A stretch of 64,000 nucleotides of DNA from Chiloscyllium plagiosum (taxonomy: Eukaryota): positions 102,160,079-102,224,078 of the forward strand of contig NC_057718.1 of NCBI RefSeq assembly GCF_004010195.1, written 5' to 3'. This document shows, one piece after another, positions 1 through 64,000 of this stretch (its first letter is position 1; each line of letters starts with the position of its first letter). Position numbers and translations under genes: made by a program. The notes under the pieces were generated by a model that was not told the origin of the DNA, made no database searches, and was given only the letters and a program-made list of their open reading frames with translations.

Positions 1-167
1 TAAGAAAGAGTTGGGTAGAGCTCTCAAGGATAGTGGAATCAAGGGTTATGGAGATAAGGCAGGAACAGGATACTGATTGAGGATGATCAGCCATATGAAT
101 AATGAATGGTGGTGCAGGCTCGAAGGGCAGAATGGCCTACTCCTGCACCTATTGTCTATTGTCTATA
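1..167 (+). mobile_element. CR1-clade LINE 3' end
   Basis: End of ORF2 (GIKGYG-like), 3'UTR motif GGCTCGAAGGGCAGAATGGCCTACTCCTG and a short (ATTGTCT)n tail. Confidence 0.8.
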
Positions 168-654
168 GGTGCACTTAACCCCACACAGCCCACAACCCAT
201 GAAGGACGCAGCTCAACACGATTTTCTCAAGGACAATTGGGGGATAGGCAATAAACACTGGTCTTTCCTGCAACATCCATCCAACCTGTGAATGGATATG
301 TATCGATAAAATGTTTGGAAAATCAAGACATCTCCCTGCCATGGTCTGGAGCTTTGGTGAGACAGCAGCTGGAAACCTGTGCAATCCCCGATCCCTGCAC
401 AGACCCAGTGAAATCCTGTAGAGCGTGGTGTTCCTATCCATCTGCTGCCCTTTTCCTTCTAGATGATAGCGGTTGTGAATTTGGAAAGTCTTCTCATCAG
501 CATAATGCAGTACATTGTGCTGTTCCTTATTCTCTCTCAGCTTCATCCAATTCTTCATTGAAATCCTCTTCCAGAAATAGCATGGACCTCAGAGATCCAC
601 ACAATTCCATAAAACCCAGAGGGAACGTGGATCTTGTGTATAGCGTTTTTTTTT

Positions 655-820
655 TCTTTATTCATTCATGAGATGAGGGCATCGCTGGCTAGGCCAGCAT
701 TTATTGCCCAGAGGGTGATTGAGAGTCAACCCCATCATTGTGGGTCTGGAGTCACATACAGGCCGGGTAAGGATGGCAGTTTCCTTCCTGAAAGGACACT
801 AGTGAACCAGATGGGTTTGT
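655..820 (-). mobile_element. SINE/LINE-tail fragment (family with GGGCAATAAATGCTGGCC tail)
   Basis: Reverse complement of the motifs also seen at 17440-17770, 52060-52300 and 55215-55500. Confidence 0.6.
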
Positions 821-825
821 TTCCC

Positions 826-1140
826 GGCACGGCGGCTCAGTGGTTAGCACTGCTGCCTTACAGCACCATGGACCCGGGTTCAATTCCCACCTCGGGCAAC
901 TGTCTGTGTGGAGTTTGCACATTCTCCCCGTGTCTGCGTGGATTTCCTCTGGGTGCTCCGGTTTCCTCCCACAGTCCAAAAAAAATGTGCAGGTTAGGTG
1001 AATTGGCCAGGCTAAATTGCCCGTAGTGTTAGGTAAAGGGGTAAATGTAGGGGAATGGGTCTGGATGGGTTGTTCTTCAGAGGGTCAGTGTGGACTTGTT
1101 GGGCTGAAGGGCCTGTTTCCACACTGTAAGTAATCTAATT
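826..1140 (+). mobile_element. HE1-type V-SINE
   Basis: tRNA-like A/B boxes (GGCTCAGTGG, GGTTCAATTCC), V-domain TGTGTGGAGTTTGCACATTCTCCCC, CR1-like 3' end, TAATC tail. Confidence 0.9.
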
Positions 1141-1334
1141 CTCTGCCTAAGAGAGATGTGGACGTATCACCACTGAATATATTTAAGCTTGAAGTGGTTT
1201 TATTTTGGTCTTTCAGAGAATCGGTGAGACACAGGGAGTGGGCAGGAAAATGGAGTTGAAGCCTAAAACCAACCATGATCCAACTGAATTGGCTGCACGT
1301 CTGCTCCCACTGCTTTTGTTTCTCAGGTTAAAGG

Positions 1335-1530
1335 TGTATCCCTCAACTCAGTATCAAATTACAAACACAGGTGATGTAATAAATACCTGTATGTGGGAGC
1401 TTGCTGTGTCATGTAGAATGTCTGTTGCCGTTCCTACAATGCAACAATGGCTGGACTGGCCGTGCAAAGCTTTGAGAGGCACTGAGGTCGTGTGTGGTGC
1501 TACTGAAATGCAATTTGCTCTTTCTTTCTG
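1335..1530 (+). mobile_element. Deu-domain SINE (SacSINE1/AmnSINE-like) 3' part, old
   Basis: TGTGGGAGCTTGCTGTG ... CCTACAATGCAACA ... AAAGCTTTGAG ... TGAGGTCGTG ... AAATGCAA motifs. Confidence 0.5.
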
Positions 1531-2899
1531 CAAAGAGGTTGTGAGCTGAATCCCGTTGTCTGGGGCAGAGGGCCATAGTGAGGCTCCACTGCCCAAGGGA
1601 TGGTGCTAATCACTGAGTCCCTTCACCCTGTCTGTAAGGGGTGGGAGAGTCTGGCAAATAGCTCACACAAGGGAATTTGCAGACTCTCTGAATCCACTTC
1701 TCAGAATGTAGTGCCCCTGAGGAACCTGACCCCTCGTCAACTCAATCCTGTGAGGATGTGCTTTCCTCACTGGTGATGGGAAGACTGCACCCATCATGTC
1801 TTTGTCCTTCAAGTCAAAGGATTATGCACAAAGCTAAGGTGATGAACAATGAGGGATCTTGAAGCAATTTCTACATTATCAAAGTAGAATGAAGCTGCAC
1901 AGCATTTCGCAGAGACGCTTTTATCTTGCAACTGAAATTGGTCGAGATGTGACGGATATAACTATGTCCTCATTCAATATCACAATTTCTTCCCAGGAAC
2001 ACTGGCGGTTACAAGGTGGTGGAATATACTGTAAGTACTTCTAAAGCACACTGTCTGCTCCTTCAAAGGAACTGTATGTACCAGGTCAACATGAAGCCTA
2101 ATTGTCCTAATACACTCATAATATCAATGTGGGGTTGTGTCAACAAGTTAGCTTAATTTCCAGCAATCTGCTCCTGTTGTTTGATAGTTAATTACACATA
2201 GTTAAAACACACTACATGCAATTCAGGCTACACCATGGTTATGGCGCTCCACACAATCATCCTTCCACTCTTTTTCATCTCACCCTGTGGCCAGTATTTA
2301 GTACGTTGTGGACTGGGTGACTGACCCATCTCCTCTCCCTAACAATAACATTTTCTGGATTAAGATCCAATCAGCCATTTAAGACACAGAGAGAGAGAGA
2401 GAGAGAGAGACGTTTTGGGGGCTGAAACAGTAAGAAAGATCGGTGCTTTTGGTTCAGGTCTTGCAGGGTGGGATGGAGAGGGCAGGGGAGGGGGGCAGTG
2501 GTCGGGGTGTCGAGGGATGGGCAGGGAGGTGGCCCCTCAGCTGAGGTAAATGGAGACTCCCACCTCCTTTGTGTGTCCTCACCCCTCCCCGACGGGCAGC
2601 TCATGCCTGTTCCCCACAATTTGTTCTTTTCTCACCTGATGAAGGTAGTCATCAGTGCAGGTGGTCTTTAACTGGCTATTTACATGTTTTAATTTAACTG
2701 TTTTAATAACAGTTCAGGAAAGTTCCTAAAGGACCTCCTTGGGCAATGCTTAGTTGTTAAGGTGGGGCGTGAGAAGGGGGTAAATACTTTCCCAGGGCCA
2801 ACATGCCCAATTATCTGCCCTTCCCACCCCCTGCCTTGCTACTTCCATGGAGGCTTAATCTCACTCCATTTCTCTGCCTCCAAGCTGCAGTGAGTATAA

Positions 2900-3310
2900 T
2901 AAAGACTTACATTTCTATAGCAGCCGATCCAACATCAGGGCCCATCAAGGTGCCTTACAGTCAACGGAGTCTCTATTTTTGCGGTGGGGTCACTGTTGTA
3001 ATGTAGAAAACACAGCAGCCATTTCACGCACAATAAGCTCCCACAACCAGTCACATGACAATGACCTACTCATCGTTTATTTTTGTGCTGTCGATTGAGG
3101 TACAAATTGTGGCCAGCCCAGCCCCGAGAGATATCCCCTGCCTTTCTCTGAAATAGTGCCACAGATTGGGTTACCAGTACCTGAGAGCCCAGCAAGGGCC
3201 TGGGTTGAACATCTTATCTGGAAGGTAGCACCTCTAACAGTGTAGCACTCCCTCTGTTGTGCATTAGCTTACATGTTTGAGTTCAGCCATCAGAGTGAGA
3301 TTTGAATGCC
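2900..3310 (-). mobile_element. Deu-domain SINE, old
   Basis: GTCACTGTTGTAATGTAG, AAGCTCCCACA and ACAGTGTAGCACTCCCTC match the reverse complement of the other copies. Confidence 0.55.
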
Positions 3311-3773
3311 CATCCTCTGACTATACTGTCCTCTGACTGTATCATATACCTCACCTACAGTATACCTCACCTACCATGCACCTTAACTACTATAAACCTC
3401 AACCATTATTTCCCTCAACAACTTGAGATAGGGAGTAGCTGCTCACCAGCTGTAGGTAAGAAAATGCCTCATATTGAGTTAGTACAGGTCGGTGATGTTT
3501 CAGCCCAATAATTTACCTTTGTGTTAAGAAACAATCTCATAATAAGTATCATAATAAAAGCAGAATACTGAACATCTGAAGCAATCACAGCAAATGCGGG
3601 AGAAACTCAACTGGTCTGGCAGCATGAAGGAAAGAGAGAAACCGAGTTAATGTTTCGGATCCAATATGATTCCTTGTAGTGTGCTTATGCAACTTGATAA
3701 TGACCAGATAATGTTTGACATCACACAGCTGCACACGCCAATGTGTCACAACATTAACCTTCTCTCTGATCTG

Positions 3774-3965
3774 GGCAAAAGTGAGGACTGCAGATGCTGG
3801 AGATCCGAGTCAAGATTAGAGTGGTGCTGGAAAAGCACAGCAGGTCAGGCAGCATCTGAGGAGCAGGAGAATCAATGTTTCAAGATGAAGGGCTTTTGCC
3901 CGAAACGTCGATTTTCCTGCTCCTCGGATGCTGCCTGACCTGCTGTACCTTTCCAGCACTACCCA
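3774..3965. mobile_element. Penelope-like mini-insertion, inverted pLTR arms, 15-bp TSD
   Basis: Arms are reverse complements; TSD CTTCTCTCTGATCTG at 3759-3773 and 3966-3980; damaged hammerhead core AAGATGAAGGGCTTTTGCCCGAAACGTC. Confidence 0.8.
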
Positions 3966-4070
3966 CTTCTCTCTGATCTGCTCTGTACTCTATGAAATAC
4001 CTCTTTCTTTTCTCATATTTGAAATATTCCAGTCTTCCTCCACCTCCAGTCCGACACTGCTCCACTGAGA

Positions 4071-4186
4071 TAGGAGAAAGTGAGGACTGCAGATGCTGGA
4101 GATCAGAGTCGAGAATCAGAATTGCGATTCTCCTGCTCCTGGGATGCTGTCTGACCTGCTGTGCTTTTCCAGCACCACACTCTCAA
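4071..4186. mobile_element. Penelope-like mini-insertion, ~11-bp TSD
   Basis: Same family as 3774; TSD CTCCACTGAGA at 4060-4070 and 4187-4197. Confidence 0.75.
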
Positions 4187-5079
4187 CTCCACTGAGAGAT
4201 AGCTGTCCTTGAGGCAACATTGGGTGACCATTCATGTCCACCTGGAGAGGACAGACAGGGTTAGCATCTCACCTGAAGGACTGTACATCGGACAGGGCAG
4301 CACTCCCTCAGCACTGCACTCAAGTGTGAACTTTGACCGTTGCTCTCACCTCCCTGCAGTGGATCCTAATCACGGAGTTGTCAGGTTGTCAGGCAGTATT
4401 TTCACACATAGACTCACAGCTGGTACACACAGGTTTATCATCAGCTCCGCACTGTTGACCTCATTCCTTGTCATTAATCAAAGCCTTTCTACCTTCTGGC
4501 AAATTCTAGGAAAGGCACAGCAACTCGTTCCAGGCAGGATAAGGTTAAACTCCATTTTGTTTGCGAATAAAGGCTGACCTTAAAACGTCTAACAAATGGC
4601 AAATGAGGCAATAAAATGCATCTATGTCTTCGTTATTTACAGCACAGTGAAATACTGCACAGCTATTAAATCCTGAAGGGAAAGCTTGTGGCCAGGTAAG
4701 TGGCTGATTCTCTGGGACAGATGGATAACCTCCCCTGGTGATTGATAACATTGACAGCATTACGGGAAGGAGCTATTCATCTGACATTTGAATGTGTGAT
4801 CCCATCCGTATAGCTCCAGGGCCACAGAAACATTTTAAAGGCTTAAAGCAGTTCAGTTTGTACAACACTTAAGGTTTAAAACAAATCCTGAGGCAGCAAG
4901 GCAAGCAGCAATTCAGTCACATCACTTTAAGGTTCAGATCTCAGCTGTTTGGTTGAAAACCAGAAAGAATGGGAAAGGGTCCCCATTTTCTGTCCCACTA
5001 TAAGCATCAGACATTCCACCTCCCTTCAATAATTTGACGGCAATCTCCAATCTGCTTTTATTCCAGATAAAAGCACTGT

Positions 5080-5364
5080 GGGCGGCACGGTGGCACAGTG
5101 GTTAGCACTGTTGCCTCACAGCGGCAGAGACCCGGGTTCAATTCCCGCGACTGACTGTGTGGAGTTTGCACGTTCTCCCTGTGTCTGCGTGGGTGTGCTC
5201 CGGTTTCCTCCCACAATCCAAAGATGTGTGGGTCAGGTGAATTGGCCATGCTAAATTGCCCATAGTGTTAGGTTAAGGGGTAAATATAGGGGTATGGGTG
5301 GGTGGTGGGTCGGTGTGGACTTGTTGGGCCGAAGTGCCTGTTTCCACACTACAAGTAATCTAAT
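5080..5364 (+). mobile_element. HE1-type V-SINE
   Basis: Full head, V-domain and tail. Confidence 0.9.
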
Positions 5365-5554
5365 TTCTATAAGTTATTCACACAGCATCCAAGCTGGTTT
5401 GCCACTGATATGTTCTTTGGTCTTAGGTATAAGTGCAGCAATCAGTTGATGAAACAATAACACGGTCTCCTATTTAAAGCTAAATCTATTTACAGATAGC
5501 ATTCACTGAGAGCTAAGTAAAAAGGTAAAGTCTCCATAAATCTCTCCCTCTCAT

Positions 5555-5898
5555 TGGAGTGAGACAGTGTGTGTGTGAAAGTCAGAGAGAGAGAGAGACA
5601 GACAGACAGACAGCATGTGTGTGAGAGTAAGTGTGTGTGAGTGAGTGAGTGCGTGTGTGTAAGAGATGAGAGAGAGCGCGCTGGTCTGTGTGTGAGAAAG
5701 AGAACATGTGAGATTGTGTGTGTATGTGAGCGTGAGAATGAGAATAAATGTGTGTGTGAGTCTGAGCGAGTGAGAATGTGTATGTGAGAGCGTGAATGCA
5801 TGAGAGAGGGAGTGTGTGTGTATGTGTGAGAGAGGGNNNNNNNNNNNNNNNNNNNNNNNNNNNNNNTGTGTGTGTGTGTGAGAGAGAGAGAGTGAGAA
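5555..5898. repeat. Compound (GT)n/(GA)n low-complexity repeat with a 30-N gap (5837-5866)
   Basis: Direct reading. Confidence 0.95.
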
Positions 5899-6311
5899 TG
5901 CCCAACCTAGCATAGCCTGATGGAAGTCCTGGGTGTATGATGGGTAAAAGATTTGTCCAGGACTTTTTTCCATAACAATTGATATTCATTGTGTTAAGCC
6001 AAAGCATTGATTGCCGATGCTGTCTTGACTTAAATATCATTTCAAATCCCAGCTTGTGAGGAGTGACTAACGATAAGGTTTAGCTTCAACATGCTTACAC
6101 TGCACAGAAAGCTTGGACAGTTACTGAACGCTGATCCCCCTCGCTATGACCAACATGTTTTAAAATCTTGTTATTTGTTAGTCCCGTCTAACACTTCACT
6201 GTTAAAGCTGCTTCATGGCACTTTGCAACACACAGTCAATCCACACACAGACAAGCCGCAAACAACACTGGACGATACAGCAGAATTAAAGTTTCCCTAA
6301 ATATCAGTCAC

Positions 6312-6372
6312 CTTCCTTCTCTTCACACTAAAAATCAATTCACAATAGTCGCACCAACCATTAGTGTGGAAA
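6312..6372 (-). CDS. Weak candidate exon (phase 2 to 0; S-FHTNGWCDYCELIFSVKRRK)
   Basis: Acceptor cttttctcttttatgttctcag, donor AAG/gtgact; phase fits after exon 13270-13367. Confidence 0.25.
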
Positions 6373-6737
6373 CTGAGAACATAAAAGAGAAAAGTGGTTT
6401 TGACTTTCCCAACCACAGCTGACGCATGTCACATAATTTATAGACTGAAGCACAGACTCAAGGTTAGTGGGGGAACATGTAAACCACTTGCTCCATGTTT
6501 ACTGAGCCCCAGTGAACCGAGGCTGCTCAGACAGAACCAAATATATAGATTTCCTCACAGTGCAAAGGAAATAACTGGTAAGATCCACAAAACAGTTTGG
6601 TTTTGAATGGATGAGGAATGACTACAACTGTGAGGTGAACACACATCAACGCTGGGACAATCAGTACTGAAGTGCTAATGAATTATTTATTCATAGTTTT
6701 TATAATCCTGACATCTCCTAAAAACATCTTCACACAC

Positions 6738-9403
6738 TCCGCTGCAGACGATGGGGGTCGATGTCACGGAGGACCTCAAGGAGGTGAAGAGCCAGCAAGC
6801 CTCGCTCTTTGCCTCGGAGGCCTCCAAGATAATCTTCCGGTCCAGGGTCCGCTCGGTGGAGCAGGACGAGACGTGTTCACGTTTCTTCTTCCAGAAGCTC
6901 CACAAAGAGAGCTCCGTGCTCAGCAGCCTGAAGGAAGAAGATGGCTCGATAATGTCATCTCAGGCTGACGTCATGAGGATCAGTAAATCCTTCTATGCCA
7001 GTGTGTATGACGCGAAGCCGACCGACAGCGCGGCCTCCCAGTCGTTCCTGTCCTCTATCACGGAGGTCTTAGGACGACAGAACACGGGAGAGGCTGGACC
7101 AACCGCTATCTCTGGATGAGCTGACCAAGGCCCTCGAGTCCTTCGAAAAGAATAAAACTCCCGGAAGCGACGGCTTACCAGTCGAGCTCTATTCCGCTCT
7201 GTGGGACTTGATTGGCCAGGACCTGCTGGAGGTGTATGTCAGTATGCTTCGGGCAGGTACCATGAGTGAATCCATGAGGAAAGGCATCATCACCCTAGTC
7301 TACAAGCGGAAGGGGGAGAGGGAGGCACTCAAAAATTGGAGACGAATCTCACTGTTGAATGCGGATTACAAAATTCTGTCAAAGGTTATCGCCAACCGGG
7401 TCAGGTCTGCTCTAGGGTCGGTGATTCACCCTGACCAAACCTGTGCTGTTGCCGGGCAGGAAGATCGCTGACAGTCTCGCACTTCTTAGGGATACGATCG
7501 CCTACGTGCAGGACAGAGGGTTGGACACCTGCCTCATCAGCCTGGACCAGGTGAAAGCCTTTGACAGGATATCACGCACATATATGAAAGATATCCTCTC
7601 CAAAATGGGCTTTGGGGAGGGAATCTGCAATTGGATCAGACTGTTCTACACCAACATTGTCAGTGCAGTCTCAATCAATGGGTGGGAATCAGATAGCTTC
7701 CCAGTCAGATCTGGAGTCAGGCAGGGCTGCCCTCTCTCTCCTGCCTTGTTTGTGTGCTGCATAGAGCCATTTGCCGAGTCCATCAGGAAGGATGCGAGCC
7801 TGAGAGGGGTGACTATTCCTGGCAGCGGGGGCCTGCAGGTTAAGGCCTCCCTGTACATGGATGACGTCGCCGTTTTCTGTTTGGATTCGCTGTCCGTGCA
7901 CAGACTCATGTGCATATGTGACCAGTTCGAACGGGCCAAGGGAGCCAAGGTAAACCGAGGCAAGAGCGAGGCCATGCTCTTTGGGAACTGGGCCGACCAG
8001 TCCTCGATCCCCTTCACCGTCAGGACAGACCACCTGAAGGTGCTGGGTATTTGGTTCGGGGGGGCTGGAGCGTGTGCCAAGTCTTGGGAGGACCGTATCA
8101 GCAAAGTGAGGCAGAAACTGGGCAGATGGAAACTACGGTCGCTCTCCATCGCGGGTTAAAACCTGGTCATCAGGTGTGAGGCACTGTCATTGTTGTTATA
8201 CGTGGCACAGGTCTGGCCTATTCCCAGAACCTGTGCCGCTGCAGTCACCTGGGACTCCTTCCAATTTATATGGAGATCAAAGATGGACCGGGTCCAAAGG
8301 GATTCGATGTATAAAGCTCTGGGGAACGGGGGAAAAAATACACCCAATGCCACCCTCACCCTGATGGCCACCTTTGTGTGTGGCTGCATCAAGCTGTGCA
8401 TGGATCCCCGGTACGCAAACACCAAGTGTCACTACATACTGAGTGTCACCTGTTCCGGTGTTGCGAAGGATGGGCCTGGCCTCGCTGCTGCGGAACACTC
8501 CGAGTAGTGGGACCGTTCCGTATCACCTGTCCTTCGTGGAGAAGTTTATGAAGAAAAACACCTTTGACCACAAGTCCATCAGGAAGTGGTCAGCACGTAG
8601 TGTCCTTGAGACCCTTCGGGAAAAGGAGAGGGCGGATCCTATCGAGCGGTTCCCTGAGCAGACTGTCAAAGCCATTTGGCAGAATGCCTCATCGCCAGAA
8701 CTTTCCAACAAGCAACAAGTCATGGCTTGGCTGGTGGTGAGAAGGGCTCTGCCTGTGAGATCCTTTATGCACGCCCGGACTCAGCCGCACCGCCGCTGCC
8801 CTCGAAGCGGCTGCGGGAGAGGGACGAGACTGTCACACACCTCCTTCTGGAATGTGCCTACGCAGAGGAAGTCTGGAGAGGAATGCAGTGGTGTTTGTCA
8901 AGGTTCGTCCCGAGCAGTGCCGTGACGCAGGACTCCGTGCTCTACGGTCTGTTCCCTGGGGCGCACACTGAGACGAACATCAACTGTGCCTGGAGGATCA
9001 TCAACTCGGTGAAGGACGCTCTTTGGGCGCTCCGAAACCTGCTGATCTTCCAGCTCAAGGAGTTGACTCCGACTGAGTGTTGCAGACTGGCACATTCCAA
9101 GGTCCAGGACTACGTGTTGAGGGACACGCTGAAGCTTGGGTCAGCTGCTGCCAAGACACGATGGGGAAAGACCACCGTGTAACATCTGCCTGCCGAAGAA
9201 GAATAGGGGGCCCACCCAGTCATTTGGGCTCTGCTGACGCCTCAGCAGAAGAGCTGGATAATAAATGTACAGACTTGTATATAGGAAAATTAAATTTCGA
9301 TGTCTGTATGTGAAGCAATGTAACGTGTGCACAAGAATGGCATGACCAATTTTAAAGAGATCCAAATAATTTTATGAATAAAGTATATTTTTGAAATAAA
9401 AAA
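6738..9403 (+). mobile_element. Tx1/L1-clade LINE, 5'-truncated, frameshifted ORF2 (RT plus C-terminal zinc finger)
   Basis: Motifs PGSDGLP, NWRRISLLNADYKILSK, GVRQGCPLSPALF, YMDD, CPRSGC...ETVTHLLLEC; AATAAA and A-tail at ~9378-9403; degenerate ~15-bp TSD aaaacatcttcacac (6721) / aaaagatcgtcacac (9400). Confidence 0.92.
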
Positions 9404-9687
9404 GATCGTCACACCCCTATTCAATATTCGCTAAAGGTCAGTGATGGGAAATTTGCAAATAATTCATCTCATTGAACAGAAAATGTTCACAGTGACCAAT
9501 CAATCTGTTATGAGGAATCAAGTCAGAAAAGTGTTGACTTCAAGGAATACTTCGACCAGATATGACCCAATCCCTATTTTAATTTCATATTACTCGTCTA
9601 CATTGTGTTTATATCATAAATTAAACTCAGTACATACAGGAGACATTTCATTGTAGTCATTACATGTACCGCAGGCCAGCTACTAAG

Positions 9688-10045
9688 AGGTCATAGAGTC
9701 ACAGAGATGTACAACACAGAAATAGACCCTTTGGTCCAACTCGTCCATGCTGACCAGATATCCTAAATTAATCTATGCCTATTTGCCAGCACTTGGCCCA
9801 TATCCGTCTAAACCCTTCCTATTCATGTCCCCATCCAAATGCTGTAATTGTAACAGCCTCCAACACTTCCTCTGGCAGCTCATTTCATACGCACACCACT
9901 CTCTGTGTAAAAAATGTGCCTCTTAGGTTCCTTTTAAATCCTTCCCCTCTCACTCTGAACCTATGCCCTCTAGTTTTTGACTCCTCTACCATGGAGAAAA
10001 GAGACCTTGACTATTCAGCCCTAACCATACCGCTCATGATTTTCC
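9688..10045 (-). mobile_element. CR1 LINE 3' fragment
   Basis: CATAGAGT tail and 3'UTR ACCCTTTGGTCCAACTCGTCCATGC. Confidence 0.85.
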
Positions 10046-11544
10046 TGTGATGCAGTGGGATGCTTCCCCGTCTCTGATTCAGAAACTCTCAGTTCTTGTC
10101 CCACTCCAGGAGCCAAGGAAAGTGTGTTTGAATTGAGGCCAAGTGGTTTGATAATCAAACTGTAAATCCTTCCTCAGGTGAGTTAATTTAATTTGGAAGT
10201 TCCAGACCAGAAGTGTTTGCTTAGAACCCCGAGGTTTAGTTGAAATCTGACAAGGTTTGAATCTGAGAAAGTCTAAGCTCGTTTGTGTGAATACTCAAGA
10301 AAGAGGCTATCAGATTCTCAAGACTGGGAATTAAGTCACAGTTAAGTCAAACCTAATACAGAAGGGAATCTGCTGGTGTTAATGTAATGTTGTTAGGAGA
10401 GGAGTCTGATCAGCTGACGTGATTACTGGACAAGTCAAATCTCAGATGAAATCTGGTTTTGATGGATTTTTTTTACAATAGGGTGGACTTTCATGGAAAC
10501 ACAAACACACAATGCTGCAGATTTGGATTTAATAATGCAACATAAGCTTATTACAAAAAAGAAATAAAGATAGGATAGAATAAACCAAACTATTTATATA
10601 TAACACAATTTTAAAGATTTAAAAACACACAGTAAAGTACAATATTCCATCTATCCCATCAATAAAAAGAACACAGGACACTGCAATCCTTTTTAGGCAA
10701 AAATAAACCTGACCATTCTGTGAACCTTTTCAATGAGGAAAGGGGAATGGAGACCACTGATTCCTCTTGCATTCCACATAGCAATGAGCCCACCAATCAG
10801 AGTCTACCTGTCTGATCTGAGTTTGATCTGTGAACTGAGATTGACAGTTAACAGTTCCTGCTGCATCTCTATTCCATTTCGACCTAACTCCCCAGCACCC
10901 TCTTCACATCCTGTATAAATTGGTGTTCCCTTTCTCACTCTGGCTTCCTTGTGTCCCAGTTCTGGTGGGTGCAAGAAATCCAATATTGCTTTTGTGTCTC
11001 ATTAGAACTATGTTTAAGTTGGCAAGTTGATTTTAAGTACTCTGTTGTTTCAATTTCTTGGCTTTGACACAATGAAGCCTGTTAACACTACATGGGGAAC
11101 CATTTAGCATGCACTCACTAGTCTGTCAGTATAGAGCACCCCGCCAGATATACAGGGCACACAGCAGCAAGTGGTGAGCTTGGCAGATAACCTTTATTGA
11201 ACTAAGTACCAAAGTTGTGAGCGAGTTCTAATCTTGTATATATTAACTTATGTGTGATTTATGTGACAGTTTCAAATCACCCCACTGTTTCATTGCAAGC
11301 ATGGCAGAACGTGTTGATTAATTCACTTTGACAGAACAAATGCCTGAATACCTCTCTTAAAATGATACTTTTACACAAACAGGTTAAGTTTTAATGATGT
11401 TATCCTGCACAGTTGAACTATCAAACAAAATTCTTTGATTTTACTGCCAAGACAGTTTCAAGGACATCAATCTAGAAAGTGCTTTATGATTCGGAGATCG
11501 ATAAATATAGAAAATAGGTGGAGGAGTAATCAATTTGGCCATAA

Positions 11545-11881
11545 ATGGAAAGGCAGCCAATATTATCAAAGACCCATTGCACACCGGTAGTGCTCTCCTG
11601 CAACCTCTTCCACCAGGAAGACAGTACAAAAGCTTGAACACACACACTAGCTTCTTCCCTGATGAATGGACTCATTAACTTCAAATAATGCTGAACTTGT
11701 CAACGTTGACAAGCACATGTCCTCTGCAATGTAACCGAGATGCCTTACTCTGTCCAAGTTCATTTTCACCTTATGATCTCTATGTCTTTGCTTACTATGA
11801 TCTGCCTGTGCTGCCTTCAAACAAAGCTTTCACTGTATTTAGGTACACATGACCACAAATCAAATCAATCAATCGATCAAT
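11545..11881 (+). mobile_element. Rex1/Babar-clade LINE 3' end
   Basis: ORF-end residue AANIIKDPLHTG..LLQPLPPGRQYKSL; tail AAAGCTTTCACTGTA...(AATC)n. Confidence 0.7.
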
Positions 11882-12186
11882 CTTTAAGCCTGCACCACCA
11901 TTCAATATGATCATGGCTGATCAGGCAATCTCAGTATTCCCATTTTCACTTTCTCTCCATATCCCTTAATCCCTTTAGCCAAAAAGGCTACGTCCCACGC
12001 CCTCTTGAACATTACTAACAAACTGGCCCCAAAATCTTTCTGTGGGAGAGAATTCCACAGGTTTACAACTCTGAGTGAAGAAATTTCTCATCATCTCAGT
12101 CCTGATGACTTACCCATTATACTTAGACTTCCCTAACATCGGAAACATTCTTCCTGCATCTAGCCTGTCTAGTCCCATTAGGATTT
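11882..12186 (-). mobile_element. CR1 LINE 3' fragment
   Basis: CCATTCAATATGATCATGGCTGATC and GAATTCCACAG motifs. Confidence 0.75.
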
Positions 12187-12524
12187 TATGTGCAGTATTT
12201 TGCCCCGGAACACATTAAATGGTTTGGAAATGAGTTGTTCTCCTCCTCTATGCATGTTTGTCTATTCTTTATCACGATGGTACGGGCCACCACCAAGCTG
12301 GTCGAAGTGTGAGAGATCCTTCCTCCCAAAGCCTTTAAGATCCAATTGCTGTAGGTGCTTTGTGACAAGATTTTATTTGGAAGATTCTTTGGTACTGAGC
12401 GAGCCCTTGCATTGCCCTACCATCGTTGGTAAAACAAAATCAGGTCTCACTCACATTTTTCACAAACCTAGAGATTTAGCTTCTCAACTCTGTTTTCAGG
12501 TTCATAAACTAAATGTCCCCAAAT

Positions 12525-13086
12525 AGAATCACACAATGTACAGCTTGGAAACAGACCCTTCGGTCCAATCCTCCATGCCGACCAGATATCCCAACCTAAT
12601 CTAGTCCCATTTGCCAGCACCCGACCCATATCCCTCCAAACCCTTCCTGTTCATATACCCATCCAGATGCCTTTTAAATGTTGCAATTGTACCAGCCTCC
12701 ACCACTTCGTCTGGCAGCTCATTCCAAACACACCACCACCCTCTGTGTGAAAACATTGTCCCTCAGGTCCCTTTTAAATCTTTCCCTTCTCACCTTAAAT
12801 CTATGCCGTCTGGATTTTGACACCCCCACCCTGGGGAAAGGACCTTGACCTTCACCCTATCCATGCCCCTCATGACTTGAAAAATTTCTGTAAGGTCACC
12901 CCTCAGCCTCTGACAGTCCTGTGAAAGCAGCCCCAGCCTATTCAGCCTCTCCCTGTAGCTCAAACCCTCCAACCCCGGCAACATCCTTGTAAATCCTTTC
13001 TGAACCCTTTCAAGTTTCACCACATCTTTCCTACAGCAAGGAGACCAGAATTGAATGCAGTATTCCAAAAATGGTCTAACCAATGA
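12525..13086 (-). mobile_element. CR1 LINE 3' fragment
   Basis: ORF 12790-13140: LVRPFLEYCIQFWSP...LERVQKGFTRMLPG. Confidence 0.92.
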
Positions 13087-13269
13087 CAGAGAGCAGCAGA
13101 AAACCCCTAGAAATGATGTTTGTCTCATACGTTGGAACAAGTAAAGGCTTTTTCAATCAAAAAGCAGGAAGTATCTCGAGAGACAGAAATTTATAGCACA
13201 GAAGAACACCTTTTGAATCCACATTAGCTGAACCACTGTCATGTCACATTTAAAGAGTTATAATCATAC

Positions 13270-13367
13270 CTTGTTAGATTTCTCAGCTCCTCAGCAGTTA
13301 GAGGAGGAGATTTATCGTGAGTGTGAGGATGTGGTTTCATCTCCGGGCAGACAATCTTCACCTTTGG
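13270..13367 (-). CDS. Candidate internal exon of unidentified gene (PKVKIVCPEMKPHPHTHDKSPPLTAEELRNLT, then a split codon)
   Basis: Acceptor ctctctcttgttacag, donor AAG/gtatga, 98 nt, only one open frame, non-repetitive context. Confidence 0.65.
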
Positions 13368-14292
13368 CTGTAACAAGAGAGAGCAGGAGTTCTCATGGTT
13401 GAGCATACCAAGTTAGACAGATCCTTTGGCCTGGAGACCATCTCTAAGACCCAGATTACATGGTTAATATCAAAGTGACAGAACTTGGAGTTAACCTTAA
13501 AATAATTGTCCCGGAACAATCTAGAACTCACTATGACCTCAGCATCTCCTTTATGGATGCCATTTGAATCCGGTGCCTCATGAATCTCCAGACATCGAGC
13601 AGCAGTAATGTCAGTGAGCAAAACAGCCAATCACATCAAAGGATTCTCACAGTCAGCAAACAATTGCACTGCCTACACTTTTCAATATCATTTTCAAGAA
13701 ACAATTGGGACATACTACTTTGACAAAAGAATAAGGGACAAGTTGAAGGATCAGAAGTAAACATTAAAAATAAGTTTAATGTTTATCATGCAGTGATAAT
13801 GTTTATCACTGAATTATCATGCACTCGACAGCCACAGACTTTATTTTACTTTTTCCAGCCAAGGATAATTAAAAGCTATCAATCACAGGGAGGGAGCACC
13901 TCACTGAACACACACACACACAATCTCTAACCGCACTGGACATCCTTTTATTCCCAGGACTTTCGAAAGTTCAAATTCCACTCTCCCTGTCCCCGTTACA
14001 TTATTCAACAATAACATACAATGTTTCCTAAATCCAACCCTCTCTGAATCACACAGCCATGGGTTTTGACCGGTCTTTGAATGAATTCCAGTCAGAAGAT
14101 GCATCTGTTGTGGTCCTGAACCATCTGAGATGTCTTGGGTAGATTCACTGACACCAATCTTCCTCATTCTTATTTGTCTAAGTTACTGAAACCAAATGGG
14201 AAAGGAAGCCTGCACTTAGGTCTTAGGCAAAAGAGAAGTGCAGTCCTAATAAACAGAGTAAGTTTATTAGATAGTATTTTATAGCTGGATAC

Positions 14293-14492
14293 ATTAGATT
14301 AGATTAGATTACATTACAGTGTGGAAACAGGCCCTTTGACTCAACAAGTCCACACCGACCTGCCGAAGCGTAACCCACCCATACCCCTACATTTACCCCT
14401 TACCTAACACTACGGGCAATTTAGCATGGCCAAATTCCGGGTCTCTGGCGCTGTGAGGTAGCAGTGCTAACCACTGTGCCACCGTGCCGCCC
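14293..14492 (-). mobile_element. HE1 SINE with internal deletion of the V-domain
   Basis: Head and tail present; sequence jumps from CATGGCCAA to CCGGGTCT at ~14432. Confidence 0.85.
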
Positions 14493-14676
14493 ACTAATAT
14501 CTGAGTTACTTAATAGTCTTATGTGGAACCTCAAGCCAGACTTAACATTACTCTTTAGCTGAATAGAATGTAGCACCAATAACTTCATATAAAAGCTGGT
14601 TAGCTTCTCCTTTATAAATTGCTGGTTAGGCCTCTATCACACTTGTATTTCCCAAATTTAGGCACTACATTTTCAC

Positions 14677-14982
14677 AGAATCCCTACAGTGTGGAAGCAG
14701 GCCATTTGGCCCACTGTGTCCACACTGACCCTCTCCCTTACCCTATTCCCATGAGTAATCCACCTAGCCTGCACATCCCTGGACACTATGGGGCAATTTA
14801 GCACAGCCAATGCAACTAACCTGCACATCTTTGAACTGTGGGAGGAAACTGTGGGACCATCAGGAGGAACCCCATGCTGACAAGGAAAGAATGTGCAAAC
14901 TCAACACAGACAGTCACCCGAGGTTGGAATCAAACCTGGGACCCTAGTGCCATGAGGCAGCAGCGCTAATCTCTGAGCCTCC
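14677..14982 (-). mobile_element. HE1-type V-SINE
   Basis: GAATCCCTACAGTGTGGAAGCAGGCC tail, V-domain and head. Confidence 0.85.
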
Positions 14983-15069
14983 GATAAGATGCTAAAACCT
15001 CTCAGTAGGACCAAAGATGGATCCCATTGACAATCACTCTTGGAAGAACCTTGAGGGTGGGTGTTAACC

Positions 15070-15252
15070 CTCTGTCCACCTTCCCAATGCCTCTCTGTCC
15101 ACCCTCCCAATGCATCTCTGTCCACCCTCCCAATGCCTCTCTGTCCACCCTCCCAATGCATCTCTGTCCACCCTCCCAATGCCTCTCTGTCCGCTCTCCC
15201 AATGCATCTCTGTCCACCCTCCCAATGCATCTCTGTCCACCCTCCCAATGCC
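15070..15252. repeat. 23-bp minisatellite, ~8 copies (CTCTGTCCACCCTCCCAATGCMT)
   Basis: Direct reading; 23-aa periodicity in the ORF translations. Confidence 0.95.
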
Positions 15253-16819
15253 TTGACTTCAACTGAGGCACCATGCCATTCAGACTTCAGGAACTTTGTC
15301 GAGACCGTAGATGGAGAGTGTGGAGGAGGCTGAGCACAACAGTCCCACAGACAAGGGACTTCAGTTCCATGGGGCCTTGGAGATATTGTTCTCCAAGGTA
15401 AATAAGGGAGAGGTAACTTGGTGTCCAAAACCCTGGTGTGTTTTCACATGGCAAACAAGGTGGATGTGCACCCAGTGGCAGGAGTGTCAGTAACCAGAGG
15501 GACTGAAGTTGAAGAGAATTGGCAGTAGAACCAGAGGTGAAATAAGGATAATTCATTTTAAATGTGATAATCCGGAAGGTGCTGCCTGAAATAGTGATGG
15601 AAGCTGACCCAATAACAACTCTCAAAATCCTTCATAAATCCTTCAAGGGGAGAAACCAACAGAGCAGTGAGCAAAAGGTTGGGGCTAGTAAGGTAGGTCT
15701 TTCAATGATCCATCATAGGCACTATGGGCTGAATGGCCTCAAGCTGCTACATCATTCTATGAAGGCTCTACTACATCCAGGAGCACATGTGATAAACCAA
15801 TAATGACTCAAAAGACAGTACAGTGCACGAAAACTGTAAAGGACAGTGAAGGGGATGTAGCTATCGTAATATTTCAGACAGACAGTGAGATTGTGTAGGA
15901 CAGCTGATTATTAGACAACCCTGTTAGGCACACCTTTTCACAGGTGTCTGCAGTGCAGTGTGCACCAAGAAGACTGACAAAAACTGAGCCAGTTTCTAAC
16001 AGATACAGAAATAATTTGCATGCAACAAAAATCTGACATATAACTCTGCCCTTTGCTCAGGTGCTGAAATTACTTTTTAATTTAGATGCGTAACTCATAA
16101 TTCTCTGCTTGTAGTGCATGACAGCTGTTATGACCACTGAGCCATCGATTTTTCTTCCAACGAGTCTATAAATAACAAGCAGGACTCGACTGCATTGAGG
16201 AAGCTGGGCTTACAGCCAGAATTCTGATGTTGGGAGGTTCTGAGGAATGTCCTGAATGGAGAATCAGGCTCAAGGGGCCGAATGGCCTACTCCAGTTCCT
16301 ATTTCTTATGGCCTGGATCCTGCCTGGTCAGGGAAGTGACACATTAGGCTGCACACGTCCATGCAGATTAGCAGGGAGTTAAGCAATAAATCACATGAAC
16401 AACACTTGCATAAGAGTTAGCTGTGTCGTGACACAACCTGATGTATCCACTCCCCTCTTTTAAAATCCCCTCAGTCAGTCACTACAAAAATCATTAATTC
16501 TTTGCAACACATAATTCTAATGCACTTCAGTTAAAACAGTCACTCGATCAAAATTAAGAAGCCAATTGCAAGGTTTTCTTGAGTGTAAGAAAGAGGAATT
16601 TTATTACCTACTCACTCTGAGGAAAAACAATTTCACATATGTTTCCTAAACTTGCCTCAATTTATTGCTGGCTGATTGCTGCAGCCATTTTCTGTCCATT
16701 TTCCTTCCCTGATAAACCCATGGCAGCTGTAAGATCTCAGGTATTAGAATAAGATCATTTTATACATTACTGATCCCCTGGCCAAACTTTCACAGTAATT
16801 GGCAATTAACCAGAGAGGA

Positions 16820-16999
16820 CAAAGTTAAAAATCATACAATACCAGGTTATAGTCCAACAGGTTTAATTGTGACAACCAACTAATAAAGGAGCATCACTCC
16901 GAAAGCTAGTGCTTCCAATTAAACCTGTTGGACTATAACCTGGTGTTGTGTGATTTTTAACTTTGTACACCCCAGCCCAACACCGGCATCTCCAAATCG
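16820..16999. mobile_element. Penelope-like (second family) mini-insertion, inverted arms, 13-bp TSD
   Basis: TSD TAACCAGAGAGGA at 16807-16819 and 17000-17012; partial hammerhead ...CTCCGAAAGCTAGTG. Confidence 0.8.
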
Positions 17000-17274
17000 T
17001 AACCAGAGAGGAGGGGAGGATAATTTTGTTTTATCTAGTACAGCGAGTTGGGACACTGAAGCAGAATCAAGAATAACTTTCAAAAGGGATAAACACTTGC
17101 AGCAGGAACACGGGCTGGAGTGTGGGGGAAGGGTGGGGGTGTGTGGAATATTCAACAAATTTAACAAAGAGACAGGATGGGTGAAAGGGCACTTATTGAT
17201 CTTTTGCAATTGATTATTCTATGATTGTAGGAAGAGAGGTAAAGGATGTATAATTATTTTAAACTAATATTCAC

Positions 17275-17377
17275 CAGGAAGAGTCCCAGAAAAGGATATT
17301 CACCGCAAAATTGGTTACTAGCTTCCTTGAACACAGACCCAGCCAAGAAGACTACAATCACTCTGTGCTCTAGCTTC
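17275..17377 (-). CDS. Weak candidate exon (phase 2 to 0; KLEHRVIVVFLAGSVFKEASNQFCGEYPFLGLFL)
   Basis: Strong acceptor ctaatgttcctgtcttcttatttaccattcag; moderate donor CTG/gtgaat. Confidence 0.3.
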
Positions 17378-17439
17378 CTGAATGGTAAATAAGAAGACAG
17401 GAACATTAGGGTTAAGGCTAAATTTAGCAGGAGGTGACA

Positions 17440-17770
17440 GCACTGGCACTAGCAATCCAGTGATGATACAGCTGAATATAGCTAATGCACTGGGGGCACA
17501 GGTTTGTATGCCATCTTGGCACATGATACAACTTGAATTCAATGAATAAATCTGGAATTAAAAGTCTGGCGGTAGCCATTAAACCTGTGTCAAATCTTTA
17601 AAACAGATCATTTGCTTCACTCATGTCCTTTCAGGAAGGAAATCTGCCTTCCTTACCTGATCTTACTTACCGACATGGGACTCTAGGTCCACAGCAATGG
17701 GGTTTGCTCTTAAATGCCCCTGAAATGGCCCCTGCGACACACAGAGGCAACTGGGGATGAGCAACAAGTC
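17440..17770 (+). mobile_element. tRNA-derived SINE, old
   Basis: TCAGGAAGGAAATCTGCC...CCTTACCTG...CCACAGCAATG core shared with 52060 and 55215. Confidence 0.6.
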
Positions 17771-17862
17771 ACATAAAAAATAAAGGGAAAAAAATTCTTC
17801 AGGTTTCCGATATTGACAGCAGGATCAGAGAACCCACTTTGTTTTCCAAGAACCAACTTGGC

Positions 17863-18186
17863 ATGTGGCTGGCACAGTGATTAGCACTGTTGCTTCACAG
17901 CACCAGGGACCTGGGTTCGATTCCTGCCTCAGGCAACTGTCTGTGTGGAGTTTGTACATTCTCCCCATGTCTGTGTGGGTTTCCTCTGGGTGCTCTGGTT
18001 TCCTCTCAGAGTTCAAGGATGCGCAGGTTAGGGTGGATTGGCCATGTTAAACTGTCCAGGGATGTGTAGGTTGAGTGTTTTAGCCATGGGGAGTCTTGGG
18101 AGATGGTCTGGGTGGGATGCTGTTCAGAGGGTTGGTGTGGATTTGATGGGCCAAATGACCTTGTTTCCACACTGCGGAAATTCTTT
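17863..18186 (+). mobile_element. HE1-type V-SINE
   Basis: Head, V-domain and tail. Confidence 0.88.
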
Positions 18187-18449
18187 AAAGTCTATTTTTT
18201 TTAAAAAATCAAGGATGAGCATCATCAGGCTATGTGATCAGGAAGACAAATTTACATCGCTCATGTTACAATCGCCTTCAATATAGAAGATTAAAGGTTG
18301 GCCCAGAGGTAAAGAGTTAAGTGTCAATTTTCTAATATGTAAATACATCAGTAATGATAACAGAGATCACATGGCAGTAGACTTCAGGGAGAGTTGATTT
18401 GATGAACAGCCTTGTCCTATGATTAACAGTGAATACAATTATACTGGGC

Positions 18450-18990
18450 TCAGGAACAGGAGGAAGCCATTCAGCCCTTTCAGCCTGTTTTCTCCTGATT
18501 GATCTGGTTGTTGTCACAATCCCACTTTTATTGCCTATGCTCCCATAATCCTTGTCTCTCTAGTTGATCAAAAACTGTACCAAGCTCAGCCTTAAACAAA
18601 TTAAATGACCCAGCTTCCACTGTCTCCTGAGAAAGAAAATACACTACACTCATGGCCTTCTAGGAGAAAAACATTATCTTCATCTCTGTCATGAAGAGGA
18701 CTTCTTACTTATAAACCGTGTTCCCTCATTCTCATCTTCCCTACAGGGGAAATATCCTCCCAGCTTCCACCCTATCGAGACTCCTCGGGACCTTATACGC
18801 ATCAATAAGGAGATCTCTTGCTCTTCTCAACTCCAGAGGCTACATCCCCAGCCTGTCCAGTCTTTCCTCTTTAGGTAAAGGCTTCATCATGGGAATGAAT
18901 TGAAGGAAGCTTCTGTCAAACTGCTTCTGAAGCAATTCCATCCTCTTTCAACTGAGGAGACTAAAATTGTAAAGAGTGCTCCAGCTGTGA
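18450..18990 (-). mobile_element. Old CR1 3' fragment
   Basis: Degenerate CAGGAGGAAGCCATTCAGCCC and ORF2-end motifs. Confidence 0.6.
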
Positions 18991-19400
18991 GCTCTTACTC
19001 AGAACTTTAAATGAGAAGTTAATCCTAGCGACAGCTTAGATTGTAACAATAGCTTCAGATCCTACCAAGGAGAAAACCTCTTGAAAAACCCATAACTGAT
19101 GAAACTGACGGGTTTAGGATCATCAGAATGGGATGGGATAATCAAGAGAAATTATTTCTTGTGGTAGGGTGATCTAGAATCCAGAATCTTTTCATGGAGC
19201 AGGACTTCTCACCAACGAGAATGGAACTCTCAAACTCTCCATGCTACAGAGCTGGGACATCCATTCAGCCCCACCCATTCTACTATCCCATTATCTTGTA
19301 GCTGATCCATGCCTCAGCTTCAGTTTGTTCATCCTGGCCAAACAAACACCAGCTCAGTTTTGGCATTTAGTCAAACCCCAATGAAGATAGTGTTTTTTAC

Positions 19401-19637
19401 AGAATACAGGTGGAAGCAGGCCATTCGGCCCATTGAGTCCACACTGACCCTCCGAAGAGCATTCCACCCTATCCCATAACCTCACATTTCTCATGGTTAA
19501 CCCACCTAGTCTGCACACTATAGTCAATTTCCCAAGGCCAATTCACCTAACCTGCACATCTTTGGACTGTGGGAGGAAACCAGAGCACCCAGAGGAAACC
19601 CACACAGACAGGGGGAGAACGTGCAAACTCCACACAA
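19401..19637 (-). mobile_element. HE1 SINE, 5'-truncated
   Basis: Tail and V-domain present, tRNA head absent. Confidence 0.85.
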
Positions 19638-19944
19638 ACCTTCAACTCATTTACAAAGGTGTCTGGATATCCATCTGAAATCCAGCAGGGAAGGCTCAAG
19701 AATGAGATTGTGCTGGTGGGTGGTTTGTTTCTAATGGATATGATGGGGGGGGGGCAGAGTGGCCTCCTTCTGTGGCTGTAGGTTTTCCTACATTTTCCTA
19801 AAACTCTGAAAAGGGCAAGTGCAAGGATGTGGGGAGACAGTAGGAAAGGGGCGTACTTTGGATTGCTCTTCAGGAGGGCCAGCACTAACATGATGCATGG
19901 AATGGCCTCTTTCTGTGCCACAGTGTATCAATAATTCTATTCCA

Positions 19945-20300
19945 TTATGTACCGTCTACAGAATTCACTGCAGTAATTCACCAAAGATTCTCAGATGGCA
20001 CCTTCCAAAATCCACAACCACTTCCACCTGAAAGGATAAGGGCAGCAGATCCAAGGGAACACCACCCCGTGCAAGTTCTCCTCCAAGCCACTCACCATCC
20101 TGACTTGGAAATATATCGCCATTCCTTCAGTGTTGCTGGGTCAAAATCCTGGAATTCTCTCCCTGAGGGCATTGTGGGTCTACCAACCGCACATGGTTCA
20201 AGATGGCAGCTCACCCCCACCATCTTAAAGGCCAACTAGGGACAGGGCAATAAATGCTGGGCCCAGCCAGTGGCACCCACATCCCATGAGTGAATTATTT
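19945..20300 (+). mobile_element. LINE 3' end (CR1/L2 group, GGGCAATAAATGCTGG tail family)
   Basis: Same family as 21760-22050, 47225-47730 and 56865-57035. Confidence 0.75.
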
Positions 20301-20838
20301 TTTAAAATACTATTATTCTATCCTCCTAATTTAGCCTTTTCAGACCTAGTCACATTCTGCAAGATACCTAGCGCCCCCTCAGAGGGCAACATTGCATTCC
20401 TGAGGTCACACCCAGAGAATCCCTAGAGACTGAGCTCTCTGCTAAAAACCAGGGGAGAGTCTGGATGTGAATCAGAAGGGAAAGGCTTTTAACGCTGCTT
20501 CCATTTAACCAATCGGTGAACTGATGAAGCAGGTGGAAGTGCTGTTGTTATTTCCATGTTGTCAAGTTCCATTTGTGGACCCATCAATCGATGTGAAGAT
20601 GCCGCTATTGATTGGGTGAGCATAACTTTGTTTCCATTTCTTGCATTTAACAAGGGGAAAAAAAATCAATAGATACATGCATGGTTCCCTTCAGTTGGTT
20701 TCCCGTGAGTAATTTTGAAAGAGACTCCGATAAAGCCATTTCCAAACCAGCACTAGCGTCCCCACACTGTCATTGAAACCCCCGCAGCGTCCTTTTGCAA
20801 GCTGCAAAGACTAGCGACAGGTAAAAGGGGAGGCATAC

Positions 20839-20872
20839 ATATCCTCGGCTTTCTGAGCAATGTCAATAACGT
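20839..20872 (-). CDS. Candidate 34-nt exon (either TLLTLLRKPRI or D-VIDIAQKAED-M)
   Basis: Acceptor tgtgtttttctgcag, donor TAT/gtatgc; two open frames. Confidence 0.45.
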
Positions 20873-21580
20873 CTGCAGAAAAACACAGGCAGGCCCCTAA
20901 TATTCTCAGAGACAGCAGCTGAAGCTCTTTGGCGTGCAGGTGAGTAGAGGACACACAGCTGACTCTTTACTGTAAGCTTTGATGTAATGGGAGTCAGCAA
21001 CCAGTGCAGTCAATGTCAATGAGAGCCTCACGTTTGGAGCAGCTCCTTGCTAGAGAATCTCAGCTGGTAAGATAAGGTATGGTAGGAATGTACAGAGATG
21101 TGAGGAGCTCTTTCAATGACACAGGACTAATGGACAGAATGGCGTCCCATGCAGTAATATTAGCGAAATACTGCAGATGCTGGAAATCCAAAATTCAAAC
21201 AGAAAATGTTGGCAAAACTCAGCAGTGTTGTGGAGACAGATGCAGAGTAAATGATCTGTCATTTTTCAGAGGGTCTTTTTCAGTGCTTGTTAGTGTTTGA
21301 AGGGTAGTTTTATATGGGCCCTCCTGTCACTTAGTCAAATTCAAGCTTCGCATCGGTGCGACTTGTTGGTGCGTTGGCGATAGAGTGCAGAACCAATCGG
21401 CAGAGGCGAGATATCAAACAAACCGGGTGCACAAGATGAACCAAATGGCCTCTCATGCAGCAACAATTCTGAGATTCTATCTTTCGTTTTCTCTGCAGAT
21501 GCTGCTCCAGCTGCTGAGGGTCCCTTGCATTTTCTGTTTTGGATCCCTCTGTGCTGTATCAGTCTCGGACTGCTAACGCA

Positions 21581-21757
21581 CTCTCAGTTAGCTCAGTTGG
21601 CTGGATGGCTGGTTTATAATGCAGAGTGATACCAACAGCCTGGGTTCCATTCCTACACTGGCTGAGGTGACCGTGAAGGGCTCTCCTTCTCAATCTCACC
21701 CCATCTCCTGAGACGTAGTGAGCCTCTAGTTAAACTCACCATCAGTCCTCTCTCTCA
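21581..21757 (+). mobile_element. tRNA-derived SINE, interrupted by a LINE fragment; tail resumes ~22052-22085
   Basis: A box TAGCTCAGTTGG, B-box-like GGTTCCATTCC. Confidence 0.55.
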
Positions 21758-21759
21758 AA

Positions 21760-22050
21760 CATTTATTCATTTTGTGGGAGTTGCTGGCTGGGTCCAGCAT
21801 TTATTGCCCGTCCCTAGTTGCTCCTTGAGAAGGTGGGAGTGAGCTGCCTTCTTGAACTGCTGCAGTCCATGTGCTGTGGGTTGACCCACAATGTCCCTTA
21901 GGCAGGGAGTCCCAGAATTATGACCCAGCGACACTGAAGAAATGGCGATATATTTCAAAATCAGGCTGGTGAGTGGCTCGGAGGGGAAGTTGCAGGGGGT
22001 GGTGTTCCCATGTATCTGCTGCCCTTGTCATTCTAGATGGAAGTGGTCGT
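21760..22050 (-). mobile_element. LINE 3' end (same family as 19945)
   Basis: Reverse-complement similarity. Confidence 0.75.
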
Positions 22051-22182
22051 GGTAGAGAGAGTGGCTTTACATCTTTACACTTTATTCAAACATGGATTGC
22101 TTTCTACATGTCTCTGTAGATCTCTAATCCATGTGGTGACTGAGCAGGAATCCCAGAGAGGCGAAGAAGGTGGGTAAAGCTA

Positions 22183-22286
22183 GATTCTGAGGAAGGGTCA
22201 CTGGACTCAAAACATTAACTCTGATTTCTCTCCATGGATGCTGCTGGACCTGGACCTGCTGAGCTTTTCCAGCAGTTCCTGTTTTG
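22183..22286 (+). mobile_element. Penelope-like (third family) pLTR fragment with decayed hammerhead
   Basis: CTGAGGAAGGGTCACTGGACTCAAAACATTAACTC. Confidence 0.65.
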
Positions 22287-22916
22287 GCCAGACTCTGGAT
22301 GGCTCACTCCGAGAAGTGTAAACATAGACAGCAAACATTTGGCACTTTCAGCATGTTTGAGCACAGCTAAACACTTCAAGTCACATTGATCCCCTCCAAC
22401 ACGTGAGGTGAATATTAGCCAAAGTACAGAAGTGGCCTAATTACAGAGATGGCCTGACAAGAGCAATTAATGTGACCTGTTTGGTTGGGTGAATTTTCTG
22501 TACCTGAGTGTATCTTACAAACATCAGTCACGTTGTTGATGCAGTGAAGAGGGATGTTTGCAGAGTGCAGTCACAAAACAACGCAGCAACAAGACAAACA
22601 CTCAAGGGATCAAATCACTGACAGCTTCTGAGTTTATAACTTGTGAACAGTCAGCGATATCTCGATGCTCAGATACGCTCAACAACGAGTCCCCTCAGGT
22701 GTCGTTTCCACAATCACCCAGCAGCAATAATCATTTATTTGTTGATAATTACCCTGAACATTCGAGCTAGGTTTGTTTTTAATCAAAATGCTATCGTGCA
22801 TTTGGCAGTGCCCATTGCAAGGACGAATCTGGAAATTCAAACTGGCCTGAGTTCTGTCGTTACTCATTGCCCTGGAGAGGTGTTTTACAAGCACGCTCAA
22901 TGACCAGAAAGCTCAC

Positions 22917-22979
22917 CTTGACCAGTGCACCCTTGAAGCCCGGCTGACAGTCCATAATTCGCAGCATCTCAATTCTTTT
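22917..22979 (-). CDS. Candidate internal exon (KRIEMLRIMDCQPGFKGALVK)
   Basis: Acceptor ttctgtccattttctcctag, donor AAG/gtgagc, 63 nt, open in phase 0. Confidence 0.65.
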
Positions 22980-23034
22980 CTAGGAGAAAATGGACAGAAT
23001 TTCATAACAAAATGCAGAAACAATGAGGTGATTT

Positions 23035-24385
23035 AGAAAATAAGACTTAGGAGCAGGAAGAGGTCATTCAGCCCCTTCAGCATGCTCTGCCATTCCATAC
23101 CATCATGGCTGATCTCATCTCGGCCACAACCCCACTTTCCTGCCCGCTCTCCACCCGTTACAATTAAAAATCTGTCTATGCTCTCCTTAAATTTACTCAA
23201 TGTCACCAGTTTCTATCGCACTCTGGGGAAGTGAATTCCACAGATTCACAACCCTATGAGAGAAATAATTCCTCCTCCTCTCTGTTTTAAATTGAGTCAG
23301 TGAGATGTACAACACTGAAACAGACACTTCATTCCAACTCGTCCTCGCCGACCAGATATCCTAACCTAATCTAGTCCCATCTGCCAGCATTTGGCCCATA
23401 TCCCTGTAAACCCTTTCTATTCAAACACCTATCCAGATGCTTTTTAAATGTCATAATTGTACCAGCCTCCACCACTCCCTCTGGCAGCTAATTCTATACA
23501 CGCACCATCCTCTGCATGAAAAAGTTGCCCTTTAGGTCCCTTTTATATCTTTCCCCTCTCACCCTATGCCCTCTAGCTCTGGACTCCCCTACCCTGGGGA
23601 AAAAAACCTTGTCTATTTACCCTATCCATGCCCCTCATGATTTTATAAACCTCTATAAAGTCACCCCTCAGCCTCCGACGCTCCAGGGAAAACAGCCCCA
23701 ACCTATCCAGCCTCTCCCTATAGCTCAAACCCTCCAATCCTGGCAACATCCTTGTAAATCTTTTCTGAACCCTTTCAAGTTTTACAACAACCTTCCGATA
23801 GGAAGAAGACCAGAACTGCACACAATATTCCAAAAGTGGTCTAACCAATGTCCTGTACAGCAGTCCCTTATCCTCAAACCATAACCTCTCATTCTAGATT
23901 GTCCCAAATGAGGAAGCATTCTCTTTATTTTGTCAATCCTGTTTTACATCCCTCAATTGGATTTCCTCTCATTCTGTTAAACTCCAGATAGTATCATCCT
24001 AAACTCATCAATTTCTCTTCATAAGACAAACCCTTCACTTCTGGAATCAATTTAGTGAATATTTTCTGATCTTCTTCCAATACAATTACATCCATCCTCA
24101 TGTGAAAGGACCATAAACTGGACACAATACTCCACATGCGGTCTCACTCATGCCTTGTACATTTTCCTACTTTTATACTCAATTCTTTTAGCAATAAATG
24201 TCAAAAATCCATTTGCCTTCCTTATTACCTGCTGTACCTACTAACTAGCTTTCTGAGATTCATGCCCAAGGACACCCAGATCCCTCTGCACCGAAGCACT
24301 CTGAAGTTTCTCTCCATTTAGAAAATAAGTTGCCTTTCCTATTCCTCCAACCAAAATGTGTATAACTTCGCATTTGTTCATGACC
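23035..24385 (-). mobile_element. CR1 3' part, with a second CR1 3' fragment nested at ~23295-23862
   Basis: ORF 23573-23848 (RPLLEYCVQFWS) in the nested copy; the outer copy runs to a KCEV.HFG-like motif at ~24380. Confidence 0.85.
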
Positions 24386-24389
24386 CTGC

Positions 24390-26303
24390 TCCCAAAATAT
24401 AAGAAATATGGTAAATGAGCTTGTGGTGTAGATTGAAATTGTTGGGTATGAGGTGGTGGGCATCAGTGTGATGTGGCTGCAGGGATCAGGATTGGGGGTG
24501 GAATATTCAATGATGTACATCTTATTGAAAAGATAGGCAGGTGGGCTGAGGGGTGGGGTTGTCTTATTAGTAAGAAATTAAGTTAAGTCAATACTAAGAA
24601 ACAAAGTAGGGTCAGATGGTGTAGAATCTGTGTGGGTAGAATTGAGGAACCACAAAAGGTGAAAAAAAATTGTTGGAGTCATGTACAGGTCTCCAAACAT
24701 TAGTCAGGAGCTGGGGCGCAAGATACACCAGGAGATAGAAAAGATGTGTAGGAAAGGCAAAGTTACAGTGATCATGGGGGACTTCAACATGCAGGCGGAC
24801 TGGGAAAATCAGGTTGTTACTGGATTGCAAGAAAAAGAATTTGTGGAATGTCTATGAGATGGCTTTTTGGAACAGGTTGTGGAGGAGCCCAGAAGGGAAC
24901 AGGCAATACTGGATTTAGTGTTGTGCAATGAGGCAGATTTGATAAGGGAGTTTAAGGTGAAGGAACCCTTAGGAAGCAGTGATCATAATATGATTGAATT
25001 TACTCTGCAGGTTGAGAGGGAGAAGATAGAATCAGAGATAACGATATTACAGCCTATTAAAGGCAACTACAGAGGCATGAGGGAGGAGCTGAATGGGAGA
25101 GGAGCTCAGCAGGAAAGACAGTGGAACAGCAATGGCAGGAGTTTCTGGGAGTAACTGAGGAGGTATAGTAAGGATGCATCCCGAGGGAAAAGAAGCATGG
25201 TACAGGGAGGATGAGGGAACCGTGGCTGACGAGGGAAGTCAGGGACAACATAAAAGCAAAAGGGAAAGCACATAATGTGGCTAAGGGCAGTGGGAAACTA
25301 GACAACTGGGAAGCGACAAAGACCAACAATGGGCAACAAAAATAGAAATAAGGAGGGAGAAGATTAAATATGAGGGTGAGCTAACCAGTAATATAAAGGA
25401 AGACTGTAAGAGTTTCTTTAGATATATAAACAGCAAAAGTGAGGCAAAAGTGGGCCACTGGAAAATGACATGAGAGAGGTAGTAGTGGGGAACTAGGAAA
25501 TGGCTGAGGAACTGAATAATTACTTTGCATCAGTGTTCATGGTGGGAGACACGAATAATATCCCAAAAATTCAAGAGAGTGGGGAGATAGAGCTGAGTAT
25601 GGTGACCATCACCAAGGAGAAGGTGTTAGAAAAACTGCATGGCCTGAAGGTGGATAAATCACTGGGACCAGATGGACTACACCCCAGAGTTCAAAGGGAG
25701 ATAACTGAAGAGATAGTGGAGGTGTTAGTGGTGATCTTTCAGGATCCCTAAAATTAGGGAGGGTCCCAGAGGACTGGAAAATCACTAATGTGACACATCT
25801 GTTTAAAAAGGGATTAAGGTGAAAGATGGAAAATTACAGACTGATTTGCTGACACTTGGTCATGGGTAAGATCCTGGAATCCATTGTGAAGGATGAGATT
25901 TCTGAATACTTGAAAATGTATGATAAAATAGGGCAAAGTCAGCATGGTTACATCAAGGGGAGGTCATGCCTGACAAACCTTTGAAGAAGTAACAGGCTGA
26001 TTAAATCAAAGAGAGCCAATGGGTGTTATCTATCTGGACTTCAAGAAGGCCTTTGACCAGGTGCCGCACAGGAGGGTACTGAGTAAGATAAGGGCCCATG
26101 GTGCTAGAGGCAATATGCTAGCATGGATAGAAGCTTGGCTGCTTGGCGGAAAGCAGAGATTGGGGATGAAAGGGTCCTTCTCAGCATAGCAGCCGTGTTC
26201 CATAAGGCTCAGTGTTGGGATCACAACTTTTCACTTTATATATTAACGATCTAGATGAAGGAATTGAGGGCATTCTGGCTAAGTTTGCAGATGGTACAAA
26301 GAT
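24390..26303 (+). mobile_element. CR1 ORF2 pseudogene (APE endonuclease to RT FADD-like motif), inverted relative to the adjacent 3' part
   Basis: MGDFNM, LDLVLCNE, LGSSDHNMIEF, KSLGPDGLHPRV, YLDFKKAFD, KFADGTKI. Confidence 0.9.
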
Positions 26304-26597
26304 AGATTAGATTAGATCCCCTACAGTGTGGAAACTGGCCTTTCGGCCCAACAAGTCCACACCGAACCTCTGAAGAGTACCCCACCCAGACCCATTTCCC
26401 TATGACTGATGTACCTAACACTATGGACAATTTAGCATGGTCAATTCAGCTAACCTGTACATCTTTGGATTGTGGGAGGAAACCCACGCAGACACAGGGA
26501 GAATGTGCAAACTCCACACAGCCAGTCACCCAAAGCTAGAATTGAACCCATGTCCCTAGCGCTGTGAGGCAGCAGTGCTAACCACTGAGCCACCGTG
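26304..26597 (-). mobile_element. HE1-type V-SINE
   Basis: (AGATT)n tail, V-domain and head. Confidence 0.9.
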
Positions 26598-28184
26598 AAC
26601 TTCCCAGGCATGCTAAGATCTGCAACACTCTTATAAAAAGCTAACAGCTGTATTTTAGTAAATTATGTTGAGAAATATTTCTTTGTCAAGTCAATCAGGT
26701 CTGTCAATCGCTACAAATGAACTGATCTTCTTAAATCATCCATCATGTATTTAAAATTTGAAAAAATACTTTTCCACTGAACGTTTGACCTTATTCATTC
26801 CTGCTTTTCTGACAGTAATGACTTATGCTTGTTTATGGATTAGGTCTGAATCTCTCATATTAATTAAAGGGAATAATTTCATATTAGCCAAGATAATGTA
26901 TACTGCATATTTCATACATGGTTACTGAAAGGTGAACTAGAGCATATTCCAACTGCCTAATAAGGCAATACATTCAAATATAATGTCCCCAAATTCTGCC
27001 CTCGTCATGATTGGCTAATGCAACAACTGGTGTCTTGAGTTGAGACACCTGGAGGTTCACATAAACAAAAGTGGCACAAGTCAACAGAGCTACTGATAAA
27101 TTGGAAGGATCCCGTATAATCTAGTACCAGAGGTGAACAGCACAAAAACAAGCAAGTTATGCCAATCCTGTATAAATTAGAGAGTTTTGGTCTCAGCTAA
27201 AGCGTTGTTCTGATACTTCAGAAAGAATGTCAAGGGTTTGGAGGGTACAGAGATTTACCAGATCAGTACCAGAGTTAAGGGAATTTGGTTACATGAAGAA
27301 ATTGGAGAAGCCAGAGTTCTCCTTAAAGTAAAATGACACCAAAGGGTGATTTAACAGTTGAAGTGTTTTGAAAAGTAGATAAGCAGAGACAACATCACAT
27401 GGATCACTGAGTTTCTTCCCTAACTCTCTCGGCCTCTCTGTCCTCCTCAAAGAAGCTCTTTAAAACTGACCTCTTAGATCCAGGCGATAGTCACCTGCCC
27501 TGTTAGCTCCACATGTGGCTCAGGGTGAAATTGCCTTTGATTCCCACAAGCTCTGCTTTTATCACGCTCGAGGTGATATGCAAATACAGTGTGTTGTTGT
27601 GCTGATAGGATCAGTTGCAACTAGGACAGTCACACGGCAAAGTGGAAACATGAAATCAGCAGAAACTCAGTGCCACAGGTGAGAGAAATTGACCCAGAAA
27701 AAAATCCGATGTTTCATGTCAACTGACCTCCCCTTGAGATTTGCAGTAATATCCCACTGACTTCCATTATTCAGAGACATCAAGCAAGGTTTGGAATGCA
27801 GAGAATTGATGGGCGACCCCAGAGCGTAAGGGTTTAATGTGGGTCAGCCTTCAGAGAATCAGGAATCTTTCTAAACTGGGAGAACCTATATAGTATTTTT
27901 ATAAATCAAGTCTTGGCCATTCTTCGGCAGCTTATCACATCCACAACCCTAAAGTGAACAGCCAATGGGGTAAAACTCAGAATGCACAGCGAAATGACCA
28001 TGGACCTTGTCAATTATGGAACAGACTTACCCCGACATCGGACACTGAGTCAACCCACCACAAGATATTGGAGCAGTAGAGTCCAACAGCCCAGAGACAG
28101 AGGCCCTTCAGCCCAAACTGGTCCATACTGACCAAAATGTTTCTCCATGCTAACCCCATTTCCCTGCACTTGGATCATATCCTA

Positions 28185-28281
28185 TCATTCCTGAAGAAGG
28201 GCTTATGCCCGAAACGTCAATTCTCCTGTTCCCTGGATGCTGCCTGACCTGCTGCGCTTTTCCAGCAACACATTTTCAGCC
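28185..28281 (+). mobile_element. Penelope-like pLTR insertion, 9-bp TSD
   Basis: TSD CATATCCTA at 28176-28184 and 28282-28290. Confidence 0.8.
28191..28218 (+). ncRNA. Minimal type I hammerhead ribozyme motif
   Basis: CUGAAGA-A-GGGC-UUAU-GCCC-GAAA-CGUC: core, stem II, palindromic ACGU, GUC triplet. Confidence 0.7.
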
Positions 28282-28521
28282 CATATCCTACTAACCTTTA
28301 CCTATCCATGTATTTGCCCAAATGCCTTTTAAACGTTATAAACGTACCCGCCTCAACCACTTCCATTGGCAGCTCGTTCCATATGCGTACCAACCTCTGT
28401 GTAAAAAAGTTGCCCCTCTGGTTCCCTTTTATTCTTTCCCCTCTAACCTTAAACTGATGCCCTCCACTCCTCGATTCCCCAACCCTGGGGAAAAGACAGA
28501 GTGCATTCACCCGATGCACTC

Positions 28522-29141
28522 AGTTATGGACCAGGTCAGAACCCCTCAAAACTCCAAAAAGGTAATCCTGGCCCTAACCTTGCTCGTTGTTTTAAGCAGG
28601 TGAACAGTGGATATTCCAGGAGAGAATCAGCTGGTCAATCTACTTAGGTTTAAATAAACCAGAGTTTATTTGCAAGATTACCGAATTAAACAAAAACAGG
28701 AGAGAGCAGAATACAGAATAACCTAACCTCTCTGAAAACCCAGCAGATCATCCGAACTTAATGATGCTGTTCCAAATACTTGCACTAATCCCCATAAACA
28801 CCCATTGGTATGAAAGGTAAAATGAAACCCAGGGTCTTAGAGGAGAGAAGCCGGAAAGACAGAGGACCAGCCTAGACCTGTTTCTTTGGGTCCAGCAGCT
28901 TTTTCAACACTACTGATCTAATACCAAACTAAACCAGAGAGAAGCTGACCTGGTAAAACCGGCCGCTCCTCCTTCATTGTTTTTTTTTTAACTTGAAAGC
29001 CTTTAGCCTGAGGCAGTATCTGTTATCTATTATTAAACTGGCCCTAAAACCTTAGACTTTTCAGAGTCTACGTCTTTTAGAACCTCTCTGAAACTAAAAC
29101 CAAGGACACCATAACCTTGTTCAAGAAGCAGCATCATCACA
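28522..29141 (-). mobile_element. Probable solo LTR
   Basis: ~620-bp insert in the CR1, ends AGTTATGG ... CATCACA (near TG...CA), minus-strand AATAAA ~28665; no clear TSD. Confidence 0.5.
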
Positions 29142-29250
29142 AACCAAGCACCTCCACTCCAAGGCCCTGCCTTTCACCATGAAACTCCTGCCTTGATTTG
29201 ACTTTCCAAAATGCAAGACCTTACACTTATCGATATTAAACTCCATTTGT

Positions 29251-29652
29251 GATTTGGAGGAGCCGGTGTTGGACTGGGGTGTACAAAGTTAAAAATCACA
29301 CCACACCAGGTTATAGTCCAACAGGTTTAATTGGAAGCACTAGCTTTCGGAGCATTGCTCCTTCATTTGTTAAAGTTCACTTGAGAATGTAACTTGAAGA
29401 AAGTTCTGGGATTTACATGTGAAAAAACTGAAACCAACATGGTCATTCTAAAAGATGAGAGACTTAACAAACAATCCAGGTCTTTTTCAATATATAATTT
29501 CAGTCACATCACACTATAAACATTTGCTATAAATTCTGTGTCCTACAATCGTATACTCCACAACCACCTGATGAAGGAGCAGCGCTCCGAAAGCTAGTGC
29601 TTTCAAATAAACCTGTTGGACTATAACCCAGTGTTGTGTGATTTTTAACTTC
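29251..29652. mobile_element. Penelope-like (second family) insertion, inverted arm, 13-bp TSD
   Basis: TSD AAACTCCATTTGT at 29238-29250 and 29653-29665. Confidence 0.85.
29565..29599 (+). ncRNA. Minimal hammerhead ribozyme motif (intact core)
   Basis: CAC-CUGAUGA-A-GGAGC-AGC-GCUCC-GAAA-GCUA-GUG: stem I CAC/GUG, palindromic AGCU, CUA triplet. Confidence 0.75.
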
Positions 29653-30073
29653 AAACTCCATTTGTCATTTCTCAGCTCACTCCCCAGCTGATCAAGGTCC
29701 TGCTGCGATTTCTGAGAACCTTCCTTGCTGCCTACAAGACCTCCTATTTTAGTGTCATCTGCAAACTTACTAATCATGCCTTGTACATTCAGCCCATTCA
29801 ATGGAACCCTGGCTGGTCTGATAATCCTCAAATCCACTTTCTTGCCTCTTTCCCATGACCCTGAGTCTCTTCCTGGTTAAAAATCTGTCAGTCTCAGACT
29901 TGAATGTACTTAATGATACATTCTTAACAGCCCTCTGTGGTAGAGAATTACACAGATTCACTCCCCTCTGAGAGTAGAAATTCCCCCTCATCTCTGTCGT
30001 CAATGGGTGACCCCTTATTCTGAGTTGATGCCCTATGGTCCTGGACTACCCCCTGGACAAAAGTGAAACAACA

Positions 30074-30391
30074 GGCAGCACGGTGGCACAGTGGTTAGCA
30101 CGGCTGCCTCACAGCGCCAGCAACCCGGGTTCAATTCCTGCCTCAGGCGACTGACTGTGTGGAGTTTGCACATTCTCCCAGTGTCTGCGTGGGTTTCCAC
30201 CAGGTGCTCCGGTTTCCTCCCATAGTCCAAAAATGTGCAGTTTAGGTGGATTGGTCATGCTAAATTGCCTGTAGTGTTAGGTGCAGGGGTAAATGTAGGG
30301 GAATAGGTCTGGGTGGGTTGTGCTTTGGCGGGTCGGTGTGGACTTGTTGGGCCGAAGGGCCTGTTTCCACAGTGCAAGTAATCTAATCTAA
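30074..30391 (+). mobile_element. HE1-type V-SINE
   Basis: Full length with TAATC tail. Confidence 0.92.
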
Positions 30392-30764
30392 CCTCTCCGT
30401 ACCTTCTGTACAGCTAATGCTACGATACAGTGTCATTCAGCCCATTAAATCTGGGCTGGCCCCTTGTTCCATTCCCCTTTCCAGTCACCATCGCCTTCCA
30501 TAATGCTTCCCCTTTGAGTATTTCTGTTACTGTCTTTTGAAGGTTCCTGTCCATTCTGCTCCCTCACCCCTGCCCATTTAGGCAAGACATTACAACACAC
30601 TGACTAAATATTACCCTCCGTGGGTCACCCCTGTTGTTCTGGGACAGTCAACCTGACCCTTTGACCTGCGATATATTTCATCCTGAAGGTCCTGCTTTCC
30701 TGTCGATTTAAGACTCTTTACATGAAACTCAGAGGGTTCCAATCCCACTCCCGAGACCCAACAC

Positions 30765-31430
30765 CACGGCACCTACACTGAGAGAGTGCTGCACTGTCAG
30801 AAATACTGTCCTTCTGTTAAGGGGACGTTAAACTGAGGGGGCAGGGGGAAATATCCCGAGGTGGCCTCTGCGTGGAAGGGGAATTTGGCCAGACTCCTGA
30901 CTGATCTTGATTCCTTAGCTGAAATCTTGAGTGAAGCTGATTGAGCCACGGTAACTCAGTGGTTAGCACTGTTGCCTCATAGCACCATGAACCCAGGTTC
31001 GATTCCAGCCTTGGGTGACTGTCTGTGTGGAGTTTGCACATACTCCCCGTGTATGCGTGGGTTTCCTCCGGGTGCTCCGGTTTCCTCCCACAGTCCAAAG
31101 ATGTGCAGGTCAGGTGTATTGGCCGTAGTGTTCAAGGGTGTGTGGGTTAGGTGCATTAGTCAGGGGAAGTGTAGAATCATAGATAGGGGGAATGGATCTG
31201 AGTGGATTAATCTTCAGAGTGTTGGTGTTGACTTGTTGGGCTAAATGGCCTGTTTCCACACTGTAGGGATTCTGTGGGTCACTATCAGGTTGTTGACTTT
31301 GGGGTCTTGCTGTGCACATGCATCGGCAGCCTCACAGCAGTGAGTTCATTTGTTCATTTGAAAGAACACTTCATTTGTGAGACACAACCTGAGATTGTAA
31401 AGAAGTGTAATGGAAATACAATGTTTTGTC
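30765..31430 (+). mobile_element. Deu-domain SINE split by an HE1 SINE (30945-31273)
   Basis: GAGTGCTGCACTGTCAGA...GACGTTAAACTGAGG before the HE1, GGGTCTTGCTGTGCAC...GAAATACAA after it. Confidence 0.6.
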
Positions 31431-31755
31431 AACTGTCTACAGGAAGGACATTCCCAATGACTGGGGAGTCTAGAACCAGGGGTCCCACTCTGGGGTCGGC
31501 CACTTCGGACTGAGATGAGAAATCTGAGAAATGTCTTCACCCAGAGAGCGGGGAGCCTGTGGAATTCTCTGCCACAGAAAGCCGTTGAGGCAAGAGCATT
31601 GAGTGTTTCCAAGAATGAGTTAGATGTAGTTTGTCGGTTCTTTTGATCGATCAAGGAAGGTGCAGTCTCCACCCAGTGGCTGAAACCAGTTACAGCAGCA
31701 AAGCCTGGCTGGACTGAGACATTGAGCAGGACATTGCTTTGCCATGGAGCTGGGC

Positions 31756-31815
31756 TCCACTGGGGATTGTGGGATCCACTGGGGATTGTGGGATCCACTG
31801 GGGATTGTGGGATCC
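31756..31815. repeat. 19-bp unit x3 (CCACTGGGGATTGTGGGAT)
   Basis: Direct reading. Confidence 0.9.
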
Positions 31816-32204
31816 AGCCAGGATTACCCTGAGGACTTCAACATGGATAAGGAATAAGGATACTGCTGCATTTATCAGAGCTGCTGTCAGTAATTCCCCA
31901 CCACATGGGGCAGTCCATCAGTTTTGCCTTTACCCCACCTCATTTCAAATTGATGCTCTCAGCTGAACGATGCGTCAGGAACGTGCTGGGGTCCTCCTGA
32001 GAGGGCAGGCGGGGCCGCAGTGGTGGAATGACGGCGCTGACAGTGCAGCACTCCCTCCACGTGGCCCCAAAGTGTCTCCTCCGCGCTCACACCCCACTCC
32101 ATGTCCCCGTCTGGGGGTTCACCCTGGGATCCTCGATGTACCAAGTGGAGGGTGGGGCCGCTATCCGAGGCACCGTGAGTGGGCACCGATTTGATCTGGG
32201 GGAA

Positions 32205-32726
32205 CACTTTTGGGCCTTTTATCTGAGGAAAGGTGGACTGACATTGGAGGTAGTCTGGAGAAGGTTCAATCAGCTGATCCCGGGATGGAGGGACTATCTG
32301 ATGAGGAGATTGGCCCCGTATCCACTGGGAATATAGAACAATGAGAGGCGATGTTATTGAAACATACAATATTCTTAGGAAGGTTGACAGGGTAGATACA
32401 GAAAGATTGGTTGCCCTGGTGGGAGAGTCCAAAACCACAGGGCATCATCTCAGAGTAAGGAGTCATCCAGCGAAGACAGGAATGAGGAGGAATTTCTTCT
32501 CTCAGAGGGGAGTGAGACTGGAATTCTTTACTGCAGAGGCTGGGTATATTCAAGACTGAGAGAGAGAGAGAGACAGACTTCTATTCAGTAAGGGGAAACA
32601 AGGCTATGGGGATCCAGGCAGGAAAGTGGAGTTGAGGGTGATCAGATCAGCCAAGATCTCATTGAATGGGGGAACATGCTTGATGGGCTGAATGGCCTAC
32701 TCCTGCTCCAATGTCTAATGGTCTTA
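32205..32726 (+). mobile_element. CR1 3' fragment
   Basis: MRGDVIETYNIL...RRNFFSQR plus 3'UTR. Confidence 0.88.
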
Positions 32727-32944
32727 GCTGGGGGTAGCCTCCCCCTCCCTCTCTTGATCTTGATGATGCCCCACAGGGGTCAGGGTCCCCACCCCCAAAC
32801 ACAGTGAGAGACTGGTCTAAACACACTCCAGTCATCTCCTTTCAGGCTGACCCCGGGTATTCCGAGGGGTTTCGGTCATTTCACTGCCTCGGACATCCGG
32901 CCCCTGTCTCTGAACAGGGTCAGTGGTTGGAGTGGAAGGAAGCG

Positions 32945-35900
32945 GCCAGAGTGGGGACACCAGTGACCAGTGGTCGGAGTGGGCACAGGGACATCATTGA
33001 CCAGCAGCCGGAGCGGGGACAGGGTCAGCAGTGACCAATGGCCGGAGGGAGGACAGGGACAGCAGTGACCAGCGGCCGGAGTGGGGACAGGGACAGGGTC
33101 AGCAGTGACCAGTGGCTGGAGTGGGGACAGGGGCAGCAGTGACCAATGGCTGGAGTGGGAGCAGGGAAGCAGTGACCAATGGCTGGAGTGGGAGCAGGGA
33201 AGCAGTGACCAGTGGCCGGAGTGGGAACAGGGGCAGCAGTGACCAGTGGCCGGAGCGGGGACAGGGTCAGCAGTGACCAATGGCCAGAGTGGGAGCAGGG
33301 AAGCAGTGACCAATGGCCGGAGTGGGAGCAGGCACAGAAGTGACCAGTGGCCGGAGCGGGGACAGGGACAGCAGTGACCAGCGGCCAGAGGGGAGACAGA
33401 GTCAGCAGTGACCAGCAGCCGGAGTGGGGACAGGGTCAGCAGTGACCAATGGCCGGAGTGGGAGCAGGGTCAGCAGTGACCAGCGTCTGGAGCAGGGAAA
33501 GGGACAGGGACAGCAGTGACCAGCGGCCGGAGTGGGGACAGGGACAGCAGTGACCAGTGGCCGGAGTGGGGAGAGGGACAGCAGTGACCAGTGGCCAGAG
33601 TGGGGACTGGGACAGGGACAGCAGTGACCAGCGGCCGGAGCGGGGACAGGGACAGCAGTGACCAGCGGCCGGAATGGGGACAGGGACAGGGACAGCAGTG
33701 ACCAGTGGCCGGAGCGGGGACACGGACACCAGTGACCAGCGGCCGGAGCGGGGACAGGGACAGCAGTGACCAGCGGCCGGAGTGGGGACATGGACAGCAG
33801 TGACCAGTGGCCGGAGTGGGGANNNNNNNNNNNNNNNNNNNNNNNNNNNNNNNNNNNNNNNNNNNNNNNNNNNNNNNNNNNNNNNNNNNNNNNNNNNNNN
33901 NNNNNNNNNNNNNNNNNNNNNNNNNNNNNNNNNNNNNNNNNNNNNNNNNNNNNNNNNNNNNNNNNNNNNNNNNNNNNNNNNNNNNNNNNNNNNNNNNNNN
34001 NNNNNNNNNNNNNNNNNNNNNNNNNNNNNNNNNNNNNNNNNNNNNNNNNNNNNNNNNNNNNNNNNNNNNNNNNNNNNNNNNNNNNNNNNNNNNNNNNNNN
34101 NNNNNNNNNNNNNNNNNNNNNNNNNNNNNNNNNNNNNNNNNNNNNNNNNNNNNNNNNNNNNNNNNNNNNNNNNNNNNNNNNNNNNNNNNNNNNNNNNNNN
34201 NNNNNNNNNNNNNNNNNNNNNNNNNNNNNNNNNNNNNNNNNNNNNNNNNNNNNNNNNNNNNNNNNNNNNNNNNNNNNNNNNNNNNNNNNNNNNNNNNNNN
34301 NNNNNNNNNNNNNNNNNNNNNNNNNNNNNNNNNNNNNNNNNNNNNNNNNNNNNNNNNNNNNNNNNNNNNNNNNNNNNNNNNNNNNNNNNNNNNNNNNNNN
34401 NNNNNNNNNNNNNNNNNNNNNNNNNNNNNNNNNNNNNNNNNNNNNNNNNNNNNNNNNNNNNNNNNNNNNNNNNNNNNNNNNNNNNNNNNNNNNNNNNNNN
34501 NNNNNNNNNNNNNNNNNNNNNNNNNNNNNNNNNNNNNNNNNNNNNNNNNNNNNNNNNNNNNNNNNNNNNNNNNNNNNNNNNNNNNNNNNNNNNNNNNNNN
34601 NNNNNNNNNNNNNNNNNNNNNNNNNNNNNNNNNNNNNNNNNNNNNNNNNNNNNNNNNNNNNNNNNNNNNNNNNNNNNNNNNNNNNNNNNNNNNNNNNNNN
34701 NNNNNNNNNNNNNNNNNNNNNNNNNNNNNNNNNNNNNNNNNNNNNNNNNNNNNNNNNNNNNNNNNNNNNNNNNNNNNNNNNNNNNNNNNNNNNNNNCGGA
34801 GCGGGGACAGGGTCAGCAGTGACCAGTGGCTGGAGTGGGGACAAGGACAGGGTCAGCAGTGACCGGTGGCCAGAGTGGGGACAGGGACAGGGTCAGCAGT
34901 GACCAGTGGCCGGAGCGGGGACAGGGTCAGCAGTGACCAGTGGCCGGAGTGGGGATAGGGGCAGGGTCAGCAGTGACCAGTGGCCGGAGTGGGGACAGGG
35001 GCAGCAGTGACCAGTGGCCAGAGTGGGGACAGGGACAGGGTCAGCAGTGACCAGTGGCCGGAGTGGGGACAGGGGCAGCAGTGACCAATGGCTGGAGTGG
35101 GAGCAGGGAAGCAGTGACCAGTGGCCGGAGTGGGGACTGGGACAGGGACAGCAGTGACCAGCGGCCAGAGCGGGGACAGGGACAGCAGTGACCAGCAGCC
35201 GGAATGGGGACAGGGACTGGGACAGCAGTGACCAGCGGCCGGAGCGGGGACACGGACAGCAGTGACCAGTGGCCGGAGTAGGGACAGGGACAGCAGTGAC
35301 CAGCGCTGGAGTGGGGACAGCGTCAGGGACAGCAGTGACCAATGGCCGGAGTAGGGACAGGGACAGCAGTGACCAGCGGCCGGAGTGGGGACAGGGACAG
35401 CAGTGACCAGTGGCCGGAGTGGGGATTGAGACAGCAGTGACCAGCGGCTGGAGTGGGGATTGAGACAGCAGTGACCAGCGGCTGGAGTGGGAGCAGTGGT
35501 GGCAGTGACCTGCGGCCGGAGTGGGGACAGGGATGGCAGTGACCAGCGGCTGGATTGGGGACAGGGATGGCAGTGACCAGTGGCCGGAGTGGGGACAGGG
35601 ACAGGGTCAGCAGTGACCAGTGGCCGGAGCGGGGACAGGGTCAGCAGTGACCAGTGGCCGGAGAGGGGAGCAGGGACAGGGACAGCAGTGACCAGCGGCC
35701 GGAGCGGGGACAGGGTCAGCAGTGACCAGCGGCCGGAGTAGAGACAGGGTCAGCAGTGACCAGCGGCCGGAGCGGGGACTGGGTCAGCAGTGACCAGTGG
35801 CCGGATTGGGGACAGGGACAGGGACAGCAGTGACCAGTGGCCAGAGTGGGGACAGGGACAGCAGTGACCAGTGGCCGGAGTGGGGACAGGGACAGGGTCA

Positions 35901-38490
35901 GCAGTGGCCAGCGGCCGGAGTGGGGACAGGGACAGGGACAGCAGTGACCAGCGGCCAGAGCGGGGACAGGGTCAGCAGTGACCAGTGGCCGGAGCGGGGA
36001 CAGGGTCAGCAGTGACCAGTGGCTGGAGTGGGGACAAGGACAGGGTCAGCAGTGACCGGTGGCCAGAGTGGGATCAGGGACAGGGTCAGCAGTGACCAGT
36101 GGCCGGAGCGGGGACAGGGTCAGCAGTGACCAGCGGCCGGAGTAGAGACAGGTACAGCAGTGACCTGCGGCTGGAGAGGGAGCGAGGACAGGGACAGCAG
36201 TGACCAGCGGCCGGAGCGGGGACAGGGACAGCAGTGACCAGTGGCCGGAGTGGGGACTGGGTCAGCAGTGACCATCGGCCGGAGCGGGGACTGGGTCAGC
36301 AGTGACCAGTGGCCGGATTGGGGACAGGGACAGGGACAGCAGTGACCAGTGGCCAGAGTGGGGACAGGGACAGCAGTGACCAATGGCCGGAGTGGGGACA
36401 GGGACAGGGTCAGCAGTGGCTAGCGGCCGGAGTGGGGACAGGGACAGCAGTGACCAGCGGCCTGAGCGGGGACAGGGTCAGCAGTGACCAGTGGCCGGAG
36501 CGGGGACAGGGTCAGCAGTGACCAGTGGCCGGAGTGTGGACAAGGACAGGGTCAGCAGTGACCTGTGGCCAGAGTGGGGACAGGGACAGGGTCAGCAGTG
36601 ACCAGTGGCCGGAGCGGGGACAGGGTCAGCAGTGACCAGTGGCCATGGTGGGGACAGGGACAGGGTCAGCAGTGACCAGTGGCCGGAGTGGGGACAGGGG
36701 CAGCAGTGACCAGTGGCCGGAGTGGGGACAGGGACAGGGTCAGCAGTGACCAGTGGCCGGAGTGGGGACAGGGGCAGCAGTGACCAATGGCTGGAGTGGG
36801 AGCAGGGAAGCAGTGACCAGTGGCTGGAGCGGGGACAGTGGCAGCAGCGACCAATGGCCGGAGTGGGAGCAGGGAAGCAGTGACCAATGGCCGGAGTGGG
36901 AGCAGGGAAGCAGTGACCAGTGGCCGGAGCGGGGACAGGGACAGCAGTGACCAGCGGCCAGAGGGGAGACAGAGTCAGCAGTGACCAGCAGCCGGAGTGG
37001 GGACAGGGTCAGCAGTGACCAGCGGCTGGAGCAGGGAAAGGGACAGGGACAGCAGTGACCAGCGGCCGGAGTGGGGATCGAGACAGCAGTGACCAGCAGC
37101 CGGAGTGGGGACAGGGACAGCAGTGACCAGTGGCCGGAGTCGGGAGAGGGACAGCAGTGACCAGTGGCCGGAGTGGGGACTGGGACAGGGACAGCAGTGA
37201 CCAGCGGCCAGAGTAGGGACAGGGACAGCAGTGACCAGCGGCCGGAGTGGGGACAGGGACAGCAGTGACCAGTGGCCAGAGTGGGGATTGAGACAGCAGT
37301 GACCAACGGCTGGAGTGGGAGCAGGGGTGGCAGTGACCAGCGGCTGGAGTGGGGACATGGATGGCAGTGACCTGCGGCCGGAGTGGGGACAGTGACAGGG
37401 TCAGCAGTGACCAGTGGCCGGAGTGGGGACAGGGACAGGGTCAGCAGTGACCAGTGGCAGTGACCAGTGGCCGGAGTGGGGACAGGGACAGGGTCAGCAG
37501 TGACCAGTGGCCGGAGCGAGCACAGGGTCAGCAGTGACCAGTGGCCGGAGTGGGGAGCAGGGACAGGGACAGCAGTGACCAGCGGCCGGAGCAGGGACAG
37601 GGTCAGCAGTGACCAGTGGCCGGAGTAGAGACAGGTACAGCAGTGACCTGCGGCTGGAGAGGGCGCGAGGACAGGGACAGCAGTGACCAGCGGCCGGAGC
37701 GGGGACAGGGACAGCAGTGACCAGTGGCCGGAGCGGGGACTGGGTCAGCAGTGACCAGCGGCCGGAGCGGGGACTGGGTCAGTAGTGACCAGTGGCCGGA
37801 TTGGGGACAGGGACAGCAGTGACCAGTGGCCAGAGTGGGGACAGGGACAGCAGTGACCAGTGGCCGGAGTGGGGACAGGGACAGGGGCAGCAGTGGCCAG
37901 CGGCCGGAGTGGGGACAGGGACAGGGACAGCAGTGACCAGCGGCCGGAGCGGGGACAGGGTCAGCAGTGACCAGTGGCTGGTGCGGGGACAGGGTCAGCA
38001 GTGACCAGTGGCCGGAGTGGGGACAAGGACAGGGTCAGCAGTGACCGGTGGCCAGAGTGGGGACATGGACAGGGTCAGCAGTGACCAGTGGCCGGAGCGG
38101 GGACAGGGTCAGCAGTGACCAGTGGCCGGAGTGGGGACAGGGACAGGGTCAGCAGTGACCAGTGGCCGGAGTGGGGACAGGGACAGGGTCAGCAGTGGCC
38201 AGCTGCCGGAGTGGGGACAGGGACAGGGACGGCAGTGACCAGCGGCCGGAGCAGGGACAGGGTCAGCAGTGACCAGTGGCCGGAGCGGGGACAGGGTCAG
38301 CAGTGACCAGTGGCCGGAGTGGGGACAAGGACAGGGTCAGCAGTGACCGGTGGCCAGAGTGGGGACAGGGACAGGGTCAGCAGTGACCAGTGGACGGAGC
38401 GGGGACAGGGTCAGCAGTGACCAGTGGCCGGAGTGGGGACAGGGACAGGGTCAGCAGTGACCGGTGGCCGGAGCGGGGACAGGGACCGGG
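32945..38490 (+). repeat. G-rich minisatellite, 34-bp unit CAGCAGTGACCAGYGGCCGGAGYGGGGACAGGGW with 40-bp (+GGGACA) variants; gap 33823-34796
   Basis: Direct reading; 34-aa periodicity in the translations. Confidence 0.97.
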
Positions 38491-38494
38491 TGCA

Positions 38495-38790
38495 GAGTGT
38501 GGTGGCAGCCTGTGGTCAGGGCAGGTGGAGGTGTTCTGTGATGGTCTGCTGATGCAGAGAGTGTTTGCTGAGAGCCTGTGATGTTTGTCTCTTTAACGTT
38601 GCCTCTTGTTTTTCTGTCCTATGTTTACACCGTGTATCGCTTTAATATAATCCTTTTTCTTCGTTTCTCTATTCTGTAACTCTGGATTGTAACCTGGTAC
38701 CGAAAATGGTGCAGTCAGGGGTGACTTATCAGCTTTTCATTGTAACCATCAAGTTCATGTGATATTAAAGCTAATTCAATTCAATTTAAT
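38495..38790 (+). mobile_element. Rex1-like / non-autonomous element 3' tail
   Basis: GCTTTTCATTGTA...CATGTGA..TAAAG(AATTC)n resembles the Rex1 tail at 11825-11880. Confidence 0.45.
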
Positions 38791-39034
38791 CCCAACCAGA
38801 CACAAGGAATATAAAGTACAGGAGCTTCAGATCCAAGAAATTGATGAAGGGATTATGCATGGTAAGTGACTACAGAACCATGGGGCAGGAGGGAGAACAA
38901 GCTAGCCTCTTACACCATCTCTCCAGAGCATTGCAATTGGCTACAGAAGATATTAGGACTGGGTTTAATCTCACCCATTTCACATTTTGATCTTGATCAT
39001 AAAGAACAGGAGTGTCAAAGGACTGAGAAACTGA

Positions 39035-39870
39035 GGGAAAAGTGGGGACTGCAGATGCTGGAGATCAGAGTTTAGACTAGAGTGTTGCTGGAAGAGCACC
39101 GCAGGTCAGGCAGCATCCGAGGAGCAGGAGAATTGACGTTTTGGGCAAAAGCCCTTCATCAGGATTGAAGGCAGGGAGCCTCCGGGGTGGAGAGATAAAT
39201 GGGGGTGGGGCTGGGAGAAGGTAGCAAATAGTACAATAGGTGAATGGGGGTGGGGATGGAGGTGATAGGTNNNNNNNNNNNNNNNNNNNNNNNNNNNNNN
39301 NNNNNNNNNNNNNNNNNNNNNNNNNNNNNNNNNNNNNNNNNNNNNNNNNNNNNNNNNNNNNNNNNNNNNNNNNNNNNNNNNNNNNNNNNNNNNNNNNNNN
39401 NNNNNNNNNNNNNNNNNNNNNNNNNNNNNNNNNNNNNNNNNNNNNNNNNNNNNNNNNNNNNNNNNNNNNNNNNNNNNNNNNNNNNNNNNNNNNNNNNNNN
39501 NNNNNNNNNNNNNNNNNNNNNNNNNNNNNNNNNTCAGCACCATCCTCATGACCTGTCCTATCTGCCTATCTTCTTTTCCATCTATCCACTCCACCCTCCT
39601 CTCTGACCTATTACCTTTCACCCACCCCCATTCACCCATTGTACTCTTTGCTACCTTGCCCCACCCTCCTCTCTGACCTATCACCTCCATCCCCACCCCC
39701 ATTCACCTATTGTACTCTATGCTACTTTCTCCCCATCCCCAGGCCCCCTCCCATTTATCGCTCCACCCTGCAGGCACCCTGCCTCTGATGAAGGGCTTTT
39801 GCCTGAAATGTCGATTTTCCTGCTCCTTGGATGCTGCCTGACCTGCTGTGCTTTTCGAGCACCACTCTAA
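39035..39870. mobile_element. Penelope-like element, inverted pLTR arms, gap 39271-39533
   Basis: Hammerhead-like cores at 39135-39162 (-) and 39785-39812 (+). Confidence 0.8.
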
Positions 39871-39871
39871 A

Positions 39872-40532
39872 TGAGAGACTTTGGAGTTAGCGTCACATAT
39901 AGACAGGGTGGTCAAGAAGGCATTTAGCACACTTGGCTTCAATGCTCAGACCTTTTGAGTACAGGAGTTGGGGGCATCATGTTGAGGTTGTACAGGACAT
40001 TGGGGAGGTCTCTTCTGGAGCACTGTGTCCCGTTCTGGTCACCCTGTTACAGGAAGGGTATTATTAAACAGGAGAGGGTTCAGACTCGATTTACCAGGAA
40101 GTTGCTGGGAATGAAGGGTTTGGGTTATAAGGAGAGACTGGGAGATTTTTTCATTGGCAGGTAAGAGGTTGAGGGGTGACTTTATAGAGGTTTATAAAAT
40201 CATGAGGGCCACGGATAGAGTGAACGCTAGCTGTCTTTTCCCGAGTGTTGGGCGATTTCAAGACGAGGGGGTATTTTTTAAGGTGGGAGGAGTGAGGTTT
40301 TAAAAAGCACATGAGGGGCAACGTTTTTACACAGACAATATGGAATGAACTTCCAGAGGAAGTGATGGGTGACAGTACAGTTACAATGTTTAAAACTCAT
40401 TTACAATAAATTCATGAAAACGAAATCTTTGGAGGGATTCGGGCCAGGAGCAGGCAGGAGGGACAGGTTATGTTTGGATTCGGGTCAGCATGGACTGGTT
40501 GGACCGAAGGGCCTGGTTCTGTGCTGCATGAC
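39872..40532 (+). mobile_element. CR1 3' fragment
   Basis: LRLYRTLGRSLLEHCVPFWSP plus 3'UTR. Confidence 0.88.
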
Positions 40533-40932
40533 CAGAGTATTGCCGAAGAAAAGACCCATTTGGTTGGAGCTGTTTTGGTTTGCGCTCATCAGGACACTTT
40601 GCAAGAGTGCCAGCTCCAGAGGCAAGTTGACCTTTACACTGTGTAAGAGGAGGCTGCTGACTGGTTCCCAAGTGGACACTGAAAAGCAGTTTCTTGTTGA
40701 CTTTTAAATTCCTTGCGGATTTACAGCAGGAACTAATGGAATGAGCATTTTATTCACTGGATGGTTCAGGGTCTAACTCATCCATTGCTGGTCGGACTCT
40801 GGGATATTCAGCACTGGATGCTCCAGCCTGACATTCCCTGGGACGTCCCTCACTTCCGACAGCTCCAGCCAGCTCCAACCCTATCCCTGCGCCCTGCCAC
40901 GGTTCAAATCCGGCTGGTAATTTTGTACTTAC

Positions 40933-41034
40933 GTTACGCCGAAGTTCTACCGAGGTCTTTGCTCGGGAGAGGCATCGCCTGCGGAAGAGAGGCGGGACTG
41001 CAGCGATGTGACTGAAGCTCGCGGGAGAACCGGC
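40933..41034 (-). CDS. Candidate exon (AGSPASFSHIAAVPPLFRRRCLSRAKTSVELRRN, or 5'UTR)
   Basis: Acceptor ctttgtttttcag, donor AAC/gtaagt, 102 nt, CpG-rich, one open frame (phase 0 to 0). Confidence 0.55.
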
Positions 41035-41144
41035 CTGAAAAACAAAGGTCTCAGAAACAACATCCATCCCCTGTCTCTTCCATCGCCCGGAACCCACACT
41101 TTCTGAATCAACGGTGGGAGGGTTAGGACCTCAAGGGTTCCTCA

Positions 41145-41430
41145 GGATGGGGAATAGAACAAGGAATGGGATAGGGAATGGGGATAGAGAATGGGGTCAG
41201 GAAATGAGCATAGGGATTGGGAGATGGAATGGGATAGGGAATGGGGACAGGGGATGGGATGGGGATAGGGAATGGGAGACAGAACAGGGATAGGGAATCG
41301 GGATTGTGACCTGGGTTGGGAGGGGGTGTAGTTCATGAGGATAAGGAACAGGAAAAGGAAGTGAAAGGGAATGGGAATAGGAAAGGGAATAGGGAACAGG
41401 ATAGGGAATGAGGATAGGGAAGGGCATAGG
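41145..41430 (+). repeat. Degenerate (GGGAAT/GGGATA)n purine-rich repeat
   Basis: Direct reading. Confidence 0.9.
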
Positions 41431-41504
41431 TATTGGAAGCTTCATTACAAACACTGCCATCATTGATGCCAACACAGAGAGAGAGAGAGAGAGACAGGGG
41501 GTAA

Positions 41505-41518
41505 GTGCCCCCTAGTGG
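41505..41518 (-). promoter_or_regulatory. CTCF core motif
   Basis: CCACTAGGGGGCAC matches the CTCF consensus core. Confidence 0.55.
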
Positions 41519-42108
41519 GGAAAAGAGGAGGACATCTCCAGAAAGGCAGAGATACCAGGGAGGGGTGATTTTGATTGGGGTAAGGATTAATATATGGCAT
41601 TGTGTGTCTTTGTGTTGGCATTACCATTTCAGTGCCAGCCTCTTTGAGGCACTGCCCCTTTTGTATGAAATAACCTGCCACCCCTCACCCCAGGCTGCAT
41701 CTGATTGGCTCCAACAACCCACTGATGGTGTAAAGGCTGCAGCAGGCCTCAGGCCTCAGGCCTAGCAGGGAGCTGACCAGGGGCTGATCCCCTGCAGTTT
41801 GGAGACTCACTGTTGGCCGTGTGTCTCACACAATGTGAGCCCAGCCCCACTTCACATCAAGAGAAGTGTACAGCAATAACATCACTGAGCAATGAGCCAC
41901 TGTCGGAAAGTGAAGGTCCTCATTGTTTCACAAAGCAAAGTGTGTCTTAGCAAGAGATTCAAGCTCAGTGTGTGAGACGTGGTGTTTGTGGGCAGGTACA
42001 GACATGCCCTTCACTGGCACAGCCAGGAGCTGGACACACTGGGCAGCTCGGAAGGGCAGGAAACTCTCACTGGACAGAGAGTCAATGTGGGACTGGGCAC
42101 GGAATCCT

Positions 42109-42240
42109 GGGGTGGGTGAAGCAGCCGGGCCTGGGGTCTCAGGGGGCTGGGGTAGATGGAGCAGCCAGGCCTGGGGTCTCAGGGGGCTGGGGTAGATGGA
42201 GCAGCCGGGCCTGAGGTCTCAGGGGGCTGGGGTAGGTGAA
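42109..42240 (+). repeat. 40-bp G-rich unit x3
   Basis: GCAGCCRGGCCTGRGGTCTCAGGGGGCTGGGGTAGRTGRA at 42121, 42161, 42201. Confidence 0.92.
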
Positions 42241-42460
42241 AAAGCCAGGGTATGGCCAGGAATCATAGCTGCAGTTGACCATTCAAGCCTTTGTCCCTGC
42301 TGTCCCATGAGGGTAAGAAGGTGGATGACTGGCCAACCCCCTCTCTCTCCACGTTCCTATCCTTCTCCCAGCCATCTCTGCCCAGAATGTTGATGCCCAA
42401 GCACCACCCTCTCCAACCTCTCCCCTCCCCTCCACCCCCCACCGTCCCCCTGACCAATCC

Positions 42461-42811
42461 NNNNNNNNNNNNNNNNNNNNNNNNNNNNNNNNNNNNNNNN
42501 NNNNNNNNNNNNNNNNNNNNNNNNNNNNNNNNNNNNNNNNNNNNNNNNNNNNNNNNNNNNNNNNNNNNNNNNNNNNNNNNNNNNNNNNNNNNNNNNNNNN
42601 NNNNNNNNNNNNNNNNNNNNNNNNNNNNNNNNNNNNNNNNNNNNNNNNNNNNNNNNNNNNNNNNNNNNNNNNNNNNNNNNNNNNNNNNNNNNNNNNNNNN
42701 NNNNNNNNNNNNNNNNNNNNNNNNNNNNNNNNNNNNNNNNNNNNNNNNNNNNNNNNNNNNNNNNNNNNNNNNNNNNNNNNNNNNNNNNNNNNNNNNNNNN
42801 NNNNNNNNNNN
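42461..42811. other. Assembly gap with C-rich and G-rich flanks
   Basis: N run. Confidence 1.
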
Positions 42812-43631
42812 GGGGGGGGGTGGCTAGGGTGGGGTCAGGGTGAGACTGAGTTGGCACAAAGCTACGAGTGTCAGCCGTAACCAGAGCCCAGGACCCCAAC
42901 CCTCACCAATCCGCTCGCTTCCAGAAAACCAAAGCCTACCATTCCCAGGTAGACGCCTGTCATGTTCCTGAAGGAGGTATTCTGGAATTGCTGCTTGCTC
43001 TGCATTTTGGAACTGCGGGGTCAGTCAATGTGAAGAGGTCACAGGCAGAGTGATGTCCTTCATCCAGACAGGAATCTGTGGGGTTTATGGAGACGGAGAT
43101 TGTCCATTAGATCACGACATTAACCCTTGTACACAGAATTAGATACTTTAAAATGAATACACATCGGCAAATGTTCGGTTGCTCAAAAATGATCACAAAA
43201 TAACTGGTGGCAATAAAGAATGAGTTAATTTTCTTTCAGGAAGAATATCTAGATGTTAATTTTCTTGATCTCTTCCAAACTACCTGTGACAGCAGTGTTC
43301 CAGCTCCCCCGAACAGTTGCAAATCCTACAGAAAGTTCCAAATCCTCTGGAAAGTTACAGCTCCATCGGAAAGTTCCAGCTCTCTCCAAGATTCCGATGC
43401 CAGAGGTGGAATTGGGGGCAGGGTCGTAATGTTTAGCCAGTGAGGAAACCTGCGACAAGCAGGAAAAGTTCTGGCCCTCTTCACCAAGTGCCGGAACGCT
43501 GGGATATTTCTGGGGGAGGGAGGCATCGGTGCTACCTGCCCAATGCCAACTCTGAGACGGAGAAACAAAACAGAGATTAACTGGCACCTTGACAACGGTA
43601 ATGTTTCAGCTCCCCCCCCCCCCCACCCCGG

Positions 43632-43633
<2 letters not shown>

Positions 43634-43671
<38 letters not shown>
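43634..43671. repeat. (CA)n microsatellite
   Basis: Direct reading. Confidence 0.97.
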
Positions 43672-43674
<3 letters not shown>

Positions 43675-43856
43675 GCTAACATCGCCCTCAAGTGGCATCA
43701 CAGAAAGACACAGGCTGCTCCTGTTTGGCTGTGTCTGGGGAAGGCTGTGTGTGAAACAGAAGAATAATCAAACAGGTTCACTCAGTGCTGCTTGGAACGC
43801 AGCAAATGCTGTGTTTCCCTGAAACAAATATAACACTTACTACCTCAGTATTGGTC

Positions 43857-44425
43857 ACATACAGGTACATTACCCTGTACTCCCCTCACTCACTTGTACA
43901 GGTACATGACCCTGTACTCCCCTCACTCACCTGTACAGGTACATTACCCTGTACTCCCCTCACTTGCCTGTACAGGTACATGACCCTGTACTCCCCTCAC
44001 TCACCTGTACAGGTACATGACCCTGTACTCCCCTCACTCACCTGTACAGGTACATGACCCTGTACTCCCCTCACTCACCTGTACAGGTACATTACCCTGT
44101 ACTCCCCTCACTTGCCTGTACAGTACATGACCCTGTACTCCCCTCACTCACCTGTACAGGTACATGACCCTGTACTCCCCTCACTCACCTGTACAGGTAC
44201 ATTACCCTGTACTCCCCTCACTCACCTGTACAGGTACATTACCCTGTACCCCCTCACTCGCCTGTACAGGTACATGACCCTGTACTCCCCTCACTCGCCT
44301 GTACAGGTACATTACCCTGTACCCCCTCACTCGCCTGTACAGGTACATTACCCTGTACTCCCCTCACTCAACTGTACAGGTACATTACCCTGTACTCCCC
44401 TCTCTCACTTGTAAAGGTATATTGT
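43857..44425. repeat. 37-bp minisatellite, ~15 homogeneous copies (CTGTACAGGTACATKACCCTGTACTCCCCTCACTCAC)
   Basis: Direct reading; 37-aa periodicity. Confidence 0.96.
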
Positions 44426-44754
44426 CCTGCGAGTACAGGAATTAATTTGTATTTGAGATTCAAAAACCTAATGTGCCTTTAAAAACTGCTGTGATGGGTG
44501 ATATTTTGCCTCCAGACGAATGAATTTTTTTAAAAAATGATCAAAGTGTCTCCTGCTTGAACCTGTTTGTCTACTTTGGGATGAAAGTGATACAATGCCA
44601 TCCTCTGCTGGAGGGTGGATTGTACTGCATTAGCAGCAGGGTTACCATCAGACAGGAGACAGGACAGGAGGGAATCATTGCAGGTTTGTGATTCTCTATC
44701 GTGTTCTTTATCTTGTATTCCCTCCCATCACCCCACCATTCCTTTCACATCATC

Positions 44755-46016
44755 ATGTACTCCACCTCTCCCCCTCACTCACCTGCACAGGTACATTATC
44801 GTACACTCTCCCTCATTCATACAGGTACATTGCCCTGTGCACACCCTCACTCACCTGTACTGGTGTATTATGCAATATTCCCCCTCACTCACCTGTACAG
44901 GGATATTACCCTCTATGCCCCACACTCACCTGTACAGGTACATTATGCAATACTCACCCCCTCACTCATCTATACAGGTATATTACACTGTATCCGCCTC
45001 ACTCACCTCTACAAGTATATTACCCTGTACTCCCTCAGTCATCTGTACAGGTATATTACCCTACATTGTGATCCACCCCTCCTTCACCTAAACAGGTATA
45101 TTACCTTGTACCATGATCCACCACCTCACTCACCTGTACAGGTACATTACCCTATACCATGTTTTCCCCCCTCCCTCACCTATACAGGTATATTACCCTG
45201 TACCATGTTCCCACCCCCTCCCTCATCTGTATAGGTATATTATCCCCTCCCTCACCTGTGCAGGTACATTACCCTGTACCATGATCCACACCTTTCTCAC
45301 CTGTACAGGTACATTAACCTGCACCATGATCTATCCCCTCCCTCACCTGTACAGGTACATTACTCTGTACCATATTCCCCCCTCACCTGTACAGGTATAT
45401 TACCCTGTACCATGATCCACCCCATCTCTCACCTGTACAGGTACATTACCCTGTACCATGTTCCCACCCTCATCCCACAACTGTACAGGTATATTACCCA
45501 GTATATCCCACCCTCACTTGTACAGGTATATTACCCTGTCCCATGATCCACCCCTTTCTCACCTGTACAGGTACATTACCCTGTTCCATGCTCCTCCCCC
45601 ACCCCTACATGTACAGTAACCTGTACCGTCTGTACCATGCCCCCCCCAACCTGTATCAGTACATTACCCTGTACTGTGATCCACCCCCTCCCTCACCTGT
45701 ACAGGGACATCCTCCTCCCTCGCCTGGACAAGTACATTAGCCTGTATCCCCCTCCCTCACCTGTTTAGGTGCATTACCTGTATGATGTTTCCCCACCCCC
45801 CCCCACATGTACGGTACCCTGTACCCTCTGTACCATGCTCCCCCCTCACCTGTACAGGTACATTACCCTGTACCGTGATCCATCCCCTCCCTCGCCTGTA
45901 TGAGGACATTAGCCTGCATCCACCTCCCTCACCTGTACAGGGACATTAGCCTGTATACCCTCCCTCACCTGTATGGGGACATTGCCTGTATCCCCTTCCT
46001 CACCTGTACAGGTATT
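44755..46016. repeat. Older diverged array of the same repeat family (~35-43-bp units)
   Basis: Recurrent CTCACCTGTACAGGTAYATTACCCTGTAC core. Confidence 0.92.
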
Positions 46017-47224
46017 GTCCATTGGAAAAGCCGACTGGCCTTCATCTGCCTTTTCGTCATTGTATGATTCTGTGTTTCCAATGAACATTCACATTGCAAT
46101 TATTGTCCTCAGAGTTCCTGAGTATATTTTAATAGGGCCTGCCCCTACATCAATCCATCCCCATTGTGATGAATGAAGATGTGGAGATTTTCGTTTCTCT
46201 CTCTATGGGTCGTGAATCTTTGGAACATCTACCCAGAGAGCACAGGAGATGGAGCTTTGAATAGTTTTTGTCGATCGAGGCAGACAGATTCTTCACTAAC
46301 GAGGGAGTCAAAAGTAATTAGGGGTAGGTGGGAAAATGGAGTGAGGCCACATTTAGAACATACCATGAGCTTAATTGAACTGCAGAACAGTATTAAGGGG
46401 CAGAATGGCCTGTTTTTCATATGCATTGATGAGATGTGACATTTACACTATTTGATGTGCTTTCCTTAATGCCTATAAATCGAAAGGCTTTCTGGGCCTT
46501 TCTACAGTGTAGTTAAAATTCAATCCCCCTCCTCCCCCTCCCAGAGCTGTGGGTCTGGAATCAGGCTTTAGGTCTGACCGGGGTAAGAACAGCAGAGTTC
46601 CCTCCCTCAGAGAGAATCCGATGGGTTTTTACCACAATCAGTGATGGTCACCATCAGTGAGACTAGCTGTATATTATAGATTTATTTTTAAAAGTTTAAA
46701 TTCTGTCACAGTGAGATTCGAGTCCTGGAGCTTTCGTGTGGTTCTCTGCTTTACTCAGTCAGTAACATTATCACAACACCAGCATCAGCCCCTCGTCCAT
46801 GGGTTTGTGTTGAATCAACATTAGTAACTTGCAACCAATTGTCTGTATCACTGCGTGCACTCTGCTTTACATACAACCGGGAAAGAGATGTTAAAAGGAG
46901 ACGTTTATAATCTGCTATCCTTGCACAATCGATTCCTTTGGTTCATATATGCAGACTCCACTGTTTTATGATTCAGTTTGACAGGACCATATTAGTTCTG
47001 TGTACATTCAGTTTAAAGGGACAAAATTTAATTTACAATTCATCTATTCCAATTCTCAGTGTGTCTTTTTGGTTACTGGAGATGATCTAGAATTATTTTG
47101 TCATTTCTATCAATTTGAACATTTATAGCTGCCTCATAAACTCTGTTTTTTGTTTGTTGTGTTTACTATGTTGTTCCCAAGATGTGTTTTCTCCAGGATT
47201 AATGGGACTGGATTAATTGGTATT

Positions 47225-47730
47225 TCATTTATTCATTTGTGGGATGTGGGTGTCATTGGTTGGGCCAGCATTTATTGCCCGTCCCTAGTTGCCCACTTGT
47301 GAGGGTGGGGGGTGCACTGCCTTCTTGAACCGCTGCAGTACCTCAACGGTATGTTGACCCACAGTGCCATTAGGTAGGGAATTCCAGGATTCTGACCCAG
47401 CAATGCTTAAGGAACAGCAATATACAGTATTTCTAAGTCAGGATGCTGAGAGGCTAGATGGGGAACTTGCATGGGCTTGTGTTCCCATGTATCTGCTGTC
47501 CATGTCCTTCTAGATGGAAGTGGTCCTGGGTTTGGAAGGTGCTGCCTAAGGATCTTTGGTGAATTTCTGCAGTGCATCTTGCGGATAGAACACACTGCTG
47601 CTGCTGAGCATTGGTGGTGGAGGGAGGGGATGTGGTGCCAATCAAATGGGCTGCTTTGTCCTGGATGGTGTCAATCTTCGTGAGTGTTGTTGGAGCTGCA
47701 CCCATCCAGGCAAGTGGGGAGTATTTCGTC
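47225..47730 (-). mobile_element. LINE 3' fragment (CR1/L2 group)
   Basis: MGAAPTTLTKIDTIQDKAAHLIG; shared tail family. Confidence 0.8.
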
Positions 47731-47947
47731 CTGTGATAAATTGTTTGCTGTGATTTTATTTATTCATGGGAAATGAGCATCAATGATGAAGGCACCATAA
47801 ATGGCCCACCCCTGTAGGACTGAGTGGCTTGTCAGGCCATTGGTTACAATCCCATCCAATAGTAGCACAGGACAAGTCAGATCCCAGAGTGAAACCTGAT
47901 TTGTCTTTGTAGCTGTCCCCATGATGGTAAGTCACTACAACATCACC

Positions 47948-49380
47948 ATAGAGTCTTAGAGTTACACAGCACAGAAACAGACCCTTCAGTTCAACTCTTC
48001 CATACTGTCCAGACATCCCAATCTGATCTAGTCCTATTTGCCTGAACCTGGCTCATATCCCTCCAAACCCTTCCAATTCATGTCCCCATCCAGATGCCTT
48101 TTAAATACAGTAATTGTACCAGCCTCCACCACTTCCTGTGGCAGCTCATTCCATACACGTACCACCCTGGGTGTGAAAAAGTTGCCCCTTTGGTCTCTTT
48201 TATATCTTTCCCCTCTCACCTTAAACCTATGCCCTCTAGTTCTAGACTCCCCCATCCCAGGGAAAAGACTTTGCCTATTTATCCTATCCATGCCCCTCAT
48301 AATTTTGTAAACCTCTATAAGGTCACCCCTCAGCCTCTGACACTCCAGGGAAAACAGAAGTTTGCCGATGATACAAAGTTAGGTGGACAGGCAGGTAGTA
48401 CTGAGGAAGTGGGGAGGCTGCAGAAGGATCTAGACAGTTTGGGAGAGTGGTCCAGGAAATGGCTGATGGAATTCAATGTGAGCAAATGCGAGGTCTTGCA
48501 CTTTGGAAAAAAGAATACACACATGGGCTACTTTCTAAATGGTGAGAAAATTCATAAAGCCAAAGTACAGAGGGATCTGGGAGTGCTAGTCGAGGATTCT
48601 CTAAAAGTAAACATACAGGTTGAGGCTGTGATTAATAACGCGAATGCAATGTTGTCATTTATCTCAAGAGGGTTGGAATGTAAAAGCACCGTTGTGCTAC
48701 TGAGACTTTATAAAGCTCTGGTTAGGCCCCATTTGGAATACTGTGTCCAGTTTTGGTCCCCACACCTCAGGAAGGACATACTGGCACTGGAGCGTGTCCA
48801 GCGGAGATTCACACGGATGATCCCTGGAATGGTGAGTCTAACATACGAGGAACTGCTGAGGATTCTGGGATTGAAGTTTAGAAGATTAAGGGGAGATCTA
48901 ATAGAAACTTACAAGATAATACATGGCTTGGAAAGGCTGGAAGCTAGGAAATTGTTTCCGTTAGGCGAGGAGACTAGGACCCGTGGACACAGCCTTAGAA
49001 TTAGAGGGGGTAAATTCAGAACAGAAATGTGGAGACATTTCTTTAGCCAGAGAGTGATGGGCCTGTGGAATTCATTGCCGCAGAGTGCAGTGGAGGCTGG
49101 GACATTAAATGTCTTCAAGGCAGAGATTGATAAATTCTTGATATCTCAAGGAATTAAGGGCTACGCGGAGAATGCAGGTAAGTGGAGTTAAAATGCCCAT
49201 CAGCCATGATTGAATGGCGGAGTGGACTCGATGGGCCACATGGCCTTATTTCCACTCCTATGTCTTATGGTCTTATGGTCTTAAATCTTTTCTGAACTCT
49301 TTCAGGTTTCACAACATCCTTCCTAAAGAAGGGTGACAAGAATTGTATGCAGTATTCCAAAAGTGGCCTCACCAATGTCC
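47948..49380 (-). mobile_element. CR1 3' fragment interrupted by an oppositely oriented CR1
   Basis: ORF 48034-48300 (NFFTPRVVRVWNELP); outer copy resumes at 49283. Confidence 0.9.
48358..49282 (+). mobile_element. Young 5'-truncated CR1 (open RT C-terminal frame, (TCTTATGG)n tail)
   Basis: KFADDTKLGG...VRPHLEYCVQFWSP...GIKGYAENAGKWS open to 49191. Confidence 0.95.
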
Positions 49381-51429
49381 CCTACTCAACTCTTCAATTG
49401 GTGTCTTAACTGACTCAGTCCAGTTTTCCCTCTGGGATCACCGGGACAGATTTATGAATTCTTACCAATTTTTCTTCTTGACTGCTGACCCAAACACCTT
49501 CTCACTTCTGACAACTTGAAACTTTTCTACAAACTCTCACGGCTTAGAGACTTCACAAACTAAGATCCTTCTCCTCAGGAAAAACTCAGCTCCTGAATTG
49601 AACTCTCGACTCTACTGAAGCGCAGTTGAAAAAACTAAAATAATGGCCCCAGGTCTGTTTTCTGTATTTGTTGTAAACTCAGCAGTAGAAGGGTTCCATC
49701 AATCAGCATCTCCAACGTCCTGATAGACATTTAACTCAATCACATGCTTTCTTGGCAGTTATTTGTTTTTGTCATTGTTCCAAATGGTTTCTGACCTCTT
49801 TAAAAAGCCCCCTTCGCAGAAACAAAACCAAAACCAAAATCCATCTTTCTCAATTTTAAATGTTTGAATTCCCAAATGGTAATAATTTGGCAGCACATCA
49901 ACTTTATCACTCATTTCTCATGGCAGTGAAGAGTAAACCACATGGCTGTAGGTCAGGAATCACAGAGCAGATGAGGACAGATTTCCCTCACTAAAGAACA
50001 TTCAGAGTCTTATGGGCACTCACTATTAAGTTATATGTAATAAACCTTTTTACTGTTCATCAAGTTTGCCGAAGAGACTGTAAGTGGGCATTCTTCCCCA
50101 GTTGGTGTCAATAGTTTAGACTAATCCCAGAAAGAAACACTGGTGGCAGTGATCTCCCCAACATCGCTGGTGATCCCAATGGATGACCGTGCAAATGTAA
50201 GACGTTTCTCAATTATCCTGCTGCTGTTTGACGACACTGATCTGTGGAAGGCATTTCCTGTTGATACTGAGGATTTCCTGTGAAGCTAACATCCTGGGAA
50301 CACATGATCTTACACTTGCTACCATAATGAAAGACAATAAATCAATGCAGAAAGTGAAAGGGTGAATCATTGCAAAGCAATTACCAAGGGCCAGTGAGAA
50401 TCTTCAGGCTTCAGAAAGGAAATTATAAACTTCTCAAGATGTTACTGTCAGCAACAGGAAATTAATGAAATTACCAGAAAAAAGAAATGTATTGCTGTGT
50501 CTTCAGCTCCATTAATGTTTATTACCCGAGGCAGACCAGGAATGAAGAGTTATTCCTCACAGCTTTCAAACCAAATTTTATAATTCTTCCAGTTAGCCGT
50601 TGCTGCGACCGATCCTGGGGTATCTTACATGAACAAGGCTGTGTTCTGCTCAATAGTAAACAGTTTGAACTGGTGCTGTTAGATTTTCAAAGCAGCATAA
50701 GAACAAGGAGCAGGAGTCGGCCATTCAGTCCCTCAAGCCTGCTCCACCAGACTTCTGGATCAAAGCTGATCTGACAGCGGCTTTAACTCCAGTTCCCCAC
50801 CCACCACCCGACGATGACTGACTCCCTTGTTCAAGAAGAATCTATCTACCTCTGCCTTAACAATACCCAATGACTGATGTTTTCAATCAACAGAAAAAGA
50901 TTAGATGGAAATTAAGTGAGATTTGGGGCATTTCCATTTGGACAACAAGACCACCTCCCACACCAAAGCTACCCAGCATGCATCTCTCCTTCACACCTTC
51001 TTTCATTCAAAGAAAATCTTTTCTCAATCTTTTTTTCAATTGTTCATTTCATATTTTCCTTCTTTCCCACCCCCCCCCAGTATGTTACAGCCCTCGGTCT
51101 AGCTAACGAATTTCTCAATGGTTCAACTCAACAGTTCCAATGCTCTCCATTGGCCTCCCACCCCATAAACCAGGGCTCACCCAAACTGATCCCCAGGAAC
51201 TTGCACCTAAATCCATCAGCTACATGATCATTCACCTGCATTGACCTTTGGTCCAGCAAACACCTCCACGTTATTTCCCCCTCCAACACTTCCACCATCC
51301 AAGATCTCCGTGTTTTTCAATTTTCACCTCCATAGCAGCCTAGGGTTGTACATGTTTGTCATTGGTGGGAGTTGAGTTCTGGATTTACCTCCCTGAATCT
51401 CACCATCTCTCTCTTCCTTTTCATAAAAT

Positions 51430-51930
51430 CATCAGACCATGAGAAATAGGGACAGACTTGGCCCCTTTAGTTTGCACACCATTCAATAGGATCATGGCTG
51501 ATCCAATGCTCCTCACGTCCACTTTCCTGCATTTTCCTTTAATCCTTGATTGCACTATTGGTCAAGAATCTATCTATCTCAGCCTTAGATAACTCTGCCC
51601 TCACAGCTCTCTGTGACAAGGAGTTGCAAAGACTGGGAGAAGAAATTCCTCCTCATCTCAGTCTTAAATTGGAGCTCCTTTATTCTGAGACTATGACCTC
51701 TGGTCCTAGACCCTCCCATGAGGGGGAAACATTGACCCTGTCAAGCCCCATTAAGAATCTGACATGTTTCAATAAGGTCACCTCCCATTCTTCTAAACTC
51801 CAGGGACTATAGTCCCAACCTGTTTAGCCTTTGTCCATAAGACTGATCCCTCCATCCGAGGGATTATTTTGGTGAACTTTCTCTGAACTGCCTCCAATAA
51901 ACAAGAGGATCAAAACTTCTCACAACATTC
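51430..51930 (-). mobile_element. CR1 3' fragment
   Basis: 3'UTR and ORF2-end motifs. Confidence 0.75.
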
Positions 51931-52059
51931 TTCCCTCAAATCGTCCTGAGGGTAAGGCCGGGGCTTTGGAGAAAGGTCTTCACTCTGGGGCTGGTAAATG
52001 TTTGGAACTCTCTACCCCAGAGGGCTACAGATGTCCAGAGATGACTGAGAACCATCATC

Positions 52060-52300
52060 GCCTTTTGAGCAAGTAAACCAGAGGCCCCGGGGGTCATGGG
52101 TTCAAATCCCAGCATGACAGTTAGTGGAATATAAATTTGATGAATAAAAATCTGGAATGGTGGCTAGTCTCAGTGATGATGACCATCAGACTGTGGTAGG
52201 AACCCATCTGGTTCACTAATGTCCCTTTAGGGAAGGAAACCTGCCGTCTTTACCCTGTCTGGCCTACATGTGACTCCGGGAACACAGCAACGCATTGGCT
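52060..52300 (+). mobile_element. tRNA-derived SINE
   Basis: B box GGTTCAAATCC; core AGGGAAGGAAACCTGCCGTCTTTACC. Confidence 0.7.
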
Positions 52301-52384
52301 TTAAAACAAATTAAGATTTTTTAATTATTAAGAAGAGACTATTTGCTTAAAAGAGCCATTCCTTTGTGATATGGATCACTGAAC

Positions 52385-53035
52385 ATAGATCATAGAATAT
52401 ACAACAATACAGCACAGGAATAGGCCCTTCGGCCTGCCATGTCTGTGCTGACCATGATGCTATTCTAAACGAATCCCATCTCCCTGCACCTGGTCCATAT
52501 CCCTCTATTCTCAGTTCATGTGTCTGTCTAAATGCCCCTTAAAAGTTGTTATTGTATGTGCCTCTATCACCTCCCCAGGCAGTGCGTTCCATGCACCTAA
52601 CACCCTCTGTGTAAAAAATGCTTGCCTCACACATCTCCTTTATCCCCCTTTCACTTTAAACCGATGCCCCTCGTATTTGACATTTCCATCCTGGGAAAAA
52701 GACCCCTGACTAATCAACCTATCCATGTCTCGCACCATTTTATCAGGTCACCCCTCGGCCTTCACACTCCAGTGAAAACAATCCAACTTTGTCCAACCTC
52801 TCCTTACAGCTCTGAGTTCTGAGGAAGGGTCACTCGACCCAGAACATTAACTCCTGATTTCTCTCCACAAACGCTGCTAGACCTGCTGAGCTTTTCTGGC
52901 AATTTCTGGGTTTTTTTTTGTTGTTTCTGATTTACAGGCATCCTCAGTTCTTTGGGTTCTCCTTATAGCTAATGCACTCCAATCCAGGCTCTGGTTAAAC
53001 CCCTTTTGCAGCCTTTCCAAAGCCATATCGCAGTG
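52385..53035 (-). mobile_element. CR1 3' fragment with nested PLE pLTR (52812-52957, 13-bp TSD)
   Basis: TSD TCTCCTTAYAGCT at 52799-52811 and 52958-52970; decayed hammerhead GAGTT-CTGAGGAAGGGTCACTCGACCCAGAACATT-AACTC. Confidence 0.8.
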
Positions 53036-54487
53036 ACTAAAATCAAATCTCAGAGGGTGAGGATCTAAAGATTTCGATCGATTGGTCACGTTGTGGAGTG
53101 TTCAGCTTCAGTCCTCAGGCTTCAGGCAAGAGTGAACTTAAAACACAGCATTTGTGCTAAAATGCCAAAAAGAGACCTGGGAGTGTGGTTGTGAGAAAAA
53201 CATTCAAAATGAAGGTCTCACTGACCTGCCAGGTTTGATGTTGACAAACCAAATTGGGTATAATTGGAGCTGTCAAATCTCAATCATTTCTGGTCAAACT
53301 CACTTAGTCTTACTTTCGAAAACATTGATCTCGCTTTCACTACATCTCAAACAAAAGTGGTGGTCAGGATTTTTTTATACGCTGTGGAATTAAAGATATT
53401 TGTGGCATTCTTCAGACGCAAAATAAAATGCTTTGGAAATTTTCTTCTGAATCAGTCACGATAGAAAGAATTTTATGTAGTCAAAGTTGATAAGAGGCAG
53501 GAGTAGGGATTGGGAGGCCTTTCTGCTCCTTGAAGTATTCAACGTTATCATAGTTGCCCTTCTACATCAATCCTATCATAGCCTGCCCTCTTCCCCCCAT
53601 TCATCCCCCTTATCCCTGATACTTGAAAACCTATTGATCTTGAATCTACTCATTGATAGAACATCCACAGCTCCATAGGGTTGAGAATTCCAATAATTCC
53701 AAAGTAATTTCTCCTCATTCCAGGAAGAGGTGGGCATTCCCGAGACTGGGATCCTCACCATGTTGGGTTCACCGGTTCTGTGGCCTCTCACAAGTAATCC
53801 ATTTGTGAACTGTCCGGGGAATTGTTTGTTTCTTAGGGAATTGTTTTTTTGGCAGTTGCCGGCTAGAATCTCAGCACAGTTACAGTACAAGAAGGCCATT
53901 CAGCCTGCCCTTTGTGTACTAGCCCTCTAAAAGAGTGCTGCCCGTTCCCTTCAGGTTTTTTTAAAATTTGCTCATTGCTTTGGGCCAGAATTTATTACCA
54001 ATCCCTATTGCCTTCAAGGCCTGAGTTCGATTGATCTCATGCTGGGATAAACACACTGACTAACCGCCTGGCTCTTCAACAAACACTAAGTCTGCTTTCC
54101 AATCTCACTGCAGTCAACACCCTCTCTCAGCCACTTAGGGGACTGTCTTCAGCATTAATGAAGACTGAAATTAAAAATGTATTAAATATGGCTGCCATTA
54201 TTGATTGCCATCTGCAAATTGACATTCCTTTCCTCTCGAGAACTCAACCTCGTTTGTAACAATCTTCTTCCTCCAGAGGTATCGGTACAAATTCATCACC
54301 ACTCTCCCCTCAGTTTTTAAAACAATATTCTTTCTTATCTGATGGAATAGGCTCCACAACCAATTCCTCCGAGGTGCCTTTTGAGCATCACATGCAGGAC
54401 CTAGATTTGATGCCATGATACTTAATTAAAAGCTACCACCTTCATTGTATATTGTACATACATCACTATATACTGTTTTATATTGTA

Positions 54488-54740
54488 TATAGAACATAGA
54501 ACATTACAGCACAGGAATGGGCCCTTCGGCCCACAATGTTGTGCTGCACATCACACCAAATTAAACTAATCCCTTCTGCCTCCCTTTGGTCCAGATCCCT
54601 CTATTCCTTGTATATCCATGTGCTTACCTAAAAGTCCCTTAAACGCCCCTATTGTGTCTGCCTCCACCACCACCCGTGCAGCACATTCCACACACCTACC
54701 ACTCTCTGTGTAAAAAGCTTACCCCTCATGTCTCCTTTGA
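54488..54740 (-). mobile_element. CR1 3' end
   Basis: (CATAGAA)n tail, GGCCCTTCGGCCCAC. Confidence 0.8.
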
Positions 54741-55214
54741 CCTTTCATCCAAAAGTAGTTGTCCCTCCAGCAAGGCCCTGCTGAAAGGCCCTGACAAGTA
54801 ACAAATTGTAGGCTCCATCGCTTCCTCATCTCTCAGGCTCTCCGCTGTGCGTTTGCTCAGCTCTGCATCCAAGAGGTCACATCCAGGGGTTTCCCAGGTC
54901 CTTCTGACGCTGAACACGTCTGAATCCCATCTTCTGGAAATCCTTCACTGATCCCCACTACCACTCACCATCTCCCTCTCCTCCTTCTTCACCCAGGAAT
55001 TCTCTACCAAATATCTGAATATATTCAAGAAACAGATTGATTTTGTTGAGATATTAAAGGCATCAGGAGGTATGGAGAGCAAGCGGGAATGTAGCGTTGA
55101 GATAGAAGATCAGCCACAATCATATTGAATGGTGAAGCAGGCTCAAAGGCCGAATGGCCTACTCCTGTTTGCATTTTCTATGCTTCCATTAAGACATTTC
55201 TGTGAAGCATTCAC

Positions 55215-55500
55215 TGGTAACCTAGAGACCCCCCCCAAGCTAACGTTCTAGTGACATGGGCTCAAATCCCACTGTGGCAGGTGACATCTGAATTCAATTA
55301 AGAATTGCAATTATAAGCTAAAGGTGACCAAGTAAAAATTGATGATTGACATAAAATCCCATCTGGCTCATTAATGTCCTTTAGGGAAGGAAATCTGCCA
55401 TCCTTACCCAGTCTGTCCAGACCCACAGCAATGACTCTTAACTGCCCTCTGCAATGGCCAAGCAAATAAAGGGCAATTAGGGATGGGCAAAAAATGATGC
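55215..55500 (+). mobile_element. tRNA-derived SINE
   Basis: Same core as 52060, plus AGGGATGGGCAA tail. Confidence 0.7.
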
Positions 55501-55538
55501 CTCTCACCCAACTTTCAGTCCAGGATAGTTACACACGT

Positions 55539-55973
55539 GTATTGCCCCATTTAAAGATGGCAGACTCACCCTTTCCTTGTCATGCATTACCCTGTATAAA
55601 GATGGCGGGCTCACCTGCTTCTTGCTGTGCATTGCCCCCTATAAAGATGGTGGATTCCACTGCTCCATTCAATGTATTGTCCCTTTAAAGATAGCAGCCT
55701 CATCTGCACCTTGCCATGCATTGCTCCCTCTGAAGTGTGGCTTCACAGGCTTTCTGCCATGCTTTGCCCCCTATAAAGATGGCGTCCTCACTGCTCCTTG
55801 CCATACATTGCCCCCTATAAAGATGGCAACCTCACATATTGCCTACTGTGCATTGTCCTCTGTAAAGATGGTAGCCTCACATGCTTTCTGCTATCCATTG
55901 CCCCCTACAAAGATGGCGGCCAAACCAGCCCCCTGCCATGCATTGCTTTAGATAAATATGGTGGATGCACAGG
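55539..55973 (+). repeat. Degenerate ~44-bp tandem repeat x10 with AAAGATGGCGG (YY1-like) core
   Basis: Consensus GCATTGCCCCCTATAAAGATGGCGGCCTCACCTGCTCCTTGCCAT. Confidence 0.88.
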
Positions 55974-57171
55974 TTTCTCTGGGAAAATCAGCCAATGAAA
56001 AGAGTGCAACAGCACAGATCACTTTTGAAATACACGATGAAAATAGTCCCCAGGAAGAAACAAAAACAGACTCAGGCAGAAGGACAGGACAATCCTATTT
56101 AAAAAATCAGGATTTTTGGACACTGCCGAGTAATTCAATCTGTGGCTCAATATGCATATTCCCGGATAGTTTTCAATGTTGGAAATGCACTGTGAGTTGT
56201 GAGTGTCAAGCCTTCATGATTCAATGGGAATACAGCCCATTAACCCCAGTACATGGTTTCAAATATGACCTTGATCCCTCACTTACATTTCAGTCCAATG
56301 TATCCTGGATGACGATGTTGTTATAAAATGTGGAACAAAATTTCTGACTGTGTGGAATGCGTTCAACTTTGACACAGGACCTTTAGAATCTGAGCTTTGA
56401 AACCAAATCAGTTCAGCACTTGATTTTCTAAAATCAGACAAAGTATTTGGACATAATCCTGGAAACTAAGCAGTCACAGTATGTTAGAGCATGTCAAGAC
56501 TGGTTGAGGTGAACTCCATTATAAACACAATAGTGTGGCTCCTTCTAGTATTGCAATTCTGGTTTGCACTGCCACTGTTGAGGTGGAAGGAGTACACTGA
56601 CTTATCGCATTCCTGACAGTCTCCAAACTGGTGTGAGTGAGTGAGAATTGATTTGGTGATGTTTGGAAGCATTATCTAGCACACTCTGTTGATGTTCTGC
56701 CAATTCCAACAATCTGTATTCAGACTTAGAATTGTTGAATGGTTGTAGCACAGAAGGAAGCTGTTTGTTTCATCGTATCTGAGTTAACCCTCAGCAGCAA
56801 TGGCTCACCCAATCCCACTTTTCCAATCTAGAGCTCTGAAAATGATTTTCACTACAGCCATTCTTTTAATCCATTCATTGGATGCGGGCATTGCTATGGA
56901 CCGGCATTTATTGCCCATCCCTAGTTGCCTTCAAGAAGGTAGTGGTGAGCTATCTTCTTAAACCACTGCGGTCCATGTGCTGTGGGGACACTGACAGTGC
57001 TGTTAGGGAGGCATTGCCAGGATTCTGACCCAGCCAAAATGTGATTTATGAAGATTTACATTCTATTGAAGAAAATAAGACAGAGCAAGCATGTGGTACA
57101 GGTCCTCTAAGTAGCTGTTTAGCAGAATAGAACTTTGGAACACAGCCCCTCAAGATGATACATTGCAAAAC

Positions 57172-58156
57172 TTTGTTTAAAAGTTACAGTCTCAAGTGAA
57201 CTTTAACAATTGGTGCCATGTCGGCCCAGATAATGCATTGAAGGTGTGAGGTGCCCTGTGTGAGGCTGTCTGTGCCCCAATGTTCAGACTGATTCTAATC
57301 TAAAAAAGGGATTTGCAGAATCTTACATAGACTCATGTAGTCTTGGAGCACAATAAAATGTAATTCAGCAAGTTCAAATTCACCCCACAAACTTATATGT
57401 GTATGTGTACAAGTGGGTTATGTAGTGTCTGTGAGAGGGTGTGTGTGTGAGTGTAAAGGGGTATAAGTCGGTGTGTCTGTGTGTGTAGTGCAGTGGGGTC
57501 ACCTGTAGTGTGACATGAACCTAAGGTCCCGGTTGAGGCCGTCCCTGTGGGTACCGAACTTGGCTATCAGCCTCTGCTCGGCCACTTTGCATTGTTGTCT
57601 ATTCCAAAGTTGGCCTTGGAGGATGGTCACCCAAAGATCGAATGTCCCAGACCACTGAAGTGTTCTCTGACTGGGAGGGAACACTCCTGCCTGGTGATTG
57701 TTGCGTGGTGTCTGTTGCTGTAGCCTCTGCTCGGTCTCACCAATGTACCATGCCTCAGGGCATCCTTGCCTGCAGCGCATGAGATAGACAACGTTGGCTG
57801 AGTCACATGAGTACCTGCCATGTACATGGTGGGAGGTGTCCCCATGTGTAATGGTGGTAATGGATACCACCTATTCATGTCAGGATACCTCCCACTATTG
57901 TTAAAGTTCATTGAGAATGTAACTTCAAGGAAGTTCTGAGATTTATATGTGAAAGAATTGAAACCAACATGGTCATTCTAAAAGATGAGAGACTTAACAA
58001 ACAATCCAGGTCTTTTTCAATATATCATTTCAGTTACATCACACTGTAAACTTTTGCTATAAATTCTGTATCTTACGATCTTATACTCCAAAACTCCGAA
58101 AGCTAGTGCTTCTAATTAAACCTGTTGGACTATAATCTGGTGTTGTGTGGTTTTTA
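57172..58156. mobile_element. Penelope-like element fragment: GIY-YIG endonuclease (-) plus 3' pLTR (+)
   Basis: YSCDSANVVYLMRCRQGCPEAWYIGETEQRL...HFSG...KFGTHRDGLN; pLTR from 57898 matches 29368-29652 with the hammerhead core deleted. Confidence 0.9.
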
Positions 58157-58223
58157 TCTTAGATGATGTTGGTTGCTTTGCCGAAACAATGGGAAGTATA
58201 GATGGTGTCAATGGATGGAAGGC

Positions 58224-58401
58224 AAAAGTGAGTACTGCAGATGCTGGAGATCAGAGTCTAGATCAGAGTGGTGCTGGAAAAGCACAGCAGGTCAGGCAGC
58301 ATCCGAGGAGCAGGAAAATTGACGTTTCGGGCAAAAGCCCTTCATCAGGAATGCTGCCTGACCTGTTGTGCTTTTCCAACTCCACTCTAATCTAGACTCA
58401 G
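58224..58401. mobile_element. Penelope-like mini-insertion, inverted arms, 12-15-bp TSD
   Basis: TSD TGGATGGAAGGC at 58212-58223 and 58402-58413. Confidence 0.85.
58321..58348 (-). ncRNA. Minimal hammerhead ribozyme motif (intact core)
   Basis: CUGAUGA-A-GGGC-UUUU-GCCC-GAAA-CGUC. Confidence 0.75.
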
Positions 58402-58928
58402 TGGATGGAAGGCTGGCATGTGTGATGGACTGGGCTGTAGTCACAACCCTCTGTAGTTTCTTGCAGTCTTGGGAAGTGCAGTTGCCAAACGACATTGTGA
58501 TGCATCCAGATAGGATGCTTTCTATGATGCATCTATAAAAATCAGTAAGAGTCCTTGTGGACAATCCTTGTAGACCTGCTAGGTTTCTCCAGCATTCTCT
58601 GTCTTTGTTAAAGTGCCACAAGTTTTGAAAACTCAACAAATGTAGGAACAAAATTTAATTAAAATTGTACTGATCTTTTCAACCAGATGTAAGCACCAGG
58701 ATACAATTTCACTCAAGTATACTGAGCGACATGCATACCAAAGGCCGTCTGCACATTACTGATTGTAATTCCAACCTATCAACACTATCAACACTGCTTT
58801 ATGTTCAGAGTTAACTGCCTATAACATATGTATTTGACAGGAGGCAATGAAACACAAAGATGTTTTGTAATATTAAAAGGTTTTTCTGTTAGACTAGAGA
58901 TAATATTCCCCAAATCCTAACCATCCAA

Positions 58929-59046
58929 GAATCCCTACAGTGTGGAAGCAGGTGTTTTGGCCCATCAACTCCACACTGACCCTCCAAAGAGCATCCCATG
59001 CCATTACCCTGTATTTCCCATAGTCAATCCACCCTAACCTGCACAT
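58929..59046 (-). mobile_element. HE1 SINE 3' half
   Basis: Ends at CCTAACCTGCACAT and continues at 62858. Confidence 0.8.
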
Positions 59047-60333
59047 AGAGTCACATAGTCATAGAGATGTGCAGCATGGAAACAGACCCTTCGGTCCAAC
59101 CTGTCCATGCCAACCAGATAGCCCAACCCAATCTAGTCCCACCTGCCAGCATCCGGCCCATATCCCTCCAAACCCTTCCTATTCATATACCCATTCAAAT
59201 GACTCTTAAATGTTGCAATTGTATCAGCCTCCACCACTGGCAGCACATTCCATACATGTACCACCCTCTGCATGGAAACATTTGCCCCTTAGGTCTTTCT
59301 TATATCTTTCCCCTCTCACCCTAAACCTATGCCCTCTAGTTCTGGACTCCCCGACCCCAGGGAAAAGACTTTGTCTATTTACCATATCCATGCCCCTTAT
59401 GATTTTATAAACCTCTATAAGGTCACCCCTCAGTCTCCGACGCTCCAGGGAAAACAGTCCCAGCCTTTACAACCTCTCCCTATATCTCAAATTCTCCAAC
59501 CCTGGCAACATCCTTGTAAATCTTTTCTGAGCCCTTTCAAGTTTCACAACAGCTTTCCGATAGGAAGGAGACCAGAATTGCACGCCTAACCAATGTCCTG
59601 TACAGCCGCAACATGACCTCCCAACTCCTGTACTCAATACTCTGACCAATAAAGGAAAGCATACCAAATGCCTTCTTCACTATCCTATCAACCTGCAACT
59701 CCACTTTCAAGGAGCTATTAACATGCATTCCAAGGTCTCTTTGTTCAGCAACACTCTCTAGGATCTGACCGTTAAGTGTATAAGTCCTGCTAAGATTTGC
59801 TTTCCCAAAATGCAGCACCTCACATTTATCTGAATTAAACTCCATCTGCCACTTCTCTGCCCATTGGCCCATCTGGTCCAGATCCTGTTGTAATCTGAGG
59901 TAATCCTCTTCGCTGTCCACTACACCTCCAATTTTGGTGTCATCTGCAAACTTACTAACTGTACCTCTTATGCTTGCATCCAAATCATTTATATAAATGC
60001 TGAAAAGTAGGGACCCAGCACCGATCTTTGTGGCACTCCACTGGTCGCAGGCCTCCAGTCTGAAAAACAACCCTCCACCACCACCCTCTGTCTTCTAGCT
60101 TTGAGCCAGTTCTGTATCCAAATGGCTAGTTCTCCCTGAGGTCTTCCATGAGATCTAACCTTGCTAACCAGTCTCCCATGGAGAACCTTATCGAACACCT
60201 TACTGAAGTCCATATACATCACATTTACCGCTCTGCCCTCATCAATCCTCTTTGTTCCTTTTTCAAAAAACTCAATCAAGTTTGTAAGACATGATTTCCT
60301 ACGCACAAAGCCATGTTGACTATCCCTAATCAG

Positions 60334-60950
60334 AGCTTAAAAATGTGTTGCTGGAAAAGCGCAGCAGGTCAGGCAGCATCAAAGGAGCGGGAAAATCGAC
60401 ATTTCGGGCATAAGCCCTTCTTCAGGAATGAGGAGGGTGTGCCAAGCAGGCTAAGATAAAAGGTAGGGAGGAGGGACTTGGGGAGGGGCATTGGGAATGC
60501 GATAGGTGGAAGGAGGTTAGGGTGAGGGTGATAGGCCAGAGAGGAGGTGGGGCGGAGAGGTCGGAAAGAAGATTGCAGGTCAAGAAGGTGGTGCTGAGTC
60601 TGAGGTTTGGGATTGAGAAAAGGTGGGGGATGGGGAAATGAGGAAGCTAGAGAAATCAGCATTCATCCCTTGTTGTTGGAGAGTTCCTAGGTGGAAGATG
60701 AGGCGTTCTTCCTCCAGGCGTCGTGTTGCCATGGTCTGGCAATGGAGGAGGCCAAGGAACTGCATGTCCTTGGTGGAGTGGGAGGGGGAGTTAAAGTGTT
60801 CAGCCACGGGGTGGTTGGGTTGGTTGGTGCGGGTGTCCCAGAGGTGTTCTCTGAAGCATTCCGCAAGTAGGCGGCCTGTCTCCCCAATGTAGAGGAGGCC
60901 ACATCGGGTGCAGCGGATGCAGTAAGTGATGTGTGTGGAGGTGCAGGTGA
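60334..60950 (-). mobile_element. Penelope-like element 3' fragment (GIY-YIG C-terminus plus hammerhead pLTR), 12-bp TSD
   Basis: AEHFNSPSHS...RRLEEERLIFHLGTL; TSD ATCCCTAATCAG at 60322-60333 and 60951-60962; core CUGAAGA...GAAAUGUC at 60398-60425. Confidence 0.92.
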
Positions 60951-61432
60951 ATCCCTAATCAGTCCTTGCCTTTCCAAATACCATGGACATCCTATCCCTC
61001 AGGATTCCCTCCAACAACTTGCCCACCACTGACATCAGGCTCATTGGTCTATAGTTCCCTGGCTTGTCTTTATCATTCTTCTTAAATAATGGCACCACGT
61101 TAGCCAACCTCCAGTCTTCTGGCACCTCACCTGTGACTATCGATGATACAAGAATCTCAGCAAGAGGCCCAGCAATCACTTCCCTAGCTGCCCACAGAGT
61201 TCTAGGGTACACCTGATCAGGTCCTGGGGATTTATCCACTTTTATGAGTTTCAAGACATCCAGCACTTCCTCCTCTATAATATGGACATGTTCCAAGATG
61301 TCACCATCTATTTCCCTACATTCTATATATTACATGTCCTTTTCCACAGTAAATATTAATGCAATATATCACTTAGTAACTTCCCCATCTCCTGCCGCTC
61401 CACACAAAGGCCGCCTTGCTGATCTTTGAGGG

Positions 61433-61578
61433 GAGTCAAGATTAGAGTGGTGCTGCAAAAGCACAGCAGGTCAGGCAGCATCCAAGAAGCAGGAAAATCA
61501 ACATTTCAGGCAAAAGCCTGGTGAAGGACTCTAATCTTAACTCTAATCTCCAGCATCTGCAGTACCCACTTTTGCCTG
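61433..61578. mobile_element. Penelope-like mini-insertion, inverted arms
   Basis: Degenerate TSD TGATCTTTRAGGG at 61420 and 61581. Confidence 0.75.
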
Positions 61579-62857
61579 GTTGATCTTTAAGGGACCCTAT
61601 TCTCTCCCTAGTTACATTTTGTCCTTAATGTATTTGTAAAAACCCTTTGGATTCTCCTTAACTCTATTTGCCAAAACTATCTCATGTCCCCTTTTTACCC
61701 TCCTAATTTCTCTCTTAGGTATATTCCTACTGCCTTTATACTCTTCTAAGGATTCATTCGCTCTATCTATACCTTACATATGCTTCCTTCTTTTTCTTAA
61801 CCAAACCCTCAATTTTGTTAGTCATCCAGCATTCCCTATACTTACCAGCCTTCCCTTTCACCCTAACAAGAATATACTTTCTCTGCACTCTCGTTATCTC
61901 ATTTCTGAAGGCTTCCCATTTTCCAGCCGTCCCTTTACCTGCGAACATCTGCCCCCAATCAGCTTTTGCCTAAAACCATCAAAATTGGCCTTTCTCCAAT
62001 TTAGAACTTCAACTTTTAGATCTGGTCTATCCTTTTCCATCACTATTTTTAGACTAATAGAATTATGGTCGCTGGCCCCAAAGTGCTCCCCCACTGACAC
62101 CTCAGTCACCTCCCCTGCCTTATTTCCCAAGAGTAGGTCAAGTTTTGCACCTTCTCTAGTAGATACATCCACATACTGAATCAGAAAATTTTCTGTACAC
62201 ACTTAACAAATTCCTCTCTGTCTAAACCCTTAACACTATGGCAGTCCACGTGTATGTTTGGAAAGTTAAAATCCCCTGCCATAACCCCCCTATTATTCCT
62301 ACAGACAGCTGAGATCTCCTTACAAGTTTGTTTCTCAATTTCTCTCTGACTATTAGGGGGTCTATAATACAATCCCAATAAGGTGATCGTCCCTTTGTCA
62401 TTTCTCAGTTCCACCCAAATAACTTCCCTGGATGTATTTCTGGGACTATCCTCCCTAAGTACAGCTGTAATGCTGTCCCTTATCAAAAATGCCATTCCTC
62501 CCCCTCTCTTGCCACCCTTTCTGTCCTTCCTGTAGCATTTGTATCCTGGAACATTAAGCTGCCAGTCCTGTCCATCCCTGAGCCATGTTTCTGTAATTGT
62601 TTTGATATCCCAGTTCCATGTTCCTAACCATGCCCTGAGTTCATCTGCCTTCCCTGTTAGACCCCTTGCATTGAAATAATTGCAGTTTAATTATGAGTCC
62701 TACCTTGTTCTCTGCTTTGTCCCTGCCTGCCCTGACTATTTGACTCGTCTTTGTTCTCAACTGTACCAGTCTCAGATTGGTCTCTTTACTCACTATCCAT
62801 GGGTCCCAATGCTCCATCTTACCAGTTTAAATCCTCCAGAGCAGCTCTAGCAAAAGA

Positions 62858-63006
62858 TTGGACCACGGGAGGAAACCGGAGCACCTGGAGCAAACCCGCA
62901 CAGACACGTGGAGAATGTGCAAACCCCACACAGACAGTCACCCGAAGGTGGAATATAACCTGGGTCCCTGGTGCTGTAAGGCAGCAGTGCTAACCAGTGA
63001 GCCACC
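62858..63006 (-). mobile_element. HE1 SINE 5' half
   Basis: TTGGAC..GGGAGGAAACCGGAGCAC V-domain and tRNA head. Confidence 0.85.
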
Positions 63007-63322
63007 TAATGAGGATGAATTATTTCTTTTGGAACAATTAATTCACTTGGCAGTTGAATGAAGCCATAAATACCAGAATAAAATTGAATTTGAGTCAGTC
63101 TTTATTGAATGGACTGATCTTCACTGGATTGCTAAAGTTGCTAAAATTGTCCTTCCCTTCAGCACCTCTAAGGGAGAGACCCTAATTCTTGGTTTGGCTA
63201 CCTCCAGGTCTGACTATTCCTGCTTGCTCCTAACCAGCCTGCCATCCAGCACCCTCTGATTCATCAACATCTTTTGCTGCTCCTTATCCTGATTCATGGC
63301 AAACTCCACTCATCCATCATAC

Positions 63323-63497
63323 GCTGTTCTCAAAGATCTCAACTCCTCCAAAGAGCTGTGTTCCCTGACGGAGTGCCACGCTGTTCCTCCTCCTTCCTGA
63401 GATGTGACAGCTGTGACACTTATGACTGCGAGGCGTTTGTCACCCATCCTTCAAAATGGTGACCACTGGTCCATCGAGCTGCTTTGAGTTCAAACGC
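63323..63497 (-). other. Weak candidate exon, possibly containing a start codon (ATG at 63447)
   Basis: Very strong acceptor cctcctttcctttcctcttcctcag; aggATGG context; open to donor AGC/gtatga. Confidence 0.25.
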
Positions 63498-64000
63498 CTG
63501 AGGAAGAGGAAAGGAAAGGAGGCAAATCCTACTCTCTGGCTCCCTCTGTCGACCAGGATGACCTGACCCACATGCCCAAAGAGCTGCAGGTGGAGGCCAT
63601 GTGATCCTGCCACCCCTAGTCAATATCAACCTCAAATTGAGGACTAGCCAGCACCTTCCAGATCAAAGCAATCCCCTGCATTAAAGAATTTTATAAGGTG
63701 CAGGCGGGAGAATGGTAAGAAGTGGGTTGCTCAGTTGGACAGCTGGTGTAGACCCAATGGGCCAAATGTCCTCCTCCTGAGCTCTAACGATTCTGTGCCA
63801 TCCAGAAGAAGGCAGTTATATACAGGATAGACAGATGGCTAATCAGGAAGGGAATCAAGGGTTAGAGGGAAAAGACAGGGAAGTGCAGTTGAGGATTATC
63901 CAATCTTCTTGAATGGCAGAGCAGATATAATGGACCAGATTTTTTTTTGTTAATTCACTCATGGGTTGTGGACGTTACTGGCTGGCCAGTGTTTATCGTC

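Follow-up and report, generated by a model that had tools for sequence, protein, structure and literature searches.

Minimal type I hammerhead ribozymes (min-HHRs) have been known since 2014 from the terminal repeats of metazoan Penelope-like elements (PLEs) (Cervera & De la Peña 2014, PMC4209133). They combine CUGANGA and GAAA boxes with one extra base between positions 9 and 10.1, a G10.1-C11.1 pair, a palindromic 15.2-16.2 segment without loop 3 and a short helix I, and several families share a genome, mostly as single motifs in truncated copies. Neptune-type PLEs (Craig et al. 2021, PMC8557442; Arkhipova et al. 2013, PMC3846280) are characterized by a reverse transcriptase (RT), a C-x4-C-x2-C linker plus a GIY-YIG endonuclease at the C terminus, and by 5'-truncated insertions with an adjacent inverted arm, a 30-40-bp tail at one end and target-site duplications. 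For the Poseidon element PAc of Anolis carolinensis (Frangieh et al. 2024, PMC11167929), the published work describes cleavage assisted by protein and two sites at which the RT starts, with two classes of 3' ends ~35 nt apart downstream of the hammerhead and an apparently uncut template RNA. Non-LTR retrozymes (PMC7229834; bioRxiv 10.64898/2026.07.22.740005) are short, non-coding kin of PLE terminal repeats that carry a type I hammerhead and form head-to-tail arrays. PMC8557442 describes the role of PLE hammerheads as still unsettled.

We analysed a 64,000-nt stretch of the shark Chiloscyllium plagiosum (contig NC_057718.1; hereafter the window), which adds three shark families, A, B and C, to this class; two of these are linked to Neptune-like elements. 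The motifs share all of the above features of the min-HHRs, but helix II is short (4-5 bp) in the window copies. No shark figures among the vertebrates in the available parts of Fig. S3 and Table S1 of PMC4209133, nor are the sequences of the three families present in the alignment as available to us. In Fig. S3, the row for Neptune of Acropora digitifera has a GGGC 5' arm and an ACGU-C end, as does family A, and is identical with motifs in two related loci (L040 and L053). The motifs are very probably minimal type I hammerheads of the PLE terminal-repeat module, left in short, duplication-flanked and likely inert insertion fragments; in the source elements the motif is likely under selection and would cleave RNA solely as a dimer, probably aided by the element's protein.

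Detection and anatomy of the motifs

The window was scanned with a descriptor demanding perfect CUGANGA and GAAA boxes and a helix II of at least 4 bp, with 60 dinucleotide shuffles as the control. Six loci were recovered against a shuffle mean of 0.28; adding the UH site and the palindrome left three (0.017 in shuffles), and demanding also a helix I of at least 3 bp left one (0 in shuffles). Five of the six are family copies and one (46112-) is unrelated; this and other CUGANGA...GAAA matches (52947-, 22527- and others) were taken as chance, being without family support. An Rfam scan of the whole window returned no hammerhead family at E <= 5, and with neither an Rfam match nor a helix III stem the motifs lie outside the canonical type I hammerhead of Rfam. 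All 11 sites named in an earlier note on this DNA are hammerhead-derived. Its plus-strand coordinates denote C3, except for 16888, the start of helix II (C3 = 16880), and 3883 (C3-equivalent 3882), and its minus-strand coordinates denote position 17, the respective C3 positions being 39162, 58348, 60425 and 29369. Arms that it had missed include 61518-, 4125+, 58094+ and 3881-, among others. The motifs are held by 12 PLE insertions (Table 1), nine of which have clear target-site duplications of 9-16 nt.

Among the 12 parsed copies, the two boxes, U16.1 and H17 are perfect in five (four of family A, one of B). One unpaired base follows position 9 in all 12, being A in 11, with the twelfth truncated there; the earlier description of the motif lacks this base. 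The 10.1-11.1 pair, wherever present, is G-C or its CpG-decayed form G-U. Helix III is reduced to a palindrome, ACGU in 4/7 A copies and AGCU in 3/3 B copies, with ACAU in both C copies; the exceptions are all CpG-type changes. Helices I and II are formed by different paired sequences in the three families. The closing pair of helix I is C-G in families A and B, and helix I of family A is weak in the window even where G1.1 survives. The proposal of covarying stems is borne out between families and species, but within families the changes amount to decay, mainly at CpG: in family A, 12/49 CpG cells differ as against 32/622 other cells. A contrast between the core and the downstream region at non-CpG sites of family A (0/66 versus 28/468, P = 0.037) was set aside, because the downstream value is inflated by differences between subfamilies and, probably, by old CpG sites that went uncounted.

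The cores that had been ascribed to the families hold only in part. The ACGU end of family A is replaced by AUGU at 39785 and 60425, and its GAAA is changed at 39162 (G12A). For family C, a GAAA plus AC(G/A)U core had been claimed; it shows neither GAAA nor ACGU here because both copies have G12A and ACAU, which is not palindromic, and neither core is intact. The likeness of family C to A downstream of the motif is globally borderline (35/55, with a shuffle maximum of 35). An AUG inside the first box of family A opens a frame of 17 codons only, unlike PAc, whose ORF begins at helix II.

Table 1. Motif copies, the insertions that hold them and host-gene exons, in window coordinates
Feature	Position	Strand	Details
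Family A two-armed insertion	3774..3979	.	15-bp target-site duplication (right copy 3966-3980); + arm begins at +3 (copy 3882: C3, U4 absent, cut within first box at inversion junction); - arm begins at +21
Family A two-armed insertion	4077..4185	.	+ arm begins at +28/+29, the predicted cut site; - arm tail only
Host gene coding exon 4	13270..13367	-	
Family B two-armed insertion	16819..16998	.	13-bp target-site duplication
Hammerhead in 16819..16998	16880-16908	+	G5A, G8A
Family C copy	22185..22281	+	hammerhead 22187-22216, G12A, ACAU; target-site duplication sought, not found
Host gene coding exon 3	22917..22979	-	
Family A solo insertion, ~95 bp	28185..28279	+	9-bp target-site duplication
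Hammerhead in 28185..28279	28191-28218	+	perfect boxes, C2.1-A1.1 mismatch
Family B two-armed insertion	29251..29651	.	13-bp target-site duplication; arms predicted to pair ~80 bp
Tailed arm of 29251..29651	29366-29251	-	+4..+119; copy 29369, cut inside first box at inversion junction
Untailed arm of 29251..29651	29367-29651	+	-200..+84
Family B minimal hammerhead, sole complete copy (29568)	29565..29599	+	antisense to host gene; helix I CAC/GUG, CUGAUGA, extra A, helix II GGAGC/GCUCC, GAAA, AGCU palindrome; predicted cut site after A17 (29596)
Family A two-armed insertion across N gap	39034..39870	.	
Hammerhead in 39034..39870	39162-39135	-	G12A, helix I closing mismatch; sense in host intron
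Hammerhead in 39034..39870	39785-39812	+	AUGU, G-U at 10.1-11.1, helix I strand lost
Host gene coding exon 2	40933..41034	-	
Host gene first coding exon	42940..43005	-	matches C. plagiosum LOC122553107, no Pfam family
Family C solo insertion, 146 bp	52812..52957	+	13-nt target-site duplication, one mismatch
Hammerhead in 52812..52957	52819-52848	+	5-bp helices I and II; G12A, A13G, ACAU
Family B insertion	57166..58160	.	- arm: GIY-YIG remnant and 3' UTR, ends at -159
Family B GIY-YIG remnant, frameshifted	57502..57864	-	57% identity to C-terminus of 643-aa shark RT-EN protein (P0027)
+ arm of 57166..58160	57898-58160	+	hammerhead 5' half lost by internal deletion
Family A two-armed insertion	58220..58399	.	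16-nt target-site duplication, one mismatch
Hammerhead in 58220..58399	58348-58321	-	perfect boxes, C2.1-A1.1 mismatch
Short inverted arm of 58220..58399		+	spans +47..+95
Family A 5'-truncated PLE end	60329..60954	-	GIY-YIG remnant, 3' UTR, hammerhead; 12-bp target-site duplication
Hammerhead in 60329..60954	60425-60398	-	perfect boxes, AUGU, helix I 2 bp then mismatch
Family A GIY-YIG endonuclease remnant	60625..60954	-	87% identity to Chiloscyllium punctatum RT-EN protein (P0001)
Family A two-armed insertion	61433..61577	.	- arm begins at +10 (first box absent); + arm tail only

Link to Penelope-like elements and their relatives

The family A motif lies in the terminal repeat of an RT/GIY-YIG element, as is seen directly at 60954-60329, and the family B motif is tied to a GIY-YIG element through a 3' UTR shared by 57209-57166 and 29367. 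With endonuclease remnants upstream of both, families A and B are, as the earlier note had it, minimal hammerheads of type I that belong to the terminal repeats of PLEs, in which the palindromic helix III needs a dimer. By its architecture family C may be a PLE hammerhead too, with no endonuclease link in the window.

We searched 80 related PLE loci from metagenomes, 38 of them with a full endonuclease end, for the motif. A sense motif lies within 800 nt 3' of the endonuclease in 12/38, with none antisense and 0.05 in shuffles; the remaining 26 are without it under the strict descriptor, perhaps through decay or the limits of that descriptor. Covariation was assessed on 17 distinct motifs from 50 segments, collected with no pairing demanded and including many close kin. 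All 17 have the extra A and G10.1-C11.1, and their helix I is Watson-Crick in 47/51 cells against a shuffle mean of 28, in a test that ignores relatedness; its closing pair is A-U or U-A. From these sharks to relatives at 33-53% protein identity, every catalytic box position, the UH site and base pairing in helices I and II have been retained. The close relatives P0003 and P0027 have an RT, a Zn-finger-like C-x4-C-x2-C linker plus GIY-YIG at the C terminus, and the window fragments begin after the linker. This linker of the relatives, which Neptune shares with Nematis (PMC8557442), is a point of likeness to Neptune-type PLEs. Of families A, B and C, the window itself contains neither a full-length copy nor any sequence coding for the RT; the truncations, inverted arms, tails and duplications are also alike. 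The window families and PAc likely belong to different clades. Exact-pattern scans gave no match for family B in metagenome contigs or for family A in viral contigs, and no PLE relatives were found in the viral contigs searched.

Exactly one arm is tailed in 7/8 two-armed insertions. By analogy with other PLEs, target-primed reverse transcription at insertion would begin at two internal sites, ~85-95 and 120-130 nt downstream of C3, and so leave one tailed and one untailed arm; the spacing is like that of the two 3' end classes of PAc. In the source element, the 4-nt palindrome would join two motifs by pairing, so that helix III is formed and cleavage follows position 17, and inserted copies would then decay without selection.

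Ends of the copies and the RNA template

Of 20 arms, 8 have their 5' end within -7..+10 of the core, and a single one has it at the cut site. Ends that lie near the core and hardly at the cut site suggest uncut templates, as for PAc. We tentatively propose, as an idea with somewhat less than even prospects, that in the three shark PLE families reverse transcription ends by run-off where helix I begins on its 5' side and not at the cut site; the template would then start a few bases before the hammerhead and be uncut, with the hammerhead at its head as a dimer- and protein-gated switch that removes a capped leader. A splice acceptor at -5 was rejected as the cause of the cluster, as an AG is missing from that position in the long copies of A and B; in D. 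virilis Penelope an intron ends at 491 (PMC2377424) and the motif is at 496 (PMC4209133 Table S1).

Alternatively, the motif could be a conserved RNA or DNA signal, such as a protein-binding or promoter element, which is hammerhead-like but no longer a ribozyme in sharks. The avoidance of the cut site by the 5' ends speaks for this. In the Anolis system, moreover, mutants unable to cleave still insert normally in vitro, and RNA-seq gave no reads ending at the cut site (PMC11167929). We consider this unlikely, given that the conservation extends to all catalytic box positions, the UH site and both helices in the distant relatives, and that the Anolis motif cleaves with protein and shows C3-G8 rescue (PMC11167929).

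Slightly less probable again is an independent non-autonomous family, retrozyme- or SINE-like, in which the short copies were amplified from their own masters and are not by-products of full PLEs. Several copies of 95-146 bp do have their own duplications and a common 5' boundary just upstream of the core, and PLE-repeat-derived retrozymes have been described (10.64898/2026.07.22.740005; PMC7229834). However, head-to-tail hammerhead repeats are absent from the window, where all 12 insertions are dispersed and single or head-to-head, and retrozyme monomers should begin at the cut site, as just one arm of the 20 does. Furthermore, longer arms extend the same sequence into the 3' UTR and endonuclease, and the junctions of the two-armed copies are different in every insertion.

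Intactness of the copies and the host gene

The earlier note took 29568, 58321 and 28191 to be intact and possibly still self-cleaving. This stands for the structure of 29568 only, since 28191 and 58348 (its 58321) have lost the closing pair of helix I. Self-cleavage of 29568 in place is improbable: the copy is antisense to the host gene and predicted to be sequestered in a ~80-bp duplex with its inverted arm, in which almost the whole of +4..+33 is 97-100% paired and P(G10.1-C11.1) is 0.0. A local 6-bp hairpin is also predicted over GAAA and the cut site, and no complete partner motif exists in the window. Nearest-neighbour energies of -17.7 kcal/mol for the active dimer versus -27.4 for two monomers are indicative only, as they ignore core tertiary contacts and proteins. 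The window's hammerhead copies are likely inert, because the only complete one is antisense to the host gene and predicted to be trapped in a hairpin.

The host gene, LOC122553107, was recognised by protein search; exons after exon 4 were not found in the window, and a Pfam scan of 113 unique-region frames gave no host domain. Its start codon is preceded by acceptor-like sequence, which makes an upstream non-coding exon likely. The suggestion that minus-strand copies lie in sense within a host transcript is right in that a minus-strand gene exists, but the sense copies inside the coding span (39162, 29369, 3881) all have broken cores. Perfect boxes inside that span occur in 0/3 sense and 3/6 antisense copies, a difference that is not significant (one-sided ~0.24). 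Outside it, 58348 and 60425 lie 2.1 kb apart, 15-17 kb upstream of the start codon, on the host-gene strand.

It is very improbable that one or more copies still cut RNA here and affect the host gene, be it 58348 or 60425 within a long intron of the 5' UTR, or 29568 within an antisense transcript. The minus-strand gene with its likely upstream exon, the perfect boxes of 58348 and 60425 on its strand and a sense-antisense contrast of the kind that selection against cutting in sense would produce speak for it. Yet that contrast falls short of significance, 58348 is without its closing pair and 60425 reads AUGU; 29568 lies antisense, is partnerless and is predicted to be sequestered; and no CpG island marks a promoter within 42-64 kb. 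Even constructed dimers show only weak cleavage in vitro (PMC4209133), and for cleavage the motif of Anolis requires the element's protein (PMC11167929).

No evidence in the window points to a role for the host gene. What the copies offer concerns the PLEs themselves, as their 5' ends cluster where the motif begins and not at the cut site, and their paired arms match the two in vitro RT start sites. If the proposed run-off at helix I is correct, the hammerhead would remove the capped leader from RNAs that are not used for insertion, and shark genomes would amount to a vast natural record of the ends of PLE templates.

Hammerhead motifs of the three families

Hammerhead-derived sequence was recovered at every site named in the earlier note, whose minus-strand coordinates mark position 17; the corresponding core nucleotides C3, by which copies are named and from which offsets are counted, lie at 39162, 58348, 60425 and 29369. 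In a descriptor scan of both strands, with 60 dinucleotide shuffles of the window as the null, perfect boxes with a helix II of at least 4 bp were found at 6 loci (shuffle mean 0.28), at 3 when UH and the palindrome were added (0.017) and at 1 when a helix I of at least 3 bp was also demanded (0). No Rfam hammerhead family matched the window at E <= 5, consistent with a motif having no helix III. The feature is real and of a known kind, as had been proposed, and its novelty is limited to the shark family sequences. A literature search, mostly outside subscription papers and Repbase/Dfam entries, returned no report of hammerheads in shark Penelope-like elements (PLEs); a preprint (bioRxiv 10.64898/2026.07.22.740005) describes retrozymes from a single chondrichthyan and may hold these families in its supplementary tables.

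The families differ in helix II (A, GGGC/GCCC; B, GGAGC/GCUCC; C, GGGUC/GACCC) and in helix I (UC/GA, CAC/GUG and GAGUU/AACUC, respectively). Over the 55 nt past the cut site, B has 27 identities with A and 29 with C (shuffle means 25 and 26) and is thus unrelated to either; the 35 between A and C equal the shuffle maximum of 35 and are borderline. Since the helices differ yet pair, and this downstream sequence is unrelated or borderline, the core is better conserved between families than the flanking pLTR. The covariation of stems claimed earlier stands between families; within family A, departures from the column majority affect 12 of 49 CpG cells and 32 of the 622 remaining cells (P = 2e-5), a bias that indicates decay rather than covariation. 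The family A motif (e.g. 28210-28219) carries three CpGs, across C11.1-G12, C15.2-G16.2 and C17-G1.1, so methylation-driven decay falls earliest on the general base, on the palindrome and on the pair that closes helix I.

Searching metagenome contigs with an alignment built from 12 relatives confirmed 505 loci, of which the best 80 were retrieved. Among the 38 with an endonuclease end and at least 400 nt behind it, 12 bear a sense motif within 800 nt downstream and none an antisense one (0.05 in shuffles); a boxes-only search of 50 segments, free of any pairing demand, gave 20 sense matches, 17 of them distinct, and one antisense match. The extra A and G10.1-C11.1 occur in every one of the 17 distinct motifs and the CG palindrome in 12; at helix I positions 1-3, Watson-Crick pairs fill 47 of the 51 cells, against a shuffle mean of 28 (0 of 5000 reach 47, by a statistic that ignores kinship among motifs). 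The motifs of loci L040 and L053 are identical to the Acropora digitifera Neptune row in Fig. S3 of PMC4209133. L060 carries, 330 nt past the endonuclease, a variant with a U3-A8 core and a CGCG insert, and the palindromes of L025 and L033 are longer by 2 nt; PMC4209133 describes both variant types.

State of the copies

Twelve copies were parsed, and 29568 is the sole complete one. Of the others taken earlier to be intact, 28191 and 58348 (listed as 58321) are mismatched at the helix I closing pair. This pair matters for the hammerhead, and its being paired in 16 of 17 related PLE motifs backs that importance; the Fig. S6 legend of PMC4209133 includes a constructed mutant of it. In several other copies core residues are changed or lost; for two such residues, G12 and G8, roles as general base and general acid have been proposed (PMC6155905). 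Each of the two box changes in 16880 (16880-16886) replaces G with A within TGA and not at a CpG; in this single copy they could reflect deamination of the first cDNA strand.

Features in the window
Feature	Position	Strand	State or remarks
Copy	29568	+	complete
Copy	28191	+	perfect boxes; C2.1-A1.1 mismatch
Copy	58348	-	perfect boxes; C2.1-A1.1 mismatch
Copy	60425	-	perfect boxes; AUGU; helix I 2 bp, then mismatch
Copy	39785	+	perfect boxes; AUGU; G-U at 10.1-11.1; helix I strand lost
Copy	39162	-	G12A
Copy	16880	+	G5A, G8A
Copy	52819		G12A, A13G
Copy	22187		G12A
Copies	3882, 29369, 61527		cut inside or after first box at junction
Host coding exons	43005-42940, 41034-40933, 22979-22917, 13367-13270	-	GT-AG borders; match LOC122553107
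LINE remnant	~6700-9180	+	large, frameshifted; RT domain (RVT_1, Pfam E 4.7e-24); antisense in host intron
LINE remnant	~59050-62700	-	AP-endonuclease and RT pieces; split by family A insertions 60329-60954 and 61433-61577
Minisatellite arrays	~32900-38500, 43800-46000		long; 34/40-nt and 37/45-nt units; first interrupted by 974-N gap

On the + strand the inverted arm of 29568 is transcribed ahead of the motif; in the predicted structure almost the whole of +4..+33 is paired with that arm (P 0.97-1.0), and the predicted probability of G10.1-C11.1 is 0.0 with the arm and 0.99 without it. The insertion has a folding energy of -168.3 kcal/mol (z = -13), and through a change that no other copy shares, GAAA and the cut site come to lie in a complete 6-bp hairpin. 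The computed energy is -17.7 kcal/mol for the active dimer and -27.4 kcal/mol for two monomers, tertiary contacts being ignored by this score; the other same-strand family B copies, 16880 and 58094, are broken and lie 13 and 29 kb away. With 29568 predicted to be paired to its own arm and 28191 and 58348 structurally defective, the suggestion of local self-cleavage is mostly unsupported.

Carriers and insertion architecture

Judged from coding remnants, the carriers are PLEs, with a link for families A and B; none was found for C within the window. The GIY-YIG remnant upstream of 60425 (Pfam E 0.016) shares 87% identity with a protein of Chiloscyllium punctatum, and its relatives bear RT and GIY-YIG domains. 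A second remnant (57864-57502) shares 57% identity with the C-terminal end of an RT protein of 643 aa from a shark, and the 3' UTR behind it continues into the sequence preceding 29568. Both relatives have the C-x4-C-x2-C linker, a mark of Neptune and Nematis (PMC8557442).

Target-site duplications are clear in 9 of the 12 insertions (9-16 nt), weak in 2 and absent in 1. Head-to-head pairs make up 8 of the 12, and 7 of these 8 have exactly one tailed arm, ending at +119..+129, and one untailed, ending at +84..+95. Inverted arms with a one-sided tail are already described for PLEs (PMC8557442, PMC3846280), and the two 3' ends match the two RT start sites reported for the Anolis element (PMC11167929). 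Tailed arms at 4077-4120 and 61528-61577 end at +82 and +80, beside the +84..+95 class of 3' ends, as expected if one RNA molecule served both primings.

The 5' ends of 20 arms, a count that omits the old C-like arms at about 3660-, 21229- and 58571+, fall at -7..+10 in 8 cases, at the cut site (+28/29) in 1, elsewhere downstream in 5 and upstream of -106 in 6, with none at -8..-106. Ends are uncertain by ~2 nt and that at 22185 is unanchored; the clustering has a binomial P of 1.5e-5, for an interval picked post hoc and a small sample. The simplest reading is a template that was uncut and started just before helix I. Two independent family B arms (29367; 57896-57898) begin at -200 and about -202, which suggests that this family has another defined 5' boundary. 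Our search, mostly outside subscription papers, found no report of 5' ends gathering at a PLE hammerhead.

Host gene and activity

All residues encoded by the four exons of the uncharacterised host gene are those of C. plagiosum LOC122553107, and two of them are different in C. punctatum; this makes C. plagiosum or a close relative the likely source of the window. The gene matched no Pfam family, and no exon beyond the fourth was found in the window. The ATG is preceded by acceptor-like sequence, which suggests that a further exon lies upstream. It had been proposed that minus-strand copies could lie in sense within the pre-mRNA: 39162, 29369 and the 3881 arm are so placed in the coding span, but all their cores are broken, and 29568, 28191 and 39785 are antisense there. 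Perfect boxes occur in 0 of 3 sense and 3 of 6 antisense copies, a contrast that is not significant. Copies 58348 and 60425 share the strand of the gene and precede its start codon by 15-17 kb.

Motif anatomy, position, insertion architecture, decay and strand are what this analysis establishes. In the source elements two motifs would pair via the palindrome and then be cut after position 17. Minimal PLE motifs did not cleave as monomers and cleaved weakly as dimers (PMC4209133); for the Anolis motif, cleavage required the protein of the element, and insertion of that element did not need cleavage (PMC11167929). The copies in the window probably arose as by-products of target-primed reverse transcription, and they are probably inert.
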